Source of the DNA: Candidatus Falkowbacteria bacterium
GTDB lineage: Bacteria; Patescibacteriota; Patescibacteriia; XYB2-FULL-38-15
Assembly: GCA_016214745.1 (NCBI GenBank)
Contig: JACRNW010000016.1
Location: 591 to 64,590, forward strand
DNA: 64,000 bases
Direction of reading: 5' to 3'
Positions 1 to 64,000 of this stretch are shown here, one piece after another. The notes below the pieces were generated by a model. It worked only from the letters and a program-made list of their open reading frames with translations. It was not told where the DNA came from and ran no database searches. How positions within the stretch are numbered: position 1 is the first letter of the stretch; the number at the start of each line of letters is the position of its first letter. The position numbers and the translations under genes are program-made.

Positions 1-210
1 CAAGAGAGTTCTCAAAAAATCCAAAGCTCCGGCATGAGTTTGTTAACGGAAAAAATCCTAAAAGAATTTCCCGGCGGGGAGATCAAAAAAGTTAAACCAA
101 AACAAGATGGCAGTTATGATATTGATTTGATGTATAACGGAGTAAGTTATAAAATAAAAACAGATTCTACTGGAAATATCGTAAAGAAGGAAATTAAGAG
201 GGAAGATTAA
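1..210 (+). CDS. 3' end of a PepSY-like domain protein (partial, runs off the window start)
   Basis: Frame-1 ORF with stop at 208-210. C-terminus ...GEIKKVKPKQDGSYDIDLMYNGVSYKIKTDSTGNIVKKEIKRED resembles the PepSY motif (YEVEv..dGkeyevyVDA.TGkIlk). Confidence 0.35.
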   Translation, partial: QESSQKIQSSGMSLLTEKILKEFPGGEIKKVKPKQDGSYDIDLMYNGVSYKIKTDSTGNIVKKEIKRED

Positions 211-229
211 AAATCGGCTCAGCCACAAA

Positions 230-282
230 GCGGGCGGGCAAAAATGAAGGGGGTTGGGGGGAAGGAATTTTTGCCCGCCCGC
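230..282. repeat. Perfect 15-bp inverted repeat (GCGGGCGGGCAAAAA ... TTTTTGCCCGCCCGC) with a 23-nt G-rich loop at the left edge of GC-rich island 1
   Basis: Read directly from the sequence. No T-run follows, so it is not a classical intrinsic terminator. Confidence 0.6.
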
Positions 283-594
283 CGAAGCGAAACCCCGCCG
301 CCCTGCTCGTTTGGAGCAGAACCCAGCAAAAAAGTTTTCTTTTCCTTTTAGAAGAAAAAGTCGGGCGCGCGCAAATCAAAAAATGCGAACAAAACTTTTC
401 TGCGGTGTGGCGAGCGTTAGCGAGCGGCGGCGGGGCGGAGCGTCAGTTTCGCTCAAAAAAGGTTCGCGCAAAGTGTATAATTACAGCATTTGTAAACTAT
501 AAGATTTTAAAAAACAGAAACCTAAAATTTCTGTTTTTTTGTTTGCTTTTTAATCTTATTTATTTTAAGATATGGCCAGAAAGGGAGGATAAAA

Positions 595-822
595 ATGACG
601 GAAACCTACCTGACCTTTGGAAAACTCCGAGGAGGTGATAGGTTCATTGTACTTCCTCACAAGGGCTTCTGCTTCCGCTTGCACGGCGACTACGTGAAGG
701 CGAGCTACCTCTTCATGAAACTTGAAGGGCGGCTCGGGCGACGGCGCGCCAACGCCATCCGCCTCCGCAACGGCAGGACCTGCGTGATCCCGAACTTCGC
801 GCCCGTTATCCGGATCAGATAG
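595..822 (+). CDS. Hypothetical small protein (75 aa) in the GC-rich island
   Basis: ORF preceded by a strong RBS, GAAAGGGAGGATAAAAATG. High GC. No recognisable family. Confidence 0.35.
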   Translation: MTETYLTFGKLRGGDRFIVLPHKGFCFRLHGDYVKASYLFMKLEGRLGRRRANAIRLRNGRTCVIPNFAPVIRIR

Positions 823-853
823 CGGCCAAGGCCGCGAAGAAAGGAAGGAAGAG

Positions 854-1750
854 ATGGGAGAACGGAACTTTCGTGAAATGCTCGAGGCCAAGTGGGCCGA
901 AGGCAAGTTCGTCTGCGTCGGACTCGACACCGAACTCGGGAAGATTCCTGAGTGCGCACGCGTGAGCGGCGGCAGCTGGGAGCAGATCGTCCACTACAAC
1001 ATGGTGATCGTCCACGTGACCCGAGACCTCGTGTGCGCCTACAAGCCCAACTTCGCCTTCTACTTGAGGCACGGCGAAGAGGGGCTGCGCGCGCTCCACC
1101 AGACCATCGGCCAGATCCACAGCGTCGCGCCCGACGTTCCGGTGATTCTGGACGCCAAGGTTGGGGACATCGGCAACACGAACGTCGGATACGTGCAGAT
1201 GGCCTTCGACAGTTTCCGCGGGGAAGCGGACGCCATCACGGTCCATCCGTACCTCGGCGCCGAAGCGCTCGCGCCGTTCCTCGAGCTCGCCAACAAGGGC
1301 GTCGTCGTTCTCTGCCGCACCTCGAATCAGGGTGCGGGCGAATTCCAGGACCTGCCGATTTCGCTGGCCGAGCAACGCCGTGCTCTCGAGAAGCACCTCG
1401 GCCGCGAGATTCCCGAAGGGTCCATCCCACTCTACCAGTACGTGGCCTACCGCGTGGCCGCCCACTGGAACAAGCGCGGCAACTGCGCGGTAGTCGTCGG
1501 CGCGACCTACCCCGAAGAACTCGGGAAGGTCCGAGAGATGGTCCGCGACCTGCCGATCTTGATCCCGGGCATCGGCGCGCAGGGCGGCGACGTCGAGAAG
1601 ACGGTCCGGGCTGGCAAGGACAGCCGCAGCCGGGGAATGATTGTGAATTCCTCGCGCGGCATCATCTTCGCTTCGCCTCTTTCGGACTGGCCGGAAGCGG
1701 CTCGCCGCGAGGCGCAGAAGCTCCACGACGCGATCAACCAGAACCGGTAG
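854..1750 (+). CDS. pyrF: Orotidine-5'-phosphate decarboxylase, type 2 (long form)
   Basis: Motifs VGLD, KPNFAFY, DAKVGDIGNT and 298 aa length match type-2 OMP decarboxylase. RBS GAAAGGAAGGAAGAGATG. ~65% GC. Confidence 0.9.
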   Translation: MGERNFREMLEAKWAEGKFVCVGLDTELGKIPECARVSGGSWEQIVHYNMVIVHVTRDLVCAYKPNFAFYLRHGEEGLRALHQTIGQIHSVAPDVPVILDAKVGDIGNTNVGYVQMAFDSFRGEADAITVHPYLGAEALAPFLELANKGVVVLCRTSNQGAGEFQDLPISLAEQRRALEKHLGREIPEGSIPLYQYVAYRVAAHWNKRGNCAVVVGATYPEELGKVREMVRDLPILIPGIGAQGGDVEKTVRAGKDSRSRGMIVNSSRGIIFASPLSDWPEAARREAQKLHDAINQNR

Positions 1751-1763
1751 AAGGAGGAAAACC

Positions 1764-2387
1764 ATGAACGGACAAGAAGCCCTGGAAATCTTCAAGCGGA
1801 CCGGCGCGCTGCTCGATGGCCATTTCGTCTTGGCCTCTGGCCGACACAGCAGCCAGTACATGAACAAGGACGCCGCCTACTCTTTCCCCGACCAGATCTC
1901 ACTCCTCTGTTGGGGCATTGCTCTGGCTTTCGTCGATCGGCAGATCGACGTGGTCGCCGGACCGGAGAAGGGCGGCATCATCCTCTCGCAGTGGGTCGCT
2001 CACCACCTGATCGAGTCGGCCGGCCAGAAGATGCGGGCGGTCTATGCCGAGAAGGACGGTGATGGTTTCGTCTTCCGGCGCGGCTACGACAAGCTCGTGG
2101 CCGGCAAGCGCGTTCTTCTCGTGGAGGACGTGATCACGACCGGCGGCTCCATCAAGAAGGTCATCCAGGCGGTGCGGACGCTGAACGGCAACCCGATCGG
2201 CCTTGGCGCGCTCTGCAACCGTGGAGGAGTGGATGCCGAAGCACTCGGTATCCATGATTTCCACGCACTGGCCAACCCCACTTTCCTGACTTGGGGTGCC
2301 GACGACTGCCCGCTCTGCAAGCAAGACGTGCCGGTGAACACGGAGGTCGGCAAGGGCCGCGAGTTCCTGGCCCGACAGGGTCGGTAG
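1764..2387 (+). CDS. pyrE: Orotate phosphoribosyltransferase
   Basis: PRTase motif VLLVEDVITTGGS and overall OPRT-like sequence. 14 nt downstream of pyrF. High GC. Confidence 0.9.
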   Translation: MNGQEALEIFKRTGALLDGHFVLASGRHSSQYMNKDAAYSFPDQISLLCWGIALAFVDRQIDVVAGPEKGGIILSQWVAHHLIESAGQKMRAVYAEKDGDGFVFRRGYDKLVAGKRVLLVEDVITTGGSIKKVIQAVRTLNGNPIGLGALCNRGGVDAEALGIHDFHALANPTFLTWGADDCPLCKQDVPVNTEVGKGREFLARQGR

Positions 2388-2422
2388 TCGCAATCGCAGT
2401 CGCTACACATCAAGGAGGGAAC

Positions 2423-2455
2423 GGCGTGGACCACAAAGACCACGCCGCTTTTTTT
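2423..2455 (+). terminator. Rho-independent terminator after pyrE
   Basis: Stem GGCGTGG / CCACGCC (7 bp) followed by a T7 run. Confidence 0.7.
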
Positions 2456-2456
2456 A

Positions 2457-2531
2457 CCCCCACACCAATTAAAGTAGTTAAAAAATAACAAAAAATATTT
2501 ATAAGTACGCTTCGATTAATTGGTGTGGGGG
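2457..2531. repeat. 14-bp perfect inverted repeat (CCCCCACACCAATT ... AATTGGTGTGGGGG) with a 47-nt AT-rich spacer at the right edge of GC island 1
   Basis: Read directly. Together with the 230-282 hairpin it brackets the pyrF-pyrE island. Confidence 0.6.
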
Positions 2532-2588
2532 TGAATTGCCAAAAAAATAAAAATAAGTTAAGATTGGGTAAGAAATAACCTGTCTTTT

Positions 2589-3611
2589 ATGGACGAAGAA
2601 CGACTCATCACACCAAAAGAACAAAATGAGGACCAAGTGTTTGATATGACACTTCGGCCCAAGGTTTTGGCTGAATATATCGGCCAGGAACAGATTAAAA
2701 AAAATCTGGAAATTTTTATTTCCGCGGCAAAGAAAAGAAAAGAACCTATTGAACATGTTTTGCTTTACGGCTGTCCGGGTCTTGGAAAAACTACCCTCGC
2801 TCACGTCATCTCAAATGAAATGGGCGCCCAAATCCGTATCACTTCCGGTCCGGCGATTGAACGCGCCGGCGACCTCGCGGCGATTCTCACAAACCTCGGC
2901 GAAGGTGATATCTTATTTATTGATGAAATCCATCGCTTAAATAAAGTAATTGAAGAAGTTTTATATCCGGCTATGGAAGAGTACGCCCTAGATTTGGTTA
3001 TTGGCAAAGGGCCCGGCGCGAGAACGGTCCGTCTGGACTTGCCGCGTTTCACGATTATCGGCGCCACGACAAAAGTCAGTATGATTTCCTCGCCGCTCCG
3101 CGATCGCTTTGGCGCGACCTATCATTTAAATTTTTATGAAGACGCGGATATCGGAAAAATTATTAACCGCAGCGCCAAAATTTTAAACATTAAAATTGAT
3201 AATGGCGCCGTGGAACTTTTAGCCAGCCGCGCCCGCAAAACTCCTCGCGTCGCAAACCGCATTTTGAAACGCGTCCGCGATTACGCCGAAGTCAAGGCAA
3301 ATGGTATAATAACAATGGAACTGGCCGAAGTTGCGCTCAAAAATTTAGGCGTTGACCAATTCGGCTTGGATCAAATTGATCGCCGGATTCTTGAATCAAT
3401 TATTAAAAAATTTCAGGGCGGTCCGGTCGGTTTGAACACGCTCTCCGCCGCGACCGGCGAAGAACAAGCCACGATTGAAGAAGTCTACGAACCATATCTC
3501 TTACAACTTGGATTTATAAACCGCACGCCGCGCGGCCGGGTCGCCACTGAAACGGCGTATAAACATCTGGGCATTGATATCCCAAAAAATTTACAAGAAA
3601 AACTTGTCTAA
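2589..3611 (+). CDS. ruvB: Holliday junction branch-migration helicase RuvB
   Basis: Walker [18 protein letters not shown], full-length RuvB-like sequence. Confidence 0.95.
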
Positions 3612-3617
3612 ATTTCT

Positions 3618-3848
3618 ATGACTCTTTCCGTTTTTCTCATCGTCTACTACATTTTCCTTGCTCTTTTTATCCTATTTTCTCTTTTCGCAATTTATCATTT
3701 GGTACGCTTTATCCCGCCAAGTTCTGCCGCTTTTTTCACTTTATATATTTTTTTGGCGGGCGCGGCCATAATTATTTTTGCTACCTGGCAGGGAATCCAA
3801 CTTATTGATTGGACCCAGACATTTTTCACTTTGAATTTTTCTTTATGA
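3618..3848 (+). CDS. Small integral membrane protein (2-3 TM)
   Basis: Hydrophobic 76-aa ORF. Its stop overlaps the next start (ATGA), suggesting translational coupling. Confidence 0.45.
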   Translation: MTLSVFLIVYYIFLALFILFSLFAIYHLVRFIPPSSAAFFTLYIFLAGAAIIIFATWQGIQLIDWTQTFFTLNFSL

Positions 3849-4411
3849 GCATTTATCTAAAAAGGTTTATCTCTCAAAAACCTTACGAAAAAATAATTTA
3901 TTTTTTACGGCGAGACACGATTGTTTTTATAAAACAACTGGTTCTTTTTATTTTTCTCCTGGCAATTCCTGTCGGCCTTTATTTCTTTTTTAAAAATACC
4001 TTTCCGTCGCTTTTACAAAGTACAATTTTTTATCCGCTGCTCATGCTTCTCGCGAGCATTTATTATTTAACTGTTTGGCTCGTGGCCTTTACCGCTTTTA
4101 TTGATTACTATTTGGATTTTTGGGTTGTCACAAACGACAGAATAATAAATGTGGAACAGCGCCTCTTCTCCCGAACAATTTCGGAACTTGATTTATTTAA
4201 AATTCAAGATGTTACGGGCCAAAGCAAGGGTTTTTTAGAAACAATGTTTGATTATGGAAATGTTTATGTTCAAACCGCCGGAGCAACTGGACGTTTTAAT
4301 TTTGAAGAAGTGCCAAACCCGCGCGAAGTAGCCAGCAAAATCATCGTCTTGGCGGAAGAAGATCGAAAATATCACTTGAAAGAATCAAACAGTACTGGCG
4401 GAACGGTTTAA
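3845..4411 (+). CDS. Membrane protein with a bacterial PH (YdbT/DUF304-like) domain
   Basis: N-terminal TM helices plus a C-terminal GYLETMFDYGNVYVQTAGATGRFNFEEV segment typical of the bPH_2 domain. Start moved to MSIYLKRF (ATG at 3845). Confidence 0.55.
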   Translation: MSIYLKRFISQKPYEKIIYFLRRDTIVFIKQLVLFIFLLAIPVGLYFFFKNTFPSLLQSTIFYPLLMLLASIYYLTVWLVAFTAFIDYYLDFWVVTNDRIINVEQRLFSRTISELDLFKIQDVTGQSKGFLETMFDYGNVYVQTAGATGRFNFEEVPNPREVASKIIVLAEEDRKYHLKESNSTGGTV

Positions 4412-4425
4412 AAAATAAATTTAAT

Positions 4426-4456
4426 AAAACACTCCGGTTTAATCGGAGTGTTTTTA
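4426..4456. terminator. Bidirectional intrinsic terminator between convergent genes
   Basis: AAAACACTCCG gtttaat CGGAGTGTTTT: 11-bp stem flanked by an A-run and a T-run. Confidence 0.75.
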
Positions 4457-4479
4457 TTTATGTCTTGGTAATTTATAAA

Positions 4480-6306
4480 TTAATAAATTGTCTTCACTTC
4501 CACGCCAGTATAATAATGTTTTAAAATCTGCTCATATGTACTGCCGTTCAAAGCCATGCCGCGCGCCCCGCGAGCCGAGAGTCCGACGCCGTGGCCAAAG
4601 AGACTAAGTCCGGCACAATTCGGATCTGGGCGCGAAACGAGCCACGCTTTCCCCGTTCCCCACCAAACTTCTTCCCAGGCTCTTGTCCGTCCGTCACTTT
4701 GAGAAAAATACGGCGTGACTACCACTTCGCCATTGTAAGTCACCATCAATCCGCGAGTATCTTCCACGGCTTTCACAAAATTTGGCAAACGAATTTCAGA
4801 ATTGTAACCACGATAAACCTGATCATAAGAACTGGCGTTTAAATGAAAATTTCCCGCCGGGTGTTTGCCGCCAACATTTAAATTATATTGAGCATAAGTG
4901 CGGGCGGCGATGGCCAACGCTCGATGATATTCGGCCGGATTATTATTTGATGATTCAGCCAAACCCTTTAAATATGTTTCAAGCGGCAATTCATTAATCA
5001 TATAAAGTTTTGCCCGATCTTCGCTCCAGCGTAATTCCAAATTGCCGCGAAATTTATTGTCATTTAAAGATGTGTTCCAGGCCGGCCGATCTTCAAAACT
5101 TGTAATTTCAAAAATCGTATTTAAATCCGGCGGAATAAATTTAAGGTAAGAAAGATTGTCTCTAATTCCGCCATTCAAAGACGCCGAATAAGTTTTTGCC
5201 GTAAAATTGAAAGCAACGGTTGCCGTTACTCCGCCCGGAACGGAAAAAATTAAATTATTTTCAGCATCACGAACTTCAAAAGCGGTGTTGGCGCGAAGAG
5301 TTTCCGCGGTCGTGGTGTTATAAAGACCAACGCGGATGGTCGGTTCGGGAACTGCGGGTGTTGGCGCAATAATCGGCGTTTCAACCGTCCCGGAAATTTT
5401 TATTGGCAGAGAAACTTCTCCGCCAGTGATTGCCTTGTCATTATTCATCAAAACAAAAGTTGGGCTATAATCGCCGCCTAAATTTCCCGCGAGAGAAAAA
5501 CTAAAATATCCTATCTGGCCGGGCAAAGTCGCGGATGAAACGGCCGCCGGACAATTGATCGCAAGCCAATTCGTGTCGCGGAAAGGTTCGGTCGCGGTTG
5601 TTCCTCCGACGCAAATCTTTACCAAATTGGCGCCACTTATCTCCCAGGCCGTCTGGCCTATATTTTTAAAACCAACAGTAAAATTAGTTTTAGCGCCGCC
5701 CGCTAATGCGACCGCCTGGCTGCTTTGAATTAATTTTGTAGCTCCGAAACTTTCCGCCGCAGCCGTGACGGTGCTCGTTGGGCTGCTCGCGACCGGAGCT
5801 TGCGTGGAAACTGTTCCGTTTGTCACGTTAACCGGCAAATCAATCACACCGCCCGGAATCCAAGTCAAATTTTCCGCCGCCAATTTTAATTTAATTGTAT
5901 AAAATCCCAAAAGTTCCGGCGCCTTGAGCGCAAAACGAAGATGCGCCGTGCCGCCGGGTAAAACTTTCGTTTCCAACATTTTTGCCGGCTGTTCAATCGT
6001 ATACCAGTAAGGATGATATAATTGCCGACCGGCGCTATCCACATAAAGAGAAATATAATTGCTGTCGGAATTATACCAAGTCGCTGTTCCGGTATTTTTA
6101 AAAACCGCTTCAAAAGTTATCGCCTTGCCCGGAGCCAAAGTAAGCGAACCAAAACTCTGAGAAATTTTTTGCGCCGTATATCCCGCTACAGTTGCCTCTG
6201 CTTTTCCGGGGACAAAACCAAAAACAAAAGCCAGGATCGCCACCAACGCAAATCCTGACAAAAATTTTTGGAAAATAAATTTTCTTTTTTTGCTAATTTC
6301 CATCAC
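4480..6306 (-). CDS. SpoIID/LytB domain protein (cell-wall amidase enhancer-like) with N-terminal membrane anchor
   Basis: C-terminal SpoIID/LytB domain (...TPYFSQSDGRTRAWEEVWWG...GHGVGLSARGARGMA). N-terminal TM. Confidence 0.75.
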   Translation of the reverse strand: MMEISKKRKFIFQKFLSGFALVAILAFVFGFVPGKAEATVAGYTAQKISQSFGSLTLAPGKAITFEAVFKNTGTATWYNSDSNYISLYVDSAGRQLYHPYWYTIEQPAKMLETKVLPGGTAHLRFALKAPELLGFYTIKLKLAAENLTWIPGGVIDLPVNVTNGTVSTQAPVASSPTSTVTAAAESFGATKLIQSSQAVALAGGAKTNFTVGFKNIGQTAWEISGANLVKICVGGTTATEPFRDTNWLAINCPAAVSSATLPGQIGYFSFSLAGNLGGDYSPTFVLMNNDKAITGGEVSLPIKISGTVETPIIAPTPAVPEPTIRVGLYNTTTAETLRANTAFEVRDAENNLIFSVPGGVTATVAFNFTAKTYSASLNGGIRDNLSYLKFIPPDLNTIFEITSFEDRPAWNTSLNDNKFRGNLELRWSEDRAKLYMINELPLETYLKGLAESSNNNPAEYHRALAIAARTYAQYNLNVGGKHPAGNFHLNASSYDQVYRGYNSEIRLPNFVKAVEDTRGLMVTYNGEVVVTPYFSQSDGRTRAWEEVWWGTGKAWLVSRPDPNCAGLSLFGHGVGLSARGARGMALNGSTYEQILKHYYTGVEVKTIY

Positions 6307-6477
6307 AATCTTTATAAATATTATATATTTATTATATCAAAAAATTACTAATAGGTCAATTTGCTTCTCCTACTATTATAGACGAACATTACGACGAAAA
6401 ATTACAAGCTATCACGCGAAGTTTTAAAGTGATATAATAAATTAATTTGCAATCTTAAATCTCAAATCTTAAATCCG

Positions 6478-7896
6478 ATGTCCCTTACCCGCCAAGTGGC
6501 GCACAATATGATTTATCAAGTCGGTGGAAAAATTACTTCCACGATTTTTGGCATCCTGGCTTTAGCCATGATGACAAGATATTTGGGCCAAGACGGCTAC
6601 GGCGGCTACACAACCATTATTTCTTTTTTACAATTTTTCGGAATTTTAGTTGACTTCGGCCTGACCTTGACCACGGTGCAAATGATTTCCGAGCCAAACG
6701 CCGACACGGACAAAATCACGAGCAATATTTTCACTCTCAGATTTTTTTCGGCTTTAATTTTTTTGGGCCTCGCGCCGCTCGTCGTTCTCTTTTTCCCCTA
6801 CGGCACAACTCTAAAAATTGGCGTGGCTATTACTACTTTTTCTTTTCTCTTTGTCTCCCTAAATCAAGTTTTAATCGGCCTTTTTCAAAAAAATCTTCGC
6901 ATGGAAAAAGTGGCCATTGCGGAAAATATCGGCCGAATCGTACTCGTCGCCGGAATCGCCGCAGTTATTTTTTTAAAAGCCGGTTTGATCGCCATACTGC
7001 TGGCCGTAATTCTCGGCAGTTTTGCAAATTTTTTGATTAATTTTATTTTTTCTTTAAAATACGTCCGCATCAGATTTGTTTTTGACTGGCCAATCTGGAA
7101 AGAAATTTATCGCCGCTCCTGGCCGATTGGTCTTTCCATCGCCTTTAACCTTATATATCTGAAGGCCGACGTGATTGCCCTGTCGCTTTTTCAAAGCCAA
7201 GCCGCCGTCGGTCTTTACGGCGCTTCTTACAGAGTTTTAGATGTTTTGACAACTCTGCCCATGATGTTCGCCGGACTCATTTTGCCGGTTCTTACCGCGG
7301 CCTGGGCGGAAAAAAATCTGGAGAGATTTGAACGGCTCATCAAAAAATCTTTTGATTTTTTAATGATGGTAATTGTGCCGATAATTTTCGGAACTATGCT
7401 TTTGGGCGAACGGATTATGAGCGCCGTGGCCGGGCGTGATTTCAGTCTTTCCGGAACGATTTTAAAAATTCTAATTTTGGCGGCCGGCGCGATTTTCGTC
7501 GGGACGCTCTTCGGCCATGTTATTGTCGCCGTCAAAAAACAAAAACAGATGATTTGGGGTTACGCCTCGGTCGCTGTTCTGTCTTTGGCCGCCTACGTTA
7601 TTTTTATTCCGCGCTACACTTTTTGGGCCGCGGCCTGGATCACGGTTTTTTCTGAGGGAGCAATCGCCCTTCTGACGTTTTTTGTCGTTTGGAAAAATAC
7701 CCGCCTCATTCCTTCGGGCAAAGTTTTATGGAAATCAATTCTCGCAAGTATTCTGATGTGCGCAGTTATTTATTTTTTGATTGGCATGAATCTTTTATTT
7801 TTAATTTTTTTAGGTGCCGCCGTTTATTTTGCCGCCCTCTACTTACTTCGCGGATTTAATAAAGAAACTGTTATGGAAATTATCAAATTAAAATAA
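6478..7896 (+). CDS. Polysaccharide biosynthesis protein / Wzx-type flippase (MOP superfamily)
   Basis: 472 aa, ~12-14 TM helices, typical polysaccharide-biosynthesis-protein architecture. Confidence 0.7.
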   Translation: MSLTRQVAHNMIYQVGGKITSTIFGILALAMMTRYLGQDGYGGYTTIISFLQFFGILVDFGLTLTTVQMISEPNADTDKITSNIFTLRFFSALIFLGLAPLVVLFFPYGTTLKIGVAITTFSFLFVSLNQVLIGLFQKNLRMEKVAIAENIGRIVLVAGIAAVIFLKAGLIAILLAVILGSFANFLINFIFSLKYVRIRFVFDWPIWKEIYRRSWPIGLSIAFNLIYLKADVIALSLFQSQAAVGLYGASYRVLDVLTTLPMMFAGLILPVLTAAWAEKNLERFERLIKKSFDFLMMVIVPIIFGTMLLGERIMSAVAGRDFSLSGTILKILILAAGAIFVGTLFGHVIVAVKKQKQMIWGYASVAVLSLAAYVIFIPRYTFWAAAWITVFSEGAIALLTFFVVWKNTRLIPSGKVLWKSILASILMCAVIYFLIGMNLLFLIFLGAAVYFAALYLLRGFNKETVMEIIKLK

Positions 7897-7898
7897 TT

Positions 7899-9209
7899 AT
7901 GGTTTGGACGATTTTGTTAATTTTATTTTTTTTCGCTTACGCCTACTTCGCTTGGCGTAATATTTTTTGGGCAACCGCGACGATTTGCGCTCTTCTGCCG
8001 GCGTATCTAATCAGGTTCTCGCTCGGCCCAATGCCCATGACCGCCCTTGAGATGATGATTCTAATTCTTTTTGCGGTTTGGTTTATAAAATTAAAATTCC
8101 GAAAAGAAAAGTTAAACAATCCAATAAAAATTTTAGAAAATAAAAAATGGACTTGGCCAATTCTTGCCTGGCTTTCCTTCGCCATAATTTCAATGCTTAT
8201 TTCGCCGGATTTACGCGCCGCCGCAGGCATCTTCAAAGCTTATTTTTTTGAACCGCTTCTTTTTCTGCTCGTTCTTTTGAGTGTGGTTAAAACAAAAAAG
8301 GATTTGGAAATATTTTTTTATGCTTTGGGTTTTTCCGCGCTCTATATTTCCGCTTTTGCCATTTACCAAAAATTCACCGGTTTCGCCATCCCAAACCCAA
8401 TCTGGCAGGCGGCAGAAACCCGCCGCGTTACGAGTTTTTACGGCTATCCAAACGCGATCGGACTTTATCTCGCGCCGATTGTCATACTTTACGCAGGACT
8501 GTTAATTTCTAATATCCAATATCTAATATCAAAAATCAAAAAAGTAACCGCCAGATATTGGCTATTGGATATTGGCTATTTGCTGTTGGTTATTGCCGCT
8601 TCAACGGCATCCATCATCTTCGCCCGTTCCGAGGGCGCTTATGTCGGAATCTTGGCCGGTTTATTTTTTCTGGGGCTTATGACAAAAAAATTGCGTTGGC
8701 CGACGGTTGCGCTCGCGCTTATTTTTGTCACAGTCATCGCGCTCGTGCCGCAATTTAGACATTACGCCGTGGAACAGATAACTTTTAAAAATGATTCCGG
8801 CAAAGTCCGTCAAATTATGTGGCGCGAAACTTGGCAAATGCTCCGCGACCGGCTTTTTTCCGGAGCGGGATCAGCCGGCTATCAGGAAACTTTTGCACCA
8901 TATCACAAAGCCAAATACATTGAAATTTATCTTTATCCCCATAATTTATTTTTAAATTTTTGGACTGAAATGGGTTTGGGCGGTTTGATTGTTTTTTTAC
9001 TTATTACTATAAAATTTTTCAAAGACACCATAAAAAAATTTCTCGCCACTCGCCAGCCGTTATTTATTACTCTCTCTGCTGTCATGATTACAATTCTTGT
9101 CCATGGTCTGGTAGATGTCCCGTATTTTAAAAATGATTTGGCAATTTTATTTTGGCTTATTATTGGCCTATCTCTTTTTGAATTAAAAAAAATACCAAAA
9201 AATATCTAA
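7899..9209 (+). CDS. O-antigen ligase/polymerase-like (Wzy_C) membrane protein
   Basis: Polytopic membrane protein with YPHNLFLNFWTEMGLGGLIVF (Wzy_C-like motif). 3 nt after the flippase gene. Confidence 0.7.
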   Translation: MVWTILLILFFFAYAYFAWRNIFWATATICALLPAYLIRFSLGPMPMTALEMMILILFAVWFIKLKFRKEKLNNPIKILENKKWTWPILAWLSFAIISMLISPDLRAAAGIFKAYFFEPLLFLLVLLSVVKTKKDLEIFFYALGFSALYISAFAIYQKFTGFAIPNPIWQAAETRRVTSFYGYPNAIGLYLAPIVILYAGLLISNIQYLISKIKKVTARYWLLDIGYLLLVIAASTASIIFARSEGAYVGILAGLFFLGLMTKKLRWPTVALALIFVTVIALVPQFRHYAVEQITFKNDSGKVRQIMWRETWQMLRDRLFSGAGSAGYQETFAPYHKAKYIEIYLYPHNLFLNFWTEMGLGGLIVFLLITIKFFKDTIKKFLATRQPLFITLSAVMITILVHGLVDVPYFKNDLAILFWLIIGLSLFELKKIPKNI

Positions 9210-9225
9210 AAATTACAGACAAGTT

Positions 9226-9249
9226 CGCCTCCCAAAACGGGGGGCTTTT
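9226..9249 (+). terminator. Intrinsic terminator after the O-antigen-ligase-like gene
   Basis: CCTCCC aaaac GGGGGG C TTTTT. Confidence 0.6.
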
Positions 9250-9341
9250 TAAATATGGGGTTGACATTTCTTGAAATTTATGTAAGAATAAAGTGTTTGG
9301 TTCGTTTGCACCCCAAGAGAGGGGTGAAAGGAAGGATATAG

Positions 9342-10091
9342 ATGGAAACCAAACTGGTGGCCTTGACCATCTGTTTCGTGATCGGCGGATGCGGTCTGGA
9401 TACGGGCGGCATGGGCGAGCCGGACGACGGCGCTCTGCCCGACATCGTGGAAGAGGGCGAGCCGGACATCGGCCCGGACGAAGCCGCGACCGACGTTTCC
9501 GAAGCCGACCAAGAAGACGTGGCCGAGGATGCGGGCGAAGACGAAACGGCGGACGAGACCGAGCCCGACGAAGCATCTCCCGACGAGGCAGCCGAGGACG
9601 TCACAGACGTCCCCGACGAGACCGAGCCGGAAGACGCGGACGATGCGGCCGACGAAGCGGGCGATGAAGCAAGCGACGAAGGCGGCGAGACCGAGGACGG
9701 CGAACCCGACCCCTGCGCTCTGCCGGAAATCCCCGCCACGGGAATTTTCGTCTGGTACTGCTTCGACTACGACTTGTCCTCTCCGATGTCTCTCGAGTTC
9801 CAAGCCGAACGGGCCGGAATTCCAGTCGTGAGCTGGCGTGCTGCCCCTGGTTGCTCGACAACTCGCGGGCGGCGGCTTGAATGCACGCTCACGCCGACGG
9901 TGTGGGATGCCACCTACATCTTCAACATTCGGCTCGACCCGGGTGTTGGGATCGGGTGGTCCTGCGGGCCGGAACTTCTGGCCATCTGGGGTACGCCGCA
10001 TGTTTGGCTGGACGGAGTGGAGTTGACCGTCACATCAGTGACGAACGGCGACGGCGGCTGCAACCACAGCTTCCTGACACCCTCGCTGTAG
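9342..10091 (+). CDS. Acidic lipoprotein with a D/E-rich low-complexity region (GC-rich island 2)
   Basis: Signal peptide with lipobox (LTICFVIGGC), a long Asp/Glu-rich spacer, a C-terminal Cys-containing domain. RBS GAAAGGAAGGATATAGATG. ~68% GC. Confidence 0.6.
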   Translation: METKLVALTICFVIGGCGLDTGGMGEPDDGALPDIVEEGEPDIGPDEAATDVSEADQEDVAEDAGEDETADETEPDEASPDEAAEDVTDVPDETEPEDADDAADEAGDEASDEGGETEDGEPDPCALPEIPATGIFVWYCFDYDLSSPMSLEFQAERAGIPVVSWRAAPGCSTTRGRRLECTLTPTVWDATYIFNIRLDPGVGIGWSCGPELLAIWGTPHVWLDGVELTVTSVTNGDGGCNHSFLTPSL

Positions 10092-10118
10092 CCCAAGGAG
10101 GTCCTTCAGCGAACCACC

Positions 10119-10152
10119 GGCGGAAAGCCCCTGCTTTCCGCCGTATTTTTTT
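10119..10152 (+). terminator. Intrinsic terminator after the GC-rich lipoprotein
   Basis: GGCGGAAAGC ccct GCTTTCCGCC followed by T7. Confidence 0.8.
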
Positions 10153-10559
10153 ACTTAAAAACTGGACAAAACCGGCGAAACGTGATATAATATAATAATG
10201 TAAAAGAAAAATCTGGCTTTTTTACTTTTGTTAGCCGAAATTAAAAGGCAAACAAAGTAAAAAGAGGGGGACCTTTTATCAATCGTTCTTTTTAAAAATG
10301 CCTCGTCTTCCAGACGGGGAAAAATTAAAACAAAAACAAAAAATAAGGAGCCGTTGAGCTCTTTATTTTATTATTCCGCCGAAGGCGGAATGATAAAAAG
10401 ATACGTGAGCGAGCGGTAGCGAGCGAACTCCTCTCAAAAGAGGATTCCAAGGAGGTTACTCCTTTGGTCGGAGGACGGAACATATTTATCACCGCCCGAC
10501 GAAACCTCTTTATTTTGTTATGAGAAAATGTTAAGTTAATATCGTAACTTGCTCAGAGC

Positions 10560-10646
10560 GGAGGAGTGGCCGAGCGGTTGAAGGCGCGGGTCTCGAAAAC
10601 CCGTATACTGGAAACAGTATCGTGAGTTCGAATCTCACCTCCTCCG
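10560..10646 (+). tRNA. tRNA-Ser (anticodon CGA), class II with long variable arm; CCA not encoded
   Basis: Hand-folded cloverleaf. Acceptor GGAGGAG/CTCCTCC. Anticodon loop CTCGAAA (CGA). Long variable arm GTATACTGGAAACAGTATC. T-arm GTGAG TTCGAAT CTCAC. Discriminator G. Confidence 0.85.
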
Positions 10647-10689
10647 CTTTGGGCAGATTAAAAACTAATATCCCATCCATTTCGCCAGT

Positions 10690-11805
10690 ATGAAAATCCA
10701 CTCCTGGCATCTCATTATCGGTTCAATAATTTTATTTTTGTTTGATTTTTTAATTTTAGCCAATAAAACAATTTTCCCGAACCAACAGATGAAAGGAATT
10801 TCCACGGTTATCGCCCTTGCCTGCGCTCTGGTTTTTGTGACAGGAATTATGTGGGCTATATTTGAACCGATTGCCAAAAGAATAAAGTCGCGCCCGGCCG
10901 CCTCCGCCGCTCCCCCGATGATGGCGTCGGAGAAAAGCCGGCTTGCTTTGACCACGCTGGAAATTGTGTTTAATCGGCTTTTTGCGGTTTTGTTGGTTCT
11001 ATCCGCTGTCCCGCTTATTTTGAATCCACTGACCATTCCGACAATCATCATCTTTATAATTTTTGCCCTTTTTCTCTGGTTTAGCAAAAAATACCATCTG
11101 TCTGCCAATATTATTTTTTTAATTTTCGCTTTGGGCATTTATTTTATTCAAATTCCACCCATCGCCTGGGGAATTTTCCGCGGTTTAAAAGAGTTCCGGA
11201 TCGGCGGTTTTGACTTTCATCAATTTACCCTGCTCTTTTGCGTCGCACCACTTATTTTTATTTCTTTTTCAGTTAGAAATATTTTGGGCAATATTTTTGC
11301 TTACTTTAAAACCAACGTTTCGCGTAATGCTTTTTATTTGATTTCTCTATTTATTGTTTTTGTAACGCTCCCGGCTTATCCGTTATTGGACAGTATAAGA
11401 CTGCGCGACCGGACGAGGAACGTGAACACCGCAGTTGGCGGAGATTTGTCTCTCGTTTATACGCAGCAGTCACTTACTTTTATAGATCGTTATAATATGG
11501 CGGGAAATTTCACTTCAAATTTTGATTCCTCTACTAAAAAATACATTTACCATTTACAACTGCTTGAACCACTTAAAAAAGACATTCAATTTACGAAAGT
11601 TGAAACTGACGGAGAAAAAATTAATTTTACAACTGACAGCCGGATAGCATGTTCAAATTGTCAAAAGGATATGAGTGATCCGTACGGCCTAATTTTTCCA
11701 GCCGGTAAAGATATTGATTTTACTATTGTGAACGACTGGCTAATTAAGACCATCAATTTCACTGAGCCAGGAGATAAAGTAGACGAATTTATTTTTTGGA
11801 AATAA
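10690..11805 (+). CDS. Hypothetical polytopic membrane protein with a C-terminal soluble domain
   Basis: 371 aa, about 6 N-terminal TM helices. No recognisable family. Confidence 0.5.
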   Translation: MKIHSWHLIIGSIILFLFDFLILANKTIFPNQQMKGISTVIALACALVFVTGIMWAIFEPIAKRIKSRPAASAAPPMMASEKSRLALTTLEIVFNRLFAVLLVLSAVPLILNPLTIPTIIIFIIFALFLWFSKKYHLSANIIFLIFALGIYFIQIPPIAWGIFRGLKEFRIGGFDFHQFTLLFCVAPLIFISFSVRNILGNIFAYFKTNVSRNAFYLISLFIVFVTLPAYPLLDSIRLRDRTRNVNTAVGGDLSLVYTQQSLTFIDRYNMAGNFTSNFDSSTKKYIYHLQLLEPLKKDIQFTKVETDGEKINFTTDSRIACSNCQKDMSDPYGLIFPAGKDIDFTIVNDWLIKTINFTEPGDKVDEFIFWK

Positions 11806-11815
11806 ATTTTCTAAT

Positions 11816-12151
11816 ATGAAATTTCTGTTGTCAATAAATTATATTGTTTGGCTGATAATCTCCGCTCTGTTTTTCGCGGTTGGAGATTTTTTATCAAAAA
11901 AATTTGCCCTGAACCCGAAAATAATCTACGTGGTTTTTGTTCTTCTGGCTTATTCTCTATGTTCTCTTACGTGGCTACCGGCAATCCTGCAAAAAAATCA
12001 GTTATCAATTGTCGGAACTATCTGGTCTGTCATGACTCTTATAGTCACAATCGCCATCGGAGTTATAATTTTTAATGAGGAATTGAGCGCTGTCGGCGTC
12101 ATCGGTATAATTGTGGCTTTTATTTCTATAATTCTATTATCGCTCGCGTAA
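11816..12151 (+). CDS. 4-TM small transporter, SMR/EamA-like (DMT superfamily) fold
   Basis: 111 aa with four hydrophobic helices. Size and topology match SMR/ArnE-like half transporters. Confidence 0.45.
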   Translation: MKFLLSINYIVWLIISALFFAVGDFLSKKFALNPKIIYVVFVLLAYSLCSLTWLPAILQKNQLSIVGTIWSVMTLIVTIAIGVIIFNEELSAVGVIGIIVAFISIILLSLA

Positions 12152-12162
12152 AGACTAAACAG

Positions 12163-12191
12163 TTGACAAAATCATTTTTCTATATTATAAT
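12163..12191 (+). promoter_or_regulatory. Sigma70-type promoter (TTGACA-17-TATAAT) ~185 nt upstream of typA
   Basis: Perfect -35 and -10 hexamers with a 17-nt spacer, read directly. Confidence 0.6.
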
Positions 12192-12377
12192 TCAAGATTG
12201 AAGAAATTAATTTTCTGCTTTCCGGCGGATTTTTTGTTTAAGTACTTTGAGTTACAAAATATCAATTTCCGCGTTCTTCTTCGTTGTCTTCTGCGTACTT
12301 CTGCGGGACGCCCCGCCGAAAGACGCCGGTTGATATCGCCGAAAAACGCTGAATAAAAAATATAAGTCAAGGTAAAT

Positions 12378-14189
12378 ATGAATAACATAAGAAACGTTGC
12401 TATTATTGCGCACGTTGACCACGGAAAAACAACCCTGGTTGACGCGCTGCTCCATCAGTCGTCCACCAATGTCGGTAAAGATAATATCGGCAGGATTTGT
12501 ATTATGGATTCAAACGAATTGGAGCGTGAACGCGGCATCACTATTTTTTCCAAAAACGCGTCGGTGCAATGGAATGATACAAAAATAAATATTATTGATA
12601 CTCCCGGCCACGCTGATTTTGGCGGCGAAGTGGAACGAGTTTTGAATATGGCCGACGGCTGCCTCCTGCTCGTTGACGCTAAAGAAGGGCCGATGCCGCA
12701 AACAAGATTCGTTTTAAAAAAAGCCCTGGAGCTTGGCCACAAAATTATTGTCGTCATTAATAAAATTGACAAACCGCATGCCCGGCCGGATTTTGCTTTG
12801 GACAAAACCTTTGACCTCTTTGTTGAACTCGGCGCCTCGGATGAGGCTTTGGATTTTCCGGTGATTTACGCTTCGGCAAAACTTGGTTTGGCCGACGAAG
12901 AGCCAGATCTTTCCAAAATGAAAGATATTACTCCAATCTTTGAAACAATCTTAAGATATATACCGTCTCCGCAGGGCGATTCAAACGCACCGCTCCAAAT
13001 GCTTGTCGCCAATATTTCTGGTGACACTTTTAAAGGAAGAATCGGCATCGGTCGAGTTTATAACGGCACACTAAAAGTTGGCCAAGAAATCGCACATATC
13101 AATCGCCTGGGGCAGATGGCAAAATATCGGCTGGTTTCACTTATGACTTTTTGCGGATTGGAAAGAGTGGAGGCGAAAGAAGTCGCGGCCGGCGATATCG
13201 CGGCAATTTCGGGCGTGCCGAACCTCACTATCGGCGAAACAATCGCTGACGCAGAAAATCCTAAAGCTTTGCCGGTTTTGAATATTGAAGAGCCGACCGT
13301 TAAAATGACTTTCACTATTAATGATTCTCCTTTTGCCGGGAAAGAAGGACAATTTACCACTTCGCGCCAAATCCAAGAACGTCTGCAAAAAGAACTGGAA
13401 AACGACATGGCCTTGAAAGTTACGGATGCGGAAGGCGGCGGCTGGATTGTTTCCGGACGCGGCGAATTGCATCTATCAATTTTGATTGAAAGAATGCGCC
13501 GCGAAGGTTTTGAGCTTCAAGTTTCCCGGCCGAAAGTTATTGAAAAAGAAATTGACGGAAAAAGAATGACGCCTTACGAACGCGTCTTTGTTGAAGTGCC
13601 TGAAGCGCACTCCGGAATTGTTATCCAAAAACTTGGCAGCCGCAAAGGCGAATTGAAAGACATGAAAACCGTTGACGGAATAACTTACTTGGAATTTTTA
13701 ATTCCGACCCGCGGTCTTTTTGGTTATCGCAGTGAATTTTTAACTGACACGCGCGGACTTGGCATTATAAATACAAATTTTGCCGAATATCTTCCTGATC
13801 CGGGCAATTGGCGCGAACGCGAACAAGGCTCACTTGTGGCACATGAAACAGGAACAACCAATCTTTATGGCATGATAAATGTTCAAGACCGCGGTGTTTT
13901 CTTTATCGGTCCGGCGATAAAAGTTTATGAGGGACAAGTTGTCGGACAAAACGCCCGCAGCGGCGATATCCGCGTGAACGTTTGTAAGGCCAAGGAACTT
14001 TCTAACATGCGCTCCAAGGGCGACGGTTCAGCTGAACACTTTAACGCGCCGAAAACCATGGACCTTGAAGACGCGCTGGAATACATCGGTGATGACGAAC
14101 TGGTTGAAGTCACGCCGGAAAACGTTCGTATCAGAAAAATTTATCTTGACGAAATCACGGCGAAAAGAATGGCCAGGGCAAACCGATAA
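12378..14189 (+). CDS. typA: Translational GTPase TypA/BipA
   Basis: AIIAHVDHGKTTLVD, DTPGHADF, NKIDK and 603 aa length, as in TypA. Confidence 0.95.
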   Translation: MNNIRNVAIIAHVDHGKTTLVDALLHQSSTNVGKDNIGRICIMDSNELERERGITIFSKNASVQWNDTKINIIDTPGHADFGGEVERVLNMADGCLLLVDAKEGPMPQTRFVLKKALELGHKIIVVINKIDKPHARPDFALDKTFDLFVELGASDEALDFPVIYASAKLGLADEEPDLSKMKDITPIFETILRYIPSPQGDSNAPLQMLVANISGDTFKGRIGIGRVYNGTLKVGQEIAHINRLGQMAKYRLVSLMTFCGLERVEAKEVAAGDIAAISGVPNLTIGETIADAENPKALPVLNIEEPTVKMTFTINDSPFAGKEGQFTTSRQIQERLQKELENDMALKVTDAEGGGWIVSGRGELHLSILIERMRREGFELQVSRPKVIEKEIDGKRMTPYERVFVEVPEAHSGIVIQKLGSRKGELKDMKTVDGITYLEFLIPTRGLFGYRSEFLTDTRGLGIINTNFAEYLPDPGNWREREQGSLVAHETGTTNLYGMINVQDRGVFFIGPAIKVYEGQVVGQNARSGDIRVNVCKAKELSNMRSKGDGSAEHFNAPKTMDLEDALEYIGDDELVEVTPENVRIRKIYLDEITAKRMARANR

Positions 14190-14204
14190 TAACTTTCAAA
14201 AACA

Positions 14205-14236
14205 AAACTCCGCGGCAAAAGTCGCGGAGTTTTTTA
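14205..14236. terminator. Bidirectional intrinsic terminator
   Basis: AAAACTCCGCG gcaaaagt CGCGGAGTTTTTT. Confidence 0.8.
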
Positions 14237-14248
14237 ATTTTTTGTTTT

Positions 14249-14611
14249 TTAGAACTTGAACATGTCGGCGAATTTTCCAACCAAAGGAACTGGCTCCTGT
14301 TTGCCGCCCGCGGCGTTCACAATGCCCAAAATCACAAGCACAAAGAGACCGAGCTGCAATAATCTGATAATCCAATAAAAACTAAACCACCAATACCACG
14401 GAATCAGCATACCAATAATCCAAATAATCACGCCAAGGCAAAAAAGTACCAAGCCCTGTTTTACGTGATATTTTACAAACGGATCTTTGTGCGCGCCAGT
14501 TAAAAGCGGGATGAAAAACAAGATGTAGGCGATAATCGCCATGCCCGTGTTTTTTTCTCCGCCCGCCGGGTTTGGTGCTCCAGCCGGTGTCTGCGGTTTT
14601 TGTTCGTCCAT
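14249..14611 (-). CDS. Small membrane protein, DUF4870-like
   Basis: 120 aa with about 3 TM helices. Pattern (AYILFFIPLL...HVKQGLVLF) resembles DUF4870. Confidence 0.45.
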   Translation of the reverse strand: MDEQKPQTPAGAPNPAGGEKNTGMAIIAYILFFIPLLTGAHKDPFVKYHVKQGLVLFCLGVIIWIIGMLIPWYWWFSFYWIIRLLQLGLFVLVILGIVNAAGGKQEPVPLVGKFADMFKF

Positions 14612-14641
14612 AATTTTTAAATTAATTCGAAAAATTTAATT

Positions 14642-15274
14642 CTATTGTACGGCTCCTTCTCCAGTGGCCTCCACGGTAAAAATAACAACCACAATTTCCT
14701 GCCCGCCGGATTCATAGGTCACGGTGTATTGCGAGTTGCCTTTACTTAACATCAAAGATGCCTCGCTCCCGCTGACTCCGCTTGTAATAACAGTAAACCC
14801 GCGAGATGTGAACGCCGAACTTAATTTATTAAGATCGCTGGCCGTAGCGCCTCTCTTAATCGTAAATTGAACCATGCCCGAATCTTCACCCATTCCAAGA
14901 TAATTATTTAAGTAACTTGATAATTTAATGTCTCCAAAAACTTCACTAATAATCGGTCCGATGTCGTTTTTTGCCTTTGTAACAAAAGGGATATCGGCCT
15001 GAAGTTCTTCGGTCGCGTTAAATTTTTCTTCCGGCGTCTGTTCTCTCTCTTCTCCGCCTCCGGTAACTCCCGCTCCCGCGCCACCTAATCCTTGAAGTTG
15101 TTTGGCATAATCCTCTGCCTCTTTACCGGATAATCCTCCGAGCGTAGCCCAACCTCTTAATAATTGTTCGGCTGCCCGCTCCGCTTGCCAGCGTTGCCAC
15201 ATCCAGTATCCGCCGGCCAAAACCGCCACGGCCAAAACGACGATGACTGGGATAAGAGCCTTGTTTTTATTCAT
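14642..15274 (-). CDS. Hypothetical membrane-anchored protein
   Basis: N-terminal TM helix then a soluble domain. No recognisable family. Confidence 0.45.
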   Translation of the reverse strand: MNKNKALIPVIVVLAVAVLAGGYWMWQRWQAERAAEQLLRGWATLGGLSGKEAEDYAKQLQGLGGAGAGVTGGGEEREQTPEEKFNATEELQADIPFVTKAKNDIGPIISEVFGDIKLSSYLNNYLGMGEDSGMVQFTIKRGATASDLNKLSSAFTSRGFTVITSGVSGSEASLMLSKGNSQYTVTYESGGQEIVVVIFTVEATGEGAVQ

Positions 15275-15436
15275 AATTTTTCAATTTTACCTCGAAACAA
15301 AATCCGAGGTGTGTTAATAAGTTTTCTTTGTTTAATTATATCAAAATATAAAAGAAAAAACCATCAACCCGCATTCTCTTGACTACTATTCTGTGCTATA
15401 ATGGATTTAAGTTAATTGTTAACTGTCAACCGTTAA

Positions 15437-16321
15437 TTGTCACAATTTATGACTCAAAAAATTCGCAAAGTTATCATCCCGGTGGCCGGTTACGGCACAA
15501 GATTTCTCCCGGCAACCAAAGCTCAGCCAAAAGAAATGCTGCCGATCGTTGATAAACCGGTCATTCAATATATTGTTGAAGAAGCCGTCGCTTCGGGCAT
15601 TACTGACGTAATCTTGGTAACCGGCGCTTCCAAACGCGCCGTGGAAGATCATTTTGATTACAATTTTGAATTGCAAAATTGGCTTAAAAAACAAGGCAAG
15701 GAAGAAATCCGCCAGGAATTAAAAAATATCGCTGACATGGCGAATTTTATTTATATCAGACAAAAAGGCCCGTACGGCAACGCCACGCCGGTTATGAATT
15801 GTCAGCAAGTCGTCGGCAATGAACCGTTTGCCGTTCTCTCGGGTGATGATTTGATTGTAAATGGAACAAAACCGCGCTTGAAACAATTAATTGAGGCTTA
15901 TGAAAAATATGGTGATCCGGTGATTACGGCCATTAAAGTCACCAAAGAAGAAACTAGAAAATACGGCATGCTTGATGCGCAAAAAATAGAAAAAAATATT
16001 TATCAGGTCAAAAAAATCGTGGAAAAGCCCGGGCCGGAAAAAGCGCCCTCGCTTCTTGCCACGCTTTACGGCTATGTTCTAACACCGGACATTTTTGATG
16101 AACTGGAGAAATTAAAACCCGGCGCCGGCGGAGAATTATGGCTGCCGGAAGCCATCGCCGAACTTCTTAAAAAACGTCCCATTTACGCTTCCGAAGTTGA
16201 CGGCACTTATTATGATGCTGGATCAAAAATCGGTTGGCTCAAGGCCAATGTTGACCTCGCCCTGCAACGACCAGATCTAAAGCCAAGTTTTTCCAAATAT
16301 TTGAAAAAATTAAAAATATAA
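15437..16321 (+). CDS. galU: UTP--glucose-1-phosphate uridylyltransferase
   Basis: [31 protein letters not shown], the canonical GalU N-terminus. Confidence 0.9.
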   Translation: [294 protein letters not shown]

Positions 16322-16323
16322 AT

Positions 16324-16432
16324 CTACAAATTACAAATTTAGTACAAATGTACAAATTTTGATAAATATTTATTAACAGATAAAACCGCTTAGTGATTAT
16401 TTGTATATTTGTAAATGATTTGTAATTCGTAG
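16324..16432. mobile_element. MITE-like element, copy A: ~35-nt terminal inverted repeats (CTACAAATTACAAAT..TACAAAT[A/G]TACAAAT) around a ~40-nt spacer
   Basis: Left arm 16324-16358, right arm 16398-16432 in inverted orientation. Near-identical copy at 51650-51757. Confidence 0.55.
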
Positions 16433-16438
16433 TAATTT

Positions 16439-17833
16439 ATGAACAAAAAAACTTTAGCTGTTTTTCTTCTTCTCGCTTTCATTATTACCGCTGGTCCAAT
16501 CTGTAAAGGCACGCCGGTGGCGGTTCAAGAAGCGATGAAGCCCGTCAGCCTCACTTATTGGCGAGTTTTTGACGATCAAGATGCTTTTGATGAAATCATC
16601 GCTGCCTACAAAGCAATCCACCCGAATGTTTCCGTCACTTATCGCAAACTTCGCATGGAAGAATATGAAGAAACTCTTCTAAACGCTTTGGCTGAAGATC
16701 GCGGACCAGATTTATTTTCCGTTCCCAATACTTGGGTTCGCGAATATCAGACAAAAATTCTGCCAATGCCAAAATCTATCACTCTGCCTTACCAGGTAAC
16801 AACGGGCACAATCAAAAAAGAAACAACAGTTGAACTTCGAACAACCGCGACTCTTTCTCTCCGGGCCCTCCGGACTGATTTTATGGATCAAGTGGCAAAA
16901 GATGTTGTATTAAAATACCAAGCCAATCCGGAACAGCCGGCCGAAGATAGAATTTATGGTTTGCCGCTTTATCTTGATACCTTGGCGCTTTTTTACAATC
17001 GCGATACTTTAAACGCCGCGGGCATTCCCGAACCGCCCCGGAGCTGGACCGAATTTCAAGAAGACGTAAAAAAAATTGCTAAAATTGACAAACAAGGAAA
17101 TATTTTACAATCCGGTGCGGCGATTGGCACGGGCACAAACGTTGAACGAGCCCCGGACATTCTTTCACTTTTAATGATGCAAAACGGCACGGCCATGACC
17201 GATGAGGCCGGCAATGCCACTTTCGCCAACATGCCCCCCGGCTCTACTCTTACAAATCCTCCCGGCGAAGACGCTTTAGGTTTCTACACCGACTTTGCTT
17301 CGCCTTACAAAGAAGTCTACACCTGGAACGGCAACATGCCAGATTCACTTGAAGCTTTTAGCACGGGGCGAGCGGCTTTTTTCTTCGGCTATTCTTACCA
17401 CATTCCTCAAATTAAAAATCTCGCGCCCAAATTAAATTTTGCCATTGCTAAAATTCCGCAAATTGAGGGCAACCAGGAAATAAATTTTACCAATTATTGG
17501 GTGGAAACGGTTTCTGAAAAAACAAAAAATCAAAATGAGGCCTGGGATTTTCTCCAGTTCGCCGCCAAAGCGGAAAACGCTGAAAAATATTTAGCAAAAA
17601 CCAAAAAACCGACCGCTCTTCGTTCGCTTGTGGCAAGCCAAGCGGAAGATCTTGATCTTGCCGTCTTTGCTTCAGAACTTTTAACGGCCAAATCCTGGTA
17701 TCAGGGCATGGACGCGCCGGCCATGGAAAAAATCTTTAACGAGATGATTGAAAATGTGGTAGCCGGCACGCAAACCCTGAAAGAAGCGATTGGTTTAGCC
17801 CAAGGAAGAGTTAACCAGACTATTCGGCAATAA
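16439..17833 (+). CDS. Extracellular solute-binding protein (ABC-type, sugar family 1-like), secreted
   Basis: Signal peptide. 464 aa with SBP_bac_1-like composition and motifs. No adjacent permease or ATPase. Confidence 0.7.
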   Translation: MNKKTLAVFLLLAFIITAGPICKGTPVAVQEAMKPVSLTYWRVFDDQDAFDEIIAAYKAIHPNVSVTYRKLRMEEYEETLLNALAEDRGPDLFSVPNTWVREYQTKILPMPKSITLPYQVTTGTIKKETTVELRTTATLSLRALRTDFMDQVAKDVVLKYQANPEQPAEDRIYGLPLYLDTLALFYNRDTLNAAGIPEPPRSWTEFQEDVKKIAKIDKQGNILQSGAAIGTGTNVERAPDILSLLMMQNGTAMTDEAGNATFANMPPGSTLTNPPGEDALGFYTDFASPYKEVYTWNGNMPDSLEAFSTGRAAFFFGYSYHIPQIKNLAPKLNFAIAKIPQIEGNQEINFTNYWVETVSEKTKNQNEAWDFLQFAAKAENAEKYLAKTKKPTALRSLVASQAEDLDLAVFASELLTAKSWYQGMDAPAMEKIFNEMIENVVAGTQTLKEAIGLAQGRVNQTIRQ

Positions 17834-17875
17834 AGTTATTAGATATTGGAGATTAGATATTAGAAATTATAAAAT

Positions 17876-18328
17876 ATGTTTTTAAAACACAAAAAATTGA
17901 TTTTAATTATCGTCGTGGGTCTTGGGTTAGCCGTTGCTCTGCCGACTCTCGCTTCCTGGCCGGCCACGCCGCTCCTCCCTCCCTGCACTTCAAGCGGCGA
18001 TTGTGGTTTTAATGATTTTATTTTGCTCGGCATCAATTTAACTAAAATGATTTTGGGCCTGGTCGGGTCGCTTACTCTGCTTTTCTTTATTTACGGCGGC
18101 GTAATGTTTTTGCTCGCCGGCGGAAAATCGGAAATGATTGATAAAGGGAAAAAAATTATTACGAACGCCGTGATCGGCGTAGCCATAGTGCTCGGCGCCT
18201 GGATAATCGTGAACTTTGCCATTGCGGCTTTGACCGGCACGCCGGTTAGCAATGTTAAAATTTTTGGTACGGAAGATTGGTGGAAAACTCCCGGAGAGGA
18301 AACAACTAATACCAATAGCGGAACTTAA
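17876..18328 (+). CDS. VirB2/TrbC-like (T4SS-pilin-like) small membrane protein, paralog 1
   Basis: Signal peptide, then two hydrophobic helices separated by a short polar loop (YGGVMFLLAGGKSEMIDKGKKIITNAVIGV...). Shares the core with the eight downstream paralogs. Confidence 0.6.
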   Translation: MFLKHKKLILIIVVGLGLAVALPTLASWPATPLLPPCTSSGDCGFNDFILLGINLTKMILGLVGSLTLLFFIYGGVMFLLAGGKSEMIDKGKKIITNAVIGVAIVLGAWIIVNFAIAALTGTPVSNVKIFGTEDWWKTPGEETTNTNSGT

Positions 18329-18338
18329 AAAAATAAAT

Positions 18339-18965
18339 ATGAAACTCTCTAAATTCTTATTCTTTGTCATAATATTTTTTTCCGCCTTTGCGCTTTTGAC
18401 GCCGAGTGCGCTAGCAGTGCGAACCTGCACTTCTAGCACTGGCTGCGCGCCCGGTGAAAACTGTTCTGAAATTTATGGTGGAGATCAATGCGTTAATACT
18501 TCAACTGAAACAATCTACTATATAACCGGCCGCTGCAGCGGTGGAGTCGGCTCCATCGCTTGCCCTGCTGGTTTCACCTGCCAATCAATTACCCGAGGCA
18601 GATATTGTATTACAAACGAAGCGGGAATGGCCGCAACTTCATGCCCCGAGGGACAAGAACTAGTGAACGGGAGTTGCCAAATCAAAAGTGCTGCTACCAC
18701 CAGTCCGGTTGAATTCACCTCGCCCCTCGGCATGGTTTCACCCACTCAAATTCTTGGTCGGGTTATTAAAGCTGTTCTCGGTATTCTCGGCGCCATTGCC
18801 CTTTTTATGTTTGTTTGGGGCGGCCAAGGATGGATGATGTCGGGTGGCAATCCAGAAAAAATAAAAGCCGCGCGCGCGACTCTTATTTGGGCCGTCATCG
18901 GCATGGTCGTAATATTTTTAAGTTACGCCGCGGTTGATTTTATTCTCTCAGCTTTTGGAGCTTAG
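18339..18965 (+). CDS. VirB2/TrbC-like pilin paralog 2, with an N-terminal Cys-rich extracellular module
   Basis: Start moved to MKLSKFLFF. Signal peptide. Cys-rich region (CTSSTGCAPGENC...CPAGFTCQ...CPEGQELVNGSCQ). C-terminal pilin-like core FVWGGQGWMMSGGNPEKIKAARATLIWAVIGMVVIF. Confidence 0.6.
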   Translation: MKLSKFLFFVIIFFSAFALLTPSALAVRTCTSSTGCAPGENCSEIYGGDQCVNTSTETIYYITGRCSGGVGSIACPAGFTCQSITRGRYCITNEAGMAATSCPEGQELVNGSCQIKSAATTSPVEFTSPLGMVSPTQILGRVIKAVLGILGAIALFMFVWGGQGWMMSGGNPEKIKAARATLIWAVIGMVVIFLSYAAVDFILSAFGA

Positions 18966-18968
18966 AAC

Positions 18969-19541
18969 ATGAAAAAATATTTCAAACTAAAAATACCGTC
19001 TCTTATTCTCAACCCGACGATTTTATTTTTTATTTTTTTATCGGCTGGAATTCTGCTCGGGGCAACGCCCGCCCTGGGAGAATGCAATTGCTCAACCGGC
19101 GCATTTGGTTCATCCTGGACAACCACGGATCCTTGTTTCGCTGACAGCGATTGCTCTCTGCCGTGCGAACGGACTGTTCCGGGAGGCGTAACGCCTACGA
19201 GTCTATCTTATACGTGCGCTACGACAAGCGTCCCGAGCGGCGGGACAACAACTCCTGGCGCGCCGGAAAAAATTAAATTGGAAAATCCCCTTGGCGGCGG
19301 GACTGGCGTAACCTCTGTCCCACTCCTCATCGGCAATATTATCAAAACTATTTTAATGATTGTCGGCGCCCTGGCGCTCGCCATGTTTGTTTACGGCGGC
19401 TTTACTTGGCTCACCTCCGGAGGCAGCGCCGATAAAGTTAAAAAGGGCAAAGATATTTTGATTTGGGCGACTATCGGCCTCATTGTCATTTTTACGAGCT
19501 ATACTTTGGTAGACTTCTTATTAACCGCATTAGGAATTTAA
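18969..19541 (+). CDS. VirB2/TrbC-like pilin paralog 3, with Cys-rich module
   Basis: Signal peptide, CNCSTGAFGSSWTTTDPCFADSDCSLPCE module, Thr/Pro-rich linker, core MFVYGGFTWLTSGGSADKVKKGKDILIWATIGLIVIF. Confidence 0.6.
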   Translation: MKKYFKLKIPSLILNPTILFFIFLSAGILLGATPALGECNCSTGAFGSSWTTTDPCFADSDCSLPCERTVPGGVTPTSLSYTCATTSVPSGGTTTPGAPEKIKLENPLGGGTGVTSVPLLIGNIIKTILMIVGALALAMFVYGGFTWLTSGGSADKVKKGKDILIWATIGLIVIFTSYTLVDFLLTALGI

Positions 19542-19542
19542 A

Positions 19543-20223
19543 ATGTTTATCACGCGACAAAAATTTTTTACTTTAATACCCCTCTTCTCTTTTTTATTTT
19601 TCTTTTTACCTATTTTCCCGGTTGATGCCCAGGAAGAATGCCGCTGCTATGTTTATGGCAGTTTTGACCGCGAAGAAGCAACCTGCAACAGCCGGTGCCC
19701 GAGCATTTGCGGAGCAATAAGCGACCGATCCTTGGAAAATTGGAATATTGATCTTCGTCTTTCTCCCGAATGTCGCGCCGCAGACGGCCAATGGCAATGC
19801 AACTGCTATATTTCCCAAGCTTTGCGCGGCGTTTCCACTGAAGAAGCATGCAGTGATATTTGTTACGCCCTAACCGTGCCTAACGCAGAGCTAACCGGTG
19901 AATTTAGAGATTTTGGTGTGGCGGAAGAAGCAGCCCCGAAAACTGAAGAAGAAGAATTTCCAACCTACAAAATTAAATCTCCGATCGGCGAAGTGACCGG
20001 ACCGGAACTTATTGGCCGAATTATTAAAACAGTCCTTGGCGTTGTTGGCGCCCTGGCTTTGGCCATGTTTGTTTACGGCGGCTTTACTTGGTTGACCTCG
20101 GCCGGCAGTGCTGATAAAATAAAGAAAGGCAAAGATATCTTAATTTGGGCGACTATCGGCCTTATTGTCATTTTTACCAGTTATACTTTAGTGGATTTTG
20201 TTTTACGAGCCTTTGGATTATAA
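19543..20223 (+). CDS. VirB2/TrbC-like pilin paralog 4, with a different Cys-rich module
   Basis: Signal peptide, ECRCYVYG...CNSRCPSICG...CNCY module, acidic linker. The C-terminal core is ~85% identical at DNA level to paralog 3. Confidence 0.6.
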   Translation: MFITRQKFFTLIPLFSFLFFFLPIFPVDAQEECRCYVYGSFDREEATCNSRCPSICGAISDRSLENWNIDLRLSPECRAADGQWQCNCYISQALRGVSTEEACSDICYALTVPNAELTGEFRDFGVAEEAAPKTEEEEFPTYKIKSPIGEVTGPELIGRIIKTVLGVVGALALAMFVYGGFTWLTSAGSADKIKKGKDILIWATIGLIVIFTSYTLVDFVLRAFGL

Positions 20224-20301
20224 ACAGTTACACAAATTATCTAAAAAACTTAAACAAATTAATTGTTAACTGTTAAATGTTAGCAGTTATCCCGAAAGGG
20301 G

Positions 20302-20676
20302 GTGAAGAAAATGAAAAAACTATTTATCTGTTTGACGGTGCTCGCTCTTTTGACTCCAGTTTTGGTCTCCGCGCAAACGAATGACATCTTGGGCCTGAAT
20401 GTCATTAACAATGCCAATATCGGCTTGCAAGCTTCAGATCCGAGAGCTGTTGCCGCGAAAATCATTAACGTGGCGTTGGGCTTCTTGGGCATCATCGCCG
20501 TGGTCATTGTTCTTTACGGAGGCTTTGTGTGGATGACGGCGGCTGGCAACGAGGAAAGAATTTCCAAAGCGAAACAAATCCTTACTGCCGGTATCATCGG
20601 CTTAGTCATTATCGTAATGGCTTGGGCAATCGCCTCTTATGTTGTAAGAACTTTGATGAACGTTACAAACACCTAA
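20302..20676 (+). CDS. VirB2/TrbC-like pilin paralog 5
   Basis: Signal peptide plus core LYGGFVWMTAAGNEERISKAKQILTAGIIGLVII. RBS GAAAGGGGGTGAAGAAAATG. Confidence 0.6.
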   Translation: MKKMKKLFICLTVLALLTPVLVSAQTNDILGLNVINNANIGLQASDPRAVAAKIINVALGFLGIIAVVIVLYGGFVWMTAAGNEERISKAKQILTAGIIGLVIIVMAWAIASYVVRTLMNVTNT

Positions 20677-20682
20677 TTTAAA

Positions 20683-20715
20683 AATGGGGTGGGGGTAAAT
20701 CCCCACCCCATTCTC
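20683..20715. terminator. GC hairpin (GGGGTGGGGG taaat CCCCACCCC), terminator-like
   Basis: Perfect 9-10 bp stem after paralog 5. A-run upstream and T-rich downstream. Confidence 0.5.
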
Positions 20716-20863
20716 GATTGTCTTGTATGTCCCGTTAGAAGTTCTTGACAGAAAAATTTTATCAAAAATTTTTCTTTATAAAACTAACGGCACATAAAAT
20801 TTAAACGACACCACTGTTATAAAGATACAACAATAAATTAAATCGACAAACTTCTAACGGGAT

Positions 20864-21295
20864 ATGTTTTTAAAAATAGAAAAAATAAAAATTTTTAAAT
20901 TTATCTGCGTCGCAGCGACTCTTTTACTTTTATTCGGCGCGAACCTTGCTCTTGCTCAACCCACTGACGGCGAAAAAACTGATAGCGATGCAAGTGGCGT
21001 CCGCTCTGGCCTAGAAAATACGGCTGAAGCCGCCGGAATTCCCAAAACGGGCGGCGAAGAAGCCATCCCAAATCTCATCGGCAGCATTATTATGGGCGCG
21101 CTCGGTTCTGTCGGCATCATTTTTTTAATTTTAATGATCATTGGCGGCGTAATGTGGATGACTGCTTCCGGCAATGAAGAACGAGTCAACAAAGCAAAGG
21201 GTTTGATTACTAACGCGGTGATCGGCATGATTATTGTTTTCTCCGCTTACGCCATTACTTATTTTGTGACTGAAACTTTACTTGGAACCAGATGA
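20864..21295 (+). CDS. VirB2/TrbC-like pilin paralog 6
   Basis: Core IIGGVMWMTASGNEERVNKAKGLITNAVIGMIIVFSAYAITYFV. Confidence 0.6.
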   Translation: MFLKIEKIKIFKFICVAATLLLLFGANLALAQPTDGEKTDSDASGVRSGLENTAEAAGIPKTGGEEAIPNLIGSIIMGALGSVGIIFLILMIIGGVMWMTASGNEERVNKAKGLITNAVIGMIIVFSAYAITYFVTETLLGTR

Positions 21296-21795
21296 AAAAC
21301 TTAAAAAAAATTCTAATCATTTTTTTCCCTTTAGCTGTTTTAGCCGCCGTATTTTTCTTTTTTAAAGACACCGCTTTGGCACAATCAATTTTCGGCGGGC
21401 TTGAAGGCGCGCGAAAAACAGCCGGATTTTCCGAAGATACAAATATTTATTCCAGAATTGGAATGTTAATTTCTGTTTTTCTCGGTTTTGTCGGAGTGAT
21501 TTTTTTGGGCCTTACTCTTTACGGCGGATTTATTTGGATGATTGCTCGCGGCAATGAACAGGAAATTGAAAAAGCAAAAAAATTAATTGAAGCGGCCGTA
21601 ATCGGCCTCGCCATAGTCTTCGCCGCTTATGCCATTACTTATTTTGTGACCTCGCGTTTGCTTTCCACGAGCAGCGGGAGCGGCGCGGCGACCTGCGCTG
21701 AAGGCACAACTCTTTGCACCTGCCCCGGAGCCGGCTCCGCGTGTCTTGACCCCGGCGAATCTTGCGAAGAATTATGCGGGTCGGTTACTCCTTAA
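21292..21795 (+). CDS. VirB2/TrbC-like pilin paralog 7, with a C-terminal Cys-rich tail
   Basis: Core LYGGFIWMIARGNEQEIEKAKKLIEAAVIGLAIVFAAYAITYFV plus tail ATCAEGTTLCTCPGAGSACLDPGESCEELCGSV. Overlaps paralog 6 by 4 nt. Confidence 0.6.
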   Translation: MKNLKKILIIFFPLAVLAAVFFFFKDTALAQSIFGGLEGARKTAGFSEDTNIYSRIGMLISVFLGFVGVIFLGLTLYGGFIWMIARGNEQEIEKAKKLIEAAVIGLAIVFAAYAITYFVTSRLLSTSSGSGAATCAEGTTLCTCPGAGSACLDPGESCEELCGSVTP

Positions 21796-21819
21796 TACTT
21801 TAAATTAATTAAATATTTT

Positions 21820-22245
21820 ATGGCTAAATTTAAAAAAATATTTATTGCTTGTTGCTTTGTCTTGGCACTTTTCACTCTTGCGGTGCCCCTTCTTTCTTCT
21901 GCCGTGGCTGAACCCGGAGACGCTTTAAACAGATTGAAAGAAGTTGGTGGTTCGGCCTATGGCGTCGGCGAGGAAGAACCGAGAGATGTCACGGAAATTG
22001 TCGGCGGAATAATCAAAACCGCTCTCTCGATTATGGGCATAGTTGCTGCAATTTTAATCATTTATGCCGGTTATGTTTGGATGACGGCCCGCGGCAAAGA
22101 AGAACGTGTCACCAAAGCCAAAGAAACTTTGGAGGCGGCAATTATCGGTTTAATTATTATCATGGCGGCCTACGCCTTTACCTACTTTGTAGTGGATCGT
22201 ATAATGCAAGCTTCAAGTACTCCAACTACAACACCAACACCTTAA
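21820..22245 (+). CDS. VirB2/TrbC-like pilin paralog 8
   Basis: Core IYAGYVWMTARGKEERVTKAKETLEAAIIGLIIIMAAYAFTYFV. Thr/Pro tail. Confidence 0.6.
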   Translation: MAKFKKIFIACCFVLALFTLAVPLLSSAVAEPGDALNRLKEVGGSAYGVGEEEPRDVTEIVGGIIKTALSIMGIVAAILIIYAGYVWMTARGKEERVTKAKETLEAAIIGLIIIMAAYAFTYFVVDRIMQASSTPTTTPTP

Positions 22246-22254
22246 ATTAAAAAT

Positions 22255-22638
22255 ATGAAATTTATCTCTAAAAAATTATTTATTTCCTCATTCCTGATTT
22301 TAATCCTCCTCTCCGCCCTGCCGGCCTTTGCTCAGATAGAAGGATTAGAAAACTTCGGCAAAGCAGCCGACTACGTTGCTGATACAAGTGCTACTCCCAA
22401 GGAGCCGGCAGAAATCGTCGGAGGGCTTATCAGTACCGTTCTCAGTGTTTTGGGTGTTATTGCCGTTGTTTTAATTATCTATGCCGGTTTTATTTGGATG
22501 ACTGCGGCGGGCAACACGGAAAAAATTGATAAGGCAAAAAAAATTCTCGGAAATGCCGTGATTGGATTAATTATTATTCTAATGGCATACAGCATCACTT
22601 ATTTTGTCACGAGATCTTTATTGAACGCCACAAGATAA
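22255..22638 (+). CDS. VirB2/TrbC-like pilin paralog 9
   Basis: Core IYAGFIWMTAAGNTEKIDKAKKILGNAVIGLIIILMAYSITYFV. Confidence 0.6.
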   Translation: MKFISKKLFISSFLILILLSALPAFAQIEGLENFGKAADYVADTSATPKEPAEIVGGLISTVLSVLGVIAVVLIIYAGFIWMTAAGNTEKIDKAKKILGNAVIGLIIILMAYSITYFVTRSLLNATR

Positions 22639-22653
22639 ATAAAATTTTAGTTT

Positions 22654-22692
22654 AAAAAAATCGGGCGAGCGCTCTACGCAGAGTGCTCGCCC
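22654..22692 (-). terminator. Intrinsic terminator of the GC-rich lipoprotein operon (minus strand)
   Basis: GGGCGAGCGCTCT acgc AGAGTGCTCGCCC, a 13-bp stem with one G-U pair, followed on the minus strand by T7. Confidence 0.75.
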
Positions 22693-22713
22693 TTGTTGTT
22701 GTGTCCTCCCTCG

Positions 22714-23247
22714 TCACCGGCCAGCCGAGGTCGGCGAAACTGTTCCGCAGTCCAGGTTGCCGATCTCGACGCCGTGATGCCCCCGCCCGGTGGCGTCGAT
22801 CCAGAAACTCCTGACGCAATTCGCCACGTGCTGCAAGGGCGGCGGACCGATGTAGCCCTTGGCCTTGATCTCGTGCTGACCGACCGCGTCCGCGATGACC
22901 CAACAGGTTTCGCCCGGGGGCAAGAACCCACCGGTCTCCGGTAGATCGATGGCCGGTTCATCGATCCAAATCCGAAGAGAAATCTCGGTCTCGTTCGTGA
23001 CCGGCAAGCACCTCGGCCCCTCGCACCAGGGCGGCGGCCGGTGCAAAAAGCACACGTTCGACGGCGGTACCTCGTAGGCCCCGGACAGCGGATCCACCGG
23101 ATACGCCGCGTAAGCGGGGTAAGCAGCCGGCAGGCCACCTACCATGTAGGGTGCCTGAGCCGGGTAGGTCCCGTAACCGTAGCTGCCGCCCCAGAGGCCG
23201 CAACCGAGCGAAGCGACCACGAACATCATCGAGACGAACTTCGTCAT
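22714..23247 (-). CDS. Lipoprotein, hypothetical (GC-rich island 3, gene 2 of operon)
   Basis: Signal peptide with lipobox (VVASLGC). RBS GGAAGGGAGACAGCCATG. ~66% GC. Start overlaps the upstream gene's stop (ATGA). Confidence 0.6.
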   Translation of the reverse strand: MTKFVSMMFVVASLGCGLWGGSYGYGTYPAQAPYMVGGLPAAYPAYAAYPVDPLSGAYEVPPSNVCFLHRPPPWCEGPRCLPVTNETEISLRIWIDEPAIDLPETGGFLPPGETCWVIADAVGQHEIKAKGYIGPPPLQHVANCVRSFWIDATGRGHHGVEIGNLDCGTVSPTSAGR

Positions 23248-23651
23248 GGCTGTCTCCCTTCCAAGGCGTCAAGCCGCCGATCGTAATCGTCGGCGTCTTC
23301 TTCGAGATCCTCCGCCCTCTCTTCGAGTGCTGGATCCCGAGTCTGGCCGTAGCCGTACTGGCCGTAGCCGTAGTAGTTCGACGAACCACCGTAACCGTAC
23401 CCGCCGGAGTAACCTCTGTAGCAGCGTTCCGGATGGCCGCCGCGCCTTTCGCCCTGGCTTCGGAGGCAGCTGCCTTCGTCCCGGATCCGATCGGCCTGGG
23501 CCGACGTCAGGTCGGCCGCCGACATTTCCATGGGACCGGGTCCCATGAACCCGTTGGCCTCGTAGGTCATGCCGCCGCTCCGAAGACTCGTCTGAGCCGT
23601 GAAGCAGCCGGACATCGCAAACATCACGAACAACGCCGCGAAAAGCCTCAT
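23244..23651 (-). CDS. Gly/Tyr-rich lipoprotein, hypothetical (GC-rich island 3, gene 1)
   Basis: Start reassigned to MRLFAALFVMFAMSGCF (ATG at 23651) because it has the RBS AAGGGAGGTGTGGAATG. Lipobox AMSGC. GYSGGYGYGGSSNYYGYGQYGYGQ low-complexity region. Confidence 0.6.
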   Translation of the reverse strand: MRLFAALFVMFAMSGCFTAQTSLRSGGMTYEANGFMGPGPMEMSAADLTSAQADRIRDEGSCLRSQGERRGGHPERCYRGYSGGYGYGGSSNYYGYGQYGYGQTRDPALEERAEDLEEDADDYDRRLDALEGRQP

Positions 23652-23733
23652 TCCACACCTCCCTTGGGGCCCCAAGCCCCATGTTTTAAAAGAAAAGAAC
23701 CATCCGTACCCCCATTAAGGAGCAGGACATTTT

Positions 23734-23762
23734 ACTGTAGCATAAAAACCTATTTTCGTCAA
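23734..23762 (-). promoter_or_regulatory. Candidate sigma70 promoter for the lipoprotein operon (TTGACG-17-TACAGT, minus strand)
   Basis: Hexamers read on the minus strand. A 14-bp perfect palindrome CTTGGGGCCCCAAG (23663-23676) lies between promoter and RBS and may be an operator. Confidence 0.45.
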
Positions 23763-23873
23763 GAGCTTGAAAAACTTTATAATTAGCCAAAATTTTAACT
23801 TCTGCCCGGCCAGATTTTTCCCTTTTCCACAACTTTTTGTGGATAAATTGTTTATAACCGCATAAAATTCACT

Positions 23874-23907
23874 TGACAAGCCTAAAATACCCTGCTAAAT
23901 TAAAGGT
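23874..23907 (+). promoter_or_regulatory. Candidate promoter (TTGACA-17-TAAATT) for rpoB with a ~330-nt structured leader
   Basis: Hexamers read directly. The leader contains a 56-nt imperfect palindrome (23930-23986). Confidence 0.4.
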
Positions 23908-24237
23908 AATAAGGGGCGTTAAGCCCCGTGTTGACTGCGCTCACTCGGAAATGAAAGCGATTTCATTTCTCTCGCTCGCTTGTCAATAATAAAGTCCCCT
24001 ACTTTACTTGTTGTAAAATTACGCAAGGAACACCCAGGCAAATCGTCCTGGAAGTTCAAAAAAAGTGAGGGATAATCCTGCCAAAGTCCCGTAGAACGCG
24101 GGACGCAAATATTAAATGCATACACGGCAGTGGAAAAAACTTGATTTATCCTCTTAAAGCTCACCCAAAAAGAGGAGGGAGCTCTTTTTGTGTTTTTTTG
24201 TCAAATATTAAAAATAATTTAAAATAATTTTATAAAT

Positions 24238-27200
24238 ATGCCCACCGAAGTCGCACCGCGAAAAGTTTTTACAAAAATTTCAGAGGTCATTCCTCTGCCA
24301 GACTTGATTGAACTCCAAAAAAAATCTTACGAATGGTTTTTTAAAAAGGGCCTGTCCGAACTTTTTGAAGAAATTTCTCCCATCAGAGATATTATGGGCC
24401 GAGATCTTGAACTTTATTTTTCGGAATATTATCTTGATGAGCCGAAATTTGATGAAATCACGAGCAAGGCAAAAAATGTTAATTTTGAAGCACCGCTTCG
24501 CGTCAAAGCACGGCTGACCAACAAAAAAACCGGCGAACTTAAAGAGCAAGAAATTTATCTCGGCGACATGCCTTTAATGACTGATCGGGGAACTTTTATT
24601 ATCAATGGCATTGAACGCGCGGTTGTTTCGCAACTTGTCCGCTCGGCCGGTGTATTTTTTACTTCAGAAACTCATCATGGCCGAAGATCATATGGCGCGA
24701 AAATTATTCCGAACCGCGGCGCCTGGCTTGAAATTGAAACCGATCAATCTGGCGTGATCTGGGTAAAAATTGATCGCAAAAGAAAAGTCGCCGTTACCTC
24801 GCTTCTCCGCGCTTTTGGTTATGGAATTGACGACGAAATAATTTCTCTTTTTAAAGACGTTGATACCGACCAGGAGACAAGCTACATAAAAAATACTCTG
24901 GAAAAAGATATTGCTCATTCGGAAGACGAAGGCTTAAAAGAAGTTTACAAAAGAATCCGTCCCGGAGATCTCGCCACGGTAGACAACGCCCGCTCGCTGA
25001 TTTATGCCATGTTTTTTCGTTTTGACCGTTATGATTTCAGCATGGTTGGCCGTTACAAGTTCAATCAACGTTTCGGCATTGGCGGCGAAGTGGAAGATAC
25101 AAAAGAAAACAGAATTTTCCGCCGGGAAGATTTGGTAACTATCATCAAAGAAATTATCCGATTAAATATTACCCAGGAACCGGCTGACGATATTGATCAC
25201 TTGGGCAATCGCCGTATCAGAGCGGTCGGAGAATTGGTACAAAATCGTTTCCGCATCGGATTGGCCAGAATGGAACGCATCGTGAAAGACCGGATGAGTA
25301 CGATTGACATTCTCGCGCTTACTCCGAATAAATTGATTAACGCAAAACCGGTCATCGGCGCGGTCAAAGAATTTTTCATGTCTTCTCAGTTATCGCAATT
25401 TATGGACCAAACAAATCCTTTGGCCGAACTGGAACATAAACGCCGACTTTCCTCCATGGGTCCGGGCGGTCTCTCCCGCGAACGAGCCGGCTTTGAAGTC
25501 CGCGACGTGCATCCGACTCACTACAGCCGCATCTGCCCGATCGCGACTCCTGAAGGCCCGAATATCGGTTTGGTCGGCCATCTTTCTTCTTACGCCCGCG
25601 TCAACGAGTACGGTTTTATTGAAGCGCCTTACCGAAAAGTAATTCGTGAATTGCCAAACGACGGCAAATCGGCAATCGGGGAAATTTTGCGGGAAGAAGT
25701 CGCGGGAGAAAAAGCTGAAACAAAAATTACCAAAGAAATCGCCTCAAATTTAGCCAAAGAAAAAACTTTAAAAACTATCCAAGTTAAACCTCATGTCACG
25801 GATGAAGTGGTTTATTTAAATGCTTTCACTGAAGAAAAAGCCGTCACCACGCCGGCCACCACGCCGATTGATGAAAACGGTTATTTTTTGGCGGAAAAAA
25901 CCGGCGTCCGAAAATACGGCAAGCCAAGCATTGAATATGTTTGGAATGTTGATTACATGGATGTTTCGCCAAAACAAATCGTAAGCGTCGGCACTGCCTT
26001 GATTCCATTTTTAGAACATGATGATGCTATCCGCGCGCTTATGGGAACAAACATGCAACGTCAGGCCGTACCGGTCATCCGGCCGGAAGCGCCGATTGTC
26101 GGCACGGGTATAGAAGATCGCGCCGCGAGAGATTCTGGCCACGTAAAAATTGCCGAAGAAGACGGCCGGGTCGTGGAAGTTGAGGGCGACAAAGTTCATG
26201 TTGTGGAAAAAAATGATAAATTCAAAATTTATCGGCTGAATAAATTCGCCCGCTCCAACGCTTCAACCTGTATCAACCAGCGGCCAATCGTAAATAAAGA
26301 TCAAAAAATTAAAAAGGGCGACGCTCTGGCCGACGGTCCGGCCACGGAGGGCGGCGAATTGGCGCTCGGCCAAAATATGCTGGTGGCTTTCATGGCCTGG
26401 GAAGGATATAACTATGAAGACGCGGTTATTATTTCTGAAAAAGTTGTCCGCGATGATCGCTTTACTTCAATCCATATTGAAAATTATCAAATTGACGTCC
26501 GCGACACCAAACTCGGTCCGGAAATCGTGACCAACGACATTCCAAACGTCAGTGAAGAAAAATTAAAAAATCTTGATGAGAACGGCATTGTAAGAATCGG
26601 CGCCAAAGTTTCTTCCGGCGATATTTTGGTTGGAAAAATTACGCCAAAAGGCGAAACTGAACTTTCCGCGGAAGAAAAATTGCTCCGCGCCATCTTCGGC
26701 GAAAAAGCCCGCGATGTCCGCGACACCTCACTTTACTTGGAGCACGGCGAACATGGCAAAGTGGTTGATATTAAAATTTTCTCCCAAGAAACCGGCGATA
26801 AATTACCGCCTGGTGTTATTAAATCCATCCAAGTCGCGGTGGCTGACATGAGAAAACTTCAAGTCGGCGACAAATTGGCCGGCCGCCACGGCAACAAAGG
26901 CGTTGTTTCTAAAATTGTTCCGATTGAAGATATGCCCTTCCTCCCGACCGGCGTACCGATTGATATTATTCTCTCCCCGCTCGGCGTTGTCTCTCGTATG
27001 AACATCGGCCAAATTTTGGAAACTCATCTTGGAATCGCCGCGAAAACTTTGGGATACAAAACTATTACCCCGATCTTGGATGGTATTCCCGAAGAAACTA
27101 TCCGGCAAGAACTGATAAAGGCTGGTTTTCCCGGAGACGGAAAAATTACTCTTTATAACGGCAAGACCGGCGAATCTTTTGATAAAAAAACCACCGTCGG

Positions 27201-27594
27201 CCAGATTTATATGTTGAAACTGAACCATATGGTGGAAGATAAAATCCATCAACGCTCCATCGGTCCGTACTCGCTTATAACCCAGCAGCCGCTCGGCGGT
27301 AAAGCGCAGTTCGGCGGCCAACGGTTTGGTGAAATGGAAGTTTGGGCGCTCGAAGGTTATGGCGCGGCTCACACGTTGCAAGAAATTCTGACCATCAAAT
27401 CCGACGACGTACCTGGCCGTTCCAAAGCGTACGAATCAATTGTTAAGGGCGAAGCGATCAAGAACTTGAACATTCCTGAATCGTTCAATGTTTTGGTCCG
27501 CGAATTAAAAGGTCTTTGCCTTGACGTTGAACTTTTAAAGAAAAAAGATGGCGGCGAAGACATGGCTCCAGCCGTTCTGGAAGAAAAGAAATAA
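24238..27594 (+). CDS. rpoB: DNA-directed RNA polymerase subunit beta
   Basis: 1118 aa with canonical RpoB motifs (e.g. [20 protein letters not shown]). Confidence 0.97.
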
Positions 27595-27632
27595 CTTTAT
27601 CAAATAATATTATATAAATATTCATCTTTTAT

Positions 27633-30600
27633 ATGTACACCCCTCAAAAACCAATTGAATTTGATGCGGTAAAACTGAAACTGGCTTCTCCGGAAGAAAT
27701 TCGTTCCTGGTCACATGGCGAAGTCACAAAGCCGGAGACCATCAATTACCGCACGCAAAAACCGGAAAAAGACGGTTTGTTTTCAGAAAAAATCTTTGGC
27801 CCGACGCGGGACTGGGAATGCTATTGCGATAAATATAAAAAAATCCGCTACAAAGGAATTGTCTGCGACAAATGCGGCGTTGAAGTCACGCACTCGCTTG
27901 TTCGCCGGGAAAGAATGGGCCACATTGAACTTGCGGTTCCGATTTCCCATATTTGGTTTTTGCGCGGCGTGCCTTCCAAAATCGGTTTGATTTTGGATTT
28001 GTCCGTTCAAAATTTGGAAAAGGTTATTTATTTCGCGAACTTTATTGTTACCTCCGTCCGGGAAGATTTGATGGAACAGACTATTTTGAATTTGAAACAA
28101 GAATTCAAAAACAAAAAAAAGATGATCATGAATGACACGGAACGTCAGATTGCCCAGCTTAGAAACCAAAAATCAGAAAAGGATAATGCCGATAAATTGG
28201 AAACGCGGATTGTCCAATTAACTTTGGACCGCGATGAAAAAATTGAAGCTCTTGAAGAAGAATTCAGCGGCGCGGAAAAAGAATTAAAAGAATTAAAGCC
28301 GCTAAAAATAATTTCTGAAATGACTTATCACGATCTCTCGCTAAAATACGGCCATCTCTTTGAGGCCGGCATCGGCGCCGAAGCCGTTCGCCAATTGCTT
28401 GAAAAAGTTGATTTAGGAGCGAGCATTAAACCGCTTGAAGAAGAATTAAAAACCGCCATCGGCATAAAAAAAGATAAACTTATCCGCCGAGTAAAACTTT
28501 TCAAAAGTTTAAAAATCAATAAAATCAAACCGGACTGGATGATCTTAAAATCTGTTCCGGTCATTCCGCCCGATCTCCGGCCAATGGTACCGCTGGATGG
28601 CGGCCGTTTTGCCACGAGCGATTTAAACGATCTTTATCGCCGCGTCATTAATCGAAATAATCGCTTGAAGAGATTGGTGGAATTGAATGCTCCGGAAGTC
28701 ATCTGCCGCAACGAAAAAAGAATGTTACAAGAAGCTGTTGACGCGCTGATTGATAATTCCGCCCGCCACAGCAAAACCGTCGTCGCTTCAACCGGACAAA
28801 AAAGAATGTTGAAATCCATTGCCGATGTTCTAAAGGGCAAACAGGGCCGCTTCAGACAAAACCTTTTGGGCAAAAGAATTGATTACTCCGGCCGTTCGGT
28901 CATTGTCGTTGGTCCGAGTTTAAAATTAAATCAATGCGGTCTGCCGAAAAGAATGGCTTTGGAACTTTTTAAACCATTTGTTATCCACCACTTAATCGCG
29001 CGAGAACTGGTCCATAACGTCCGCTCGGCTTCCCGTTTTATTGAATCCGGCCGGCCGGAAGTTTGGGATATTTTGGAAAACGTCGTAAAAGACGCCTTTG
29101 TTCTTTTAAACCGCGCTCCGACCTTGCATCGTTTGGGTATTCAGGCCTTTCAGCCGATTTTAATTGAAGGCAAAGCCATCCAAGTTCATCCGCTCGTCTG
29201 CACGGCTTTCAACGCCGACTTTGATGGAGACCAAATGGCTGTCCACGTTCCTTTGACTGAAGGAGCTAAAGAAGAAGCAAAAAATTTAATGCTTTCAACT
29301 CATAACCTTTTAAAGCCGGCCACTGGTAATCCGATTGCCACGCCAAACAAAGATATTGCTTGGGGCTGTTATTATATGACTGACACTGGAGAGCCGACCG
29401 AAAAAGTAAAACTCTTTTCGGGAACCAAGGATGCAATGCTCGCCTACAATTTCGGCTCAATCACGTTACAGCAAAAAATTAAAGTCAAATGCAATAAAGA
29501 ACTTCTTGCCAAAACCAAAAAAGAAAAAATTGAAAATGGATTTTTGGAGACAACCCTTGGCCGATTAATTTTAAATCAACATTTGCCGCCGTTAATCCCC
29601 TACATCAACGAGGTGACTAATGTAAAAAAATTGAGCGAAGCCATTAAGCTTTGTCTTGAATTTTATGGCGAAGAAAAAACCGCTGAAGTTTTGGATGTGC
29701 TTAAGGAAACTGGTTTTAAATATTTAACTCTTTCCGGTTACTCCTGGGGTATGAACGATCTTCCCGTCATGGCCGACCGAGAAAAACTTATCGCCCGCGG
29801 CGATGAAGAAGTTGATACTATCCAAAAACAATTTGAAGCCGGCCTTCTGACTCAAAATGAATATCATAATAAAATTATCAGCGTTTGGACTACGGTCAAA
29901 GACGACATTATCAAATTAACCAAAGAAAGTTTGGATAAACGCGGTCCGGTTTTCTCCATGATTGATTCCGGCGCCCGCGGCTCTTGGGGTCAGGTTACTC
30001 AGATGATGGGTATGAAAGGTTTAGTGTCCAATCCGGCTGGTGAAATTATTGAATTGCCGGTTAAGGGAAATTTTAAAGCTGGCTTTGATGTTTTGGAATA
30101 TTTTATTTCCACCCACGGCACGAGAAAAGGTTTGTCCGATACTGCGCTCCGTACCGCCAACGCCGGTTATTTAACGCGACGTTTGGTTGATGTCGCCCAG
30201 GATGTAATCGTCACGGAAGAAGATTGCAAAGATACCGAAGGCGTCTTAATGACAAAAAAAGAAAGTGAAGAAATGGGCGAAACACTGATCGCGAGAATCC
30301 TGGGACGTTTTGCGGCGGAAGAAGTTTTAAAGGGAAAAAAAATAATTGTTAAAAAGAATGAACTTATCACCGAAGAAATTGCGAGAGATCTGGAAAAACT
30401 TGATCTGGAGCAAATCCGGGTGCGTTCAATTTTATCTTGCCGGATGAAAAAAGGCGTTTGCCAAAAATGCTACGGCTATGATTTGGGTTACAACAAACTT
30501 GCCAAACTCGGTTCCCCCGTCGGCATTGTCGCGGCCCAGTCCATCGGCGAACCTGGCACTCAGCTTACCATGAGAACTTTCCACACTGGCGGTGTGGCCG

Positions 30601-31535
30601 GTCTTGATATCACCCAAGGTTTGCCGCGCGTTGAAGAACTTTTTGAAGCCCGTTCTCCAAAACGCAAAGCTTTCATTTCCGGCGTTTCGGGCACGGCTCA
30701 GGTGGAAGAAGATGCGAAAACAATTATTGGCCCGACCGGCGAAATCATTACTAAGGGTATTCCGGGACAAAGAAATATTAAAATTAAATATCTTGAAAAA
30801 GAAGAAACCAAATATTCGGTCAGCAAAAATAAAAAAACCACTTTCAAAAAAGGCGACAAGGTCGTAAAAGACGAACTTCTTGGTTTGGATAAAAATGGCA
30901 AAGAAATTAACGCCGCGCATGATGGTATAATTGTTTCAGCCGATGAAAATCACGTGGTAGTGGAAGCTGAAGCCGAAAAAGTTAAAGAATATATCATCCC
31001 GCCGGGCTATACTCTTTGGATAAAAGATGGCGACTTTGTAAATCGCGGCGACCAGCTGACTGAAGGCGATCTGGATTTGCATCAACTCCACAGTTTAAAG
31101 AGCAAAGAGGCGGTGCAAAAATATCTGACCAAAGAAATTCAGCACATTTATACTTCTCAGGGTCAGAAATTAAATGACAAACACATTGAAGTTATTGTCC
31201 GACAGATGTTCTCCCGTGTTTACATCAAAGAATCCGGAGACACGGAACTCTTGCCTGGTGAAATCGTGGAAAAATCACAACTTGAAGAAGCGAACAAACT
31301 CGCTAAAGAAAATAAACTTGAACCAGCCGAGGGCGAAGAACTACTCTTGGGCATCAGTAAAGTTTCTCTTTCCACAGAAAGCTTCTTGTCCGCTGCTTCT
31401 TTCCAGGAAACTGCCCGCGTCTTGATTAACGCGGCCATTACCGGCAAAGTTGACCGTCTGGAAGGCCTAAAAGAAAATGTTATCATCGGCCGCCTGATTC
31501 CGGCGGGCACGGGATTTAAAAAGAATAGAATCTAG
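27633..31535 (+). CDS. rpoC: DNA-directed RNA polymerase subunit beta'
   Basis: 1300 aa, zinc-binding CxxC..Cxx[15 protein letters not shown] active site. Confidence 0.97.
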
Positions 31536-31607
31536 AATTTAGAAAATAGAAAGTAGAATTTTGTAATCCAATTATTCTAGCTTCTAGATTCTACTTTCTA
31601 AATTCTA
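31536..31607. repeat. Long imperfect inverted repeat / hairpin between rpoC and yebC
   Basis: TAGAATTTAGAAAATAGAAAGTAGAAT ... ATTCTACTTTCTAAATTCTA. Probable rpoBC terminator. Confidence 0.5.
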
Positions 31608-31610
31608 ATT

Positions 31611-32342
31611 ATGTCCAGACATTCAAAGTGGTCAAAAATAAAACATCAAAAGGGCGCCGCAGACGTAAAAAGGAGCGCCCTTTTTACGCGCCTTTCCAAA
31701 AACATTACGCTAGCCGTACGCGAAGGCGGAAGTGGCGATCCAAAAATGAATTTCAAATTGCGGCTTGCTATTGATCAGGCGAAAGCAGTTAATCTTCCAA
31801 AAGACACTGTTGACCGGGCGATTCAAAAGGGAATTGGCGCCGGGGAAGAAGGGCAAATTGAACGCGTCCAATACGAAGGATTTTTGCCGGGCGGCGCGGC
31901 GATTATCATTGAATCATTAACCGACAACCGAAACCGGACAAGCGGCGTCGTGAAAAATCTCCTCGGTAAACACGGCGGCAATATGGGTTTACCAAACTCC
32001 GTGGCCTGGATGTTTTTGCGAAAAGGGGTGGTCCGGATTTCCAATTACAAAAACTCTGTCAAAAATTTTGACGAATTCCAGTTGAAGATGATTGACTTTG
32101 GCGCCGACGACATCCAACCCGAAGAAGAAGATTTGGTGATTTATACTGCGCCGGAAAATCTGGAAAAATTGCGCGAAGGATTGGAAAAAGAACAAATCAC
32201 TCCCGAAGAAATAGAGATTGAATTTGTGGCAAAAGAAAAAATTAGCGTCACGGATCTGGCGCAAAAAGAAAAAATTGAAAATCTGCTGAACGAACTGGAT
32301 GAAAATGAAGACGTTGATAATTACTATACAAATCTTGAATAA
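31611..32342 (+). CDS. yebC: YebC/PmpR family DNA-binding transcriptional regulator
   Basis: MSRHSKWSKIKHQKGAADVKRSALFTRLSKNITLA matches the YebC N-terminus. Confidence 0.9.
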   Translation: MSRHSKWSKIKHQKGAADVKRSALFTRLSKNITLAVREGGSGDPKMNFKLRLAIDQAKAVNLPKDTVDRAIQKGIGAGEEGQIERVQYEGFLPGGAAIIIESLTDNRNRTSGVVKNLLGKHGGNMGLPNSVAWMFLRKGVVRISNYKNSVKNFDEFQLKMIDFGADDIQPEEEDLVIYTAPENLEKLREGLEKEQITPEEIEIEFVAKEKISVTDLAQKEKIENLLNELDENEDVDNYYTNLE

Positions 32343-32360
32343 AATTAAATTCGAAAAAAT

Positions 32361-32392
32361 AAAAATTCCACCGCGTTAGGTGGAATTTTTTG
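32361..32392. terminator. Bidirectional intrinsic terminator (AAATTCCACC gcgtta GGTGGAATTTTTT)
   Basis: 10-bp stem flanked by A-run and T-run. Confidence 0.8.
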
Positions 32393-32394
32393 TA

Positions 32395-32637
32395 TTGCCT
32401 TTTTTATTTAAAAGAAATGAGTGCAGAATCCATTTGAAACTGTAGCCTATGGCGATGTGAACCGCCGGTCGGCAGGCAGTGTTTCGACTTTGATGGGTGG
32501 TATTTCAAGGATGACTCCATCGTGCCCAGGAGCACGACTTCATGGTCTACCACCTATCCTGCGCATCAAAGTCTATCTCAGGACCAGCGCCGGGACTTTA
32601 ACCCGGAGCACCTTTACGGTGCGCTGTTTCTGCACTC
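32395..32637 (-). ncRNA. Candidate structured ncRNA of unknown class (~240 nt). The 5' end at 32637 pairs with 32419-32428 through a perfect 10-bp terminal helix
   Basis: GC-rich (~55%) non-coding block between two convergent genes. Minus-strand TTGACA-17-TTAACT promoter ends 6 nt before GAGUGCAGAA. Perfect long-range helix GAGTGCAGAA/TTCTGCACTC. Several internal hairpins. Terminated by the 32361-32392 hairpin. The class could not be assigned by eye. Confidence 0.4.
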
Positions 32638-32689
32638 GTGGCAAGTTAACCAATCTTATCTGTTTATGTCAAGTCTACAAAATAATAAA

Positions 32690-32722
32690 AAGACAGGCCT
32701 TTGTGAAGGGCTGCCTTTTTGT
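32690..32722. terminator. GC hairpin with GUGA tetraloop flanked by A/T runs (terminator for the 64-aa gene)
   Basis: CAGGCCTTT gtga AAGGGCTGCC TTTTT. Confidence 0.5.
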
Positions 32723-32735
32723 ATCGTGGCAATTT

Positions 32736-32930
32736 CTATCCCAAAATTTCCTGCACCCGACCGACTTGTCCGTCTTCTAATCGAACTTTTATTCCGCGCG
32801 GATGAATTGAGGAACTCGTCAAAATATCTTTAACGATTCCTTCGGTCAATTCGCCCGTTGGTTGATCTTTTTTTAAAACAACTTTTACTCGCAGGCCTGG
32901 CTTAATGTCGTCTCGATTGGTCGGGTCCAT
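32736..32930 (-). CDS. YwbE/DUF2196 family small protein
   Basis: 64 aa. KPGLRVKVVLKKDQPTGELTEGIVKDILT...GIKVRLEDGQVGRVQEI matches the YwbE family. Confidence 0.65.
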   Translation of the reverse strand: MDPTNRDDIKPGLRVKVVLKKDQPTGELTEGIVKDILTSSSIHPRGIKVRLEDGQVGRVQEILG

Positions 32931-32934
32931 ATTA

Positions 32935-33438
32935 TCAATTATTAATTTTTGGCAAGTGAGACATTATCGCTCTTTGAGTTTCTTCTAAACTTTTATTAGC
33001 ATCGATAATTATCCCAAAGTTATGACAAGAAACGAGAGTGTAAACGGCCCTAGCAGCGTCTTCACCCAGTGTCTTCGGACGCAGTTTGTCTCTGTCTATA
33101 CAAACATTGATTGGCGCTTTTAATGTGAATACGTAATGAGGAAAATTAAGGTTTTTTATGAGGTAATCAAGAACTTCGTAGTGATAAAAGCAACCATCAA
33201 AAATAACAATTTTCCCCTTTTGCAAAAAATCTCTCGCCTTTGGTATTACTATCTCCAAACCTTTAATAAAATTAGCCGCGGGAATACAAGCTGAATTTGG
33301 CTCAAGTTTATCTAAATTATTTTCACTCAAAACCTCGTCTAAAGCGAACCGTTTAGCGTTTAAAATCCGAGCTAGTTTCTCGGCGTTAGTTGATTTCCCG
33401 GATCCCAACGGTCCGTGTAAGACGACAAAGTAGCTCAT
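32935..33438 (-). CDS. P-loop NTPase / AAA-domain kinase-like protein
   Basis: Walker A HGPLGSGKST at the N-terminus. 167 aa. Confidence 0.6.
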   Translation of the reverse strand: MSYFVVLHGPLGSGKSTNAEKLARILNAKRFALDEVLSENNLDKLEPNSACIPAANFIKGLEIVIPKARDFLQKGKIVIFDGCFYHYEVLDYLIKNLNFPHYVFTLKAPINVCIDRDKLRPKTLGEDAARAVYTLVSCHNFGIIIDANKSLEETQRAIMSHLPKINN

Positions 33439-33592
33439 ATCATGAAAACGACAATTAAATTAACGTATGTTGACTAACGAGTTTTATATAAACCAATCTA
33501 CTTTTTTGCTTATTTAAATTATCCGATTATTATGTTATGATTTATGTAGAAAATAGCGGTTTCTAAATACATCTTAACACAAAAAACCAAAA

Positions 33593-34069
33593 ATGATAGT
33601 CTTAGGAATTGACCCAGGATTTGCAAGAACCGGCTACGGAGTGGTGGAAGAAAAAAATAAAAATCTCCGCATGTTGGACTACGGGTGCATTTCAACTCCC
33701 GCGGGCGTTGTTTTTGAAAAAAGATTGGAAAAAATCCGCGAAGAATTAACCCGTCTCATCAAAAAATACAAACCAGGCGTCTGCGCCGTGGAAAAAATAT
33801 TTTTTTGTAAAAATACCAAAACCGCGATTGATGTCGGCCAGGCGAGAGGGGTCGTAATTTTGACTGCCGCGGAAAAAAACTTAAAAATTCTTGAGTTCAC
33901 GCCGCTCCAAGTTAAGCAGTCTATCACGGGCTACGGCAAAGCGGAAAAACAGCAGATGCAAAAAATGGTAAAAATTCTTCTCGGCTTGAAAGATATTCCC
34001 CGGCCGGACGACGCGGCCGATGCCTTGGCGCTCGCGATTGCCGGTTCAAATAATTTTCTCACTAAATAA
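33593..34069 (+). CDS. ruvC: Crossover junction endodeoxyribonuclease RuvC
   Basis: LGIDPGFARTGYGVV...DAADALALAI, the RuvC catalytic motifs. Confidence 0.9.
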   Translation: MIVLGIDPGFARTGYGVVEEKNKNLRMLDYGCISTPAGVVFEKRLEKIREELTRLIKKYKPGVCAVEKIFFCKNTKTAIDVGQARGVVILTAAEKNLKILEFTPLQVKQSITGYGKAEKQQMQKMVKILLGLKDIPRPDDAADALALAIAGSNNFLTK

Positions 34070-34072
34070 TTT

Positions 34073-35167
34073 ATGGCTACTAAAATTTCCGAAAAACAAA
34101 TCCAAAAATTAATTGAAACTTCGCGGGGAATCATCCGCGACTCGGCTCTGGAAAACGGCGCGATCGTGGCGACCAATACCGACCAAACTTATTACCCGCG
34201 CGAGGCGGCCAACTACCGCTGGGTCTGGCCGCGCGACGCGAGCTATATCTGCGTGGCGGCGGAAATTTTGAAACTTCCCATCCAAGAACCGTTTTTTGAC
34301 TGGATTTACCAAAGGCCGAAAGATTTTAAAAAAGATAAGTTGCTTTACGCCAACTATTCTACGAACGGCCAATTCGGCAGCATGGGTCACATTCTCCAAA
34401 TTGACCAAGCCGGATCGTTGCTTTGGGCCATTCATGAACATTTTAAAAATGATTTAAAGGGAGCTAAAAAATATCATGCTCTTATTGAACGTTTGGCCGA
34501 CGGCTTAACCGCCAACTGGAACAAAAATTATTTCCGGCCGCACACGGTTGATCTTTGGGAAGAACCTCATCGCCAAACTTCCACCACCGTGGAAAATAAT
34601 TTTACCTATTCTTTGGCAGCCTCGGCTCGCGGCCTTCTTTTGGCTTGCGAAATAATTCCCAACTGTCTTTGGAAAGAAGAAGCCCTACAGATGATTGAAA
34701 AAATTAATGACGCCTACAGCGAAACTGACAAATATTTTTATCGCAACAAAGGAAAAATTTCCGACAAGAATGTTGACGCTTCGCTTTTGGGTCTTGTCTG
34801 GCCGTTTGAAATTTTTGAAGCAACTGATGAAAGAGTGGCAAACACTGTCGCAAAAATTGAAGAAAAAATTGTCATGGACGGCGGCGTTCATCGTTATGAG
34901 CAAGATTATTTTGACGGTGAAGGTTCAGCTCAAGAAGGCGGCGGTGCCTGGCCACTTTTAAATTTTTGGATGGCAATTTATTGGGCGAAAAAGGGCGATA
35001 AAGAAAAAGCTCTTTCATATTATAACTGGGTTTTAGAACGAATTGATAAATTCAATGGCTATATTCCGGAACAAATCTTTGATGATTTCCGGGTCGGCGT
35101 TTACCCGCTTGTCTGGGCGCACGCCATGTTTATCATCGCCTCGCGCGAGCTGGGTTTTTTGAAATAA
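34073..35167 (+). CDS. Glycoside hydrolase family 15 (glucoamylase/glucodextranase-like)
   Basis: Motifs WPRDASY, DLWEE and (alpha/alpha)6-type sequence as in GH15. Confidence 0.7.
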   Translation: MATKISEKQIQKLIETSRGIIRDSALENGAIVATNTDQTYYPREAANYRWVWPRDASYICVAAEILKLPIQEPFFDWIYQRPKDFKKDKLLYANYSTNGQFGSMGHILQIDQAGSLLWAIHEHFKNDLKGAKKYHALIERLADGLTANWNKNYFRPHTVDLWEEPHRQTSTTVENNFTYSLAASARGLLLACEIIPNCLWKEEALQMIEKINDAYSETDKYFYRNKGKISDKNVDASLLGLVWPFEIFEATDERVANTVAKIEEKIVMDGGVHRYEQDYFDGEGSAQEGGGAWPLLNFWMAIYWAKKGDKEKALSYYNWVLERIDKFNGYIPEQIFDDFRVGVYPLVWAHAMFIIASRELGFLK

Positions 35168-35212
35168 AAATCATTAAACCTTTAATTTCTTCTCTCGTTT
35201 GATAATAAAATT

Positions 35213-36709
35213 ATGAAGAAAAATTTAAAAATCGCCGTGGTGGCCGCGGAAGTCGCTCCTTTTTCAAAAACCGGCGGCTTGGCCGATGTTACGGGATCCC
35301 TACCAAAAATTTTTCACGAAATGAAAAATGAGGTGGTGGTTATTACCCCCTTTTACGGAAAAATAATTGACCCAAAAAAATATTCTCTAACCCTTGTAGA
35401 GAAAAATTTTCCCATTCCTCTTCGGGGGAAAAAGACGATAAAAATTTCTCTCTGGCAAGGAGAAATAGAAAAAAATTTGCCGGTTTATTTTATAGAATAC
35501 AAAAAATATTTTTCTAAAAAACAAAATCTCTACGGTTCAACCCACGAAAATTCTCGTTTCGCTTTTTTTAATTACGCTGTTTTGGAAATTTTGAAAAAAG
35601 TAAATTTCCAGCCAAATATTATTCATTGCCACGACTGGCACGCCGGCCTCATTCCATATTTGCTGAAAAACGATCCTGTTTTCGCCCACGACCAATTTTT
35701 CGCCAATACGACGACGGTTTTCACCATTCATAATTTAGCTTTTCAAATGGGCGGCAACTGGTGGGACGCGCCGCCGGAAAAACGCGATCCGGGCACGGGC
35801 GACCTGCCGAAAATTCACTCCAAGGCAATGGAAAAAATAAATTTCGCCAAACGGGCAATTATTTTCTCCGACGCGATAAATACCGTCTCTGAAAAATACG
35901 CCGAAGAACTTTTGACACCGGAATTTGGCCAGGGATTGGAGAAATTTTTGGGACGCCGGGAAAAAGATTTTTTCGGCATCACGAACGGCATTGATTATGA
36001 AGTTTTCAATCCGGCCATTGATAAAAATATTTATACAAATTACGATTGGGATTCTCTGTGGCGAAAAAGAAAAAATAAACTTGCTTTGCAAAAAGAACTG
36101 GGGCTTGAAGAAGCGGCCGACGTGCCGCTCGTCAGTTTAGCCAGCCGTCTGGCCGAACAAAAGGGTTATGATCTCGTCATTGAAAGTCTTGATACTCTTC
36201 TGAAACTTTCTCTCCAAATTGTTATTATCGCGAGCGGCGGCAAGGACGGCAAAGAATACGCCGACGTTTTCAAAAAAATCGCCAAAAAACATCCGAAAAA
36301 ATTCTCTTTCATCACTCCTTACACCGAAGAGCAGGCCTCAAAAGTTTACGCCGGATCGGATATGCTTCTTATGCCTTCGCGTTTTGAACCTTGCGGCCTT
36401 TCACCTTTAATTTCCTTGCGTTACGGAACGATTCCGATTGTCCATGAAACCGGAGGCTTGGCCGAAACCATCACAAACTTTAATCCGAAAGCCGGCAAGG
36501 GCAACGGCTTTGTTTTTAAAAATTATACCCGGGAAGAATTTCTGGTCGCTCTGATCAGGGCTCTTGAAAATTTTAAATACGAAAAAGTTTGGGAACATTT
36601 GGTGTGGCAATCAATGAAACAATCTTTTTCTTGGGAAATCCCGGCGCAAAAATATCTCGCGTTGTTCAAAAAAGCAGCGAAAAACAGAACTCAAAAAAAG
36701 CGATCTTAA
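35213..36709 (+). CDS. glgA: Glycogen (starch) synthase, GT5
   Basis: KIAVVAAEVAPFSKTGGLADV N-terminal motif. 498 aa. Confidence 0.9.
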   Translation: MKKNLKIAVVAAEVAPFSKTGGLADVTGSLPKIFHEMKNEVVVITPFYGKIIDPKKYSLTLVEKNFPIPLRGKKTIKISLWQGEIEKNLPVYFIEYKKYFSKKQNLYGSTHENSRFAFFNYAVLEILKKVNFQPNIIHCHDWHAGLIPYLLKNDPVFAHDQFFANTTTVFTIHNLAFQMGGNWWDAPPEKRDPGTGDLPKIHSKAMEKINFAKRAIIFSDAINTVSEKYAEELLTPEFGQGLEKFLGRREKDFFGITNGIDYEVFNPAIDKNIYTNYDWDSLWRKRKNKLALQKELGLEEAADVPLVSLASRLAEQKGYDLVIESLDTLLKLSLQIVIIASGGKDGKEYADVFKKIAKKHPKKFSFITPYTEEQASKVYAGSDMLLMPSRFEPCGLSPLISLRYGTIPIVHETGGLAETITNFNPKAGKGNGFVFKNYTREEFLVALIRALENFKYEKVWEHLVWQSMKQSFSWEIPAQKYLALFKKAAKNRTQKKRS

Positions 36710-36724
36710 AAAATATTTTAACTT

Positions 36725-37951
36725 ATGATTTATTGGGCCAACCTTCTCCACATTTACCAGCCGCCGGGCCAACAAAAAGAAATTACCCAAAAAGTTGCCG
36801 CCGAAAGTTACTGGCGGATTATTGATGTCCTAAAACGTCACCCAAAAGTAAAAATAAATCTGAATATTAACGCTTCGCTCACGGAACAACTTCCCAGCGC
36901 CGGCTTATCAAAACTGACTGCGGCCATTTCCGCTCTCGCTCGGCGCGGCCAAATAGAATTTACCGGCAGCGCCAAATACCACGTCATTCTGGCGCTCCTC
37001 CCCGAAACGGAAATTATCCGGCAAATTGAACTGAATAACCAAACCAATAAAAAATTCTTTGGAAAACTCTGGCAACCGACCGGTTTTTTTATTCCCGAAC
37101 TCTGTTACAGCAAAAAAGTCGCGCGCGTGGTGAAAAAAATGGGCTTCAAGTGGATTGTTCTGGATGAAATCGCCTACAACGGAAAATTTAATAAAGTAAA
37201 ATTTGATAAAAAATATTTAATCAAAGACGTCGGCCTTCCGGTTTTTTTCCGGAACACGCGCGTTTCCAATCTTTTCTTTACGGCCGAAGCGAAGACCGCG
37301 GCTGATTTTTTTAAAATTTTAAAAAAGGACGGCCGTTCCGGAAAATTTCTTCCGACGGCGCTTGACGGAGAAAATCTCGGCCACCACCAAAAAGAAATGG
37401 ATAAACTTTACGCCGATCTTTTGGATAGCGGAAAATTTAATTGTATAACCTTTTCCGATCTTCTAAATCTTTATCTGGATGAAAAAGAGGCGGAACCCAT
37501 TCCTTCAAGCTGGTCGTCCCGGGAGGAAGATCTGAAAAGCAAAGTCGCCTATCCTCTTTGGAAAAATCCAAAAAATGAAATCCACCGCCTGGAATGGCAA
37601 CTGACCGCGCTCGCCATTTCGGAGGTAAACAAAAATCGTAACGACAAAAACTACAACTTGGCGCGTAAAAAACTTGACCAGGCGTTGCACTCTGACCAGT
37701 ATTGGTGGGCCTCCGCCAATCCTTGGTGGTCGGTTAAAATAATTTTAAACGGAGCGAGGATGCTCGCCGATTCTCTAAAACTTCTAAAAAGTATTTCCCC
37801 GAATAAAAAGGAAAAGGCCGAAAATCTTTACCAAAAAATTTCAGATACCGCAAAAAAGTGGCAAGAGAGCGGTCGGGCGGAAAAAATAAAACAAGCGTAC
37901 CTTGCCGGCGAACCCTACGAACGTTATTTCGCCGGAAATGTTATGAAATAA
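36725..37951 (+). CDS. Glycoside hydrolase family 57 protein (alpha-glucan branching/amylase-like), paralog 1
   Basis: N-terminal WANLLHIYQPP (GH57 HxHQP region). 408 aa. Confidence 0.65.
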   Translation: MIYWANLLHIYQPPGQQKEITQKVAAESYWRIIDVLKRHPKVKINLNINASLTEQLPSAGLSKLTAAISALARRGQIEFTGSAKYHVILALLPETEIIRQIELNNQTNKKFFGKLWQPTGFFIPELCYSKKVARVVKKMGFKWIVLDEIAYNGKFNKVKFDKKYLIKDVGLPVFFRNTRVSNLFFTAEAKTAADFFKILKKDGRSGKFLPTALDGENLGHHQKEMDKLYADLLDSGKFNCITFSDLLNLYLDEKEAEPIPSSWSSREEDLKSKVAYPLWKNPKNEIHRLEWQLTALAISEVNKNRNDKNYNLARKKLDQALHSDQYWWASANPWWSVKIILNGARMLADSLKLLKSISPNKKEKAENLYQKISDTAKKWQESGRAEKIKQAYLAGEPYERYFAGNVMK

Positions 37952-39442
37952 TTGATAATTAAAATTATGTATTGGGCCAATTTTTTACACATTTACCAGC
38001 CGCCGAACCAAATGCCGGATATTTTGGAAAGAATTGTAAATGAAAGTTATCGAAAACTTATTGCCGGTCTTTTGGCTAATCCCGGCGCCAAAATTACTTT
38101 AAACATCAACGCGGGCCTGACCGAACAGTTGGATGAGCACGGCTACACGGACGTTATCACCAACTTAAAAAAACTCGCCGAGCGCGGCCAAATTGAATTT
38201 ACTGAGAGCGCCAAATATCATCCCTTTATGCCGCTTACGCCCTGGGAAGAAGATGGGAGACAAATAAAGTTAAACCGGGAAACTAATCAATTTTATTTCG
38301 GCAAAAGCTACAAACCCAAAGGATTTTTTCCGCCGGAGATGGCCTACAGCCGAAAAGTTGCGGACCTCGTCGCCTCGCAAGGTTATAAATGGCTCGTGGT
38401 TGACGAAATTGCTTATAACGGCAAAGCGGAAACCGTTGATTATGGAAAAGTGTATACCGTGAAAGGTCTTGCCGACTTCAAGGTTTTCTTTCGCGACCGG
38501 CGGATAAGTAATTTGATTATGGGCGCCGTGGTTCGTTCTGGAAAAACTCTTCTTGAAGCGGTCGGCGAAGAAAAAGAAAAAAATCGCTACTTGCTCACCG
38601 CCATGGATGGAGAAACCTTCGGCCATCATCGCCCCGGGCTTGATAAATTATTCTTTGAAATTTTGTCATCGCCCAAATTTAAAAAAATTACCGTCTCGGA
38701 AATTGCCGAAAAATTTTCCGACGAAGAAATAGTTGATCCGGTTGACTCAACCTGGGCCTCTTCGGAAGAAGATATCCGTCGGGGCGCGCAATTTCTTTCC
38801 TGGAACGATCCGGAAAATGCAATCCATGGCTGGCAATGGGAATTTACAAGTCTTGTTTTAAAAATCGTGGAAAAACTTGATCCTAAAAAACCATATTACA
38901 AAACCGTTCGGGATAAAATGGACCGCGCCCTCCACTCCTGCCAATATTGGTGGGCGAGCGCCAAACCTTGGTGGTCGCTTGAAATGATTGAAGGCGGCGC
39001 CTGGAGATTGATTGATGTTTTGCGTTCTATCCCGGACCTAAACGAGGAAGATCTAAAAAAGGGAGACGACCTTTACCAACGCATAGTTTTGAAAGCTTTT
39101 GAGTGGCAGAGAACCGGCTACATCAGAAAATTAGCCGAATCACAAAGACAATGGATTAAAATTCCTTTTAAGGAACGCGCCAAACCCGGCGAACTTCCCG
39201 CGTTTCTTCGAGCCATGAAACAAGAAATGGAAAAGGCGGCGAAAAATAAAGAGTTTGAAAAATCTATTCTTTGGCGCGACGCGATTAATAAAATTAACGA
39301 AGGAACGGATATTTACGACGCGGTTCATGTGGTGGATCAGTTGCGAGCCGCCGTTTCGCATCAAGAACTTGAAAGATTAGTTAAAAAATATAAACAAAGT
39401 TATAAAAAAATGCGCGGCGGACAACCGGAACAGCGAGGTTAG
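37952..39442 (+). CDS. Glycoside hydrolase family 57 protein, paralog 2 (tandem duplicate with C-terminal extension)
   Basis: YWANFLHIYQPP and colinear similarity to the upstream gene. 496 aa. Confidence 0.65.
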   Translation: MIIKIMYWANFLHIYQPPNQMPDILERIVNESYRKLIAGLLANPGAKITLNINAGLTEQLDEHGYTDVITNLKKLAERGQIEFTESAKYHPFMPLTPWEEDGRQIKLNRETNQFYFGKSYKPKGFFPPEMAYSRKVADLVASQGYKWLVVDEIAYNGKAETVDYGKVYTVKGLADFKVFFRDRRISNLIMGAVVRSGKTLLEAVGEEKEKNRYLLTAMDGETFGHHRPGLDKLFFEILSSPKFKKITVSEIAEKFSDEEIVDPVDSTWASSEEDIRRGAQFLSWNDPENAIHGWQWEFTSLVLKIVEKLDPKKPYYKTVRDKMDRALHSCQYWWASAKPWWSLEMIEGGAWRLIDVLRSIPDLNEEDLKKGDDLYQRIVLKAFEWQRTGYIRKLAESQRQWIKIPFKERAKPGELPAFLRAMKQEMEKAAKNKEFEKSILWRDAINKINEGTDIYDAVHVVDQLRAAVSHQELERLVKKYKQSYKKMRGGQPEQRG

Positions 39443-39456
39443 CCCCGGCAAAATTT

Positions 39457-40533
39457 ATGCCCCATCAAAAAAATAAAATATTATTAAACCAAAAATGGGC
39501 GGCTGAATTTATTGCCTCCCGTTTTAAAAAATACTGGCCCGAGGCTGAAAAAGTTTTAGCCGTTAAGATAGATATCCTAAAAAATTTCTTGGGTTATCTG
39601 CGTTTTACTCTGCGCTACAGAATTTTTATCAAAAATAACCGCGGAAAAATTGAAGAAAAGAATGTTATTATTAAAACCGAACAGCCAAAGCGCTTTGCCT
39701 GGCCGCCGCGAATCGGCACGGTGGAAAAAGATTTTTTGGCGACCCAGTTTCTCGTAAAAAACGGCTTGGGCGACCTCCTGCCTCACCCGCTGGAATTTTA
39801 TGCTCCGCTTTGGGCTTATCTCTACGAAGAAGTGCGCGGCACAACATTGAAAAATTTCGTGCAAACGGAAACTTGGCGAAGCGACCGCTTTTTTAAAAAT
39901 ATTCCTGCGATAATTCGTACCCTGAAAAAAATCCACGCCATAAAGAAAAAACCGCGCTTTGCAAACGGCAATCATAAAAAAACTATTAAAAACGTATTTG
40001 TTGAGTGGCTTGGCCTTATCAAAAAATATTATCCCGCCGGGCTTTCCCGCGCCGAAAAAATCGTCGGATCGCTACAAAAACTTGAAAAAAAATACCAGAA
40101 CATTCTTTTTAATCCAAAAACTTATCGCGTCACCCATGGAGATTTCCAAAGTGACAACGTTATCGAGGGCGAAGACGGAAAAATTATTTTTATTGATTTC
40201 GCCGATTGCAAATTTTTTAACCCCCTGGACGATCTGGCTTCTTTTCTTGTCCAGGCGGAAATGCATTTTAAATACGTTCGGCCCAAAAACTCCAGGGCGC
40301 TGACACAGAAACTCAAAAAATTAACTTACGCCGCGTATTTTGGAAAAAAAATGAAACCGCGCGACGCCCTGCAGATAGATTTTTTCGCGGCGAAAGACAC
40401 TTTGCGCATTATTACTTTCATTTCCTTCACGCTCCGCGCCTGGCAGACAATTCACGACCACAATAAAATGACCGATTCACTTCTGACTTTTGCCGAGGAA
40501 AAAATCAAAACTCTTGAGAAAAAATATTTATGA
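39457..40533 (+). CDS. Phosphotransferase (APH/choline-kinase fold); possibly a sugar/maltose kinase given the context
   Basis: HGDFQSDNVI...IDFADCKF catalytic-loop/DFG-like motifs of the APH family. The sugar/maltose assignment is context inference only. Confidence 0.5.
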   Translation: MPHQKNKILLNQKWAAEFIASRFKKYWPEAEKVLAVKIDILKNFLGYLRFTLRYRIFIKNNRGKIEEKNVIIKTEQPKRFAWPPRIGTVEKDFLATQFLVKNGLGDLLPHPLEFYAPLWAYLYEEVRGTTLKNFVQTETWRSDRFFKNIPAIIRTLKKIHAIKKKPRFANGNHKKTIKNVFVEWLGLIKKYYPAGLSRAEKIVGSLQKLEKKYQNILFNPKTYRVTHGDFQSDNVIEGEDGKIIFIDFADCKFFNPLDDLASFLVQAEMHFKYVRPKNSRALTQKLKKLTYAAYFGKKMKPRDALQIDFFAAKDTLRIITFISFTLRAWQTIHDHNKMTDSLLTFAEEKIKTLEKKYL

Positions 40534-41420
40534 AATACATTGACCTCCAAATTCACTCAGTCTATTCCGAGGGCGACCTTTTGCCGCGGCAAATTATTGA
40601 GCGGGCTCTAAAGGAAAACCTCGCCGTAATTTCCCTGACCGACCATAACGTCATAGAGGGAGCGGAAGAAATTATAAAACTCGGAGAAAAAGAAAAAATT
40701 ACGGTTCTTCCGGGAGTGGAAATTTATACCGAATTTTCCGGCAAGCGCTTACATCTTTTGGGCTATAATTTCAATTTGGAAGATAAGGCGTTAAACGATC
40801 TGCTCTGGCAATCGCAAGTTCATCATTTGGAATGGGCGAAAAGATCTTTAAAAAAAATGGCTGACCTTGGTTTTAAAATTGATTTTCTTGATTTAGATAA
40901 ATTAAAATCAAAATATTGCGGTTTTCGCCACCTGAAAACCATTGTGGAAAAATATGATGACAATGTGCGAAAAATGATTGCGGAAATCAAGCCGCAATTC
41001 GGCGAGCCGACTTTGTTTGAATTTATAAATTTTTATTTTGCTGAAGGAAAACCGGCTTATGTTCCGGAAATAAATATGCCGATTGACACGGCCGAGACGA
41101 TAAAAACCATCACCGCCGCCGGCGGCCTTCCGGTCTTAGCCCATCCCGGCCAACAACTTTCCTGGCAAGACGATCATCTTGTAGCCGAATTAAAAAATGC
41201 TGGACTGCGAGGTCTTGAAGTTTTCTCGCCGTATCATAATTGGCACCAGATGGAACATTATCAAAAATTAGCCAATGATTTAGATTTAGTTCCGACCGGC
41301 GGCACTGATTTTCACGGCGATCTTCGCGACCCAACCTTAAAACATCAATTTGTCCACAGCGCCTGGGATTATTTCAAAATTCCTTACGCCGTTTATGAAA
41401 ATCTGAAAAAACATTTATAA
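40530..41420 (+). CDS. PHP-domain phosphoesterase
   Basis: IDLQIHSVYSEGD...TDHN (PHP His motifs). Confidence 0.7.
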   Translation: MKYIDLQIHSVYSEGDLLPRQIIERALKENLAVISLTDHNVIEGAEEIIKLGEKEKITVLPGVEIYTEFSGKRLHLLGYNFNLEDKALNDLLWQSQVHHLEWAKRSLKKMADLGFKIDFLDLDKLKSKYCGFRHLKTIVEKYDDNVRKMIAEIKPQFGEPTLFEFINFYFAEGKPAYVPEINMPIDTAETIKTITAAGGLPVLAHPGQQLSWQDDHLVAELKNAGLRGLEVFSPYHNWHQMEHYQKLANDLDLVPTGGTDFHGDLRDPTLKHQFVHSAWDYFKIPYAVYENLKKHL

Positions 41421-41484
41421 AAAATAAATCTGCGGATCGGTCTTTGCCAAAAGGCCGATTTTTTGTTAGAATTAAGTAAAATTT

Positions 41485-42387
41485 ATGAACAAATACATTA
41501 TCGGCCTGGACCTCGGCGGGACGAAAATCGCCGCCGGCGCGGTGGACACTCGCGGCAAAGTTATCAAAAAAATAACTCTTCCGACCGAAGCCCGCCGCGG
41601 CAAAAAAATAATCCTAAAAAACATTCTCGCGGCCGCGAGTAAAGTTTGGCTGCCGGGAGTAAAAGCTGTCGGCGTCGCCATGGCTGGCCAGTGCGATTTT
41701 AAAAACGGCGTTTTTGTTTCCGGGCCGAATTTTCCAAAAAATTTTAAAAATATTAAAATCGGAAAATTTTTGAAAGAAAACTTCCGCGTGCCCGTTTACC
41801 TGGATAACGACGCCCGCACCTTTACTTTGGCTGAGGCGATTTTTGGCGCTGGCCGAGGTTTTAAAAATATTATTGGCATCACTCTTGGTACGGGAATTGG
41901 CGGTGGGATTGTGATAAACGGCCAACTGATTCGCGGAAAAAATAATACGGCCGGCGAACTCGGCCATATGACGCTTGACATCTCCTCGCCATACCGCTGC
42001 AGTTGCGGTCGATTTGGCCACTTTGAAGCCCTCGCCTCAGGCACGGCGTTGGAAAATTTCTACAAAAAGTTATCCGGAAAATTTTTACCGGGCCCGGAAA
42101 TCGCCAAAAATATTTTGGCCAAAGATAAAAATGCCAAGCAGGCCGTTGCCCAACTCGGAAAATTTTTAGGCCTTGGTTTGGCCAACCTCGCCCAGCTTTT
42201 AGATCCGGATTTAATCGTAATTGGCGGCGGATTAAGCAATACTCCGGCCCTCTGGCCTGCCGCTTTACAGGAATTCAAAAAGGGAGTAATATATAAGTCG
42301 CTTAAAAACACAAAAATAGTTAGAGCCAAACTCAAAGATGACGCAGGAATTATCGGCGCGGCGTTACTGCCCGATATTAGATATTAG
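41485..42387 (+). CDS. ROK family sugar kinase (glucokinase-like)
   Basis: IIGLDLGGTKIAAG, CSCGRFGHFEA zinc motif. Confidence 0.85.
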   Translation: MNKYIIGLDLGGTKIAAGAVDTRGKVIKKITLPTEARRGKKIILKNILAAASKVWLPGVKAVGVAMAGQCDFKNGVFVSGPNFPKNFKNIKIGKFLKENFRVPVYLDNDARTFTLAEAIFGAGRGFKNIIGITLGTGIGGGIVINGQLIRGKNNTAGELGHMTLDISSPYRCSCGRFGHFEALASGTALENFYKKLSGKFLPGPEIAKNILAKDKNAKQAVAQLGKFLGLGLANLAQLLDPDLIVIGGGLSNTPALWPAALQEFKKGVIYKSLKNTKIVRAKLKDDAGIIGAALLPDIRY

Positions 42388-42444
42388 ATATTTGCTATTC
42401 GTTTTCAGCCTAATATCCAATATCTAATAGCGAATATCCTTTAT

Positions 42445-45400
42445 ATGTCTCTTGCCCACAAAACTCAATCGCCAAAAAATTGGAGAGAAAGACCTTCTCG
42501 CCGGATTTTTGATAAATTAAAACTTGGAAAAGTAAAAGAATTTTTCGCGAATCTTTTAAATTCCATAAAAAGCAAATGGCCGAAAAATTTAGCAGAGACC
42601 GCGCCGCGGCCGAACGACGCTCCTCTCGCCCCCCTTGCCCCGCCCACTCCGTCTTCCGCCAACACAAGCAACTTTTTTTCTAAAATATTTCAAAAAATCA
42701 TTTTTATGGCAAAAAATCTTCGCTACCGAGTGAGAAGCCGCCGCCGCAAACTTGGATGGAACAAAATAGTTGGTTACGGCATCGCCGGCATTTTATTTTT
42801 AGTTTTAATTTTCGGTATTATGGGTGTCGCCTCGCTGGCCTGGTTTTCCCGCGACCTGCCTGATCCGGATAAATTGCTTGACCGCCAGGTGGCGCAAAGC
42901 ACGAAAATTTACGACCGCACCGGCGAGCACGTGCTTTATGAAATTTACAGCGACCAAAAACGCACCATGATTGAATTGACCGACATTCCGGAATACGTAA
43001 AACAAGCGACCATTGTCGCCGAAGACCGCGGCTTCTATACCCATCACGGTTTTGATTGGAAGGGCATTCTTCGTTCGGTTTGGGTAGACATTTTCAAGGG
43101 CCAAAAAGTCGGCGGCTCCACTATTACCCAGCAACTCGTGAAAAACGCCATTCTCTCTCCGGAAAAAACTTTTACCAGAAAATTCAAAGAACTGGCGCTT
43201 TCCATTCAGATTGAAAGAAAATTTACCAAAGACCAGATTTTAAAAATGTATTTTAATGAAATTCCTTACGGCTCAACCGCTTACGGCATCCAATCCGCGG
43301 CCCAAACTTATTTTGGGAAAAACGCCAAAGACCTGGATTTGGCCGAAGCGGCGCTCTTGGCCGCCGTGCCGAAAGCCCCAACCTATTACTCTCCCCGCGG
43401 CAGCCACACCGACGATCTGCTCTCCCGGCAAAAATATATTTTAGACGGCATGGTTGAAGAAGGTTATGTGAATAAAGATGAGGCCGAAGCGGCAAAAAAT
43501 GTTGATATTCTCGCCAGGGTTATTGATAAAAAAGAATCAATCACCGCGCCGCATTTCGTAATGTACGTCAAAGAATTACTGACGGAAAAATACGGAGAAA
43601 AAGTCGTGGAACAAGGCGGCCTCAAAGTTTACACCACGCTTGATTTTGATAAACAAAAATTCGCCGAAGAAGCCGTCACAGAAAATACTGAAAAAAATTC
43701 CACGAAGTACAACGCCTGGAACGCCGCGCTTGTGGCCATTGATCCGAAGACCGGACAAATTTTGGCTATGGTCGGCTCAAAAGATTATTTTGGCGAACCG
43801 GAACCAGAAGGCTGCGATCCGGGTTTGAACTGCAAATTTGAACCGAACGTGAATGTCTCGCTTCGGCTCCGCCAGCCCGGCTCTTCTTTCAAACCGATTG
43901 TTTACGCCACGGCATATCAGAAAGGTTTTACTCCGGAAACCATGCTTTTTGATTTAGTCACGACTTTTAAAACTGATACTAAAGATTACATCCCGCATAA
44001 TTATGATGACAAAGAACACGGCCCGGTTTCCATGCGGTCCGCGATGGCTGGTTCACTGAATATTCCGGCCGTGAAAACTTTGTACCTTGCCGGAATTGAT
44101 AATGTTTTAAATTTGGCGCAAGCCATGGGTTACACAACACTTAATGATCGCTCGCGCTTTGGCCTGTCGCTCGTTTTGGGCGGCGGCGAAGTGCGGCTTT
44201 TGGAACACACTGCGGCTTTCGGCGTTTTCGCGGCTGACGGAAAATTGCACGAAACCACACCGATTTTAAAAATTGAAGATGCAAAAGGACAAGTCCTTGA
44301 AGAATGGAAAGAAGATGCCGGCAAAGAAGTAATGTCAGTGCAAACCGCGCGGCAGATTCAGAGCATAATGTCTGACGATGCGGCCCGCGCCTATATTTTC
44401 GGCGCGCGAGGCCCGCTTACTCTTCCCGACCGGCCGGTCGGAGCTAAAACCGGTACGACAAACGACTGGCGCGACGGCTGGACCATGGGTTATACTCCGT
44501 CACTCGTCGCCGGCGTTTGGGCGGGCAATAACGACAACAAAGAAATGAAACGCGGCGCTGACGGCGTCTTTGTCGCCGCTCCGATCTGGAATGCGTTTAT
44601 GAAAAAGGCGCTCAAGGATACGCCGGTTGAGTATTTTACTCAGCCTAAACCGACTGAAACTAACAAACCAATTCTAAAAGGAGAAATCGGACCGGAGACC
44701 ATCGTAAGAATTGATAAACTCTCGGGAAAACTCGCCACGGAATTTACTCCGCCGACTTATATCGTAGAAAAAAAATTCCGCGAAGTTCATACCATTTTAT
44801 TTTATGTGAATAAAGATAATCCAAACGGCCCGCCGCCGGAAAATCCCGCGGCTGATCCGCAGTTCGCGAGTTGGGACGCGCCGATTCAAAAATGGGCTGA
44901 AGAACAAGGATATACAATTGATACCCAGCAAATTCCGTCTGGCTACGATGATGTTCATTTGCCGCAAAACAAACCAACCGTCTCTATCCTTTCCCCCAAC
45001 GCGAACGCCACGATAAATTCGCGCGAAACCACGGCTTCGGTTTCAGTTTCCGCCCCGCGCGGCATAATTTCTCGCGTAGAATATTTTGTTGACGGACAAA
45101 AAGTTGGAATGTCCAATACCGCGCCGTACACCGCGACGCTCTTGATTCCAAATTCTATTGGCAACGGCTTTCATACTTTGCGCGCCACGGCTTACGACGA
45201 TATTGATGATTTCAATTCCGCGGAAGTTAATTTTAATCTTCTGGCGGAAAAATTGCCGCCGCAAATTAATTTCACGGCACCGCGAAACAATTCGTCTTTT
45301 TACGCTTCAATGTTTCCGCTCACGATTACTGCTTCAACATCTGACTTATCTTCCATCGCTGAAATTTCTTTCTTCGCGAAAGGTCCCGGCGGGCCGGAAC

Positions 45401-45552
45401 TCTTAAAAACTTATTCCGCGCCGTCTGAAGACACTTTCACTTTCCGCTGGACTTCGGCGCCTCACACCGGCGACTTCCAACTCTACGCGGAGGTTACGGA
45501 CAAAGACGGCACCACAACCCGCAGCCGTCCAATCTCCGTGACGGTGTTGTAA
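42445..45552 (+). CDS. Penicillin-binding protein 1A (bifunctional glycosyltransferase/transpeptidase) with C-terminal Ig-like repeats
   Basis: GT51 motifs (EDRGFYTHHG, GGSTITQQL), TPase SxxK (GSSFKP), KTGT. The alternative start at MAKNLRYR (~42706) would remove the cytoplasmic tail. Confidence 0.85.
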   Translation: MSLAHKTQSPKNWRERPSRRIFDKLKLGKVKEFFANLLNSIKSKWPKNLAETAPRPNDAPLAPLAPPTPSSANTSNFFSKIFQKIIFMAKNLRYRVRSRRRKLGWNKIVGYGIAGILFLVLIFGIMGVASLAWFSRDLPDPDKLLDRQVAQSTKIYDRTGEHVLYEIYSDQKRTMIELTDIPEYVKQATIVAEDRGFYTHHGFDWKGILRSVWVDIFKGQKVGGSTITQQLVKNAILSPEKTFTRKFKELALSIQIERKFTKDQILKMYFNEIPYGSTAYGIQSAAQTYFGKNAKDLDLAEAALLAAVPKAPTYYSPRGSHTDDLLSRQKYILDGMVEEGYVNKDEAEAAKNVDILARVIDKKESITAPHFVMYVKELLTEKYGEKVVEQGGLKVYTTLDFDKQKFAEEAVTENTEKNSTKYNAWNAALVAIDPKTGQILAMVGSKDYFGEPEPEGCDPGLNCKFEPNVNVSLRLRQPGSSFKPIVYATAYQKGFTPETMLFDLVTTFKTDTKDYIPHNYDDKEHGPVSMRSAMAGSLNIPAVKTLYLAGIDNVLNLAQAMGYTTLNDRSRFGLSLVLGGGEVRLLEHTAAFGVFAADGKLHETTPILKIEDAKGQVLEEWKEDAGKEVMSVQTARQIQSIMSDDAARAYIFGARGPLTLPDRPVGAKTGTTNDWRDGWTMGYTPSLVAGVWAGNNDNKEMKRGADGVFVAAPIWNAFMKKALKDTPVEYFTQPKPTETNKPILKGEIGPETIVRIDKLSGKLATEFTPPTYIVEKKFREVHTILFYVNKDNPNGPPPENPAADPQFASWDAPIQKWAEEQGYTIDTQQIPSGYDDVHLPQNKPTVSILSPNANATINSRETTASVSVSAPRGIISRVEYFVDGQKVGMSNTAPYTATLLIPNSIGNGFHTLRATAYDDIDDFNSAEVNFNLLAEKLPPQINFTAPRNNSSFYASMFPLTITASTSDLSSIAEISFFAKGPGGPELLKTYSAPSEDTFTFRWTSAPHTGDFQLYAEVTDKDGTTTRSRPISVTVL

Positions 45553-45554
45553 AA

Positions 45555-46071
45555 ATATGACAAACTCCAATTTCCCTCTACCCTTCGGGGGGACAGAAAA
45601 AATAAAAAACACAGCGCCTAGTTCCCTCTACCCTTTGGGGAGAGGGTTAGGGTGAGGGGGCAAGAGGAGGGACAATGAAAAGAAACAATATCCCAAAATG
45701 CCGAACGCTACGGAGAAATCAAACCGACGCCGAGCGAAAATTATGGTCAGCAATCCGCGATCGCCAACTTGGTGGAATAAAATTTAGAAGACAATTTCCC
45801 GTTGATAAATACATTCTAGATTTTTACGCGCCGGAATATCACCTCGGCGTTGAGGCCGACGGCGGGCAGCATTTTGAAAACCCGAGCCAGAAATACGATG
45901 AAACAAGAACAACGGAATTAGCCAAACACGGAGTACGGATATTAAGATTTACCAATTTAGAAATATTAAAAAACCTGCGAGGAGTTTGTGAAAAGATTCT
46001 GGAAGTTACAAAAGAGCAAACCCCCTCACCTCAATCCTCTCCCCGGCGGGGAGAGGAGGAATAATCGCCGC
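45555..46071 (+). mobile_element. ~516-bp insertion carrying a DUF559 endonuclease-like gene, flanked by a 25-bp direct repeat duplicating the 3' end of the PBP1A gene
   Basis: Direct repeats CCAAT(C)TCCGTGACGGTGTTGTAAAA at 45529-45554 and 46072-46096 (24/25 identical; the first ends the PBP1A ORF). Internal GGGAGAGGG-type palindromes at both ends. Confidence 0.6.
45675..46064 (+). CDS. DUF559 (Vsr/restriction-endonuclease-like fold) domain protein
   Basis: YILDFY...LGVEADGGQH...HGVRILRF, the DUF559 signature. The C-terminal tail is encoded by the palindromic repeat. Confidence 0.7.
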   Translation: MKRNNIPKCRTLRRNQTDAERKLWSAIRDRQLGGIKFRRQFPVDKYILDFYAPEYHLGVEADGGQHFENPSQKYDETRTTELAKHGVRILRFTNLEILKNLRGVCEKILEVTKEQTPSPQSSPRRGEEE

Positions 46072-46132
46072 CCAATTCCGTGACGGTGTTGTAAAAGACA
46101 GAAAATTTTAATTAATAATTAACCATAAAACT

Positions 46133-46339
46133 ATGAGTACATTTGAATCAATAATACTCATCGTCGCACTCTTCTTTGGTATTTTGGCATATCTAAATTG
46201 CAGAAGACTTAAAAAAAGATTTGATATCGTAGAAAGAATGCTCGAATGGAAAAATATTTTAAATTTGGAGGAAAAAAGATGGGATAATTTACCAGACGAA
46301 GTTAAAAGAGACATCAAAGAGCGAAATAAGGGGCTTTAA
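46133..46339 (+). CDS. Small membrane-anchored hypothetical protein
   Basis: One N-terminal TM helix. Very AT-rich local block (~30% GC). Confidence 0.35.
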   Translation: MSTFESIILIVALFFGILAYLNCRRLKKRFDIVERMLEWKNILNLEEKRWDNLPDEVKRDIKERNKGL

Positions 46340-46344
46340 TTAAT

Positions 46345-46956
46345 ATGAAAGACGAGATTTACGTGAAATGCAAAAATGATAAGGCTTACTCACCAATAGG
46401 AGTGAGAAATCTCATCGCACAAGCCGAAAAAGAAAATGACGGCGATCTTCAAGCCGTTCTAGACAACAAACACAAATATAAAAATTTATGGGAGATGTGG
46501 CATGGACATTTTTTTGCTCTCGCTCTTTATAAACAGTTTGGTGAGGATTATAAATTCAATCTTTGTATACCCGAAAATGATCCTCCCGATTTATATTTTT
46601 TACAAGCCAATGGAGATGGCGCTTTCCCGGTCGAAATAATGGAATTATACAAGCCCGACGAAAATTTTAAAAACTACACTGACTTAGCAAAACATGTTTG
46701 GAATACAAATGGTCTAATGAATTATGAAACGTGTTATTTATTATTAGCTTCAAGATTAAACACAGACAAATTTAATGTTACAAAATTTATATCTGAAATG
46801 AAAAATTTTGACTGGAAATTTCAGCGAATTTATATATCTTTTTATACAGAGAAAATTTCGCAGTGGACATTCTTTGAGATTTTCCCACCAACCCCGCATA
46901 ACGACAAAAACTTCATGTCTTACAATCTTAACGATGATAAAAAATATTATTATTAA
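46345..46956 (+). CDS. Hypothetical protein (very low GC cassette)
   Basis: 203-aa ORF, no recognisable family. ~30% GC. Confidence 0.4.
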   Translation: MKDEIYVKCKNDKAYSPIGVRNLIAQAEKENDGDLQAVLDNKHKYKNLWEMWHGHFFALALYKQFGEDYKFNLCIPENDPPDLYFLQANGDGAFPVEIMELYKPDENFKNYTDLAKHVWNTNGLMNYETCYLLLASRLNTDKFNVTKFISEMKNFDWKFQRIYISFYTEKISQWTFFEIFPPTPHNDKNFMSYNLNDDKKYYY

Positions 46957-47779
46957 AAGCTCTGAAAATCTAGAAAAAATAAAATCAGCCATGGCGAAAG
47001 ACGGGCCGGAGAAGTTGCACGTGCTTTCTGATTTTGACCGAACTTTGCTCCGCGCATTTGTGGACGGACAAAAATCTCCGTCGGTAATTGCCCAAATCCG
47101 AAACGGAAAATATTTGACGCCCGACTACGCTCCGCGAGCGCACGCCCTTTTTGATAAATACCGCCCGATTGAACTTGATCCAAACTTAAGCCGCGCGGAA
47201 AAGTCAAAAGCCATGCACGAATGGTGGAGCGAACATTTTAAACTTTTAGCCGAGTCTGGTCTCACAAAACAGGTAATGCAGAAAATCGTGGCCACAAAGA
47301 CTTTGAAGTTCCGTGACGGAGCACTGGAGTTTCTTGATTTTCTGCACGAGCGAAATATTCCGCTTGTCATAATGAGCGGCGCGCCGGGCGATATGATTGC
47401 GATGTACTTGGCGCAAGAGGGCCGGCTTTATGATAATGTCTATATCATCGCCCCATTTTTAGAATTTGATGCCAGCGGAAAAATGATCGGCGTCAAAGAA
47501 CCGATTGTCCACGCCCTAAACAAATACGAAATTATTTTAAAAGACTTCCCTGTTTTTGAAAAAATAAAGAATCGGCAAAATGTTTTACTTTTGGGCGATA
47601 GTCTGGACGATGTTGGAATGGTGGAGGGATTTGATTACAAAAATATGTTGAAGATTGGATTTTTAAATGAAAAAGTTGAAGAAAATTTGGAAAAATTTAA
47701 AGAAACTTTTGACGTCGTCCTTCTCGGCGATCCGGGAATGGAATATATAAATAATTTACTGCGTGAAATGTTTGCCTAA
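46934..47779 (+). CDS. HAD-superfamily hydrolase, pyrimidine 5'-nucleotidase (UMPH-1)-like
   Basis: Motif I LHVLSDFDRTLL. Start set to MIKNIIIK (ATG 46934), overlapping the previous ORF by 23 nt. Confidence 0.6.
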   Translation: MIKNIIIKSSENLEKIKSAMAKDGPEKLHVLSDFDRTLLRAFVDGQKSPSVIAQIRNGKYLTPDYAPRAHALFDKYRPIELDPNLSRAEKSKAMHEWWSEHFKLLAESGLTKQVMQKIVATKTLKFRDGALEFLDFLHERNIPLVIMSGAPGDMIAMYLAQEGRLYDNVYIIAPFLEFDASGKMIGVKEPIVHALNKYEIILKDFPVFEKIKNRQNVLLLGDSLDDVGMVEGFDYKNMLKIGFLNEKVEENLEKFKETFDVVLLGDPGMEYINNLLREMFA

Positions 47780-47871
47780 AAAATATTATCAAAAACATCC
47801 GCCAGATCGACGGATGTTTTTTGTTTTATTATTTTTCCGGATCCCCGCCTTCGCGGGGATGACCCGTGGGG

Positions 47872-49020
47872 TCACTTTTTAATCGGCATTACGATGTAGA
47901 GATAATCGCTGCCCTCAACTTTTGGCCTCAAGAGTGACGGGCTGTCGGCTGAAGTTAATTCCAGCGCCACTTCTTCTGATTCCATGGCTCCGAGCCCGTC
48001 CAAGAGATATCTATAATTTAAAGTAATTTCATTTTCTTTACCCTCAACTTCCGCTTCAAGTTTTACGGTGTTCTCACCAAATTGAGAATTGGCCGAAGAC
48101 AAAACCAATTCGCCAACTTTTTCTTTTCCCGGTTTAAAACCGAAGGTGACATCAAAAATTCCGGGCTTGGCGAAAAGACTCGCGGTTTTTACGACTTTAA
48201 TAAGTTCGTTTCGGTTAAAATTGGCGCGCGTCTCATAACTCGCCGGAATAATTTGTTTGTAATCGGGATATTGGCCGTCAATCACCCGCGAAACAAGATC
48301 CACACCGTTTAGGGAAAACATTATTTGATTTTCCGCGAGATATATTTTTACCAAATTCGGCGCTTCGGGATCTTCACTGTCGCGGAAAACGGAGAGAATT
48401 CTTAAAACTTCCTGCATGGTCCTGGCTGGCACAATCACGTCACGGGAATTGGCATTTTCTCCGGCGGAAAGTTCCAGGGTTTTTTCCGCCAAACGATAAC
48501 TGTCGGTCGCGGCCACCACTACTTTTTTCTTTTGGCCGTCAAAATGCATTAAAAGACCGCTGATTTCCGGCCTGATTTCGTTTGTGGAAGTCGCAAAAAC
48601 CACTTGATTCACGGCTTCGCGAAATTTTCCAATGTCTAAACTATAAGCCGCTTCCTTGGCCACTTCCGGAATCAAAGGAAACTCGCTTGTTGCGGCGCCC
48701 CGAATCCGCGTTTCATAATTTTTACACCTAATTTCCAGTGTTTGGTCCTGCAAACTTAAATCAATCTTGTCGTTCGGCAAGGAACTGACGTAGTCGGCAA
48801 AAAGTTTCGCCGGCAGCGTTATGGCGCCGTCCTCTTCTATTTTTCCCCTCACCTCGCACTTAATGCCAATTTCAAGATTTGTCGCGAGAAGCGTAATAAT
48901 CCCCCCATCAGCTTTAAACAAAACGTTGTTTAAAATGGGGAGATTAATGTTTTTACTCGCGATGTGGCTTGAAATTAAGAGACCGCGATTTAAGTTTTCC
49001 TGTGTACAGGATAGTTTCAT
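47872..49020 (-). CDS. dnaN: DNA polymerase III beta sliding clamp
   Basis: 382 aa. MKLSCTQENLNRGL... matches the DnaN N-terminus and three-domain length. Confidence 0.9.
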   Translation of the reverse strand: MKLSCTQENLNRGLLISSHIASKNINLPILNNVLFKADGGIITLLATNLEIGIKCEVRGKIEEDGAITLPAKLFADYVSSLPNDKIDLSLQDQTLEIRCKNYETRIRGAATSEFPLIPEVAKEAAYSLDIGKFREAVNQVVFATSTNEIRPEISGLLMHFDGQKKKVVVAATDSYRLAEKTLELSAGENANSRDVIVPARTMQEVLRILSVFRDSEDPEAPNLVKIYLAENQIMFSLNGVDLVSRVIDGQYPDYKQIIPASYETRANFNRNELIKVVKTASLFAKPGIFDVTFGFKPGKEKVGELVLSSANSQFGENTVKLEAEVEGKENEITLNYRYLLDGLGAMESEEVALELTSADSPSLLRPKVEGSDYLYIVMPIKK

Positions 49021-49268
49021 ATCAATACAATATTTTATTTTATATTTTTATATTTAATAGTAATAAGCGTTTTGATTTCTGTGGATTATTTTTCTAAAAC
49101 TTTTTTGTTTAAAGGAAATTTTGATGTTTTGGTCTGTGGAAAGTTTTTTTGATTTTGTGGACGAGTGGTGGGGAAAATTTTTCGGAAGAGTTTTTTTGAT
49201 TTTTTATTCCCACCTCGCCAAATTTTAGACACAGCTTTTTCCACAGGAGTTCGGGATAACTTTTGGTT
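49021..49268. promoter_or_regulatory. Candidate oriC: AT-rich DNA-unwinding element plus at least 4 DnaA-box-like 9-mers between dnaA and dnaN
   Basis: TGTGGATTA (49080-88), TGTGGAAAG (49134-42), TGTGGACGA (49156-64), TTTTCCACA (49237-45), each with <=2 mismatches to TTATCCACA. AT-rich tract 49021-49070. Confidence 0.5.
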
Positions 49269-50633
49269 TTAATTGTTGTATAGTCTTTGTTTTATTTGTT
49301 CTATTTCTTGTTTTAGCCGATCGCTTGTTTCAACTTCATGAGTAATTTTAAGAAAAGCGTGCATTGCCGTTGTATGATCGCGGCCGCCGAGCTCGTGACC
49401 AATGGCCGGGTAAGAACTTTCTAATTCTTTGCGCATCAAATACATTACGATCTGTCGGGGAAAAGCCAAACGCTTCTCGCGGCTTTGTCCCAAAAGTTCA
49501 TCAAGTTTCAAGTCGTAAAATGCCGCTACAGTATTGATTAATTGTTTTGGCGTGGCCGATTTTCTTCCGGAGGTAACGTGGCTTTCCAAAATTCTTTTTA
49601 CCAGCTCCAGAGAAATTGGAGTATGCTGAAACTGTTCGTAAGCAATAATTTTGTTTAAGGCGCCCTCAAGCTCGCGGATATTATTTTGAATGATAACGGC
49701 GATATGATTTACGATTTCTTGATCCAGTTCCAGCCCCTTTTCGGCGCATTTTGCTTTTAAAATAGCAATACGCGTTTCATAATCTGGTTGGGAAATATCG
49801 GCGATCATGCCCCATTCAAAGCGGGAAATCAATCGTTGTTCCAGCGCCGGAATCGCTTTTGGCGGCCGGTCTGAAGTCATGACGATTTGTTTGTCTGCCT
49901 GATGAAGATCATTAAAAGTATGAAAAAATTCTTGCTGCGTTCCGTCTTTCGCGGCCATAAATTGCACATCATCAATTAAGAGCAAGTCGGGCGAGCGGTA
50001 AGTTTGTTTAAATCTTTCAGTGGTTCTGGATCTGATGGCTTGGATATAATCATTGGTAAATTTTTCGCTTGTGGTGTAAAGAACTTTTTTATTTGGGTCA
50101 GCTTCCAAAATCGCGTGGCCTATCCCCTGCAGGAGATGGGTTTTGCCAAGTCCAACGCCGCCGTAAATAAAAAGCGGGTTGTAAGTGCTCTTGCCCGGAT
50201 TTTTCGCCACGGCTTGCGCGGCAGCATGAGCCAGTTCATTATTTTTCCCCACCACGAAACTTGGGAAAGTATATTTAGGATTAAGTCCAAATCTATTGGC
50301 GGGCGCTTCGGAGGCAACGGAAGGCGCTGCGGCACGAACCGCGGTCGCGGCAGCCGGCACATCGGTTTTGCCGATTTGCGGTTTAACCAGTTCTACTTTG
50401 TAAACAACTTCTTTAATGTGGCCGCCGATGATTTTTTGTAAAGTTTTTAAAATTGATTGGTGATATTTGTTTTCCAACCACGCTTTGGTAAAAGTATTGG
50501 GTACGCCCACAATCACTTTTTCTCCATCAACAAAAGAGACGGCCGTGTTTTTGAACCAAGTGGTGAAGTTCGCTTTGGTGAGGTTCAGTTCCAGTTCACC
50601 AAGAACTGCTTGCCAAAGTTGTTGGTTAGTCAT
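49269..50633 (-). CDS. dnaA: Chromosomal replication initiator DnaA
   Basis: AAA+ Walker A GGVGLGKTHL and the C-terminal DnaA box-binding domain. Confidence 0.95.
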   Translation of the reverse strand: MTNQQLWQAVLGELELNLTKANFTTWFKNTAVSFVDGEKVIVGVPNTFTKAWLENKYHQSILKTLQKIIGGHIKEVVYKVELVKPQIGKTDVPAAATAVRAAAPSVASEAPANRFGLNPKYTFPSFVVGKNNELAHAAAQAVAKNPGKSTYNPLFIYGGVGLGKTHLLQGIGHAILEADPNKKVLYTTSEKFTNDYIQAIRSRTTERFKQTYRSPDLLLIDDVQFMAAKDGTQQEFFHTFNDLHQADKQIVMTSDRPPKAIPALEQRLISRFEWGMIADISQPDYETRIAILKAKCAEKGLELDQEIVNHIAVIIQNNIRELEGALNKIIAYEQFQHTPISLELVKRILESHVTSGRKSATPKQLINTVAAFYDLKLDELLGQSREKRLAFPRQIVMYLMRKELESSYPAIGHELGGRDHTTAMHAFLKITHEVETSDRLKQEIEQIKQRLYNN

Positions 50634-50869
50634 AAGGAGAAGATTTATTGCCGAGGATAGCGAGCGGAAAAGCGTTTACGCTTTTTCCGAGCGACACAGG
50701 CAACACGGGGGTGAAGGCCCCGTATGATCGGAAGGCGTCTCTTCTAATAATATATCACAGAAAAAGAAGTGCTAAAATAGGTGTAAAGAGGTCAAAAGTG
50801 AATAAGGTGTTGATGAATTGGGGAAAACTATTTTAAAAATTATTACGCAAAAATTAAATTATAAATTTT

Positions 50870-51124
50870 TTACTTTAAAGGGTCAAAACCTCCTTTAGAA
50901 AACGGGTTACATCGCAAAACTCGCCAAATAGCTTTCGCTCCCCCGCGGAAAACCCCATATTTTTCTATGGCCGCGTATCCATAATCAGAGCAAGTCGGAT
51001 GAAAGCGGCAAAAACCATCCGGAAAGAGGAAAGAAAAAAATCCGTGGTCAAAAGAAAGGGTTTTTTGGTAAATTTTAATGACCTTCAAAACAGTTTTTCT
51101 GGCCGCGAAGGTGAGTGTAGTCAT
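50870..51124 (-). CDS. yidD: Membrane protein insertion efficiency factor YidD
   Basis: [40 protein letters not shown], the YidD signature. Confidence 0.85.
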
Positions 51125-51474
51125 TTTTTTGTCGGGTTAATCAGACCAAAGTGTTTCAGGCCAGAAATGACGTCATTTTTCAGTTCCTCGTACTTTTTTC
51201 CCGAGGCAAAAGGCAAAGCTGAGATTACAAGGTCGTATCCTGGAGCAATTTGGATGATTTTTTCCTGGATTACTTCCCGGATTTGTCTTTTTATCCGGTT
51301 TCGTACCGTGGCAAGCTTTGAAACTTTAGTCCCGACCACAATGCCAAAGCGGGAAACAGCCCGGCTGTTTTCTAAAATCTTAAAACCGAGAATTTTTGTA
51401 TAGAAAGACCGTCCCCTTTTCCAGATTTTTTGAAAATCTTTGTCAGATAGCAGGCGATGGGGTTTGGATAACAT
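51121..51474 (-). CDS. rnpA: RNase P protein component
   Basis: RnpA motifs ([21 protein letters not shown]). Upstream of yidD as in the conserved rpmH-rnpA-yidD operon. Confidence 0.85.
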
Positions 51475-51487
51475 GTTTTTGGTCTTT

Positions 51488-51628
51488 TTAGACGGTTAAT
51501 CTTTTTCTTCCCTTAGCCATTCTTCTTTTCAGGGTGTTGCGGCCGCCGGGAGTGGACATCCGGCGCAAAAAACCGTGCACTTTTTTGCGGCGAAGTTTTT
51601 TGGGCTGATAAGTTCTTTTTGTTGCCAT
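51488..51628 (-). CDS. rpmH: 50S ribosomal protein L34
   Basis: Hand-translated minus strand: [46 protein letters not shown] (46 aa, below the ORF-track cutoff). Confidence 0.85.
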
Positions 51629-51649
51629 AAAATTTTTACAAATTATTAA

Positions 51650-51757
51650 CTACAAATTACAAATCATTTACAAATATACAAATAACGGGGAAAGAGTTTC
51701 GCTAGATTAACGTGTTGGCAAGGATTTGTATATTTGTACCGAATTTGTAATTTGTAG
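51650..51757. mobile_element. MITE-like element, copy B (same TACAAAT inverted-repeat family as 16324-16432)
   Basis: Left arm CTACAAATTACAAATCATTTACAAATATACAAATA (51650-51684) is 34/35 identical to the reverse complement of the copy-A right arm. Its own inverted partner lies at 51724-51757. Confidence 0.55.
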
Positions 51758-51768
51758 TATTGTAATAA

Positions 51769-52269
51769 TTAAATTCTTTCTAAAATTTTTAATTCCAATT
51801 TGTCGGTTTCGGTGTCGTAGACCGCAAAAGTCGCTTTATAAAACATTCCCGCTAAAGTTCCCGGATTTACAAGCCGCGTCTGGCCAATTTTTTCTTCCCA
51901 GGGTTTGTGCGTATGGCCGTAAAAGACTAAATCAAACGTGCCTTTTTTGGCTAATTCTTGCGCTTTTTCCGGAAAATGAGTAAAAGCGATTTTCTTTCCG
52001 TCCACTTCAATTTTTCCTATCTCGCCGTGGATTTTAACATTCGGAAAATTTTTCGCGACTTTCTCTAAAAGTTCTGGATCGCCGACATTTCCATGGACAA
52101 AATGGAACTCACCGGAAAATTTCGGCATTATGACCTGGGACAAAACAGACGGAGCCGCCAGATCGCCGCAATGAATGATAAATTTAATGTTTTCCCGGCT
52201 AATCCAGTCCAGCGCTTTTTCTATGTTGGGCAGATTGTCGTGGCTGTCGGATAAAATTGCGATGCGCAT
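51769..52269 (-). CDS. Metallophosphoesterase (YfcE/MJ0936 family)
   Basis: MRIAILSDSHDN...GDL..HGNVGD...GHTH metal-binding motifs. Confidence 0.8.
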   Translation of the reverse strand: MRIAILSDSHDNLPNIEKALDWISRENIKFIIHCGDLAAPSVLSQVIMPKFSGEFHFVHGNVGDPELLEKVAKNFPNVKIHGEIGKIEVDGKKIAFTHFPEKAQELAKKGTFDLVFYGHTHKPWEEKIGQTRLVNPGTLAGMFYKATFAVYDTETDKLELKILERI

Positions 52270-53549
52270 TACTTTATCGCCAAATTTTTAAGAAGTTGAA
52301 CTGCTTTTCGATTTTTGATGATGTTTGATAAGTATTGTTTTGACTCTTCGGAGCGGACGCGTTCTAAAAGATCAGGCTCGTTTTTGTAGGCCTCGGTGAG
52401 TTTCATCACTTCTTCTTCAATTTCCGCCGCCGTGGCTTCAATTTTTTCCGCCGACGCGATTTCTTTTATGGCTAACGCGGTTTTTATCCGCTCCACGGCC
52501 CGCGGCGCGAGATCTAACATTAACTGGGCTTCCGTTTTTTTGATATTTTTCAAATAATCTTCAAAATTTACGCCGCGTTCAGCCAAAGATTCCTCAAGTT
52601 CGTGGACCATTTTATGGGCTTCGGAGTTTACGAGCGAGTCAGGAATATCTTCAATCCGAGAATCGGCCACAACCTGCTTTAAAGTTTCTTCTTCCAGGCG
52701 CGCTTCTTCCTGATTTTCCATTTCAGCGAGCAAATTGCGCCGGATCAAAATTTTAAGAGCATCAAGCGTCTCTTGGCCCAAGGTTTTCGCAAAATTATCG
52801 TCTAAAGCCGGGGGTTGGAGCTCAAAAACTGAAGTAACTTTTACTTTGAAATCAACGGTTTTTCCGGCGATATTTTTTTGATAATGTTCTTTTGGGAAAG
52901 GCAGGGAAAATTCCTTGTGTTCGCCAGCCGAAAGACCGAGAAGTTGGTCGGTTAAGCCGGGAACGTAGTAGGCTTCGCTCATAAAAACCGCGTGATTTTT
53001 GGCTTGACCGCCCTCAAGCGGTACTTTATCCAAAAACATATCCATATCAATTACCATTTTATCGGTTTTTCCCGCCGGACGGTTGGCTAAAATCTCTTTG
53101 GTTTGCATTTTTTGGATTTCGCGCAGGGCCGCGTCAACTTTTTCTTCAGCAACCTCGTTTTTTTTGCGAGAAATCTTGATTTTGTGATAATCGCCCAATT
53201 TTATTTTGGGGACAAGCGCAACTTTTGCCTTATAAATCAAAGGATTTCCCGGAGCCAGTTTTACGATGGAGATTTCTGGCGAGCCGAGAGTTTCCAAATG
53301 TTCATCTTTTATGACTTTTGGATAAGTTTTTTCCACAGCGAGCTCAGCGGCTTTTTCATAAATTGTCATTTCGCCGACATGTTTTGCCAAAACATCAAAA
53401 GGAACTTTTTCCGGACGGAAACCGTCAATTTTTGTTTCAAGAGCAAGCATGGCTGCCGCTTTGTCTAAAAAATTTTTTAATTCTTCGGCCGGAATTTCAA
53501 TTTCCAATTCCAGCGTATTCTTTTGCGCGGTTTTAGAATTTATTTGCAT
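52269..53549 (-). CDS. tig: Trigger factor
   Basis: 426 aa. GFRPEKVP ribosome-binding motif region and PPIase/C-terminal domains. Confidence 0.85.
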   Translation of the reverse strand: MQINSKTAQKNTLELEIEIPAEELKNFLDKAAAMLALETKIDGFRPEKVPFDVLAKHVGEMTIYEKAAELAVEKTYPKVIKDEHLETLGSPEISIVKLAPGNPLIYKAKVALVPKIKLGDYHKIKISRKKNEVAEEKVDAALREIQKMQTKEILANRPAGKTDKMVIDMDMFLDKVPLEGGQAKNHAVFMSEAYYVPGLTDQLLGLSAGEHKEFSLPFPKEHYQKNIAGKTVDFKVKVTSVFELQPPALDDNFAKTLGQETLDALKILIRRNLLAEMENQEEARLEEETLKQVVADSRIEDIPDSLVNSEAHKMVHELEESLAERGVNFEDYLKNIKKTEAQLMLDLAPRAVERIKTALAIKEIASAEKIEATAAEIEEEVMKLTEAYKNEPDLLERVRSEESKQYLSNIIKNRKAVQLLKNLAIK

Positions 53550-53949
53550 TGTTGTTTTAGAAAATTAGATTAGGTTTTCTTTGGTAAGTTTAAAGAAAAT
53601 TCATTTTTTTGTCAACGGCAAAAGAGGAAATCCACAAAATATCCACAGGGGGGCTAATCCTCGAATAAACCCCAGCACCAAAGCCCGGAGATGGGCGGAT
53701 ATTAATCAATATATAAATCACGGAAACGCCTGCGGCTTTCTTTTACTAAAATTGTTTGTTTGGAGAAAGGCTTGGTGCGGGGTTACCGCGCCCGACTTCG
53801 CCTTGACACGTAATTTGTGAGTAATTATGGATAGTTCTTTAAAGAAACTAATAAACAATTTTATTGGAAAAATGGCGAAGTCAAGGCGGGCGGGTTAACT
53901 GCCAAAAAATTTTCCGTGGCAAGGCCTTGAAAATTTTTGGCCAGTTAAT

Positions 53950-53980
53950 AAAAAAAGCCTCACGATGTGTAGTCGTGGGG
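53950..53980 (-). terminator. Intrinsic terminator of GC-rich island 4 (minus strand)
   Basis: CCTCACGA tgtgtag TCGTGGGG stem, followed on the minus strand by T6. Confidence 0.6.
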
Positions 53981-53986
53981 CGTGGT

Positions 53987-54247
53987 TTAGAAGGAGAGCG
54001 GCTTGCCGCACAGCAGACATTGGCCGGGGTCTGTTCCTCCCGTCGGGTTTCCGAAGCCGCAGTGGGGGCACCTCACGCGGTTCGGCATCTCGGGAGCGTC
54101 TGAGGCGAACAGAAAGTCCACTTCCAGAGATTCTCCCTCAACTTCTCCTTCCGACGGCAGAGAAGTGTCGGGATTGCCGTGGAGAAGCCATGCGCTGATC
54201 GTGGCTTCGTCGGCCGGACAGGGTCTTCTGATTTCCCTTGTGCTCAT
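53987..54247 (-). CDS. Small zinc-ribbon protein (86 aa), GC-rich island 4 gene 2
   Basis: C-terminal CPHCGFGNPTGGTDPGQCLLCGKP zinc ribbon. RBS GTGAGGAGACCATG overlaps the upstream stop. Replaces the 151-aa ORF-track call, whose N-terminus is out of frame with the RBS. Confidence 0.5.
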   Translation of the reverse strand: MSTREIRRPCPADEATISAWLLHGNPDTSLPSEGEVEGESLEVDFLFASDAPEMPNRVRCPHCGFGNPTGGTDPGQCLLCGKPLSF

Positions 54248-54254
54248 GGTCTCC

Positions 54255-54491
54255 TCACTTCCCGACCCGTTCGCGAAACCACAGGCAGAGGGCGTAGAAG
54301 CTCTGCTCGGCTTCGTCGCCCAAAATGGCCCCGAGCGGCAAAGGCCGCCGGCCGCGTTCCGCGACGACGGTTTGGCCAAACGCTCCGCAGCGTTCACGGA
54401 ATTCAATATCCAGTTCCGTTGCCCCGATAAAAAAGTTGGCACGGCGTTGCATTTCGCCGATTTGGCCGATTGCTTCTTCTAGTTCCACCAT
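54255..54491 (-). CDS. Small hypothetical protein (78 aa), GC-rich island 4 gene 1
   Basis: Strong RBS AAAAAGGAGGGAGGAGATG. ~62% GC. Confidence 0.5.
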   Translation of the reverse strand: MVELEEAIGQIGEMQRRANFFIGATELDIEFRERCGAFGQTVVAERGRRPLPLGAILGDEAEQSFYALCLWFRERVGK

Positions 54492-54557
54492 CTCTCCTCC
54501 CTCCTTTTTCCGTTTTTGGTACGGCGATTTCCCTTCGTTGGTTTTTATTTATAATGT

Positions 54558-54586
54558 AGAATACATGTTTTTAAATTTTTTGTCAA
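54558..54586 (-). promoter_or_regulatory. Candidate promoter (TTGACA-17-TATTCT, minus strand) for island 4
   Basis: Hexamers read on the minus strand, immediately downstream of the 54594-54622 terminator. Confidence 0.4.
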
Positions 54587-54593
54587 GATTGAA

Positions 54594-54622
54594 ATAAAAA
54601 AAGGCCGTTTTGGCCGTTTTTG
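54594..54622. terminator. Bidirectional terminator-like hairpin (AAAAAAAGGCCGTTTTGGCCGTTTTTG)
   Basis: Short GGCC/GGCC stem flanked by A and T runs. Confidence 0.45.
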
Positions 54623-54648
54623 AAATATAAATTTTTGAAGCAAGGGTT

Positions 54649-54963
54649 TTAGTGGGTATCTTCTTTTGATCTTTCCAAAATTAGTTTGGCTTCTTCTTTA
54701 GCGCAAGCTTCCTCTTCTTTTGAGATTTTTTTCATTTCTTCCTCTGTCAAAATTTTAGAACCCTCAACAATTTCTGTTAAGAAGTCCGTGTAAGCCGACC
54801 ACGAATCAAACAATTCCTCTTCATGACCAGGTTTTCTTTGGCCAAGGGATAAAAGAGCTTGTTTCAAATGATAATCTCTTGCCAAATTTCTAAGAGTTCT
54901 TTCAGCTTTTTGTTTTTCTGCTTCCAACTCAGATTCGCGGCGCGCGGATGTTTCTCTCGCCAT
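54649..54963 (-). CDS. Hypothetical charged/coiled-coil protein
   Basis: 104-aa ORF rich in E/K. No family recognised. Confidence 0.4.
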   Translation of the reverse strand: MARETSARRESELEAEKQKAERTLRNLARDYHLKQALLSLGQRKPGHEEELFDSWSAYTDFLTEIVEGSKILTEEEMKKISKEEEACAKEEAKLILERSKEDTH

Positions 54964-54974
54964 AAATTTTAAGA

Positions 54975-55583
54975 CTATTTTTTTATAATTTTATCAACAA
55001 TTCCATACTTCAACGCCTCATCCGCGGTCATAAAGTAGTCGCGGTCCGTGTCTTTTTCAATTTTTTCTCGTGCCTGGCCGGTGTGTTTAGATAAAATTTC
55101 ATTCAGGCGATCTCTAATTCGCAAAATTCTTTCCGCTCGAATTTTAATATCAATCGCTTGGCCTTCGGCGCCGCCCATAACTTGATGAATCAAAATTTCC
55201 GAATTTGGCAGGGCAAATCTTTTACCCTTTGCTCCCGCGGCGAGTAAGGTGGCCGACATACTCGCGGCCAAACCGACGCAAATTGTGGAAACATCGGGCT
55301 TGATGTATTGAATTGTATCGTAAATCGCGAGTCCAGCCGTGACTGATCCGCCGGGGCTATTGATGTACAACTTAATATCTTTTTCTTTGTCTTGGCTTTC
55401 CAAAAATAAAAGCTGGGCGATGATTGTGTTTGCCACGCCGTCGTCCACCGTGTCGCCCAAAAAGACGATCCGGTCTTTCAAAAGTCTTGAATAAATATCA
55501 TAAGCCCGTTCGCCGTAAGTTGATTTTTCAATTACGGTCGGGATAAGATGCTGGTAATTTATTTCGTTATTTTTTGTCGTCAT
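54975..55583 (-). CDS. clpP: ATP-dependent Clp protease proteolytic subunit
   Basis: [11 protein letters not shown] (Ser active-site region) and the His/Asp catalytic motifs. Confidence 0.95.
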
Positions 55584-55611
55584 ATTTTATTATTTTAATT
55601 TTTAATTTTAT

Positions 55612-55998
55612 TTAGGCCGCTTCTTTCTGCTCTCTTGGTTTGGCCGGTTTTAATCCCTTGCGGTGACCGCGTTGCCAGCCGCGCGCAGCTCGTCTGCTCT
55701 TCTTGCCGCTTGGTCGATTTGTTTCAGCCATAACTACATCTTCCCGCGCAGTTTTTTTATCCAGAGTTTCAGTAATTTGTTCGGTCGTCCAGTCTTCTGG
55801 CGGCGGAACGCCGAGCGCCCCTTCATATTTAGCCGCCGACTCTTTGTGCAGCCGCTCCAAATCTTCCCGCTCTTGCTTTTCTTCTTCCCACCAGTCAGAT
55901 GTTTTTAATTTAGCTTCTTTCTTGCGTTTTTTATCAATTTGTTCTATCGTTCTGCTCTCTTCTCTAAAGATTCCCGGGCCAAAAATTTCTCGCGCCAT
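55612..55998 (-). CDS. Hypothetical highly charged protein
   Basis: 128-aa ORF. No family recognised. Confidence 0.4.
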   Translation of the reverse strand: MAREIFGPGIFREESRTIEQIDKKRKKEAKLKTSDWWEEEKQEREDLERLHKESAAKYEGALGVPPPEDWTTEQITETLDKKTAREDVVMAETNRPSGKKSRRAARGWQRGHRKGLKPAKPREQKEAA

Positions 55999-56072
55999 AT
56001 ATTTGGTAGTTAATGGTTAATAGTTCACAGTTCACAGAAGTTTTTGTCCATGAACTCTGAACTATGAACTAT

Positions 56073-57038
56073 TTACTCTATTCTCCATCCGCCATCTATT
56101 TTAACTAATTTTCCCGGAATGGTAAACCCGGCCGCTTTGGCGTGCCCACCACCACCGAAAGTTTTGGCGAGACGGGAAACATCAATCCCCTCAGTTGTGG
56201 TTCGGAAACTTCCTTTTATTTTTCCGTCTTCCAGGGCCTTTAGAACCAAAACCATTTTTGCCCCTTTCAGATTATTCAAAAAATTCGTCACGCCATCAAG
56301 CGCTTCTTCATCCAAGTTGGCTAATTCCAAATCTTCTTTCGTAATTATGGTCGTGACAACGCCCAATTCTTTATTCTCGGTCAGCCGCGACAAAATTGTT
56401 CCCCAAAATTTTAAAACATCCAGAGATTTGTTTTTTAAAACGTTAGTTGAGATCTCATTTAATTTTGCGCCGCGCGAAAGAAGTTTTCCGGCGGCTTCAA
56501 GCGAAGCAAAAGTTGTCGCGGGATTGCTGAAATTCGCCGTGTCGGTAATTAAGCCGGTAAGAAGTAAGGTGGCGGCGTTTTTACTCACCGGAAAATTAAG
56601 TTCTTCAAAAAGAGTAAAAACAATTTCCGCGGTGGAAGATGATTCCGGATTAACAATATTTATCGCGCCAAAGTTTTCGTTAGTTTGATGATGGTCAATG
56701 TTTAAAATTGAGGTGCTAGGCGGGAGAGCGCGAAGTTCCGCTTCAATCCCCGTCTGTTTCAGGTCACCGCAATCCAAGATGGCGATTAAATCAAAGTCAG
56801 CAAGATTAATTTCTCCAAAATTACTTTTAACTTTAGTTCTTCCGGGCAAAAAATCAGCGGTGGAAGAAATCGGGCCAAGGGCAAAAAAAGTATTGGCCTT
56901 GCCGAGCGTGTCCAGGAATTCCGAAAAAGCCAAGCCGGAACCAAGCGCGTCGCCGTCGGGTTTTTGGTGGGTTAAAACCAGAATTTTTTTTGCAGCTAAA
57001 ATTAGCTGTTCTAATTTGTTAATTAATATTTGATTCAT
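56073..57038 (-). CDS. nrnA: DHH/DHHA1 phosphoesterase, NrnA-like (oligoribonuclease / pAp phosphatase)
   Basis: LVLTHQKPDGDALGS, DHHQ motifs and DHHA1 C-terminal GGGH. Confidence 0.8.
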   Translation of the reverse strand: MNQILINKLEQLILAAKKILVLTHQKPDGDALGSGLAFSEFLDTLGKANTFFALGPISSTADFLPGRTKVKSNFGEINLADFDLIAILDCGDLKQTGIEAELRALPPSTSILNIDHHQTNENFGAINIVNPESSSTAEIVFTLFEELNFPVSKNAATLLLTGLITDTANFSNPATTFASLEAAGKLLSRGAKLNEISTNVLKNKSLDVLKFWGTILSRLTENKELGVVTTIITKEDLELANLDEEALDGVTNFLNNLKGAKMVLVLKALEDGKIKGSFRTTTEGIDVSRLAKTFGGGGHAKAAGFTIPGKLVKIDGGWRIE

Positions 57039-57372
57039 CTTCTTTGACTTGGTTAATCAAATTTTCCACCACTTCGGCCTTTTTCTCCGTGATGTCTATT
57101 TTAAAGGTAATTTTTGGGACAAACTTTGTCGCCATCTTTCTGAATAGGTTTTTTTGAAATTCGCGGACGGCGCGGCCGGCGATTGTAAGGCATGTTCCTG
57201 TAAATTTTTCCGGCAAAACCGAAAGCCAGACCGTGGCGTATTTCAGGTCGTCCGAGACTTTGGCCCGGGTGATGGTGACAAGGCATCCGAGAGGAAACTC
57301 CACTTCCCGGCTGAAAAACACGCCCAGTTCCCGGATAATCAGTTCTTCAAATTGTTCGGTGCGTAAAGACAT
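57019..57372 (-). CDS. rbfA: Ribosome-binding factor A
   Basis: 117 aa with an RbfA-like KH fold sequence. Confidence 0.8.
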   Translation of the reverse strand: MSLRTEQFEELIIRELGVFFSREVEFPLGCLVTITRAKVSDDLKYATVWLSVLPEKFTGTCLTIAGRAVREFQKNLFRKMATKFVPKITFKIDITEKKAEVVENLINQVKEDESNIN

Positions 57373-57454
57373 ATAAGATAATTTATGAATAACCTATCTT
57401 AATACTATCACGAAATCTTGTCAAAGATATACTTAAATTGTAGAATATATCAAT

Positions 57455-59689
57455 ATGTACTTACAGAAATTGGAAATTCAAGGATTTAAGTCTTTCGCCA
57501 ATAAGACCGTTTTGGAATTTACTGCCAAGGGCAGAAATCAAAAAAGTGTAACTGCGATAGTTGGTCCAAATGGCAGTGGCAAATCCAATATTGCCGATGC
57601 TGTCCGCTGGGTTTTGGGCGAGCAGAGTTTAAAATTGCTCCGCGGCAAAAAGTCGGAAGACGTGATTTTTTCCGGATCGCCGAAAAAACCGCGTATGGGT
57701 TTTGCCGAGGTTTCGTTATATTTGAATAATGAAGACGGTTCCGCGCCGATTGATTTTCGCGAAGTGGTTTTGACTCGCCGAGTTTATCGAAGTGGCGAGA
57801 GCGAATATTTGATTAATAAAAGTAAGGTTCGCCTTTCGGACGTTTTATTGCTTTTGGCCCAATCAAATTTTGGCCAAAAAACCTACTCCATCATCGGCCA
57901 GGGCATGGTGGATGCGATGTTACTTGCCACGCCGCTTGAACGTAAAGAATTTTTTGATGAAGCGACTGGAGTTGAACAATACCAAATGAAGCGCGATCAG
58001 GCTTTGAATAAATTAAAAGCCGGCGAAGAAAATTTACGCCAAGCCGAAACGCTTTTTGCCGAAATTGAACCGCGGGTAAAATCTTTGACGCGCCAAATGA
58101 AGCGTTTGGCCGAACGGAGTCAGGTTGAAGCTGAACTGAAAAGTTTGCAGAAAAAATATTACAGCCATCTTTGGAAAGAGCTGACCGGCAAGATGAAAAA
58201 TGAGGAAACGCGCGTCGCGCCGCTCGCGGCAAAAAAGAAAAAACTGGAAGAAGAAATTTCCGAAGCCGAAGGAAAACTGAAGGTGATGGAAAAAGAACAG
58301 CCGACGTCGGATGTTTTCAGAAAACTTCAAACTGAATACGAAAAATTATTTGAAGAAAAGAATCGTCTGCGCGAACGGGACATGACCGTCAAAAACAAGA
58401 TTGCTCTCTTTGAACATGTTGGGCTTAGCCGGCCAATGGCCATGCCGGCCAGTGAAGTTGAAATGGCGATTGAAGATTTATTTCAAAGATATGAAAGTTT
58501 CGTCCAAAAATTAGTAAAAGCGAAAGAAGTCGGCGATTTGGCGAATTTAAAAAAAGAAGCGGAAGGCCTGCGGCGGGAATTCGCGGATTTTTTCGCTAAA
58601 TTAAAACGCGAGCCGGCGAAGCATGAAGCCGCGAAAATTGATCCGTCTTTGCCGAAAGAATTGGAAAAAATTGCCGGTGAAATTGAAAAGATAAATCGCG
58701 ACCTGACTGAAGTTCAAGTAAAAATTGAAAATTTTAATCGCGAACAAGAGATTGAACGGAGAAGTTTTTTTGAGTTGCAAAGAATTCTCCAGTTAAAACA
58801 GCACGAACTTTATCTTTTGACTTCAGAAATCAATTCCATTCAGGTGGAAAATGCTGGAGCCGTTGCGCGGCGTGAAGATTTGGAAAGAGAAATTAAACAG
58901 GAGTTGGGCGATTTGGGAAATCTCGGCGAGTCGGCCGGTTTTGAGTCGGATTGGCGCGATAAAATTTTTAAATTGAAACATCAGCTGGAATTGATCGGCG
59001 GCATTGATCCGGAAACGGAAAAGGAATATAAGGAATCGAGCGAGCGCTACGAATTTTTAAAAAGCCAGATTACCGATTTGCGCGGAGCGATAGATTCTTT
59101 AATGAAAGTGATCGGCGAATTGGACGGAATTATTAAAAAACAATTTGATACGGCTTTTGGAAAAATCAACGACGAGTTTGGAAAATATTTTAAAATTTTG
59201 TTTGGCGGCGGCAAAGCCCAGTTGACACTGAAAAAAGAAATTAAGGTAGAAGAAGAGGAAGCGGCCGAGGGAGAAGTGGCGGAAGTTGCGCCGGCAGAAG
59301 AGAAAAAAAAGAAAGGCGAGGAATTTGTCGCCGGAATTGAAGTGGAAGCTACTCCGCCGGGTAAGCGTTTAAAAAATATTGGCATGCTTAGCGGCGGCGA
59401 GCGGGCCCTCACATCCATCGCGCTTCTTTCGGCGATCATTGCCAATAATCCCGCGCCGTTTGTTGTTTTGGACGAAGTGGACGCCGCGCTTGATGAATCA
59501 AACTCCGTGCGCTTTGCCAATGTTTTTGATGAGTTGACCGGGAAGACTCAATTTATTTTAATTACCCACAATCGTGCGACTATGCAAAAGGCCAGTATTC
59601 TATACGGCGTGACTATGGAATCGGATGGCGTCTCGAGGCTCTTGAGCTTGAATCTTGAGCAGGCGGAAAAAGCGGTCAACCCCGCTTGA
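57455..59689 (+). CDS. smc: SMC-family chromosome segregation ATPase (shortened, 744 aa)
   Basis: N-terminal Walker A GPNGSGKSN, C-terminal signature LSGGERALTSIALL and Walker B VVLDEVDAALD. The coiled coil is much shorter than in canonical SMC. Confidence 0.8.
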   Translation: MYLQKLEIQGFKSFANKTVLEFTAKGRNQKSVTAIVGPNGSGKSNIADAVRWVLGEQSLKLLRGKKSEDVIFSGSPKKPRMGFAEVSLYLNNEDGSAPIDFREVVLTRRVYRSGESEYLINKSKVRLSDVLLLLAQSNFGQKTYSIIGQGMVDAMLLATPLERKEFFDEATGVEQYQMKRDQALNKLKAGEENLRQAETLFAEIEPRVKSLTRQMKRLAERSQVEAELKSLQKKYYSHLWKELTGKMKNEETRVAPLAAKKKKLEEEISEAEGKLKVMEKEQPTSDVFRKLQTEYEKLFEEKNRLRERDMTVKNKIALFEHVGLSRPMAMPASEVEMAIEDLFQRYESFVQKLVKAKEVGDLANLKKEAEGLRREFADFFAKLKREPAKHEAAKIDPSLPKELEKIAGEIEKINRDLTEVQVKIENFNREQEIERRSFFELQRILQLKQHELYLLTSEINSIQVENAGAVARREDLEREIKQELGDLGNLGESAGFESDWRDKIFKLKHQLELIGGIDPETEKEYKESSERYEFLKSQITDLRGAIDSLMKVIGELDGIIKKQFDTAFGKINDEFGKYFKILFGGGKAQLTLKKEIKVEEEEAAEGEVAEVAPAEEKKKKGEEFVAGIEVEATPPGKRLKNIGMLSGGERALTSIALLSAIIANNPAPFVVLDEVDAALDESNSVRFANVFDELTGKTQFILITHNRATMQKASILYGVTMESDGVSRLLSLNLEQAEKAVNPA

Positions 59690-59854
59690 CAAACAGACAG
59701 CACTGTAGCAAAATAGCAATACGGTCAGAAGTTAGACATTTATGATCCTTGGGATTTTTAAGATTCTTAGGATCGTTAGGTAAAGTGAAGTTTAAAATTT
59801 AAAAAATCTTAATAATCTTAAAAATCGTCAGAATCTTAATAATCTTAACAACAT

Positions 59855-60226
59855 ATGTTAGTAATTCGTCTATCTCGCACGGGTAAAAGCGCGCAGCCAA
59901 GCTACCGCTTGATTGTTTCAGAAAAAAGTAAAGATCCTTGGGGAAAATATTTAGAAATCCTCGGACATTATTATCCAAAAAAAGAAGCCAAGCTGGTGGA
60001 CTTGAATGAAGAAAGATTAAAATACTGGTTGGGGAAAGGCGCAAAACTTTCCGAAACCGTAAATAATATTTTGGTTAATCAGGGAGTGGTAAATACGCCA
60101 AAAGTAAGAATGGTTAAGATTAGTAAGCGACGGGCGGCCAAAGCGGCTGAATCCAAAAAAGGAGCCGAGGCAGCTGCCAAAGCAGCAGCGCCAAAGGCCG
60201 AAACGCCGGTTGAGACAAAGGCTTAA
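59855..60226 (+). CDS. rpsP: 30S ribosomal protein S16 with Ala/Lys-rich C-terminal extension
   Basis: MLVIRLSRTGKSAQPSYRLIV matches the S16 N-terminus. Confidence 0.9.
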   Translation: MLVIRLSRTGKSAQPSYRLIVSEKSKDPWGKYLEILGHYYPKKEAKLVDLNEERLKYWLGKGAKLSETVNNILVNQGVVNTPKVRMVKISKRRAAKAAESKKGAEAAAKAAAPKAETPVETKA

Positions 60227-60337
60227 GGGTTGACAAATTCTTTAAAAAATGTTATTGTATTAATATAAATAGCTCTTCTGTGCATGGTCGAACAGCAAAG
60301 CAGCTATTTTCTGAACATTTAACAAGAAAAGAAACGT

Positions 60338-60658
60338 ATGGCAGAACGAGATCAAGAGTTCGTTGAATACATCGTGAAGCAGATCGTCAATCATCCGGAA
60401 GACGTCAAGACCGAAAGAACGGTCGACGAAATGGGAGTTTTAATCACTCTCAAAATCCATCCGGAAGACATGGGTTATGTGATTGGCAAGCAGGGTCAAA
60501 CCGCTCGCTCGATCAGAACTCTGTTGAAGATTGTCGGTGCGAAGGAAAAAGCCAGAGTCAATTTGAAAATCTACGAACCGGAAGGTTCAAGGATGAATCG
60601 AAGAGGCCCGGCTCCTTCTTCCGATGTTGACGCGGATGTTGAAGACTTGAAAATCTAA
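60338..60658 (+). CDS. KH-domain RNA-binding protein (YlqC/UPF0109 family)
   Basis: GYVIGKQGQTARSIRTLL KH motif. Between rpsP and trmD as in the conserved cluster. Confidence 0.8.
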   Translation: MAERDQEFVEYIVKQIVNHPEDVKTERTVDEMGVLITLKIHPEDMGYVIGKQGQTARSIRTLLKIVGAKEKARVNLKIYEPEGSRMNRRGPAPSSDVDADVEDLKI

Positions 60659-60671
60659 AACATCAATATAT

Positions 60672-60708
60672 AAAAATAACACACCACAAAATGGTGTGTT
60701 ATTTTATT
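60672..60708 (+). terminator. Intrinsic terminator (AATAACACACC acaaaa TGGTGTGTTATTTTATT)
   Basis: 11-bp stem plus a T-rich tail. Confidence 0.75.
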
Positions 60709-60750
60709 CTTAAACTCGACAGTCGAGCCGAGAGAGAATACAATTTGAAT

Positions 60751-61422
60751 ATGCTTCAATTTGACATCATCACAATCTTCCCCAAAAGTTTTGACTCTTA
60801 TTTTTCCGAGAGCATTATTTCGCGTGGGCAAAAAAAGAAATTGATAAAAATAGATGTTCACGATTTGCGGAAGTGGACCGAAGATAAACGAAAGACGGTT
60901 GATGACAAACCGTATGGCGGCGGGCCGGGCATGGTTTTAAAAGTTGAGCCGCTCGCAAAAGCCCTGCGGACTTTAAAGTTAAAAGTGAAAAGTGTAAAGT
61001 GTAAAGTAATTTTGTTTTCCGCCGGCGGGAAACAGTTTGATAATGCAGTGGCGGCAGAGCTGGCAGAAAAATATAATCGCTTAATTTTAATTTGCGGACA
61101 TTACGAAGGAGTGGACGAACGCGTCAAAAAAATAATTAAAGATTTAGGTTTTGAATTTTTTGAAATTTCAATCGGCCCGTATGTTTTGACCGGTGGCGAA
61201 CTGCCAGCCATGGTTTTAGCCGACGCGGTAGCCCGGCAAATTCCCGGCGTGCTCGGTAAAATCGAGTCGCTCGAAGAAAAGCGTTTAGGTGTTGGCGTGC
61301 CGGCTTACACCCGCCCGGAAATTTTTACTTTTAAAAATAAAAAATATCAAGTGCCGAAGGTTTTATTATCCGGTGATAATAAAAAAATTGAAGAGTGGAG
61401 ACTGAAACGAATAAAAAAATAA
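60751..61422 (+). CDS. trmD: tRNA (guanine37-N1)-methyltransferase
   Basis: MLQFDIITIFP... and GHYEGVDERV motifs. Start set to ATG at 60751. Confidence 0.9.
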   Translation: MLQFDIITIFPKSFDSYFSESIISRGQKKKLIKIDVHDLRKWTEDKRKTVDDKPYGGGPGMVLKVEPLAKALRTLKLKVKSVKCKVILFSAGGKQFDNAVAAELAEKYNRLILICGHYEGVDERVKKIIKDLGFEFFEISIGPYVLTGGELPAMVLADAVARQIPGVLGKIESLEEKRLGVGVPAYTRPEIFTFKNKKYQVPKVLLSGDNKKIEEWRLKRIKK

Positions 61423-61438
61423 ATCTCCCAACTAATTT

Positions 61439-61639
61439 CCCCTCCCTTGATGGGAGGGGTAAGGGGAGGGTGAAAAAAATCCCTCGGCGTTTCCGCGCCA
61501 CTCCCTTTTAAAAAGGGAGATAAATTTCACCCCTCACCCCCGCCCGCCACGCAAGCCAGCTTGCTGGCGTTGCGGGCAGGCCAACCCTCTCCCTCAAGGG
61601 GAGAGGGATTTTAATATTTTCTCCCTTTCGAAAAGGGAG
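61439..61639. repeat. Cluster of five GC-rich palindromic hairpins (GGGAGAGGG / CCCTCTCCC family) between trmD and the DGR target
   Basis: CCCCTCCCttgatGGGAGGGG, CTCCCTTttaaaAAGGGAG, CCCGCC..GCCAGCttGCTGGC..GCGGG, CCCTCTCCCtcaagGGGAGAGGG, CTCCCTTtcgaaAAGGGAG. Related copies at 45572-45660 and 46037-46057. Confidence 0.6.
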
Positions 61640-61659
61640 AGTTAGAGAGGGATTTATCC

Positions 61660-61688
61660 TTGACTTTTTATCTAAATCATGTTAATAT
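61660..61688 (+). promoter_or_regulatory. Candidate promoter (TTGACT-17-TAATAT) for the DGR target gene
   Basis: Hexamers read directly, ~90 nt upstream of the ATG. Confidence 0.45.
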
Positions 61689-61776
61689 AAAGCGTTGTCC
61701 TCATGTTGAGGAAACCCTGGGCCACGGGCAGTGGCAAAATGCTTTTCGGGCTTTCAGCCTGGAAGGAGATTCGGTC

Positions 61777-62655
61777 ATGGCAAAGTATCCGAACTGGACC
61801 GGAAGGATCGAGGCGCTTCTGAACGTGCTCGGCGGCGAGGAGGTCGTCGACGCGCTCATCGCCGGCACCAAGGTCGCGGAGATCAAGGATGCCGTGCGGA
61901 TGCTTTTCGACCGCCACGGTCGGTGCATCCCGCCGCAGGGCATGAAGGCCGAGGTGGTGGACGCCAATCGCGACTTCCACCTCACCCAGCCGGAAGTGAA
62001 CTTCGCCGAACGCTTGGCGCGCCTGACGCGCTTCCTCACGAACGGCGAGACGCCGATCTCGGCCGAGGAGTTCGAGCGGCGCACGGCGGAAATCGTGCGG
62101 CGGGTCAAGGGCGACAAGCTCTTGGTCAACCTCTTCTGCGGCGTGTTTCTGCCGATCGTTCTGCCGCAGATCGCGATCGGCGACTACGGCAAGACGCTCG
62201 ACCTGACGCTCCTCCCGGCCGTGGGCCGCGCCTACGAGGCCGAGTTCGCGGGCCGGAAGTTCTACAACCACCGGCAGGGAACGCTCGCGGGCGAGGTCAC
62301 GGTGGTGAAGGGCAGCCGGCACGAGGCGCTCGTCGCGGCAATCGCGGCGGGTCCGGTCGTGGCGCTGTATTTCCCGACCGCCCTGCAGGGGTTCTCCATC
62401 CCGGCGGACCTCGAGCAGATGGCGATGCTTCCCGACTTCGTTCTGCCCACCGGCGCTCTGGAACCGGCCGCGGCCATGGTCATGTACCCGGATGTGCTGG
62501 CTCGCGATGGCCAGACGCCCGGGCTGGACTGCGCGGCGCTGTCCTGGCGGGGCGGTTCGCTCTACTTCAAGGCCGACGGCGACAACCTCCTCTTCAACGG
62601 CGGGGGTCTGAGCGCCCGCGGCAACTACTCCGGCGGGCTCGTCGTCCTCGGGTAG
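61777..62655 (+). CDS. DGR target (variable) protein. GC-rich; the C-terminal ~36 codons form the variable repeat
   Basis: Start at MAKYPNW with RBS GGAAGGAGATTCGGTCATG. The 3' 108 nt (62545-62652) match the template repeat at 63048-63155 except at 16 adenine positions. C-terminus ...SWRGGSLYFKADGDNLLFNGGGLSARGNYSGGLVVLG. No signal peptide seen. Confidence 0.8.
   Translation: MAKYPNWTGRIEALLNVLGGEEVVDALIAGTKVAEIKDAVRMLFDRHGRCIPPQGMKAEVVDANRDFHLTQPEVNFAERLARLTRFLTNGETPISAEEFERRTAEIVRRVKGDKLLVNLFCGVFLPIVLPQIAIGDYGKTLDLTLLPAVGRAYEAEFAGRKFYNHRQGTLAGEVTVVKGSRHEALVAAIAAGPVVALYFPTALQGFSIPADLEQMAMLPDFVLPTGALEPAAAMVMYPDVLARDGQTPGLDCAALSWRGGSLYFKADGDNLLFNGGGLSARGNYSGGLVVLG
62545..62652 (+). repeat. 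DGR variable repeat (VR)
   Basis: 92/108 identical to the TR. All 16 mismatches are A in the TR versus G/C/T here (mostly G). Confidence 0.85.
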
Positions 62656-62734
62656 TGTCTGCCACTCGGATTTCGGTTCCTTGTTCCTTGGATCAAGTCC
62701 CTTGAGGATTTGGTTCTCGGACGCTTGACTTCGA

Positions 62735-62772
62735 CGGGGAACACGACTAAACATCGTGCGCCCCGTTTTTTT
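62735..62772 (+). terminator. Intrinsic terminator after the DGR target gene
   Basis: CGGGGaaCACGActaaacaTCGTGcgCCCCG followed by T7. Confidence 0.75.
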
Positions 62773-63047
62773 ATTTTCAAAAACGTGATAAAGTATAAAT
62801 TGAAAATAGGCTAATGCACTGCAGTTCATGGATTGCAGTCGCCGAAATCCTGCGTTTTTCACAATGTATCAGAGTCCGGCAGTTTACGGATTGTCGGAGC
62901 GCATACAGAAGACGCGGTAAACGATGTAGACACTGCTTACTTTTCCCTGGTGTCCAAATTGGGACCAAATAAAATTCAGGAGACGTAAATCTCGAAAAAT
63001 ATCGGGACTATTTCTCCGGTGCATCCAGATGGGGGAAAATAAATAAA

Positions 63048-63155
63048 TGGCAGGGCAATTCGCTCTACTTCAAGGCCAACGACGACAACCTCAACTTCAA
63101 CAACAGGAATCTGAACGCCAACGACAACTACTCCGGCGGGCTCGTCGTCCTCGGG
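63048..63155 (+). repeat. DGR template repeat (TR), non-coding and AAC-codon rich
   Basis: Homologous to the VR. In the VR frame it reads W Q G N S L Y F K A N D D N L N F N N R N L N A N D N Y S G G L V V L G, AAC/AAT codons at the variable sites. No start codon, and a stop lies in-frame upstream (62970-62972). Confidence 0.85.
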
Positions 63156-63165
63156 AGTGTCTTCT

Positions 63166-63203
63166 CCAAAAAAATAAGAGAGTTCCCTTGGGGGAACTCT
63201 CTT
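63166..63203 (-). terminator. Intrinsic terminator of avd (minus strand); 12-bp perfect hairpin immediately 3' of the TR
   Basis: AAGAGAGTTCCC ttgg GGGAACTCTCTT, followed on the minus strand by T7. May also serve as the structured element flanking the TR. Confidence 0.7.
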
Positions 63204-63209
63204 GCAATA

Positions 63210-63551
63210 TTAGAGCGTCTTAATCCAACCGCCGAACATCCGGCCAATTTCTTGGATAGTGGTCTGGAGCGTAAGATATTTTTTCTGATCAAGAATTTTT
63301 AATTCTCGCAGGACGCGGATAAAAATTTTTAGCGTTTCAAATTTGTTATTGGCTGCCAAAAGTATCGGCCGTTTCGCTTCTTTCGGAAGATAACTTGTTT
63401 CAAGAAGCAATTCCAGCACGGCAATTATATATTCTTCGCATTTCGCGCCCAAAGCGTATTTATCTTTTTTGGGAAATAATTCAAGAAAATTATAGTATGT
63501 TTTATAAAGTTCAATCGTTTTTTTCAAAATCGGCACCTCTGCCCGTTCCAA
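63210..63551 (-). CDS. avd: DGR accessory variability determinant (Avd, four-helix-bundle protein)
   Basis: FPKKDKYALGAKCEEYIIAVLELLLETSYL ... LQTTIQEIGRMFGGWIKTL closely parallels Bordetella bAvd (...QVLIAEVGRILGSWIA). Apparent TTG start. Divergent from the RT gene. Confidence 0.75.
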   Translation of the reverse strand: MERAEVPILKKTIELYKTYYNFLELFPKKDKYALGAKCEEYIIAVLELLLETSYLPKEAKRPILLAANNKFETLKIFIRVLRELKILDQKKYLTLQTTIQEIGRMFGGWIKTL

Positions 63552-63563
63552 ACGTGAGGCGCT

Positions 63564-63573
63564 GGGGGGGGGG
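63564..63573. repeat. G10 homopolymer tract in the 44-nt avd/RT divergent intergenic region
   Basis: Read directly (GCTGGGGGGGGGGTATTG). Confidence 0.7.
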
Positions 63574-63595
63574 TATTGAAGGAATTATTTTGCAT

Positions 63596-64000
63596 ATGTT
63601 TGTAATATTAGAAAATTTATTTTTTGCTTGGGACGAATTTAAGAAAGAAAAACAGAAGAAAGTAGACGTGATGGAATTTGAACGGCATCTTGAGGACAAT
63701 CTTTTCCGGCTGTACGAAGATCTTAACAGAAAGATTTATTTTCATCAACCTTACGAAACATTTTATATTTATGATCCAAAGTTTCGAGTGATTAACAAGG
63801 CGGCGGTGCGCGATCGTGTTGTACATCATTTTGTTTTTAAATATCTTGAGAAAATTTATCAGCCGCTTTTTATTCATCAGTCTTATGCATGTCAAAAGGG
63901 TAAGGGCACGCATCTTGCCGTCCGAGATTTAAGTCGGGCGTTGAGAGCGGTTACGGGAAATTATACAAAGCCGGTTTGGGCGCTCAAAATGGATATTAAA
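63596..64000 (+). CDS. DGR reverse transcriptase (N-terminal 135 aa; continues beyond the window)
   Basis: Hand translation: MFVILENLFFAWDEFKKEKQKKVDVMEFERHLEDNLFRLYEDLNRKIYFHQPYETFYIYDPKFRVINKAAVRDRVVHHFVFKYLEKIYQPLFIHQSYACQKGKGTHLAVRDLSRALRAVT...ALKMDIK. RT domains 1-2 (DPKxRxI..AxxRDRVVHH; SYACxKGKGTHxA; xDIxK) are characteristic of DGR RTs. Confidence 0.85.
   Translation, partial: MFVILENLFFAWDEFKKEKQKKVDVMEFERHLEDNLFRLYEDLNRKIYFHQPYETFYIYDPKFRVINKAAVRDRVVHHFVFKYLEKIYQPLFIHQSYACQKGKGTHLAVRDLSRALRAVTGNYTKPVWALKMDIK

Follow-up and report, generated by a model that had tools for sequence, protein, structure and literature searches.

Messenger RNAs without a Shine-Dalgarno (SD) sequence depend on an unstructured start region (PMC3121790), and horizontal gene transfer in Patescibacteria proceeds mostly within the phylum (PMC12455944). 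No earlier description of a GC-rich, SD-led accessory gene class was found in the papers searched. The window analysed here, a stretch of 64,000 nucleotides of a Candidatus Falkowbacteria contig with an overall GC content of 44.4%, carries nine genes in five transcription units, ca. 8.6% of its length, which depart from the native genes in both composition and start signals. We tentatively interpret them, with about an even chance of being right, as members of a long-lived accessory gene class of this kind which is resident in Patescibacteria and whose GC excess does not derive from one foreign donor.

Composition and expression signals of the five islands

The GC-rich blocks extend over positions 631–2470 (island 1, 62.8% GC), 9311–10160 (island 2, 63.2%), 22651–23690 (island 3, 63.4%), 53941–54470 (island 4, 59.4%) and about 61700–62750 (island 5, 66–70%). 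Their nine genes have a GC content of 0.58–0.68 and a GC content at third codon positions (GC3) of 0.65–0.91, compared to GC3 values of 0.30–0.56 for the native genes of the window. An SD-like motif 5–10 nt 5′ of the start codon precedes all nine island genes but only one of 53 native genes (Fisher p = 4.9e-10), in line with an earlier note on this DNA which had described five GC-rich, SD-led islands among native genes mostly lacking SD sites. The comparison of codon and k-mer usage suggested there revealed a signature which the islands have in common and which differs from that of the native genes. Relative synonymous codon usage (RSCU) correlates at 0.47–0.89 when one island is compared with another, at 0.09–0.34 when islands are set against native genes and at 0.94 when the native set is split into two halves, and the composition-corrected 3-mer correlations are 0.50–0.94, 0.23–0.61 and 0.94–0.98, respectively. 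For the −30 to +30 region at the start codon, a folding energy of −12.1 kcal/mol was predicted for island genes versus −5.2 kcal/mol for native genes (p = 7e-5), and this stronger predicted folding would explain the SD sites of the islands.

A promoter scan detected sigma-70-like sites in the right orientation at four of the five islands and none at island 1. The terminator scan returned a hairpin with T-run at islands 2 and 4 and a hairpin on the plus strand only at island 3; the terminators of islands 1, 3 and 5 were read by eye from the sequence. The block edges match the transcription unit from the promoter −10 element to the terminator.

The variable cargo of island 1

The start of island 1, previously placed at about position 225, has to be shifted, as positions 225–560 form a stretch of their own, non-coding, rich in hairpins and of about 51–53% GC, and the GC-rich unit proper begins at the SD site near 580. 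The upstream region (540–594, plus strand, read from the sequence) combines AT-rich DNA with the SD (AAGGGAGG). Gene 1 (595–822, plus strand; SD GGGAGG; GC3 0.76) encodes a 75-aa protein which matched no Pfam, NCBIfam, PHROG or PADLOC family and which has a homologous 83-aa gene at the equivalent slot of L002 (L numbers denote fetched loci). Gene 2 (854–1750, plus strand; SD AAGGAAGG; GC 0.64, GC3 0.85) is pyrF, coding for an orotidine-5′-phosphate decarboxylase of type 2, as indicated by matches to Pfam OMPdecase (1.8e-25) and to TIGR02127 (216.8 bits, exceeding its cut-off). Gene 3 (1764–2387, plus strand; SD GAAGGAGG; GC 0.63, GC3 0.81) codes for a pyrE-like orotate phosphoribosyltransferase with a Pfam Pribosyltran match and a TIGR01367 score of 142.7 bits, slightly under the cut-off of 150.25. 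The unit is terminated by a terminator-like hairpin GGCGTGG...CCACGCC followed by a T-run (2423–2455, plus strand, read from the sequence), which escaped the scan because its loop is longer than 8 nt and 3′ of which the GC content is back at the native level.

In this slot upstream of ruvB, the cargo varies between relatives behind a preserved AT-rich upstream region and SD; positions 486–589 are 90% identical (blastn) to positions 9302–9405 of L001, in which the downstream cargo differs. The pyrF-pyrE cargo varies and moves about within the phylum. It occurs as a GC-rich, SD-led insert in differing neighbourhoods in L140/L141, L142 and the window, has a fully host-like GC3 in L136 and is of native composition in the uniformly 59%-GC contig L081. 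This distribution resembles what ordinary transfer and later amelioration would leave and lends weight, together with the dissimilar island 1 cargo of close relatives, to a repeated import of the islands from a reservoir of high GC content within the Patescibacteria gene pool and their subsequent slow amelioration, which we consider possible but doubtful. GC-rich lineages of ca. 56–62% GC might form the reservoir, as might a plasmid or phage of high GC content that has escaped sampling; the GC excess would then be a legacy of recent arrival, and the SD would move with the family and be kept as needed. GC-rich Patescibacteria are in fact found among the fetched loci (e.g. L031, L034 and L046), and the published predominance of transfer within the phylum (PMC12455944) is also compatible with such an import. 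However, the reservoir itself was not found; the nearest non-self homologues are likewise islands in low-GC hosts, and searches of IMG/VR as well as of PHROGs and PADLOC returned nothing.

Islands 2, 3 and 4 and the reality of the islands

Island 2 is preceded by an AT-rich promoter-like site (9261–9289, plus strand, scan) consisting of TTGACA, a 17-nt spacer and AAGAAT with an extended −10 TG. Its single gene (9342–10091, plus strand; SD AAGGAAGG; GC 0.65, GC3 0.76) encodes a lipoprotein of 249 residues, which has a lipobox Cys, an acidic linker of low complexity and a C-terminal domain rich in Cys, and is followed by an intrinsic terminator with an 11-bp stem containing 8 GC pairs and a T-run (10118–10153, plus strand, scan). 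Island 3 is read from the minus strand, with a promoter-like site at 23734–23762 (TTGACG, 17 nt, TACAGT, with TG; scan) upstream of two lipoprotein genes. Gene 1 (23244–23651, minus strand; SD GGGAGG; GC3 0.75) encodes 135 residues (MRLFAALFVMFAMSGC...) and gene 2 (22714–23247, minus strand; SD GGAAGGGAG; GC 0.65, GC3 0.80) encodes 177 residues. The 13-bp GC-rich hairpin at 22652–22692 (minus strand) is a bidirectional terminator with T-runs on both strands, the plus-strand hairpin stemming from the scan and the minus-strand T-run from reading the sequence. Island 4, also on the minus strand, has a scanned promoter-like site at 54558–54586 (TTGACA, 17 nt, TATTCT), a gene for a 78-aa protein (54255–54491, minus strand; SD GGAGGGAGGAG; GC3 0.65), a gene for an 86-aa protein which carries a zinc-ribbon-like CxxC...CxxC motif at its C-terminus (53987–54247, minus strand; SD GTGAGGAG; GC3 0.67) and a terminator-like hairpin with subsequent T-run (53951–53977, minus strand, scan). 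Neither protein matched a family in the protein-family database searches.

Related loci are present in seven independent MAGs, among them the complete chromosome OZ246416.1. As to the distribution in related genomes, which the earlier note had proposed to inspect, islands 2 and 3 keep both their synteny and an equally high GC content in independent MAGs, one of which is the complete chromosome, and the cargo of island 1 is variable. Syntenic orthologues of island 2 occur in L001, L002, L003, L004 and L006, and L143 carries island 3 in synteny, with SD sites and GC3 values of 0.75–0.76; a 134-aa lipoprotein gene stands there at the syntenic position of gene 1. The islands are thus genuine parts of the chromosome, as argued earlier. 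The abrupt GC changes in a contig of a short-read MAG could arise from high-GC reads mis-joined into a low-GC contig or from bin contamination, but an artefact of this kind is extremely improbable. Each island has native DNA on both sides in one contig, the edges are expression signals, the upstream region and SD of island 1 are common to L001, and islands 2 and 3 are found in unchanged positions in assemblies made independently in different studies, one of them the complete chromosome. Moreover, the VR of the GC-rich gene in island 5 pairs with a TR in AT-rich DNA (see below).

The common codon and k-mer signatures of the five islands and the SD, promoter and terminator style, which resembles that of typical SD-using bacteria, might also be taken as marks of one high-GC donor lineage beyond Patescibacteria, for instance from Actinobacteria or Proteobacteria and perhaps the episymbiont's own host, from which the genes arrived with the SD style of the donor. 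We judge this very unlikely. The best-hit taxonomy, a check likewise raised before, assigns all named homologues of PyrF (the best at 60–66% identity), of the DGR target and of the island 3 lipoprotein to Patescibacteria, and these are mostly genomes of low or medium GC content; no donor was found. The family of the 177-aa lipoprotein comprises 10 proteins among 5.8 billion, and that of the DGR target about 72, the sources being Patescibacteria or unnamed in both cases. Furthermore, islands 2 and 3 are syntenic across genomes with flank dS values of at least 0.6–2.7 and hence old, and the island promoters are AT-rich like native DNA. Nor does the SD serve as a donor mark, since core genes of GC-rich Patescibacteria likewise lack it and since it is retained where the gene is at host GC (L136, L134).

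The DGR cassette of island 5 and the pattern across Patescibacteria

The promoter-like site of island 5 (61660–61688, plus strand, scan) consists of TTGACT, a 17-nt spacer and TAATAT with TG. The downstream DGR target gene (61777–62655, plus strand; SD GGAAGGAG; GC 0.68, GC3 0.91) encodes 292 residues identical to the Ca. Falkowbacteria protein HZB93_04425; its structure model is confident and gave no PDB or BFVD match. The last 36 codons form the variable repeat (VR; 62545–62652, plus strand), which differs from the template repeat (TR; 63048–63155, plus strand) at 16 of 108 nt, all 16 mismatches being located at TR adenines. Between them, a terminator-like hairpin ACGGGG...CCCCGT with a nested hairpin inside and a subsequent T-run (62734–62772, plus strand, read from the sequence) was missed by the scan because of its long loop, and the GC content falls 3′ of it. 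The TR is a lone 56%-GC patch within AT-rich DNA, next to avd, the accessory variability determinant (63210–63551, minus strand; Pfam bAvd E = 1.1e-17; GC 0.38, no SD), and the reverse transcriptase (RT) gene (63596–64000, plus strand; GC ~0.37), which runs past the window end. The N-terminal 135 residues of RT contained in the window are 59% identical to the RT of L087, itself with a Pfam RVT_1 match. The DGR is therefore real and, as proposed earlier, its VR/TR pairing ties island 5 to AT-rich DNA.

Across Patescibacteria, the SD frequency climbs with the GC3 excess from 6% to 75% (1311 rough gene calls in 76 loci), while a reverse-complement control stays flat at 0–3%. The DGR target is more GC-rich than the rest of the locus in all 36 contexts (mean +0.15) and is preceded by an SD in 19 of 22 cases, in contrast to RT and avd, which have a host-like GC3 (mean difference +0.02) and lack an SD (0/11 and 0/13). 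The range of target GC3 from 0.39 to 0.92 is predicted by the import scenario as stages of decay. However, the hosts in all 36 contexts have a GC content of 54% or less, and the target alone is GC-rich in every cassette despite a co-divergence of RT and target identities (r = 0.905, 210 pairs) that reaches about 55% and 45% amino-acid identity.

Persistence and decay of the GC excess

The island 2 orthologues in the five genomes have GC3 values of 0.65–0.73 compared to 0.36–0.53 for the flanking genes. Their synonymous third positions are at 70–105% of saturation, and no amelioration was seen across the six genomes. Because it is kept in these near-saturated orthologues and in cassettes with RT and avd of host composition, the GC excess is considered as a long-lived property of the families. 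Under the import scenario, a back-of-envelope relaxation estimate of simple decay requires an impossible starting GC3 > 1, and allele replacement at a syntenic site requires donors with the same flanks, i.e. low-GC relatives.

A different behaviour was found for the best-sampled target clade, in which 208 S>W and 119 W>S third-position changes were counted (ratio 1.75). Stationary simulations gave a ratio of 1.13 ± 0.17, none of 100 reaching the observed value, and internal as well as terminal branches show the S>W excess. An equilibrium GC3 of 0.46–0.51 is implied, which is near the RT/avd values, and the inferred root has a GC3 of ~0.69 compared to 0.55–0.65 at the tips. In this clade the GC excess is decaying rather than held, as expected after import. 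Both alternatives of the earlier note are partly upheld: repeated transfer agrees with the mobility of pyrF-pyrE and the GC loss of this clade, but no single donor was found, and a gene class held at a distinct composition is the better fit for islands 2, 3 and 5, which keep synteny and a high GC content in relatives. The data point to a mixture of the two.

GC-biased gene conversion offers a further route to a high GC content, as accessory and fast-evolving loci such as surface lipoprotein genes, DGR targets and swap-prone slots may recombine far more often than core genes, e.g. after natural transformation, and GC-biased heteroduplex repair would raise their GC, the SD being a secondary adaptation to structured mRNAs. 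A GC3 > GC1 > GC2 profile together with GC-rich amino acids is expected from regional fixation bias in a GC-rich genome, and the island genes exhibit this profile and a GARP amino-acid usage of 0.31–0.39 versus 0.22–0.27 for native proteins. Island 2 also evolves fast (dN/dS about 0.22–0.28 versus 0.04–0.12 for its flanks) and falls into two allele groups which do not track RuvB identity, L001 (96% identical to the RuvB of the window) grouping with L006 (90%); the slots with swapped cargo attest recombination as well. Nevertheless, we regard gene conversion as an improbable cause. To our knowledge, the required GC3 shift of +0.3 to +0.45 far exceeds the effects reported for bacteria, recombination tracts are not expected to end at promoter −10 elements and terminators, cargo swapping recombines the flanks and leaves the gene interior untouched, and the polarised counts of the target clade run in excess towards S>W, the opposite of the expected W>S.

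A scenario for a resident GC-rich gene class

For the preferred reading, an accessory gene class resident in Patescibacteria, we propose the following scenario. The islands would belong to a flexible, Patescibacteria-restricted gene pool comprising surface lipoproteins, the DGR target, pyrF-pyrE salvage genes and small proteins, which carries two coupled traits in many lineages, a GC content (chiefly GC3) well over that of the host and an SD. Each unit is built from a native-style AT-rich promoter, a GC-rich 5′UTR with canonical SD, a GC-rich coding sequence and a hairpin terminator, and is placed between core genes of ~44% GC without SD. The AU-rich start regions of core mRNAs are presumably unstructured and so allow initiation without SD, and the structured start regions of the GC-rich mRNAs might make these dependent on SD/anti-SD pairing. 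The GC excess might result from a gene-specific fixation bias towards GC, most likely because selection acts on the structure of the mRNA or on the way it is translated. Gene content turns over by recombination within the phylum which swaps the cargo at conserved slots, and the GC excess is decaying in some lineages. With respect to the pairing partner, the 16S 3′ end in the Falkowbacteria locus L008 reads GGATCACCTCCTT and has the CCUCC tail.

Composition and translation signals of the GC-rich islands

Against a GC content of 44.4% for the whole window, five blocks of about 59–70% GC stand out (631–2470, 9311–10160, 22651–23690, 53941–54470 and about 61700–62750). Sequence and ORF reading placed nine genes in them: island 1 (+ strand) encodes a 75-aa protein of unknown function (595–822), PyrF (854–1750) and PyrE (1764–2387), island 2 (+) an acidic lipoprotein (9342–10091), island 3 (−) two lipoproteins (23244–23651 and 22714–23247), island 4 (−) proteins of 78 and 86 aa (54255–54491 and 53987–54247) and island 5 (+) the target protein of a diversity-generating retroelement (DGR; 61777–62655). 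Every island consists of one transcription unit, 0.6–1.9 kb in length, and the extent of the GC-rich segment is that of the unit. The island genes have a GC of 0.58–0.68 and a third-codon-position GC (GC3) of 0.65–0.91, compared with a GC3 of 0.30–0.56 for the native genes in the rest of the window. A Shine-Dalgarno (SD)-like motif at normal spacing precedes all nine island genes (9/9) versus only one of the 53 native genes (Fisher p = 4.9e-10). Both the presence of five GC-rich islands in a low-GC window and their SD-led character among mostly SD-less native genes were thus correctly described in the earlier note. The per-island codon-usage and k-mer comparison proposed there revealed one signature shared by the islands and distinct from the native genes: RSCU values correlate at 0.47–0.89 between islands, at 0.09–0.34 between islands and native genes and at 0.94 between native halves, and composition-corrected 3-mer correlations follow the same ordering.

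The promoters and terminators ascribed to the islands were partly recovered by scans, which gave promoter-like sites in the correct orientation for islands 2–5, the promoters being AT-rich, and terminators for islands 2 and 4, the hairpin at island 3 being reported on the + strand; for islands 1, 3 and 5 the terminators were taken from sequence reading. The start of island 1 had to be moved from about 225 to the SD near 580, where the GC-rich unit begins, since the stretch 225–560 is non-coding, hairpin-rich and, with about 51–53% GC, distinct from it. Short GC-rich hairpins with SD-like and anti-SD-like arms (GGGAG/CTCCC type) pack this stretch as well as 10280–10480, 23880–24180 and 61430–61655; an Rfam search of these hairpin-rich intergenic regions gave no family at the gathering threshold and none above chance at a relaxed one.

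Conservation of the islands in related genomes

A RuvB-anchored scan yielded six close relatives from independent studies (89–96% RuvB identity), one of them a complete 886-kb chromosome. Five of the six carry island 2 at the syntenic position, with a GC of 0.57–0.63 and a GC3 of 0.65–0.73 compared with 0.36–0.53 for the flanking genes, and island 3 was found again in another metagenome-assembled genome (MAG; L143) between a T4SS-pilin array and rpoB, with a GC3 of 0.75–0.76 and SD sites. Since islands 2 and 3 are syntenic and GC-rich in independent assemblies, and identical island junctions recur in independent MAGs and the complete chromosome rather than being unique to one assembly, an assembly chimera is excluded and the islands are real, as the earlier note had argued from the DGR. 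The synteny in relatives also excludes a recent acquisition of islands 2 and 3 in the window genome alone. Presence/absence among relatives differs between islands, the cargo of island 1 being variable (L001, L002, L003 and L083) and islands 2 and 3 being syntenic.

Island 2 evolves fast (dN/dS about 0.22–0.28; dS of its flanks 0.6–2.7), and its synonymous third positions are at 70–105% of saturation between genomes. Despite this near-saturation no amelioration of island 2 was seen among the orthologues; they have diverged too far for parsimony polarisation, which was given up. Directly beside island 3, and kept in L143, five or six small tandem paralogous T4SS-pilin (TrbC/VirB2-like) genes are found at 20302–22638 (repeat family D1).

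A variable cargo slot upstream of ruvB

The promoter and SD 5′ of island 1 are conserved in the related locus L001, and the cargo downstream of them is different. The 75-aa gene, pyrF and pyrE of the window are replaced by one 160-aa gene in L001, by 70-aa, 83-aa (homologous to the 75-aa gene), 160-aa and HD-domain genes in L002, and by a 73-aa and an HD-domain gene in L003. The short contig L083 (pyrF with 92% nucleotide identity) carries the end of a GC-rich gene upstream of the same promoter, presumably resembling the C-terminus of purC. A conserved promoter followed by differing sets of short genes is reminiscent of integron cassette arrays, but each gene of the slot has its own SD, a repeat search of the window gave no attC-like family between the cassettes, and ORF reading of the window, L001, L002 and L003 gave no integrase-like gene adjacent to the slot, all of which speaks against an integron array. 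The cargo appears to have been exchanged by homologous recombination acting on the conserved flanks.

The pyrF–pyrE pair is also present as a GC-rich SD-led insert in differing neighbourhoods of three other low-GC genomes, at host-level GC with retained SD in L136, and at native composition in L081, whose contig has a uniform GC of 59%. On account of these varied neighbourhoods and compositions the pair is regarded as mobile within the phylum. The contigs L140 and L141 have identical flanks and the same GC-rich pyrF; pyrE follows it in L141, and L140 instead has another GC-rich gene, hypothetical and oppositely oriented. They provide one more case of a fixed slot with swapped cargo.

The DGR cassette and its target protein

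The variable repeat (VR, 62545–62652) corresponds to the last 36 codons of the target gene and differs from the template repeat (TR, 63048–63155) at 16 of 108 nt, each of them an adenine in the TR (13 A>G, 2 A>C, 1 A>T). VR and TR agree throughout their 3′-terminal 31 nt (CAACTACTCCGGCGGGCTCGTCGTCCTCGGG), a GC-rich and IMH-like segment. The avd gene matches Pfam bAvd (E = 1.1e-17; 64.8 bits at a cut-off of 40), and the N-terminal 135 aa of the reverse transcriptase (RT), the rest of which lies beyond the window end, are 59% identical to the RT of L087 (Pfam RVT_1). The adenine pattern, the DGR-type RT beside the TR, avd and the 3′ VR with its invariant segment identify the element as a DGR, arranged like those of the Bordetella phage BPP-1 type and of CPR bacteria and sharing with known DGRs the restriction of VR/TR differences to TR adenines and the invariant, GC-rich repeat end. 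With VR/TR pair, avd and RT confirmed, the proposed junction of a GC-rich target gene (68% GC) with AT-rich DNA (avd and RT about 37–38%) was substantiated.

As 13 of the 16 changes are A>G, the GC content of the VR is raised. The substitution spectrum usually described for DGRs is a roughly even A>N, from which the A>G-heavy spectrum of the window, a single snapshot, is far removed. A gene-wide depletion of A by DGR-style adenine mutagenesis was rejected as a source of the composition, because A and T are equally depleted at third positions (A3 0.03 and T3 0.06 in the target, with similar values in the other islands).

The target protein (292 aa) is identical to HZB93_04425 of Candidatus Falkowbacteria, as a homology search showed; exact-sequence queries with PyrF, PyrE and RuvB gave no record. 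Its AlphaFold2 model is confident (pLDDT 93.3, pTM 0.85), Foldseek found no match to it in the PDB (best E = 1.7) or BFVD, and HMM searches of the sequence gave no match to solved structures; the only hint of a relationship is to a DUF1566 protein (E = 4.8). Unlike in known DGRs, no C-type-lectin or other known fold was detectable by Foldseek in the modelled target, and it may represent a variable-protein scaffold other than a recognisable C-type lectin.

The leader directly 5′ of the target start codon is alike in distant cassettes, with a similarity reaching past the SD; its consensus, GCCTGAAAGGAGG, covers L084, L089, L097, L099, L104, L105, L109, L114, L125, L133, L134 and positions 61755–61776 of the window. 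In eight metagenome cassettes (L114, L116, L117, L118, L102, L103, L104 and L125) tblastn recovers the RT in two segments, the ORFs measuring about 600–650 nt instead of about 1100 nt, and the gene is intact in their close relatives L115, L099 and L107. The split genes could reflect a recent frameshift, decay or recoding.

Maintenance or decay of the GC excess

A metagenome scan with a 10-sequence alignment of the target family as query provided 47 loci, of which 33, together with L084, L086 and L087, formed 36 target contexts with usable flanks. In every one of them (36/36) the GC content of the target is above that of the remaining locus (mean +0.15), at host GC contents of 0.31–0.54. The RT lies 0.17–0.28 GC below its own target (24 cassettes), an offset found in every family cassette and unlike known DGRs, atypical GC having been reported in a DGR survey only for whole cassettes relative to the host (PMC5758913). 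RT and avd deviate little from the host in GC3 (mean difference +0.02) and lack an SD; of 22 targets, 19 have one. Across 21 cassettes the identity of the RT varies together with that of the target (Pearson r = 0.905; 210 pairs). The DGR cassette diverges as a whole and retains its split in composition all the same.

In our view the GC excess is a long-lasting feature of the gene class, occasionally lost. The main rival explanation is that a GC-rich reservoir within the Patescibacteria, so far unsampled, has renewed it repeatedly, and a net flux of GC-losing changes in one target clade is what the amelioration following such transfers would predict. Fitch polarisation of third positions in this clade (12–16 taxa) counted 208–269 GC-losing (S>W) versus 119–174 GC-gaining (W>S) changes; the ratio of 1.75 was reached in 0 of 100 stationary simulations (1.13 ± 0.17), and the excess is found on internal and terminal branches alike. 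The GC3 drops from about 0.69 at the root to 0.55–0.65 at the tips with an implied equilibrium of 0.46–0.51; the RT, polarised as control, is stationary. A GC decay tied to a broken RT was not found, no difference in target GC3 being seen between loci with intact and split RT. Against renewal stands island 2, in which near-saturated synonymous sites have left the GC excess in place.

A donor of matching composition was not found among the homologues of PyrF, the DGR target and the island-3 lipoprotein. The best PyrF matches reach 60–66% identity and all named ones are from Patescibacteria, as are all named members of the target (about 72 proteins) and island-3 lipoprotein (10) families; the closest island homologues are themselves GC-rich inserts in low-GC hosts. 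With best-match taxonomy pointing to Patescibacteria only, the single high-GC donor lineage considered in the earlier note finds no support. Of the two origins offered there, transfer retains the mobile pyrF–pyrE pair and the decay in the target clade on its side, and a class maintained at distinct composition the persistent offset of island 2 and the DGR targets. A viral or defence origin has no support either, scans of IMG/VR giving no relatives of the target, PyrF or the island-3 lipoprotein, PADLOC giving no hit and a PHROGs search of the islands only a generic phosphoribosyltransferase match.

Coupling between GC excess and SD use

The same partition was observed in the related loci L084, L086 and L087, where core genes lack an SD and hypothetical or accessory genes are GC-rich with AAGGAGG-type sites. 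In a survey of 1311 rough gene calls from 76 loci, the share of genes with an SD motif rises with the GC3 excess over the locus median, from 6% (excess < 0.1) to 24% (0.10–0.15), 44% (0.15–0.20), 54% (0.20–0.30) and 75% (≥ 0.30), the top bin retaining 65% after removal of the target family. A chance origin of the SD from G-rich upstream sequence was rejected on the basis of the reverse-complement control (0–3%). Further members of the class are an HD phosphohydrolase, a PAS-GGDEF protein, a PLP decarboxylase, an aminotransferase, a GNAT protein, lipoproteins and small membrane proteins. High expression with optimal codons was rejected as explanation, because the ribosomal protein and EF-Tu genes of related loci have a host-like GC3 and no SD. 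The SD as hallmark of a GC-rich donor lineage was likewise discarded: core genes of the GC-rich Patescibacteria loci L031, L034, L046 and L081 also lack it, and it therefore belongs to the gene class and not to a donor lineage.

Start regions (−30 to +30 of the start codon) have a predicted folding energy of −12.1 kcal/mol in island genes and of −5.2 kcal/mol in native genes (p = 7e-5), with the same trend across the 76 loci, and the 16S tail of a Falkowbacteria relative is canonical (GGATCACCTCCTT, with CCUCC kept). An unstructured start region is known to be required by SD-less mRNAs (Scharff et al. 2011, PMC3121790), and only 48% of Parcubacteria 16S genes reportedly yielded a detectable anti-SD motif (Tsurumaki et al. 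2022, PMC9297842). GC-rich mRNAs would accordingly need SD pairing and core mRNAs would not. It is conceivable, although we consider it rather improbable, that many Patescibacteria run two regimes in one cell, an SD-independent default for AU-rich core mRNAs and an SD-dependent one for structured GC-rich accessory mRNAs. The latter compartment would include surface lipoproteins, DGR targets and nucleotide-salvage genes, its composition would be actively kept high by selection, and its translation could be switched as a block, for instance via anti-SD availability.

Comparison with known systems

According to the model of Lawrence and Ochman, horizontally acquired islands arrive with atypical composition and subsequently ameliorate; acquired DNA is usually AT-richer than its host. 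The window islands resemble acquired genomic islands in their GC and codon usage unlike those of the host genome, in their accessory or unknown-function genes, in the variable cargo of one slot, apparently exchanged within the phylum, and in the amelioration-type flux of one target clade. In contrast, they are GC-richer than the host and as small as single short units, without an integrase or transposase ORF in or beside them and without flanking direct repeats, two of them are syntenic and still GC-rich near synonymous saturation, and the offset lasts inside DGR cassettes inherited as a unit and is tightly coupled to SD use. A tRNA-Ser about 470 nt downstream of island 2 and a tRNA upstream of the island-1 slot in L001 are suggestive only. 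Horizontal transfer and genomic islands in Patescibacteria have been described (Gios et al. 2025, PMC12455944), in a paper in which the terms "ribosome binding" and "codon usage" are absent, and full-text literature searches found no published link between GC excess and SD use in this phylum.

As in SD-poor bacteria such as the Bacteroidota (PMC3121790), most genes lack an SD, start regions are AU-rich and weakly structured, and a minority carries a strong SD; unlike there, the genes with an SD form an accessory class of their own, GC-rich and distinct in composition. A local rise in GC, strongest at third codon positions and with a matching amino-acid shift, also recalls isochores and GC-biased gene conversion, from which the islands differ by their bacterial context, the scale of a single transcription unit and the available polarised substitutions, which show GC loss instead of gain.

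Patescibacteria (CPR) constitute a large share of bacterial diversity, and their gene expression is, to our knowledge, almost unstudied. A split into an SD-less core and a GC-rich SD-led accessory class, if true, would be a simple computer-scorable genome feature marking flexible, probably host-interaction genes (lipoproteins, DGR targets, salvage enzymes). It would affect gene calling, start-site prediction and the detection of horizontal transfer in Patescibacteria MAGs, where composition-based tools would call such genes foreign or contamination. The split also offers a testable handle on translation initiation in a group in which about half of the Parcubacteria 16S genes reportedly have no detectable anti-SD (PMC9297842). 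DGR cassettes with a GC-rich target and host-like RT, inherited as a unit, are an unusually clean natural experiment on the gene-by-gene determinants of base composition, be it selection, biased conversion or transfer.

Other features of the window

Among genes of native GC, a strong SD (GAGGAGG) precedes only one, a DUF559 endonuclease-like gene (45675–46064). It is bracketed by 36-nt GC-rich inverted repeats (45625–45660 and 46021–46056), an arrangement suggestive of a small mobile or selfish element at 45625–46064. The tRNA-Ser (10560–10647) is followed by about 1.5 kb (10653–12160) coding for a 371-aa protein without a Pfam match and a 111-aa SMR/EamA-like membrane protein. At this position L002, L003, L004 and L006 have shorter, non-matching sequence (about 670 bp in L002), and the segment represents a native-GC insertion adjoining the tRNA. 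Finally, near-identical AT-rich palindromic arrays of TACAAAT/ATTTGTA units (inverted repeats I1, I2, I5 and I9) occupy the intergenic regions 16317–16449 and 51633–51764, 35 kb apart, and could be a regulatory or binding-site motif.

Follow-up and report, generated by a model that had tools for sequence, protein, structure and literature searches.

A GC-rich pyrF-pyrE operon, probably of foreign origin, in a variable chromosomal slot of Candidatus Falkowbacteria

INTRODUCTION

CPR bacteria are thought to rely on other cells for nucleotides (PMC5220378). Against this background, a short GC-rich block next to ruvB in an AT-rich genome of Candidatus Falkowbacteria raises a question: where did genes for the last two steps of UMP synthesis come from, and what has happened to them since? 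A sequence-only reading of this DNA had proposed an operon that was acquired horizontally from a high-GC donor and that is bracketed by long inverted repeats. Here, we consider the composition and gene content of the block, its position in related genomes, and the history of its sequences.

RESULTS

The block lies in a 64,000-nucleotide stretch of DNA, called the window below, from a metagenome-assembled genome (MAG) of Candidatus Falkowbacteria (locus tags HZB93_*). The window carries dnaA, dnaN, rpoB, and rpoC and is therefore chromosomal. From position 595 to 2455, its GC content is 62.6%, compared with 42.7% in the background, defined as the window minus its five islands. Same-size windows elsewhere have a mean GC of 0.439 (sd, 0.033) and a maximum of 0.571. 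The shift is abrupt, amounting to about 20 points at both ends of the block, and the upward step falls exactly at the start codon of the first gene, orfS. The block had been described as 2.3 kb at about 65% GC. It is real and has sharp edges, but it is smaller, at 1.86 kb and 63%, and the interval 225-2535 as a whole has 58.7% GC. Four more islands in the window display the same GC pattern.

Codon usage and translation signals are also foreign-looking, as had been suspected. Compared with native genes, in which GC3 ranges from 0.42 to 0.50, the block genes have GC3 values of 0.76 to 0.85. All three are preceded by a Shine-Dalgarno (SD) site (GGGAGG, AGGAAGGAAG, and AAGGAGG), whereas a 4-mer SD core occurs in just 3 of 51 native ORFs, leaving 48 without one. 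The earlier observation that a strong ribosome-binding site precedes each gene of the operon, in contrast to the surrounding native genes, is supported.

The three genes lie on the plus strand, with gaps of 31 nt before pyrF and 13 nt between pyrF and pyrE, a pairing that is kept in many loci. The first gene, orfS (595-822; GC3, 0.76), encodes a conserved small protein of 75 aa that matched no Pfam or NCBIfam family. Homologues with 36 to 88% identity lead the island in the related loci L006, L009, L170, L174, L175, and L177. An SH3-like beta fold is weakly predicted by the AF2 model (pLDDT, 73), for which the top PDB fold match, FeoA, was not significant (E = 0.18). The second gene, pyrF (854-1750; GC3, 0.85), encodes a type-2 orotidine-5'-phosphate decarboxylase of 298 aa. 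It scored 216.8 bits against TIGR02127 (pyrF_sub2; cutoff, 110.6) and 90.6 bits against PF00215 (1.8e-25; cutoff, 27), and it matches OMP decarboxylases in the PDB. Residues K64, D100, K102, and D105, which we take to be the catalytic residues of the family, are invariant in an alignment of 30 sequences, the last three within the motif D100-x-K102-x-x-D105.

The third gene, pyrE (1764-2387; GC3, 0.81), encodes a 207-aa orotate phosphoribosyltransferase (OPRTase) of the Thermus type. The protein scored 45.8 bits against PF00156 (cutoff, 26.3). Its clearly top family is TIGR01367 (pyrE_Therm), where its 142.7 bits fall narrowly below the equivalog cutoff of 150.25, with TIGR00336 (pyrE) as the runner-up at 67.1 bits. 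It has the PRPP loop of a type I PRTase (VLLVEDVITTGGS, residues 117 to 129), its top solved matches in the PDB are OPRTases, and it is 100% identical to MBI5072040.1, a Candidatus Falkowbacteria protein annotated as an orotate phosphoribosyltransferase. We set aside the antisense ORFs of the block (e.g., 815-1867, minus strand) as shadow ORFs, since their GC3 is below that of the sense frames and the family matches are on the plus strand.

Upstream of the genes, the segment 486-594 has 24% GC and contains a host-type, AT-rich promoter-like site, TTGCTT-17 nt-TAAGAT (543-571, plus strand), whose composition is not foreign and which, as read from the sequence, may drive the operon. Its -10 box, TAAGAT, also occurs in the promoter-like site of ruvB (TTGCCA-17-TAAGAT; 2536-2564, plus strand). 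The promoter module is kept in all syntenic relatives, and a second copy is found upstream of pyrF in L009 and L001. It is followed by a leader, GGCCAGAAAGGGAGG (572-594, plus strand), that includes the SD site GGGAGG (583-588) and a motif, TTAAGATAYGGCCAGA, that is restricted to Falkowbacteria-type loci. We rejected the island promoter motif as a mark of all five islands: it has a single copy in the window and occurs only in Falkowbacteria-type loci. The leader sequence GGCCAGAAAGG resembles a PyrR loop. An Rfam search of positions 1-3000 at E ≤ 5 gave no leader match to the PyrR binding-site model RF00515, only chance-level matches, and no riboswitch; at the gathering threshold, the only Rfam match was tRNA-Ser. 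Downstream of pyrE, a hairpin plus T-run forms an intrinsic terminator (2422-2455, plus strand; stem CGGCGTGG...CCACGCCG) that is kept in L006, L009, and L170. The operon thus has its own terminator, as proposed, and with the family assignments of pyrF and pyrE we can also agree that the last two steps of UMP synthesis are encoded in a self-contained transcription unit.

The slot that holds these genes is common to at least six related genomes, where it is being eroded and reshuffled. In L006 (JGI 3300028032), L170 (NCBI GCA_964649075.1), L174 (Logan SRR29054603), L175/176, and L177/178, the gene order is PolX, tRNA-Leu(UAA), promoter, orfS, variable cassettes, ruvB, bPH_2, SpoIID, Wzy_C, island 2, and tRNA-Ser. 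Behind the same promoter and orfS, these relatives hold differing sets of purM, purB, purC, pyrF (type 1 or 2), pyrE, and an HD hydrolase, which suggests that the slot is a hot spot of recombination and replacement. On the right, the slot ends at the ruvB promoter-like site, which is 95% conserved in L006 and L008, and ruvB itself (2589-3611) follows directly. Backbone proteins are 76 to 96% identical between the window and its relatives; the values are 36 to 88% for orfS and 39 to 84% for PyrE, and PyrF is either 61 to 93% identical or of type 1.

The window is mosaic in that its pyrF DNA is 92% identical to L001 over 839-1814 only, with identity collapsing about 50 nt into pyrE. In L170, pyrF-pyrE has been deleted between 15-nt direct repeats, which correspond in the window to 823-837 (CGGCCAAGGCCGCGA, plus strand) and, inside the 3' end of pyrE, to 2348-2362 (CGGCAAGGGCCGCGA, plus strand); the pyrE tail, the terminator, and a hairpin to its right have been kept. 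Breakpoints that fall within coding sequence or coincide with short direct repeats suggest homologous or illegitimate recombination.

In L006, L009, L174, L175, and L177, the slot is directly preceded by tRNA-Leu(UAA), and in L170 a DUF559 insert lies between the two. Relatives have homing-endonuclease-like DUF559/HNH genes on the flanks of the slot. The window is without tRNA-Leu and has in its place a unique, highly self-complementary noncoding segment (211-485) that lies outside the conserved island. This segment resembles neither the remaining window nor any of the loci compared, contains no tRNA and no Rfam match, and folds with z = -5.2 on the minus strand and z = -1.9 on the plus strand. 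Homology to L009 and L006 begins at 486, exactly at the end of their tRNA. The conserved left edge of the locus is a hairpin with a 12-nt perfect inverted repeat (AAAAAACAGAAA / TTTCTGTTTTTT; 509-539, plus strand), which is kept in L006, L009, L170, L174, and L177. Because it stands directly 3' of tRNA-Leu(UAA) in relatives, it is probably the terminator of that tRNA gene. Elsewhere, GC-rich pyrFE islands are strongly associated with an upstream tRNA gene: a co-oriented tRNA lies immediately before 9 of 21 such islands, versus 1 of 85 loci without GC contrast (Fisher p = 8e-7).

The direction of sequence change bears on whether the block is foreign at all. On the window branch, there were 29 third-position changes from GC to AT versus 4 from AT to GC (binomial p = 1e-5), with an implied equilibrium GC3 of about 0.40 to 0.46, which is the level of native genes. 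The same GC-to-AT bias was seen on the L001 and L006 branches. This indicates that the island genes are under amelioration toward the AT-rich composition of the host, so that their composition is decaying and not maintained. At the same time, both genes have been under purifying selection: dN/dS is 0.16 for pyrF (against L001) and 0.20 for pyrE (against L006), values that indicate presumably functional genes.

Could the genes instead be native and vertically inherited, with selection, or GC-biased gene conversion at a hot spot of recombination, keeping their GC high? Backbone dS of 0.3 to 0.9 separates these genomes, and GC3 nevertheless remains near 0.8 in every lineage, a persistence that requires either a very GC-rich ancestor, later exchange between lineages, or slowed decay. 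Native genes at a clearly recombinogenic locus would fit this pattern, and they would also fit the fact that the closest protein relatives are CPR and that many of the closest PyrE loci are themselves GC-rich pyrFE islands in low-GC contigs (+0.12 to +0.27). Such genes should not, however, be losing GC on three branches toward an equilibrium near host GC3. Nor do they account for the foreign SD usage, for a GC step that coincides with the cassette limits while the promoter between cassettes remains AT-rich, or for the finding that pyrF lies within about 0.04 of the GC of its flanks in most CPR species representatives. We therefore regard a native origin as very unlikely.

With respect to the donor, all named PyrF matches at 60 to 66% identity were CPR, as were most named PyrE matches, compared with 41 to 51% identity for PyrF from Actinobacteria and Chloroflexi. 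In a neighbor-joining (NJ) tree, which carries no support values, the window, L001, and L009 were nested in the CPR PyrF clade, with Actinobacteria and Chloroflexi in other clades. Some MAGs with non-CPR labels (Chthoniobacterales, Legionella, and Gammaproteobacteria) also fell inside the CPR clade. The sequence-only reading had set acquisition from a high-GC donor against a branching of PyrE and PyrF with CPR homologues, and branching with CPR is what the PyrF matches and this rough tree display. Foreign composition, third positions, and SD sites continue to speak for a horizontal origin, but the nearest relatives of PyrF and PyrE are CPR and not a distant high-GC phylum, and the acquisition is neither private to this genome nor recent. 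This grouping of the two proteins with CPR, and not with Chloroflexi or Actinobacteria, points to a CPR-type genome of higher GC as the probable donor. Outside the island family, identities did not exceed 66% for PyrF and 58% for PyrE, and for that reason we infer the donor lineage from this grouping instead of naming it from a close match. Literature searches on transfer of pyrE or pyrF in CPR returned nothing specific.

By the same data, it is highly improbable that the operon came directly and recently from a distant phylum with high GC, for example Actinobacteria or Chloroflexi. Such phyla typically have high GC3 and strong SD sites, and type-2 PyrF is common there too, but the PyrF identities and the separate clades in the NJ tree run counter to that source. 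As for timing, the island is shared by related Falkowbacteria and has diverged among them (pyrE dS, 0.45 between the window and L006), and hence its acquisition was not recent.

The inverted repeats that were said to bracket the block both exist, but neither delimits it. The left repeat has perfect 16-nt arms (230-245 and 267-282) and is located 310 nt before the GC shift, within the segment (211-485) that is shared with no relative and that is outside the conserved island. The right repeat (2453-2535) is a hairpin insert of 80 nt that separates the terminator from the ruvB promoter. Its arms (2453-2472 and 2516-2535) match at 95% over 20 nt with a 17-nt perfect core, they are 43 nt apart, and the region 2388-2590 folds with z = -5.45. 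This hairpin is present in L170, while other sequence takes its place in L006 and L174. Neither repeat is related to the other, and the window contains 37 comparable hairpin repeats. Both are unrelated local hairpins of a type common in the genome, not the termini of an element.

We consequently see next to no chance that the block is a discrete mobile element (a transposon, a MITE-flanked unit, or an integron cassette) that ends at the two repeats. Long inverted repeats near both ends would be expected of such an element, and exchangeable cassettes behind a promoter recall an integron. Yet each repeat is a self-contained hairpin with a single copy in the window, and left and right share no sequence; the left one sits in a segment absent from all relatives, and L006 and L174 lack the right one even though the island or a remnant of it persists in them. 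We found neither a transposase nor a target duplication, the gaps between the genes lack attC-like sites, and the genes of the island and its flanks, in the window and in the relatives' loci, include no integrase. Downstream of the island, no locus repeated 14 nt or more of the tRNA 3' end, as an att-like repeat would. A scan of viral contigs for PyrF returned nothing, and BLAST against phages and plasmids returned trivial matches only.

Last, a chimeric artefact, in which a contig piece from a high-GC organism was misjoined into a Falkowbacteria contig, had been flagged beforehand and would suit an abrupt change of about 20 GC points at both ends in a metagenome-assembled genome, but we consider it excluded for practical purposes because assemblies made independently from other samples reproduce both junctions, the left one (AT-rich promoter, then GC-rich orfS) in L170 and L174 and the right one (pyrE 3' end, terminator, hairpin, and ruvB promoter) in L170 and, minus the hairpin, in L006, and also because the same backbone resumes after the block and the four other islands in the window are alike, with island 2 syntenic in all relatives.

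DISCUSSION

Our results make it probable that the block is a functional orfS-pyrF-pyrE operon of foreign origin that, in a clade of Candidatus Falkowbacteria, fills a variable slot just before ruvB, and that its cassettes derive from a CPR-type genome of higher GC and have since been ameliorating or lost. Under this model, transcription would begin at TTGCTT-17-TAAGAT, the AT-rich promoter of host type, each of the three GC-rich genes would be translated from its own SD site, and transcription would stop at the intrinsic terminator. PyrE is predicted to convert orotate and PRPP to OMP, which PyrF is predicted to decarboxylate to UMP. The coding cassettes would have arrived from a higher-GC genome with PyrF and PyrE of the CPR/Patescibacteria type, with the slot acting as a hot spot of recombination and replacement and with homologous recombination as the likely means of exchange. 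After arrival, the genes would drift toward the host's AT-rich composition and would be deleted in some relatives. None of pyrB, pyrC, pyrD, and carAB was found within the 64-kb window. Use of orotate without the remaining pathway is plausible, and orotate may be the physiological substrate of the operon.

It is conceivable, though we would not favor it, that the region between tRNA-Leu(UAA) and ruvB is an integrase-less landing pad, consisting of a promoter and orfS followed by GC-rich pur and pyr cassettes from a shared CPR pool that are swapped, recombined, and deleted. Breaks made by DUF559/HNH proteins might stimulate such exchange. If this were true, the recurrence of GC-rich pyrFE cassettes beside different tRNAs in many low-GC CPR genomes would represent a general route by which reduced episymbionts tune their nucleotide auxotrophy.

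Returning to the foreign operon in its variable slot, horizontally acquired islands are a mechanism class that is already well known, and the value of the locus lies in what it says about CPR metabolism and genome dynamics. It offers a concrete case of changing nucleotide dependence, in which a module leading from orotate to UMP, and in relatives purine genes too, would have been gained as a foreign cassette. The foreign module stands under a host-type promoter, has been reshuffled between related genomes, and has been lost by a simple repeat-mediated deletion. It is also a clean natural example of ongoing amelioration. In addition, the association of GC-rich pyrFE cassettes with tRNA genes in front of them is a statistical link that can be tested across low-GC genomes of the CPR type.

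How does the locus compare with known systems? It shares several features with tRNA-associated genomic islands undergoing amelioration, a concept reportedly due to Lawrence and Ochman. Among these are compositional contrast, foreign codon usage and translation signals, accessory metabolic cargo, adjacency to a tRNA in all relatives, content that varies among close relatives, and directional GC-to-AT decay. It differs from such islands in being only 1.9 kb long and without an integrase, att direct repeats, or mobility genes, in its conserved host-type promoter, and in the replaced tRNA flank of the window. Integron-like platforms likewise combine one upstream promoter with exchangeable, individually translated cassettes whose content varies among relatives. 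Unlike integrons, however, the locus has no attI or attC, a Pfam survey of the 64-kb window found no integron integrase, and the breakpoints lie within coding sequence and at short direct repeats.

At the level of proteins, PyrF and PyrE agree with the TIGR02127 and TIGR01367 families in sequence family, length, and catalytic or binding motifs; PyrE departs from TIGR01367 in its score below the equivalog cutoff and in a C-terminal tail that contains CPLCK. The pyrF-pyrE pairs of other CPR (e.g., L002, L004, L010, and L114) are the closest protein relatives, with 60 to 66% identity for PyrF and 48 to 58% for PyrE, and they have the same enzymes in the same order with the same tight spacing. In contrast to most CPR species representatives, in which pyrF has the GC content of its genome, the pair in the window stands 20 GC points above its surroundings; it also has orfS in front of it and is one of a family of pur/pyr islands that are larger.

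Gene content and composition of island 1

Island 1, the GC-rich block at 595-2455 upstream of ruvB, holds three plus-strand genes. The first, orfS (595-822), encodes 75 amino acids with no family match. The second, pyrF (854-1750; PF00215), scored 216.8 bits as a type-2 OMP decarboxylase (TIGR02127; cutoff, 110.6), and pyrE (1764-2387; PF00156) scored 142.7 bits as a Thermus-type orotate phosphoribosyltransferase (OPRTase; TIGR01367), slightly below the cutoff of 150.25. Both proteins matched solved structures of their respective enzymes and keep the DxKxxD motif (PyrF) and the PRPP loop (PyrE). Low dN/dS ratios (pyrF, 0.16; pyrE, 0.20) argue that these are working genes. NCBI MBI5072040.1, encoded by a Candidatus Falkowbacteria MAG (locus tags HZB93_*, 66,173-bp contig), matches the PyrE sequence at 100% identity, and the RuvB of the window is MBI5072041.1.

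The GC content of 595-2455 is 62.6%, against a mean of 43.9% (standard deviation, 3.3; maximum, 57.1%) for windows of the same size elsewhere; the whole window averages 44.4%, or 42.7% without its five GC-rich blocks. GC content steps up at the start codon of orfS and down after the terminator, at 2455, and the sequence directly upstream (486-594) has merely 24% GC. The sequence-only reading was thus right that a GC-rich block exists, but its interval of 225-2535 (58.7% GC overall) blends island with non-island sequence. Values of third-codon-position GC (GC3) are 0.76 for orfS, 0.85 for pyrF, and 0.81 for pyrE, compared with 0.42 to 0.50 in native genes. Strong ribosome-binding sites on the island genes and the operon's own terminator, both claimed earlier, were borne out. 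Each of the three genes has a Shine-Dalgarno (SD) site with at least 5/6 matches to AGGAGG, versus 1 of 51 native ORFs (3/51 have a 4-mer SD core), and a classical intrinsic terminator, a hairpin followed by a T-run, lies on the plus strand at 2422-2455. Across the window, regions upstream of native genes are AT-rich and nearly devoid of SD sites; besides the island genes, a DUF559 gene at 45675 also has a strong one.

A variable slot in a conserved frame

An assembly artefact was ruled out by island junctions and backbone synteny in independent assemblies. Loci assembled from other samples share the window's gene order, with protein identities of ~76-96%: L006 (JGI), L170 (NCBI GCA_964649075.1), L174 (Logan), L175/L176 (an 886-kb NCBI chromosome and a Logan contig), and L177/L178. 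The left junction recurs in L170 and L174, and the right junction, including its hairpin, in L170. The shared frame runs from PolX, tRNA-Leu(UAA), a terminator-like hairpin, and an AT-rich promoter and leader (TTGCTT-17-TAAGAT...GGCCAGAAAGGGAGG) through orfS, GC-rich cassettes, and a terminator to ruvB, orf76, bPH_2, SpoIID, polysaccharide synthase, Wzy_C, GC-rich island 2, and tRNA-Ser(CGA).

What follows the promoter varies: orfS-pyrF2-pyrE in the window, orfS-purM-purB-purC-pyrF2-pyrE in L009, orfS-purM'::'pyrF fusion-pyrE in L006, orfS-purM-purC-pyrF1-pyrE-HD in L177, o70-orfS-o160-HD in L175, and orfS only in L170 and L174. Identity to window proteins is 76-96% for the backbone, 36-88% for OrfS, and 39-84% for PyrE; the PyrF of relatives is either 61-93% identical or replaced by a type-1 enzyme. 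Against L001, the 92% identity of pyrF DNA is limited to 839-1814 and collapses ~50 nt inside pyrE; the stretch is a recombination patch. L170 shows loss of pyrF-pyrE in action. There, nothing separates orfS from the final ~25 nt of pyrE, after which come the terminator and the right hairpin also seen in the window; the junction falls inside a 15-nt direct repeat whose window copies lie at 823-837 and 2348-2362. Right after the pyrE stop in the window, an SD-like AAGGAGGGA followed by GTG (2411-2428) overlaps the terminator stem and may be left over from a downstream gene, since lost, as its ribosome-binding site and start; in L177 and L175, an HD-domain gene lies 3' of the cassettes.

Homing-endonuclease-like genes (DUF559 and HNH) occur on both sides of the slot in relatives. 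The DUF559 (Vsr-like endonuclease) genes are bordered by short CCCTC...GAGGG hairpins, with such sites at 45575-46065 and 61430-61660 in the window, 1974-2381 in L006, 9469-9858 and 10666-11073 in L170, and 3052-3459 in L174. In relatives, DUF559 inserts lie on either side of island 1, one of them separating ruvB from its promoter. A cluster of these same hairpins and the DUF559 leader (GGGAGAGTTAGAGAGGGATTT) persist just upstream of island 5, where the DUF559 ORF itself is gone. Relatives also carry a short repeated intergenic element, 82-94% identical among copies, that separates island cassettes and also occurs past island 2 (L009, 1622-1885; L001, 257-525; L006, 10275-10344); within it are a hairpin resembling a terminator and another copy of the island promoter module.

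tRNA genes and inverted repeats

Many of the closest metagenomic PyrE loci are pyrF-pyrE pairs, with PyrF of either type, that lie 12-27 GC points above low-GC flanks. Co-oriented tRNA genes (Arg, Lys, Ala, Leu, and Ile) were found within 900 nt upstream at 9 of 21 loci with a GC contrast of at least 0.07 and at 1 of 85 lower-contrast loci (Fisher P = 8e-7), in a comparison without phylogenetic control between groups drawn partly from different collections. With near-duplicates removed, the high-contrast count was 8/18 (P = 1.5e-6). Searches for att-like repeats and for an integrase were negative. At a neighboring locus in L175, a 21-nt, 95% copy of a tRNA-Leu 3' end (3059-3079), ~90 nt past tRNA-Leu(UAG) (3170-3255), looks like an att-type integration scar; a Tad4-domain gene lies nearby (2262-2567).

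The inverted repeats said to bracket the island (230-282 and 2457-2531) do exist, but they have no sequence in common, each forms a complete hairpin by itself, and the window has 37 intergenic hairpin repeats of this kind. They are incidental. The unique noncoding segment at 211-485, which stands where relatives have their tRNA-Leu(UAA) flank, contains nested inverted repeats; its minus strand folds far better than shuffled sequences (z = -5.2), with a hairpin and then UUUGU at the end. The segment may encode a small RNA or represent a scar left by an element that inserted there. Five long AT-rich intergenic inverted repeats (8504-8580, 31526-31608, 42372-42438, 51649-51758, and 59740-59844) are made of short reiterated words, e.g., TAGAATTTAGAAA, GATATTAGATATT, and ACAAATTACAAAT.

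Other islands and chromosomal setting

Four further sharply bounded GC-rich islands (9300-10150, 22700-23700, 53990-54440, and 61780-62700; 60-68% GC, GC3 of 0.67-0.85) contain one or two ORFs each, none with a Pfam or NCBIfam family. Lipoprotein-like N-termini are present in the ORFs at 9342-10091 and, on the minus strand, 22714-23247 and 23244-23675. Island 2 comes with a promoter-like site (TTGACA...TAAGAA), an SD site, and a terminator of its own; it is syntenic and adjoins tRNA-Ser(CGA) in all relatives, with protein identities of 58-80%. Island 3 immediately follows eight tandem paralogs (18252-22638), all of which carry a T4SS_pilin domain (PF18895) at the C terminus, and is followed by rpoB.

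The window is chromosomal, with dnaA, dnaN, rpoB, rpoC, ruvB, ruvC, tig, clpP, smc, and trmD. The genes dnaN and dnaA are encoded on the minus strand at 47872-50633, and cumulative GC skew is lowest near 45-46 kb; this part of the window probably contains the replication origin. Besides pyrF and pyrE, no pyrimidine-synthesis gene was found within the 64 kb. A further pyrimidine-metabolism gene of native GC content (46808-47779) strongly matches the UMPH-1 pyrimidine 5'-nucleotidase family (PF05822, 229.7 bits), which is mostly eukaryotic.

Ancestry and amelioration

The sequence-only reading favored acquisition from a high-GC donor and named branching of PyrF and PyrE with CPR (Patescibacteria) homologs as a result that would refute it. 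Such grouping is what we found, and a non-CPR donor is therefore unsupported. Every named PyrF match in the 60-66% identity range belongs to the Patescibacteria (Liptonbacteria, Paceibacterota, Yanofskybacteria, Moraniibacteriota, and Minisyncoccia), as do most named PyrE matches; identity to Actinobacteria and Chloroflexi is 41-51% for PyrF. In a rough neighbor-joining tree of PyrF, the window, L001, and L009 are nested in a CPR clade, with Actinobacteria and Chloroflexi elsewhere.

The foreign signature is nonetheless real. Unlike in the window, pyrF differs from its flanks by no more than ~0.04 in GC in most CPR species representatives, and some relatives lie in contigs of uniformly higher GC (L002 and L101, 58%). 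Third positions on the window branch have undergone 29 GC-to-AT and 4 AT-to-GC changes (P = 1e-5), and the implied equilibrium GC3 (~0.40-0.46) equals the host value, the picture expected of amelioration. Synonymous divergence is 0.16-0.45 in island-1 genes, below the 0.33-0.88 of the backbone, which island 2 resembles; the lower values could reflect subsequent exchange between lineages or a bias of the method in genes with skewed GC.

Island 1 is real and looks functional: a horizontally derived operon for converting orotate to UMP, set in a hot-spot slot of a Falkowbacteria chromosome. Its ancestry is of the CPR type, it is ameliorating, and it is dispensable in close relatives. Features of this kind are well known; modestly new are the dynamics of this particular locus and the association with tRNA genes.

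Follow-up and report, generated by a model that had tools for sequence, protein, structure and literature searches.

The window analysed here, a 64-kb stretch of DNA, carries at 17876-22638 on the forward strand nine consecutive genes whose products are, judged by their sequence profiles, VirB2-like members of the T4SS-pilin family. The locus is quite probably a chromosomal VirB2-like T4SS pilin array (nine paralogues, PF18895) with outward-facing heads, which would supply the subunits of a surface structure built by a T4SS. Its nine slots are old and individually kept, and diversification is mainly confined to the outward heads of certain slots, which are exchanged wholesale on an anchor that stays nearly unchanged.

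Nine tandem members of the T4SS-pilin family

The sequence-only reading had described nine same-strand tandem genes whose products run from a signal peptide through a variable region to a two-helix core, and both the ORF list, with which its coordinates agree, and hydropathy bear this out. In every paralogue, a Sec-type signal peptide with an Ala-x-Ala-like end is followed by a variable extracytoplasmic part and then by a C-terminal hairpin, in which a short loop rich in Lys connects two hydrophobic helices. Specifically, hydropathy finds three hydrophobic segments in each of the nine proteins, namely the N-terminal signal sequence and the two C-terminal helices, which is the signal-peptide and two-TM topology that had been proposed for checking. 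In the Pfam search, all nine exceed the gathering threshold of PF18895 T4SS_pilin (26.6 bits) with 32.8-44.9 bits and E-values from 7e-8 to 1e-11, and a core HMM run against the ORFs of the window matched exactly these nine and no others, so the match to the pilin family is not due to chance and the assignment to VirB2/TrbC-like, T4SS-pilin proteins holds. Database homologues carry a precomputed PF18895 assignment. Matches to PF04956 (TrbC/VirB2; threshold 27.9 bits) remain below threshold, the best reaching 20.5 bits in paralogue 9, and in seven of the nine paralogues they fall in the expected region, on the C-terminal two thirds of the model; some database homologues of the array match both PF18895 and PF04956, which is consistent with remote homology to TrbC/VirB2. 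Among NCBIfam models, NF045849 (Mbov_0395 family pilin-like conjugal transfer protein) matches all nine best, with scores of 11.4-39.2 bits that all lie under the cut-off of 40, narrowly so for paralogues 6 and 9. Moreover, a plasmid-borne homologue from Pontibacillus (Bacillota), which can be aligned with paralogue 9, is encoded 4 kb away from genes for a VirB4-like CD1110 ATPase and a peptidoglycan hydrolase. The homologues of the array itself belong to the Patescibacteria (Buchanan-, Falkow- and Magasanikbacteria) which, together with the MAG label (Ca. Falkowbacteria, class ABY1), confirms the CPR lineage proposed from the sequence.

The AF2 model of paralogue 9 is a helical hairpin (residues 51-83 and 88-126, pLDDT >=90), and the predicted structure of the paralogue 2 core has helices at aa 135-167 and 172-205. 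Foldseek against the PDB returned no match at E <=0.001, the top matches being generic helical hairpins, a fold too simple to discriminate, and a profile search of PDB sequences gave no link to solved VirB2 or TraA.

All nine genes lie on the + strand. Slot 1 (17876-18328, 150 aa, PF18895 36.7 bits) has its core at aa 47-122 and ends in a C-terminal tail of 28 aa; a short N-terminal stretch holds 2 Cys as well. Slot 2 (18339-18965, 208 aa, 44.9 bits) most likely starts at ATG 18339, in exact agreement with the NCBI protein MBI5072055.1, and places a 10-Cys head (aa ~28-133, nt ~18420-18737) before its core at aa 134-208. Slot 3 (18969-19541, 190 aa, 44.9 bits) combines a 6-Cys head (aa ~38-115) with a core at aa 116-189, and slot 4 (19543-20223, 226 aa, 41.4 bits) a 10-Cys head (aa ~30-151) with a core at aa 152-225. 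Neither slot 5 (20302-20676, 39.9 bits), which starts at GTG 20302 (124 aa) or ATG 20311, nor slot 9 (22255-22638, 127 aa, 38.4 bits) has a head, and slot 6 (20864-21295, 143 aa, 37.1 bits) has none that is Cys-rich. In slot 7 (21292-21795, 167 aa, 32.8 bits), the core at aa 51-126 precedes a C-terminal 6-Cys tail (aa 127-167, nt ~21670-21792), and slot 8 (21820-22245, 141 aa, 38.5 bits) ends in a Thr/Pro-rich tail. The Cys-rich modules are thus arranged as first described, N-terminal to the core in paralogues 2, 3 and 4 and C-terminal in paralogue 7.

The even numbers of Cys suggest, on composition, that the heads of slots 2-4 and the tail of slot 7 are disulphide-stabilised extracellular domains. 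Structure prediction, which had been proposed for the Cys-rich modules, gave no confident fold for the heads; because the head models have pLDDT <60, we infer, rather than observe, that the heads are disulphide-bonded and adhesive.

Intergenic spacing within the array is operon-like (-4 to 187 bp), and every gene comes with a start and a signal peptide of its own. The paralogues are 27-38% identical to paralogue 1, with a mean column identity of ~30% in the core alignment, in which Gly, Leu and Ile positions are invariant, and local alignments of pairs give 28-62% identity, with paralogues 3 and 4 the most alike (125 aa aligned). The array lies ~27 kb from dnaA.

Gene neighbourhood and proposed assembly of the pilins

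Upstream of the array lie galU, coding for UTP-glucose-1-phosphate uridylyltransferase (15437-16321, +, TIGR01099, 327.5 bits, cut-off 326.8), and the gene of a secreted or anchored, sugar-binding type solute-binding protein (SBP) of the SBP_bac_1 family (16439-17833, +, PF01547, 1.2e-30) with weak matches to GanS/MalE/UgpB. The SBP gene had been noted as a lone neighbour, and its position and family stand, and no ABC permease or ATPase lies near it; nevertheless it is not incidental, since in 25 of 25 CPR SBP orthologues with downstream sequence a pilin array follows or encloses the SBP gene, and pilin genes flank it on both sides in 7 loci. This linkage is kept across Buchanan-, Falkow- and Magasanikbacteria, with galU upstream of the SBP gene in nearly all related loci and with diverging downstream flanks. 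A joint function with the array is probable for this conserved and sometimes embedded SBP gene, whose product may serve as an adhesin, a ligand sensor or a nutrient-capture protein.

Downstream, a terminator-like scan detected, in the gap between slot 9 and a lipoprotein gene whose stops converge there, a strong GC-rich hairpin (stem of 13 bp) with a T-rich tract behind it (22663-22692, +), which by its sequence likely marks the end of the transcription unit. Two lipoprotein-like genes with lipobox motifs in their translations (22714-23247 and 23244-23651, -) converge on the array and form a 60% GC island (22714-23651; GC3 0.75-0.80 versus 0.42-0.46 in neighbours). The same pair stands beside the array in the closest relatives (L001, L003 and L007), with only ~30% identity in L001.

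Profile searches detected no VirB4, VirB6, VirB3 or coupling protein in the 64-kb window, where the lack of VirB4/VirD4 had already been noticed and no T4SS ATPase was found, and inspection of the flanks found none within 10 kb of eight related loci; T4SS machinery genes are likewise missing beside two further CPR arrays. If a pilus is made, its assembly would therefore depend on a T4SS whose genes lie outside these regions. Proximity to virB4 is not obligatory for patescibacterial pilin arrays, since the searchable text of Quinonero-Coronel et al. (2025, PMC12102498) counts only 1135 of 1948 assemblies in which virB4 has pilin genes nearby; in Table S1 of that paper, all displayed rows for Buchanan-, Falkow- and Magasanikbacteria of ABY1 give VirB4 as present. 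By analogy with VirB2/TraA biology and under the positive-inside rule, once the signal peptide is cleaved off, the hairpin would sit in the membrane so that its two ends lie outside the cell and its charged loop on the inner side, an orientation in which the heads of slots 2-4 and the tail of slot 7 would face outward. The subunits would then be pulled from the membrane into a pilus or surface structure by a monoderm-type T4SS (VirB4, VirB6, VirB3, TrsD) whose genes would lie in another part of the genome, and the assembled structure may make contact with a host cell.

Alternatively, the proteins could be hairpin membrane anchors and not pilus subunits, displaying small extracellular domains on the surface together with the SBP, independently of a T4SS, for example for substrate capture or cell-surface organisation. 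The absence of T4SS machinery beside this array and the inspected related ones, the tight linkage or embedding of the SBP gene, the housekeeping and envelope genes of the surroundings (galU here; MGDG synthase or DUF2079 in relatives) and the fact that no T4SS pilus has so far been seen in any Patescibacterium, a FEMS review regarding one as a possibility, all accord with such anchors. They are nonetheless an unlikely explanation: T4SS pilins are what defines the family, which has remote Bacillota relatives inside VirB4-bearing conjugation clusters, in Ca. Southlakia epibionticum the T4SS cluster is essential and so is the pilin series inside it, and two other CPR pilin arrays have no SBP_bac_1 gene, so that the SBP cannot be a general requirement.

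Conserved slots and exchangeable heads

Each of the nine slots has a 1:1 positional orthologue, in the same order, in three related genomes. Against L001, the alignment scores are 340-777 on the diagonal versus 105-333 off it, and the cores are 59-96% identical to those in L007, L008 and L009. In the comparison with L001, the one genome tested for selection, dN/dS is 0.09-0.17 over the seven slots measured, indicating purifying selection, versus 0.036-0.071 in flanking genes. Identity to the L001 orthologue is highest in slot 5 (91%, the most conserved slot), intermediate in slots 6 (81%) and 8 (79%), and lowest in slot 9 (56%, the fastest-evolving slot); slot 1 is the most divergent paralogue, yet is 87% identical to its orthologue (dN/dS 0.107), and the 6-Cys tail of slot 7 is found in the L001 orthologue too. 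The description of the whole array as a hypervariable repertoire therefore does not fit these data. Age and individual conservation instead suggest that each slot has its own role, as a major or accessory subunit, and is not an interchangeable spare.

The similarity between paralogues 3 and 4 is also old. A shared 3' segment of ~230 bp and ~85% identity had been reported; the segment exists (19318-19541 versus 20000-20223), but its second copy starts at 20000 and not 19990, and identity is lower, with 75.9% over 224 bp, 81% over 188 bp and 86-87% only in the central 100-150 bp. The recent duplication deduced from it is contradicted by a dS of ~1.3 between the two cores, the same level as between orthologues of different species, and by the clustering of each paralogue with its own orthologue.

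Conversely, the module swapping that had also been proposed is directly visible in slot 2 and indicated in slot 4. The core of slot 2, whose identity within the closest subset is 91-99%, bears at least six unrelated head types, and head replacement between close relatives is seen at the DNA level; homology searches with the slot 2 head found no relatives beyond its own orthologues. The slot 3 head is kept in L007 (61% over 95 aa) and largely different in L008 and L009. Slot 4 has at least two head types, relatives carrying a longer one of ~20 Cys; the type differs in L007, L008 and L009, and full-length matches are restricted to P0160-P0163, the remaining orthologues matching in the core only. 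Such replacement would be expected of a part that recognises a variable partner surface, and a putative function of the array as an adhesin or in host attachment is plausible.

The exchange of heads between relatives, together with the low identity of the paralogues (~30% mean column identity), could also point to a repertoire for antigenic or phase variation, in which interchangeable paralogues are expressed one or a few at a time and turn over rapidly against phages or host defences, as the VirB2 arrays of Bartonella and Anaplasma are interpreted in the searchable text of PMC12102498. This is very improbable here, given the 1:1 order of nine slots in three other genomes, the purifying selection on the seven slots measured against L001, the ancient similarity of paralogues 3 and 4, and the operon-like spacing of genes that each have a start and a signal peptide; moreover, silent cassettes, invertible repeats and long recombination repeats were looked for at the array and none was found. 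Lastly, type IV pilus (T4P) pilins or pseudopilins, cleaved by prepilin peptidase and assembled by PilB/PilC, come to mind because CPR bacteria have T4P systems important for episymbiosis and the name pilin invites confusion, but this identity has virtually no chance of being correct, as it is contradicted by a Sec-type signal in place of the absent class III prepilin signal (G|F/M-T-L-x-E), by hydrophobic helices that are C-terminal and paired with no N-terminal one in the mature protein, and by the lack of any match to T4P Pfam families at E <=1.

Comparison with known systems

VirB2 of the Agrobacterium T pilus, TraA of the F pilus and TrbC of RP4 (PF04956) belong to diderm systems, usually with one gene per system, and to our knowledge these classical pilins have no large N- or C-terminal domains. 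The array proteins share with them the signal peptide, the two hydrophobic helices, the short charged loop and the predicted outward position of both termini, but match PF04956 with only <=20.5 bits versus 27.9. The Mbov_0395 / MMCAP2_0565 proteins (NF045849) of Mycoplasma ICEs and Bacillota plasmids are single-copy and reside within mobile conjugation modules; they provide the best NCBIfam match, and their Pontibacillus member adjoins a VirB4-like ATPase, although the array scores under their cut-off (<=39.2 versus 40 bits). In Bartonella and Anaplasma, too, a pilin gene has been tandemly amplified and diversified in a host-associated bacterium; these are, however, diderm animal pathogens whose arrays are read as antigenic variation, whereas here the slots are stable and heads are replaced in certain slots.

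Closer to the array is Ca. Southlakia epibionticum ML1, a monoderm CPR bacterium with several structurally similar, sequence-divergent VirB2-like pilins, whose pilin series is essential (Wang et al. 2023, PMC10633639; review PMC12857230). Its six pilins lie inside the T4SS cluster SEML1_0006-0019, unlike the nine found here away from T4SS genes and beside an SBP gene; their essentiality suggests non-redundant subunits, in agreement with the 1:1 slot conservation described above.

Tandem T4SS-pilin arrays are already known for Patescibacteria: the searchable text of PMC12102498 describes 441 arrays of 2-11 VirB2-like genes, an array being at least two such pilin genes in tandem or one gene apart, with a mean identity of 25% and a within-array maximum of 54%. 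The present locus, with nine tandem genes in a Patescibacterium and paralogues of comparable divergence (~30% mean column identity, 28-62% locally), is of this kind, and resembles the published arrays in its PF18895/PF04956-type genes, low paralogue identity, chromosomal and relaxase-free setting and, as is often the case, location near dnaA. It differs in belonging to ABY1, the paper highlighting Microgenomatia and Saccharimonadia, and in not being near virB4 (none in 64 kb). The searchable text of the paper does not mention SBP linkage, Cys-rich head fusions, slot-by-slot orthology or head replacement; what the comparisons made here add is that nine slots are stably kept, that some of them swap Cys-rich heads, and that the array is linked to an SBP gene.

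Organization and family assignment of the pilin array

The array of T4SS-pilin (VirB2-like) genes recognized by the sequence-only reading is a real feature. Nine plus-strand ORFs are found where they had been placed, namely at 17876-18328 (slot 1), 18339-18965 (slot 2), 18969-19541 (slot 3), 19543-20223 (slot 4), 20302-20676 (slot 5), 20864-21295 (slot 6), 21292-21795 (slot 7), 21820-22245 (slot 8), and 22255-22638 (slot 9), and an HMM of the core, the C-terminal two-helix hairpin, picks out these nine ORFs and nothing else in the window. Mechanical ORF calling starts slot 2 at 18252; from the ATG at 18339, its product has 208 aa and is 100% identical to the NCBI annotation MBI5072055.1. The genes are packed operon-like, with successive gaps of 10, 3, 1, 78, 187, -4, 24, and 9 bp, and the last one is followed by a strong hairpin (22663-22692). 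The longest gap (187 bp; 20677-20863), which separates slots 5 and 6, contains an imperfect hairpin (20740-20785) with a TTGACA motif inside and may represent an internal promoter or attenuator dividing the array into two transcription units; an Rfam scan of 15000-24500, this gap included, returned no match.

All nine proteins display the predicted N-terminal signal and two hydrophobic C-terminal helices. The aligned cores share invariant Leu, Gly, and Ile positions, the loop of the hairpin is Lys-rich, and the heads or tails lie outside the hairpin. Specifically, the N-terminal heads of paralogues 2, 3, and 4 contain 10, 6, and 10 Cys and the C-terminal tail of paralogue 7 contains 6, in agreement with the Cys-rich modules first described.

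The assignment to the T4SS-pilin family is borne out by Pfam searches, as each of the nine paralogues exceeds the gathering score of PF18895 (T4SS_pilin; 32.8-44.9 bits vs 26.6). PF04956 (TrbC/VirB2) remains sub-threshold (at most 20.5 bits vs 27.9), yet its alignments cover the equivalent section of the model, and in NCBIfam each paralogue matches best, narrowly under the cut-off, the Mbov_0395 family of pilin-like conjugal transfer proteins. Some database relatives match both Pfam models, and several orthologues already carry the name "pilin" at NCBI. The family is further connected with monoderm T4SS clusters by a remote relative encoded on a Pontibacillus plasmid, where genes for a VirB4-like CD1110-family ATPase and a peptidoglycan hydrolase follow 4 kb downstream. 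The AF2 model of paralogue 9, based on a 69-sequence alignment, is a helical hairpin (51-83 and 88-126) with pLDDT of at least 90. Foldseek retrieved no PDB entry for this hairpin at E ≤0.001, with generic hairpins on top (CnrX, ATP synthase subunit c), and a profile search of PDB sequences gave no match; that VirB2/TraA structures are not specifically linked is unsurprising because the fold has just two helices.

Conservation of the slots

The contig to which the window belongs has 66,173 bp and is part of an NCBI MAG (locus tags HZB93_*) deposited as Candidatus Falkowbacteria bacterium; the closest genomes, by identity of the solute-binding protein (SBP) encoded upstream of the array, are labelled Buchananbacteria or Patescibacteria group. 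The array is surrounded by housekeeping genes, in the order ruvB, typA, galU (15437-16321), SBP (16439-17833), array, two lipoprotein-like genes, rpoB, rpoC, yebC, glycogen genes, PBP1, dnaN, and dnaA. In a closed 886-kb relative (OZ246416.1, hereafter L001, also compared as L008), the order typA, galU, SBP, nine pilins, two lipoproteins, rpoB, rpoC, and yebC is kept. Alignment scores between the two arrays are 340-777 on the diagonal and 105-333 off it, and all nine slots thereby appear as strict 1:1 positional orthologues. Identities for slots 1 to 9 are 87, 73, 64, 72, 91, 81, 71, 79, and 56%, vs 88-95% for the flanking proteins, and the same slots are retained in two more relatives (L007, L009), with cores 73-96% identical. 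Against L001, dN/dS is 0.09-0.17 in the seven slots measured and 0.036-0.071 for SBP, galU, rpoB, and typA; the array evolves at two to four times the rate of the genes around it. Slot orthology and these dN/dS values together show an old, stably kept array under purifying selection where measured, and the term "hypervariable", first applied to the array as a whole, does not describe it.

The same holds for the recent duplication proposed for paralogues 3 and 4. Their shared 3' segment exists, at a lower identity than first quoted: 75.9% over 19318-19541 vs 20000-20223, rising to 81% over 188 bp and reaching 86-87% only in the central 100-150 bp. The two cores are the most similar pair in the array (83% amino-acid identity). 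Still, at a dS of about 1.3 they are as far apart as orthologues from different species, and each of them clusters with its orthologue in L001 (85% for slot 3 and 89% for slot 4 between the window and L001, vs 75% between slots 3 and 4 within L001). The duplication therefore predates the compared species, and the residual similarity reflects constraint on the hairpin; gene conversion and recent duplication were rejected on the same grounds.

Several features of the locus and of the compared records deserve mention. OZ246416.1, OZ246414.1 (L031), and many CAZ*/CAY* records are titled "uncultured Gammaproteobacteria bacterium"; both gene content and nearest relatives place them clearly in Patescibacteria (ABY1), and the titles look like deposit-level mislabelling. 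The region directly 3' of the array is a GC island (22640-23700, 60% vs 44% for the genome). Its two lipoprotein-like genes, convergent and on the minus strand (22714-23247 and 23244-23651), encode Gly/Tyr/Pro-rich products with the lipoboxes ASLGC and AMSGC, have no match in Pfam or NCBIfam, and show a GC3 of 0.75-0.80 vs 0.42-0.46 in their neighbours. The pair occupies the same position in relatives, at about 30% identity in L001 (GC3 0.81-0.82) and 83/76% in L007, and is thus fast-evolving with a foreign-looking GC3, next to flanking genes that are 88-95% identical. Four further GC-rich islands (56-70% GC) lie at 600-2300, 9300-10000, 53900-54300, and 61700-62600. The first contains genes for OMP decarboxylase (854-1750, GC3 0.85) and a phosphoribosyltransferase (1764-2387, GC3 0.80), pyrimidine-synthesis genes that, from their composition, could have been acquired horizontally from a high-GC donor. 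The ORF at 9342-10091 is acidic and lipoprotein-like (lipobox IGGC), and 61660-62655 has a GC3 of 0.85; neither matches Pfam.

Exchange of extracellular heads

Comparison with three related genomes revealed no turnover of slots; the module swapping suggested by the sequence-only reading was recovered in the heads, and the variation of the array sits in its extracellular modules. The slot 2 orthologues have the C-terminal ~85 aa in common (91-99% identical in the closest subset, 66-99% among all 14 compared) and bear six unrelated heads, namely the 10-Cys head of the window, a 4-Cys coiled-coil-like one, and four others. Two related loci, L037 and L007, are 88-97% identical in DNA through the SBP gene and 86-95% in the slot 2 core, and only 39-51%, the random level, across the ~370-bp slot 2 head, which has thus been cleanly replaced. 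For the heads of slots 2, 3, and 4, recombination breakpoints are predicted where the signal peptide ends and at the TTGPVEW/SPIG junction. In slot 4, the head type of the window is found in four proteins only (P0160-P0163); the other orthologues match only in the core, at 84-93% identity, and have a longer head of about 20 Cys instead.

An exhaustive search with the slot 2 head alone found no relatives beyond the orthologous pilins, and giant cadherin-like proteins, which gave short low-complexity Cys-repeat matches, were not considered homologous. The AF2 model of paralogue 2, built with 10 sequences, has low confidence in the head (pLDDT about 45-59). Aligned to each other, the heads of slots 2, 3, and 4 and the slot 7 tail score no better than shuffled sequences (z <1.5), and a CxC...C...C spacing that the heads of slots 3 and 4 seem to share is no more than an impression. 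Very large pilin fusions occur in Magasanikbacteria-type arrays (L023 9771-11453, L024 17933-19426, L015 8737-9999, L028 8478-9968), as stop-to-stop ORFs of up to 561 aa and 53 Cys, all ending in a PF18895-like core, indicating that the head-on-anchor design is carried much further in that lineage.

Linkage to a solute-binding protein and possible function

The SBP gene, initially regarded as a lone neighbour, is likely a conserved partner of the array. With the SBP as query and one genome per species, pilin genes directly follow its orthologue (34-90% identity) in 25/25 CPR loci with downstream sequence, in arrays of 7-14 genes where these are not cut by a contig end; seven Magasanikbacteria-type loci have pilin genes on both sides. 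No pilin genes accompany the SBP in one locus of 29% identity or in three non-CPR loci. The downstream flank varies by lineage (rpoB in the window; DUF2079, PPDK, MGDG synthase, or PNPase elsewhere), and the linkage is thus not merely general synteny. Arrays of other CPR lineages occur without this SBP and, since the loci were retrieved through it, the claim is that this SBP always comes with an array, and not the reverse. In L012 (11845-13908), L014, and L029, ~2 kb of non-pilin genes separate the first pilin from the rest, in L012 including an HTH_25 and Glucodextran_B protein and a SAM methyltransferase; the titles of L012 and L014 differ, and L029 is labelled Falkowbacteria.

As first noted for VirB4 and VirD4, the array is not accompanied by T4SS machinery: no VirB4, VirB6, VirB3, or coupling-protein gene was found within the 64-kb window, and the genes downstream of related arrays, which also encode NYN and CARDB proteins, include none of a T4SS. 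A possible, still tentative, reading is that the ABY1 galU-SBP-pilin cluster is a dedicated partner-recognition module genetically uncoupled from the T4SS machinery, in which some nine specialised VirB2-like subunits form a fixed scaffold and present, at slots 2-4 and 7, disulphide-rich heads exchanged by recombination between strains, like phage receptor-binding proteins, with the co-inherited SBP as a pilus-associated adhesin or ligand sensor. If so, the head alleles would determine host range. In the mechanism considered most likely for the array, the pilins would be exported by Sec with cleavage of the signal peptide, the hairpin would insert in the membrane with its two ends outside and its loop inside, and the subunits would be extracted and assembled by a monoderm-type T4SS encoded elsewhere, displaying disulphide-stabilised heads outward for a role in host-cell contact whose specificity the head alleles would set.

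A rather improbable alternative is T4SS-independent surface display, with the pilins acting together with the SBP; it would account for the lack of linked machinery and for the fact that no pilus has been seen, a pilus in Patescibacteria being treated as a possibility only (2025 FEMS review). All ABY1 rows consulted in Table S1 of Quinonero-Coronel et al. 2025 (PMC12102498), from Buchanan-, Falkow-, and Magasanikbacteria, record VirB4 as present. An antigenic-variation repertoire, in which the slots would be interchangeable alternatives, is unlikely, given slot orthology, purifying selection, and a search for repeats able to drive cassette switching, in which nothing but the diverged cores came up; that nine distinct slots are strictly retained speaks for non-redundant subunits. 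Lastly, the proteins have no type IV prepilin signal and their sequence excludes T4P pilins.

The locus is a further example of a published kind. In that survey (PMC12102498), searches of Patescibacteria with PF18895 and PF04956 found VirB2-like pilin genes in 441 arrays, each of 2-11 genes, from 383 assemblies, with a mean identity within arrays of 25% and a maximum of 54%; pilin genes lie near virB4 in 1135/1948 assemblies, and ABY1 T4SS loci accompany comF, recG, and radA. T4SS genes are also described there as tending towards the origin, which is echoed by the position of dnaN/dnaA in the window (47872-50633, dnaA ~27 kb from the array) and in another CPR lineage (L039), where a six-gene pilin array lies ~3-4 kb from them. 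The searchable text of the survey mentions neither solute-binding proteins nor cysteine-rich pilin fusions.

What is new here is not a kind of system; it is that slots are conserved, that heads are replaced while the anchor stays constant, and that the SBP is linked to the array across ABY1, comparative observations that merit a short follow-up. How CPR/Patescibacteria recognize and exploit their hosts is a central question, and the locus offers three testable handles: paralogues that are individually conserved slots and not a fluid repertoire, swappable extracellular heads in which the variation is focused and which are likely specificity determinants, and one SBP whose co-inheritance with the array across the whole class nominates it as a candidate partner. 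To our knowledge, the T4SS with its pilin series is the only such host-exploitation machinery whose essentiality has been demonstrated in a cultivated CPR member. The pilin series within the Southlakia T4SS cluster is essential (Wang et al. 2023, PMC10633639), and non-redundant subunits in the ABY1 array would fit with that.
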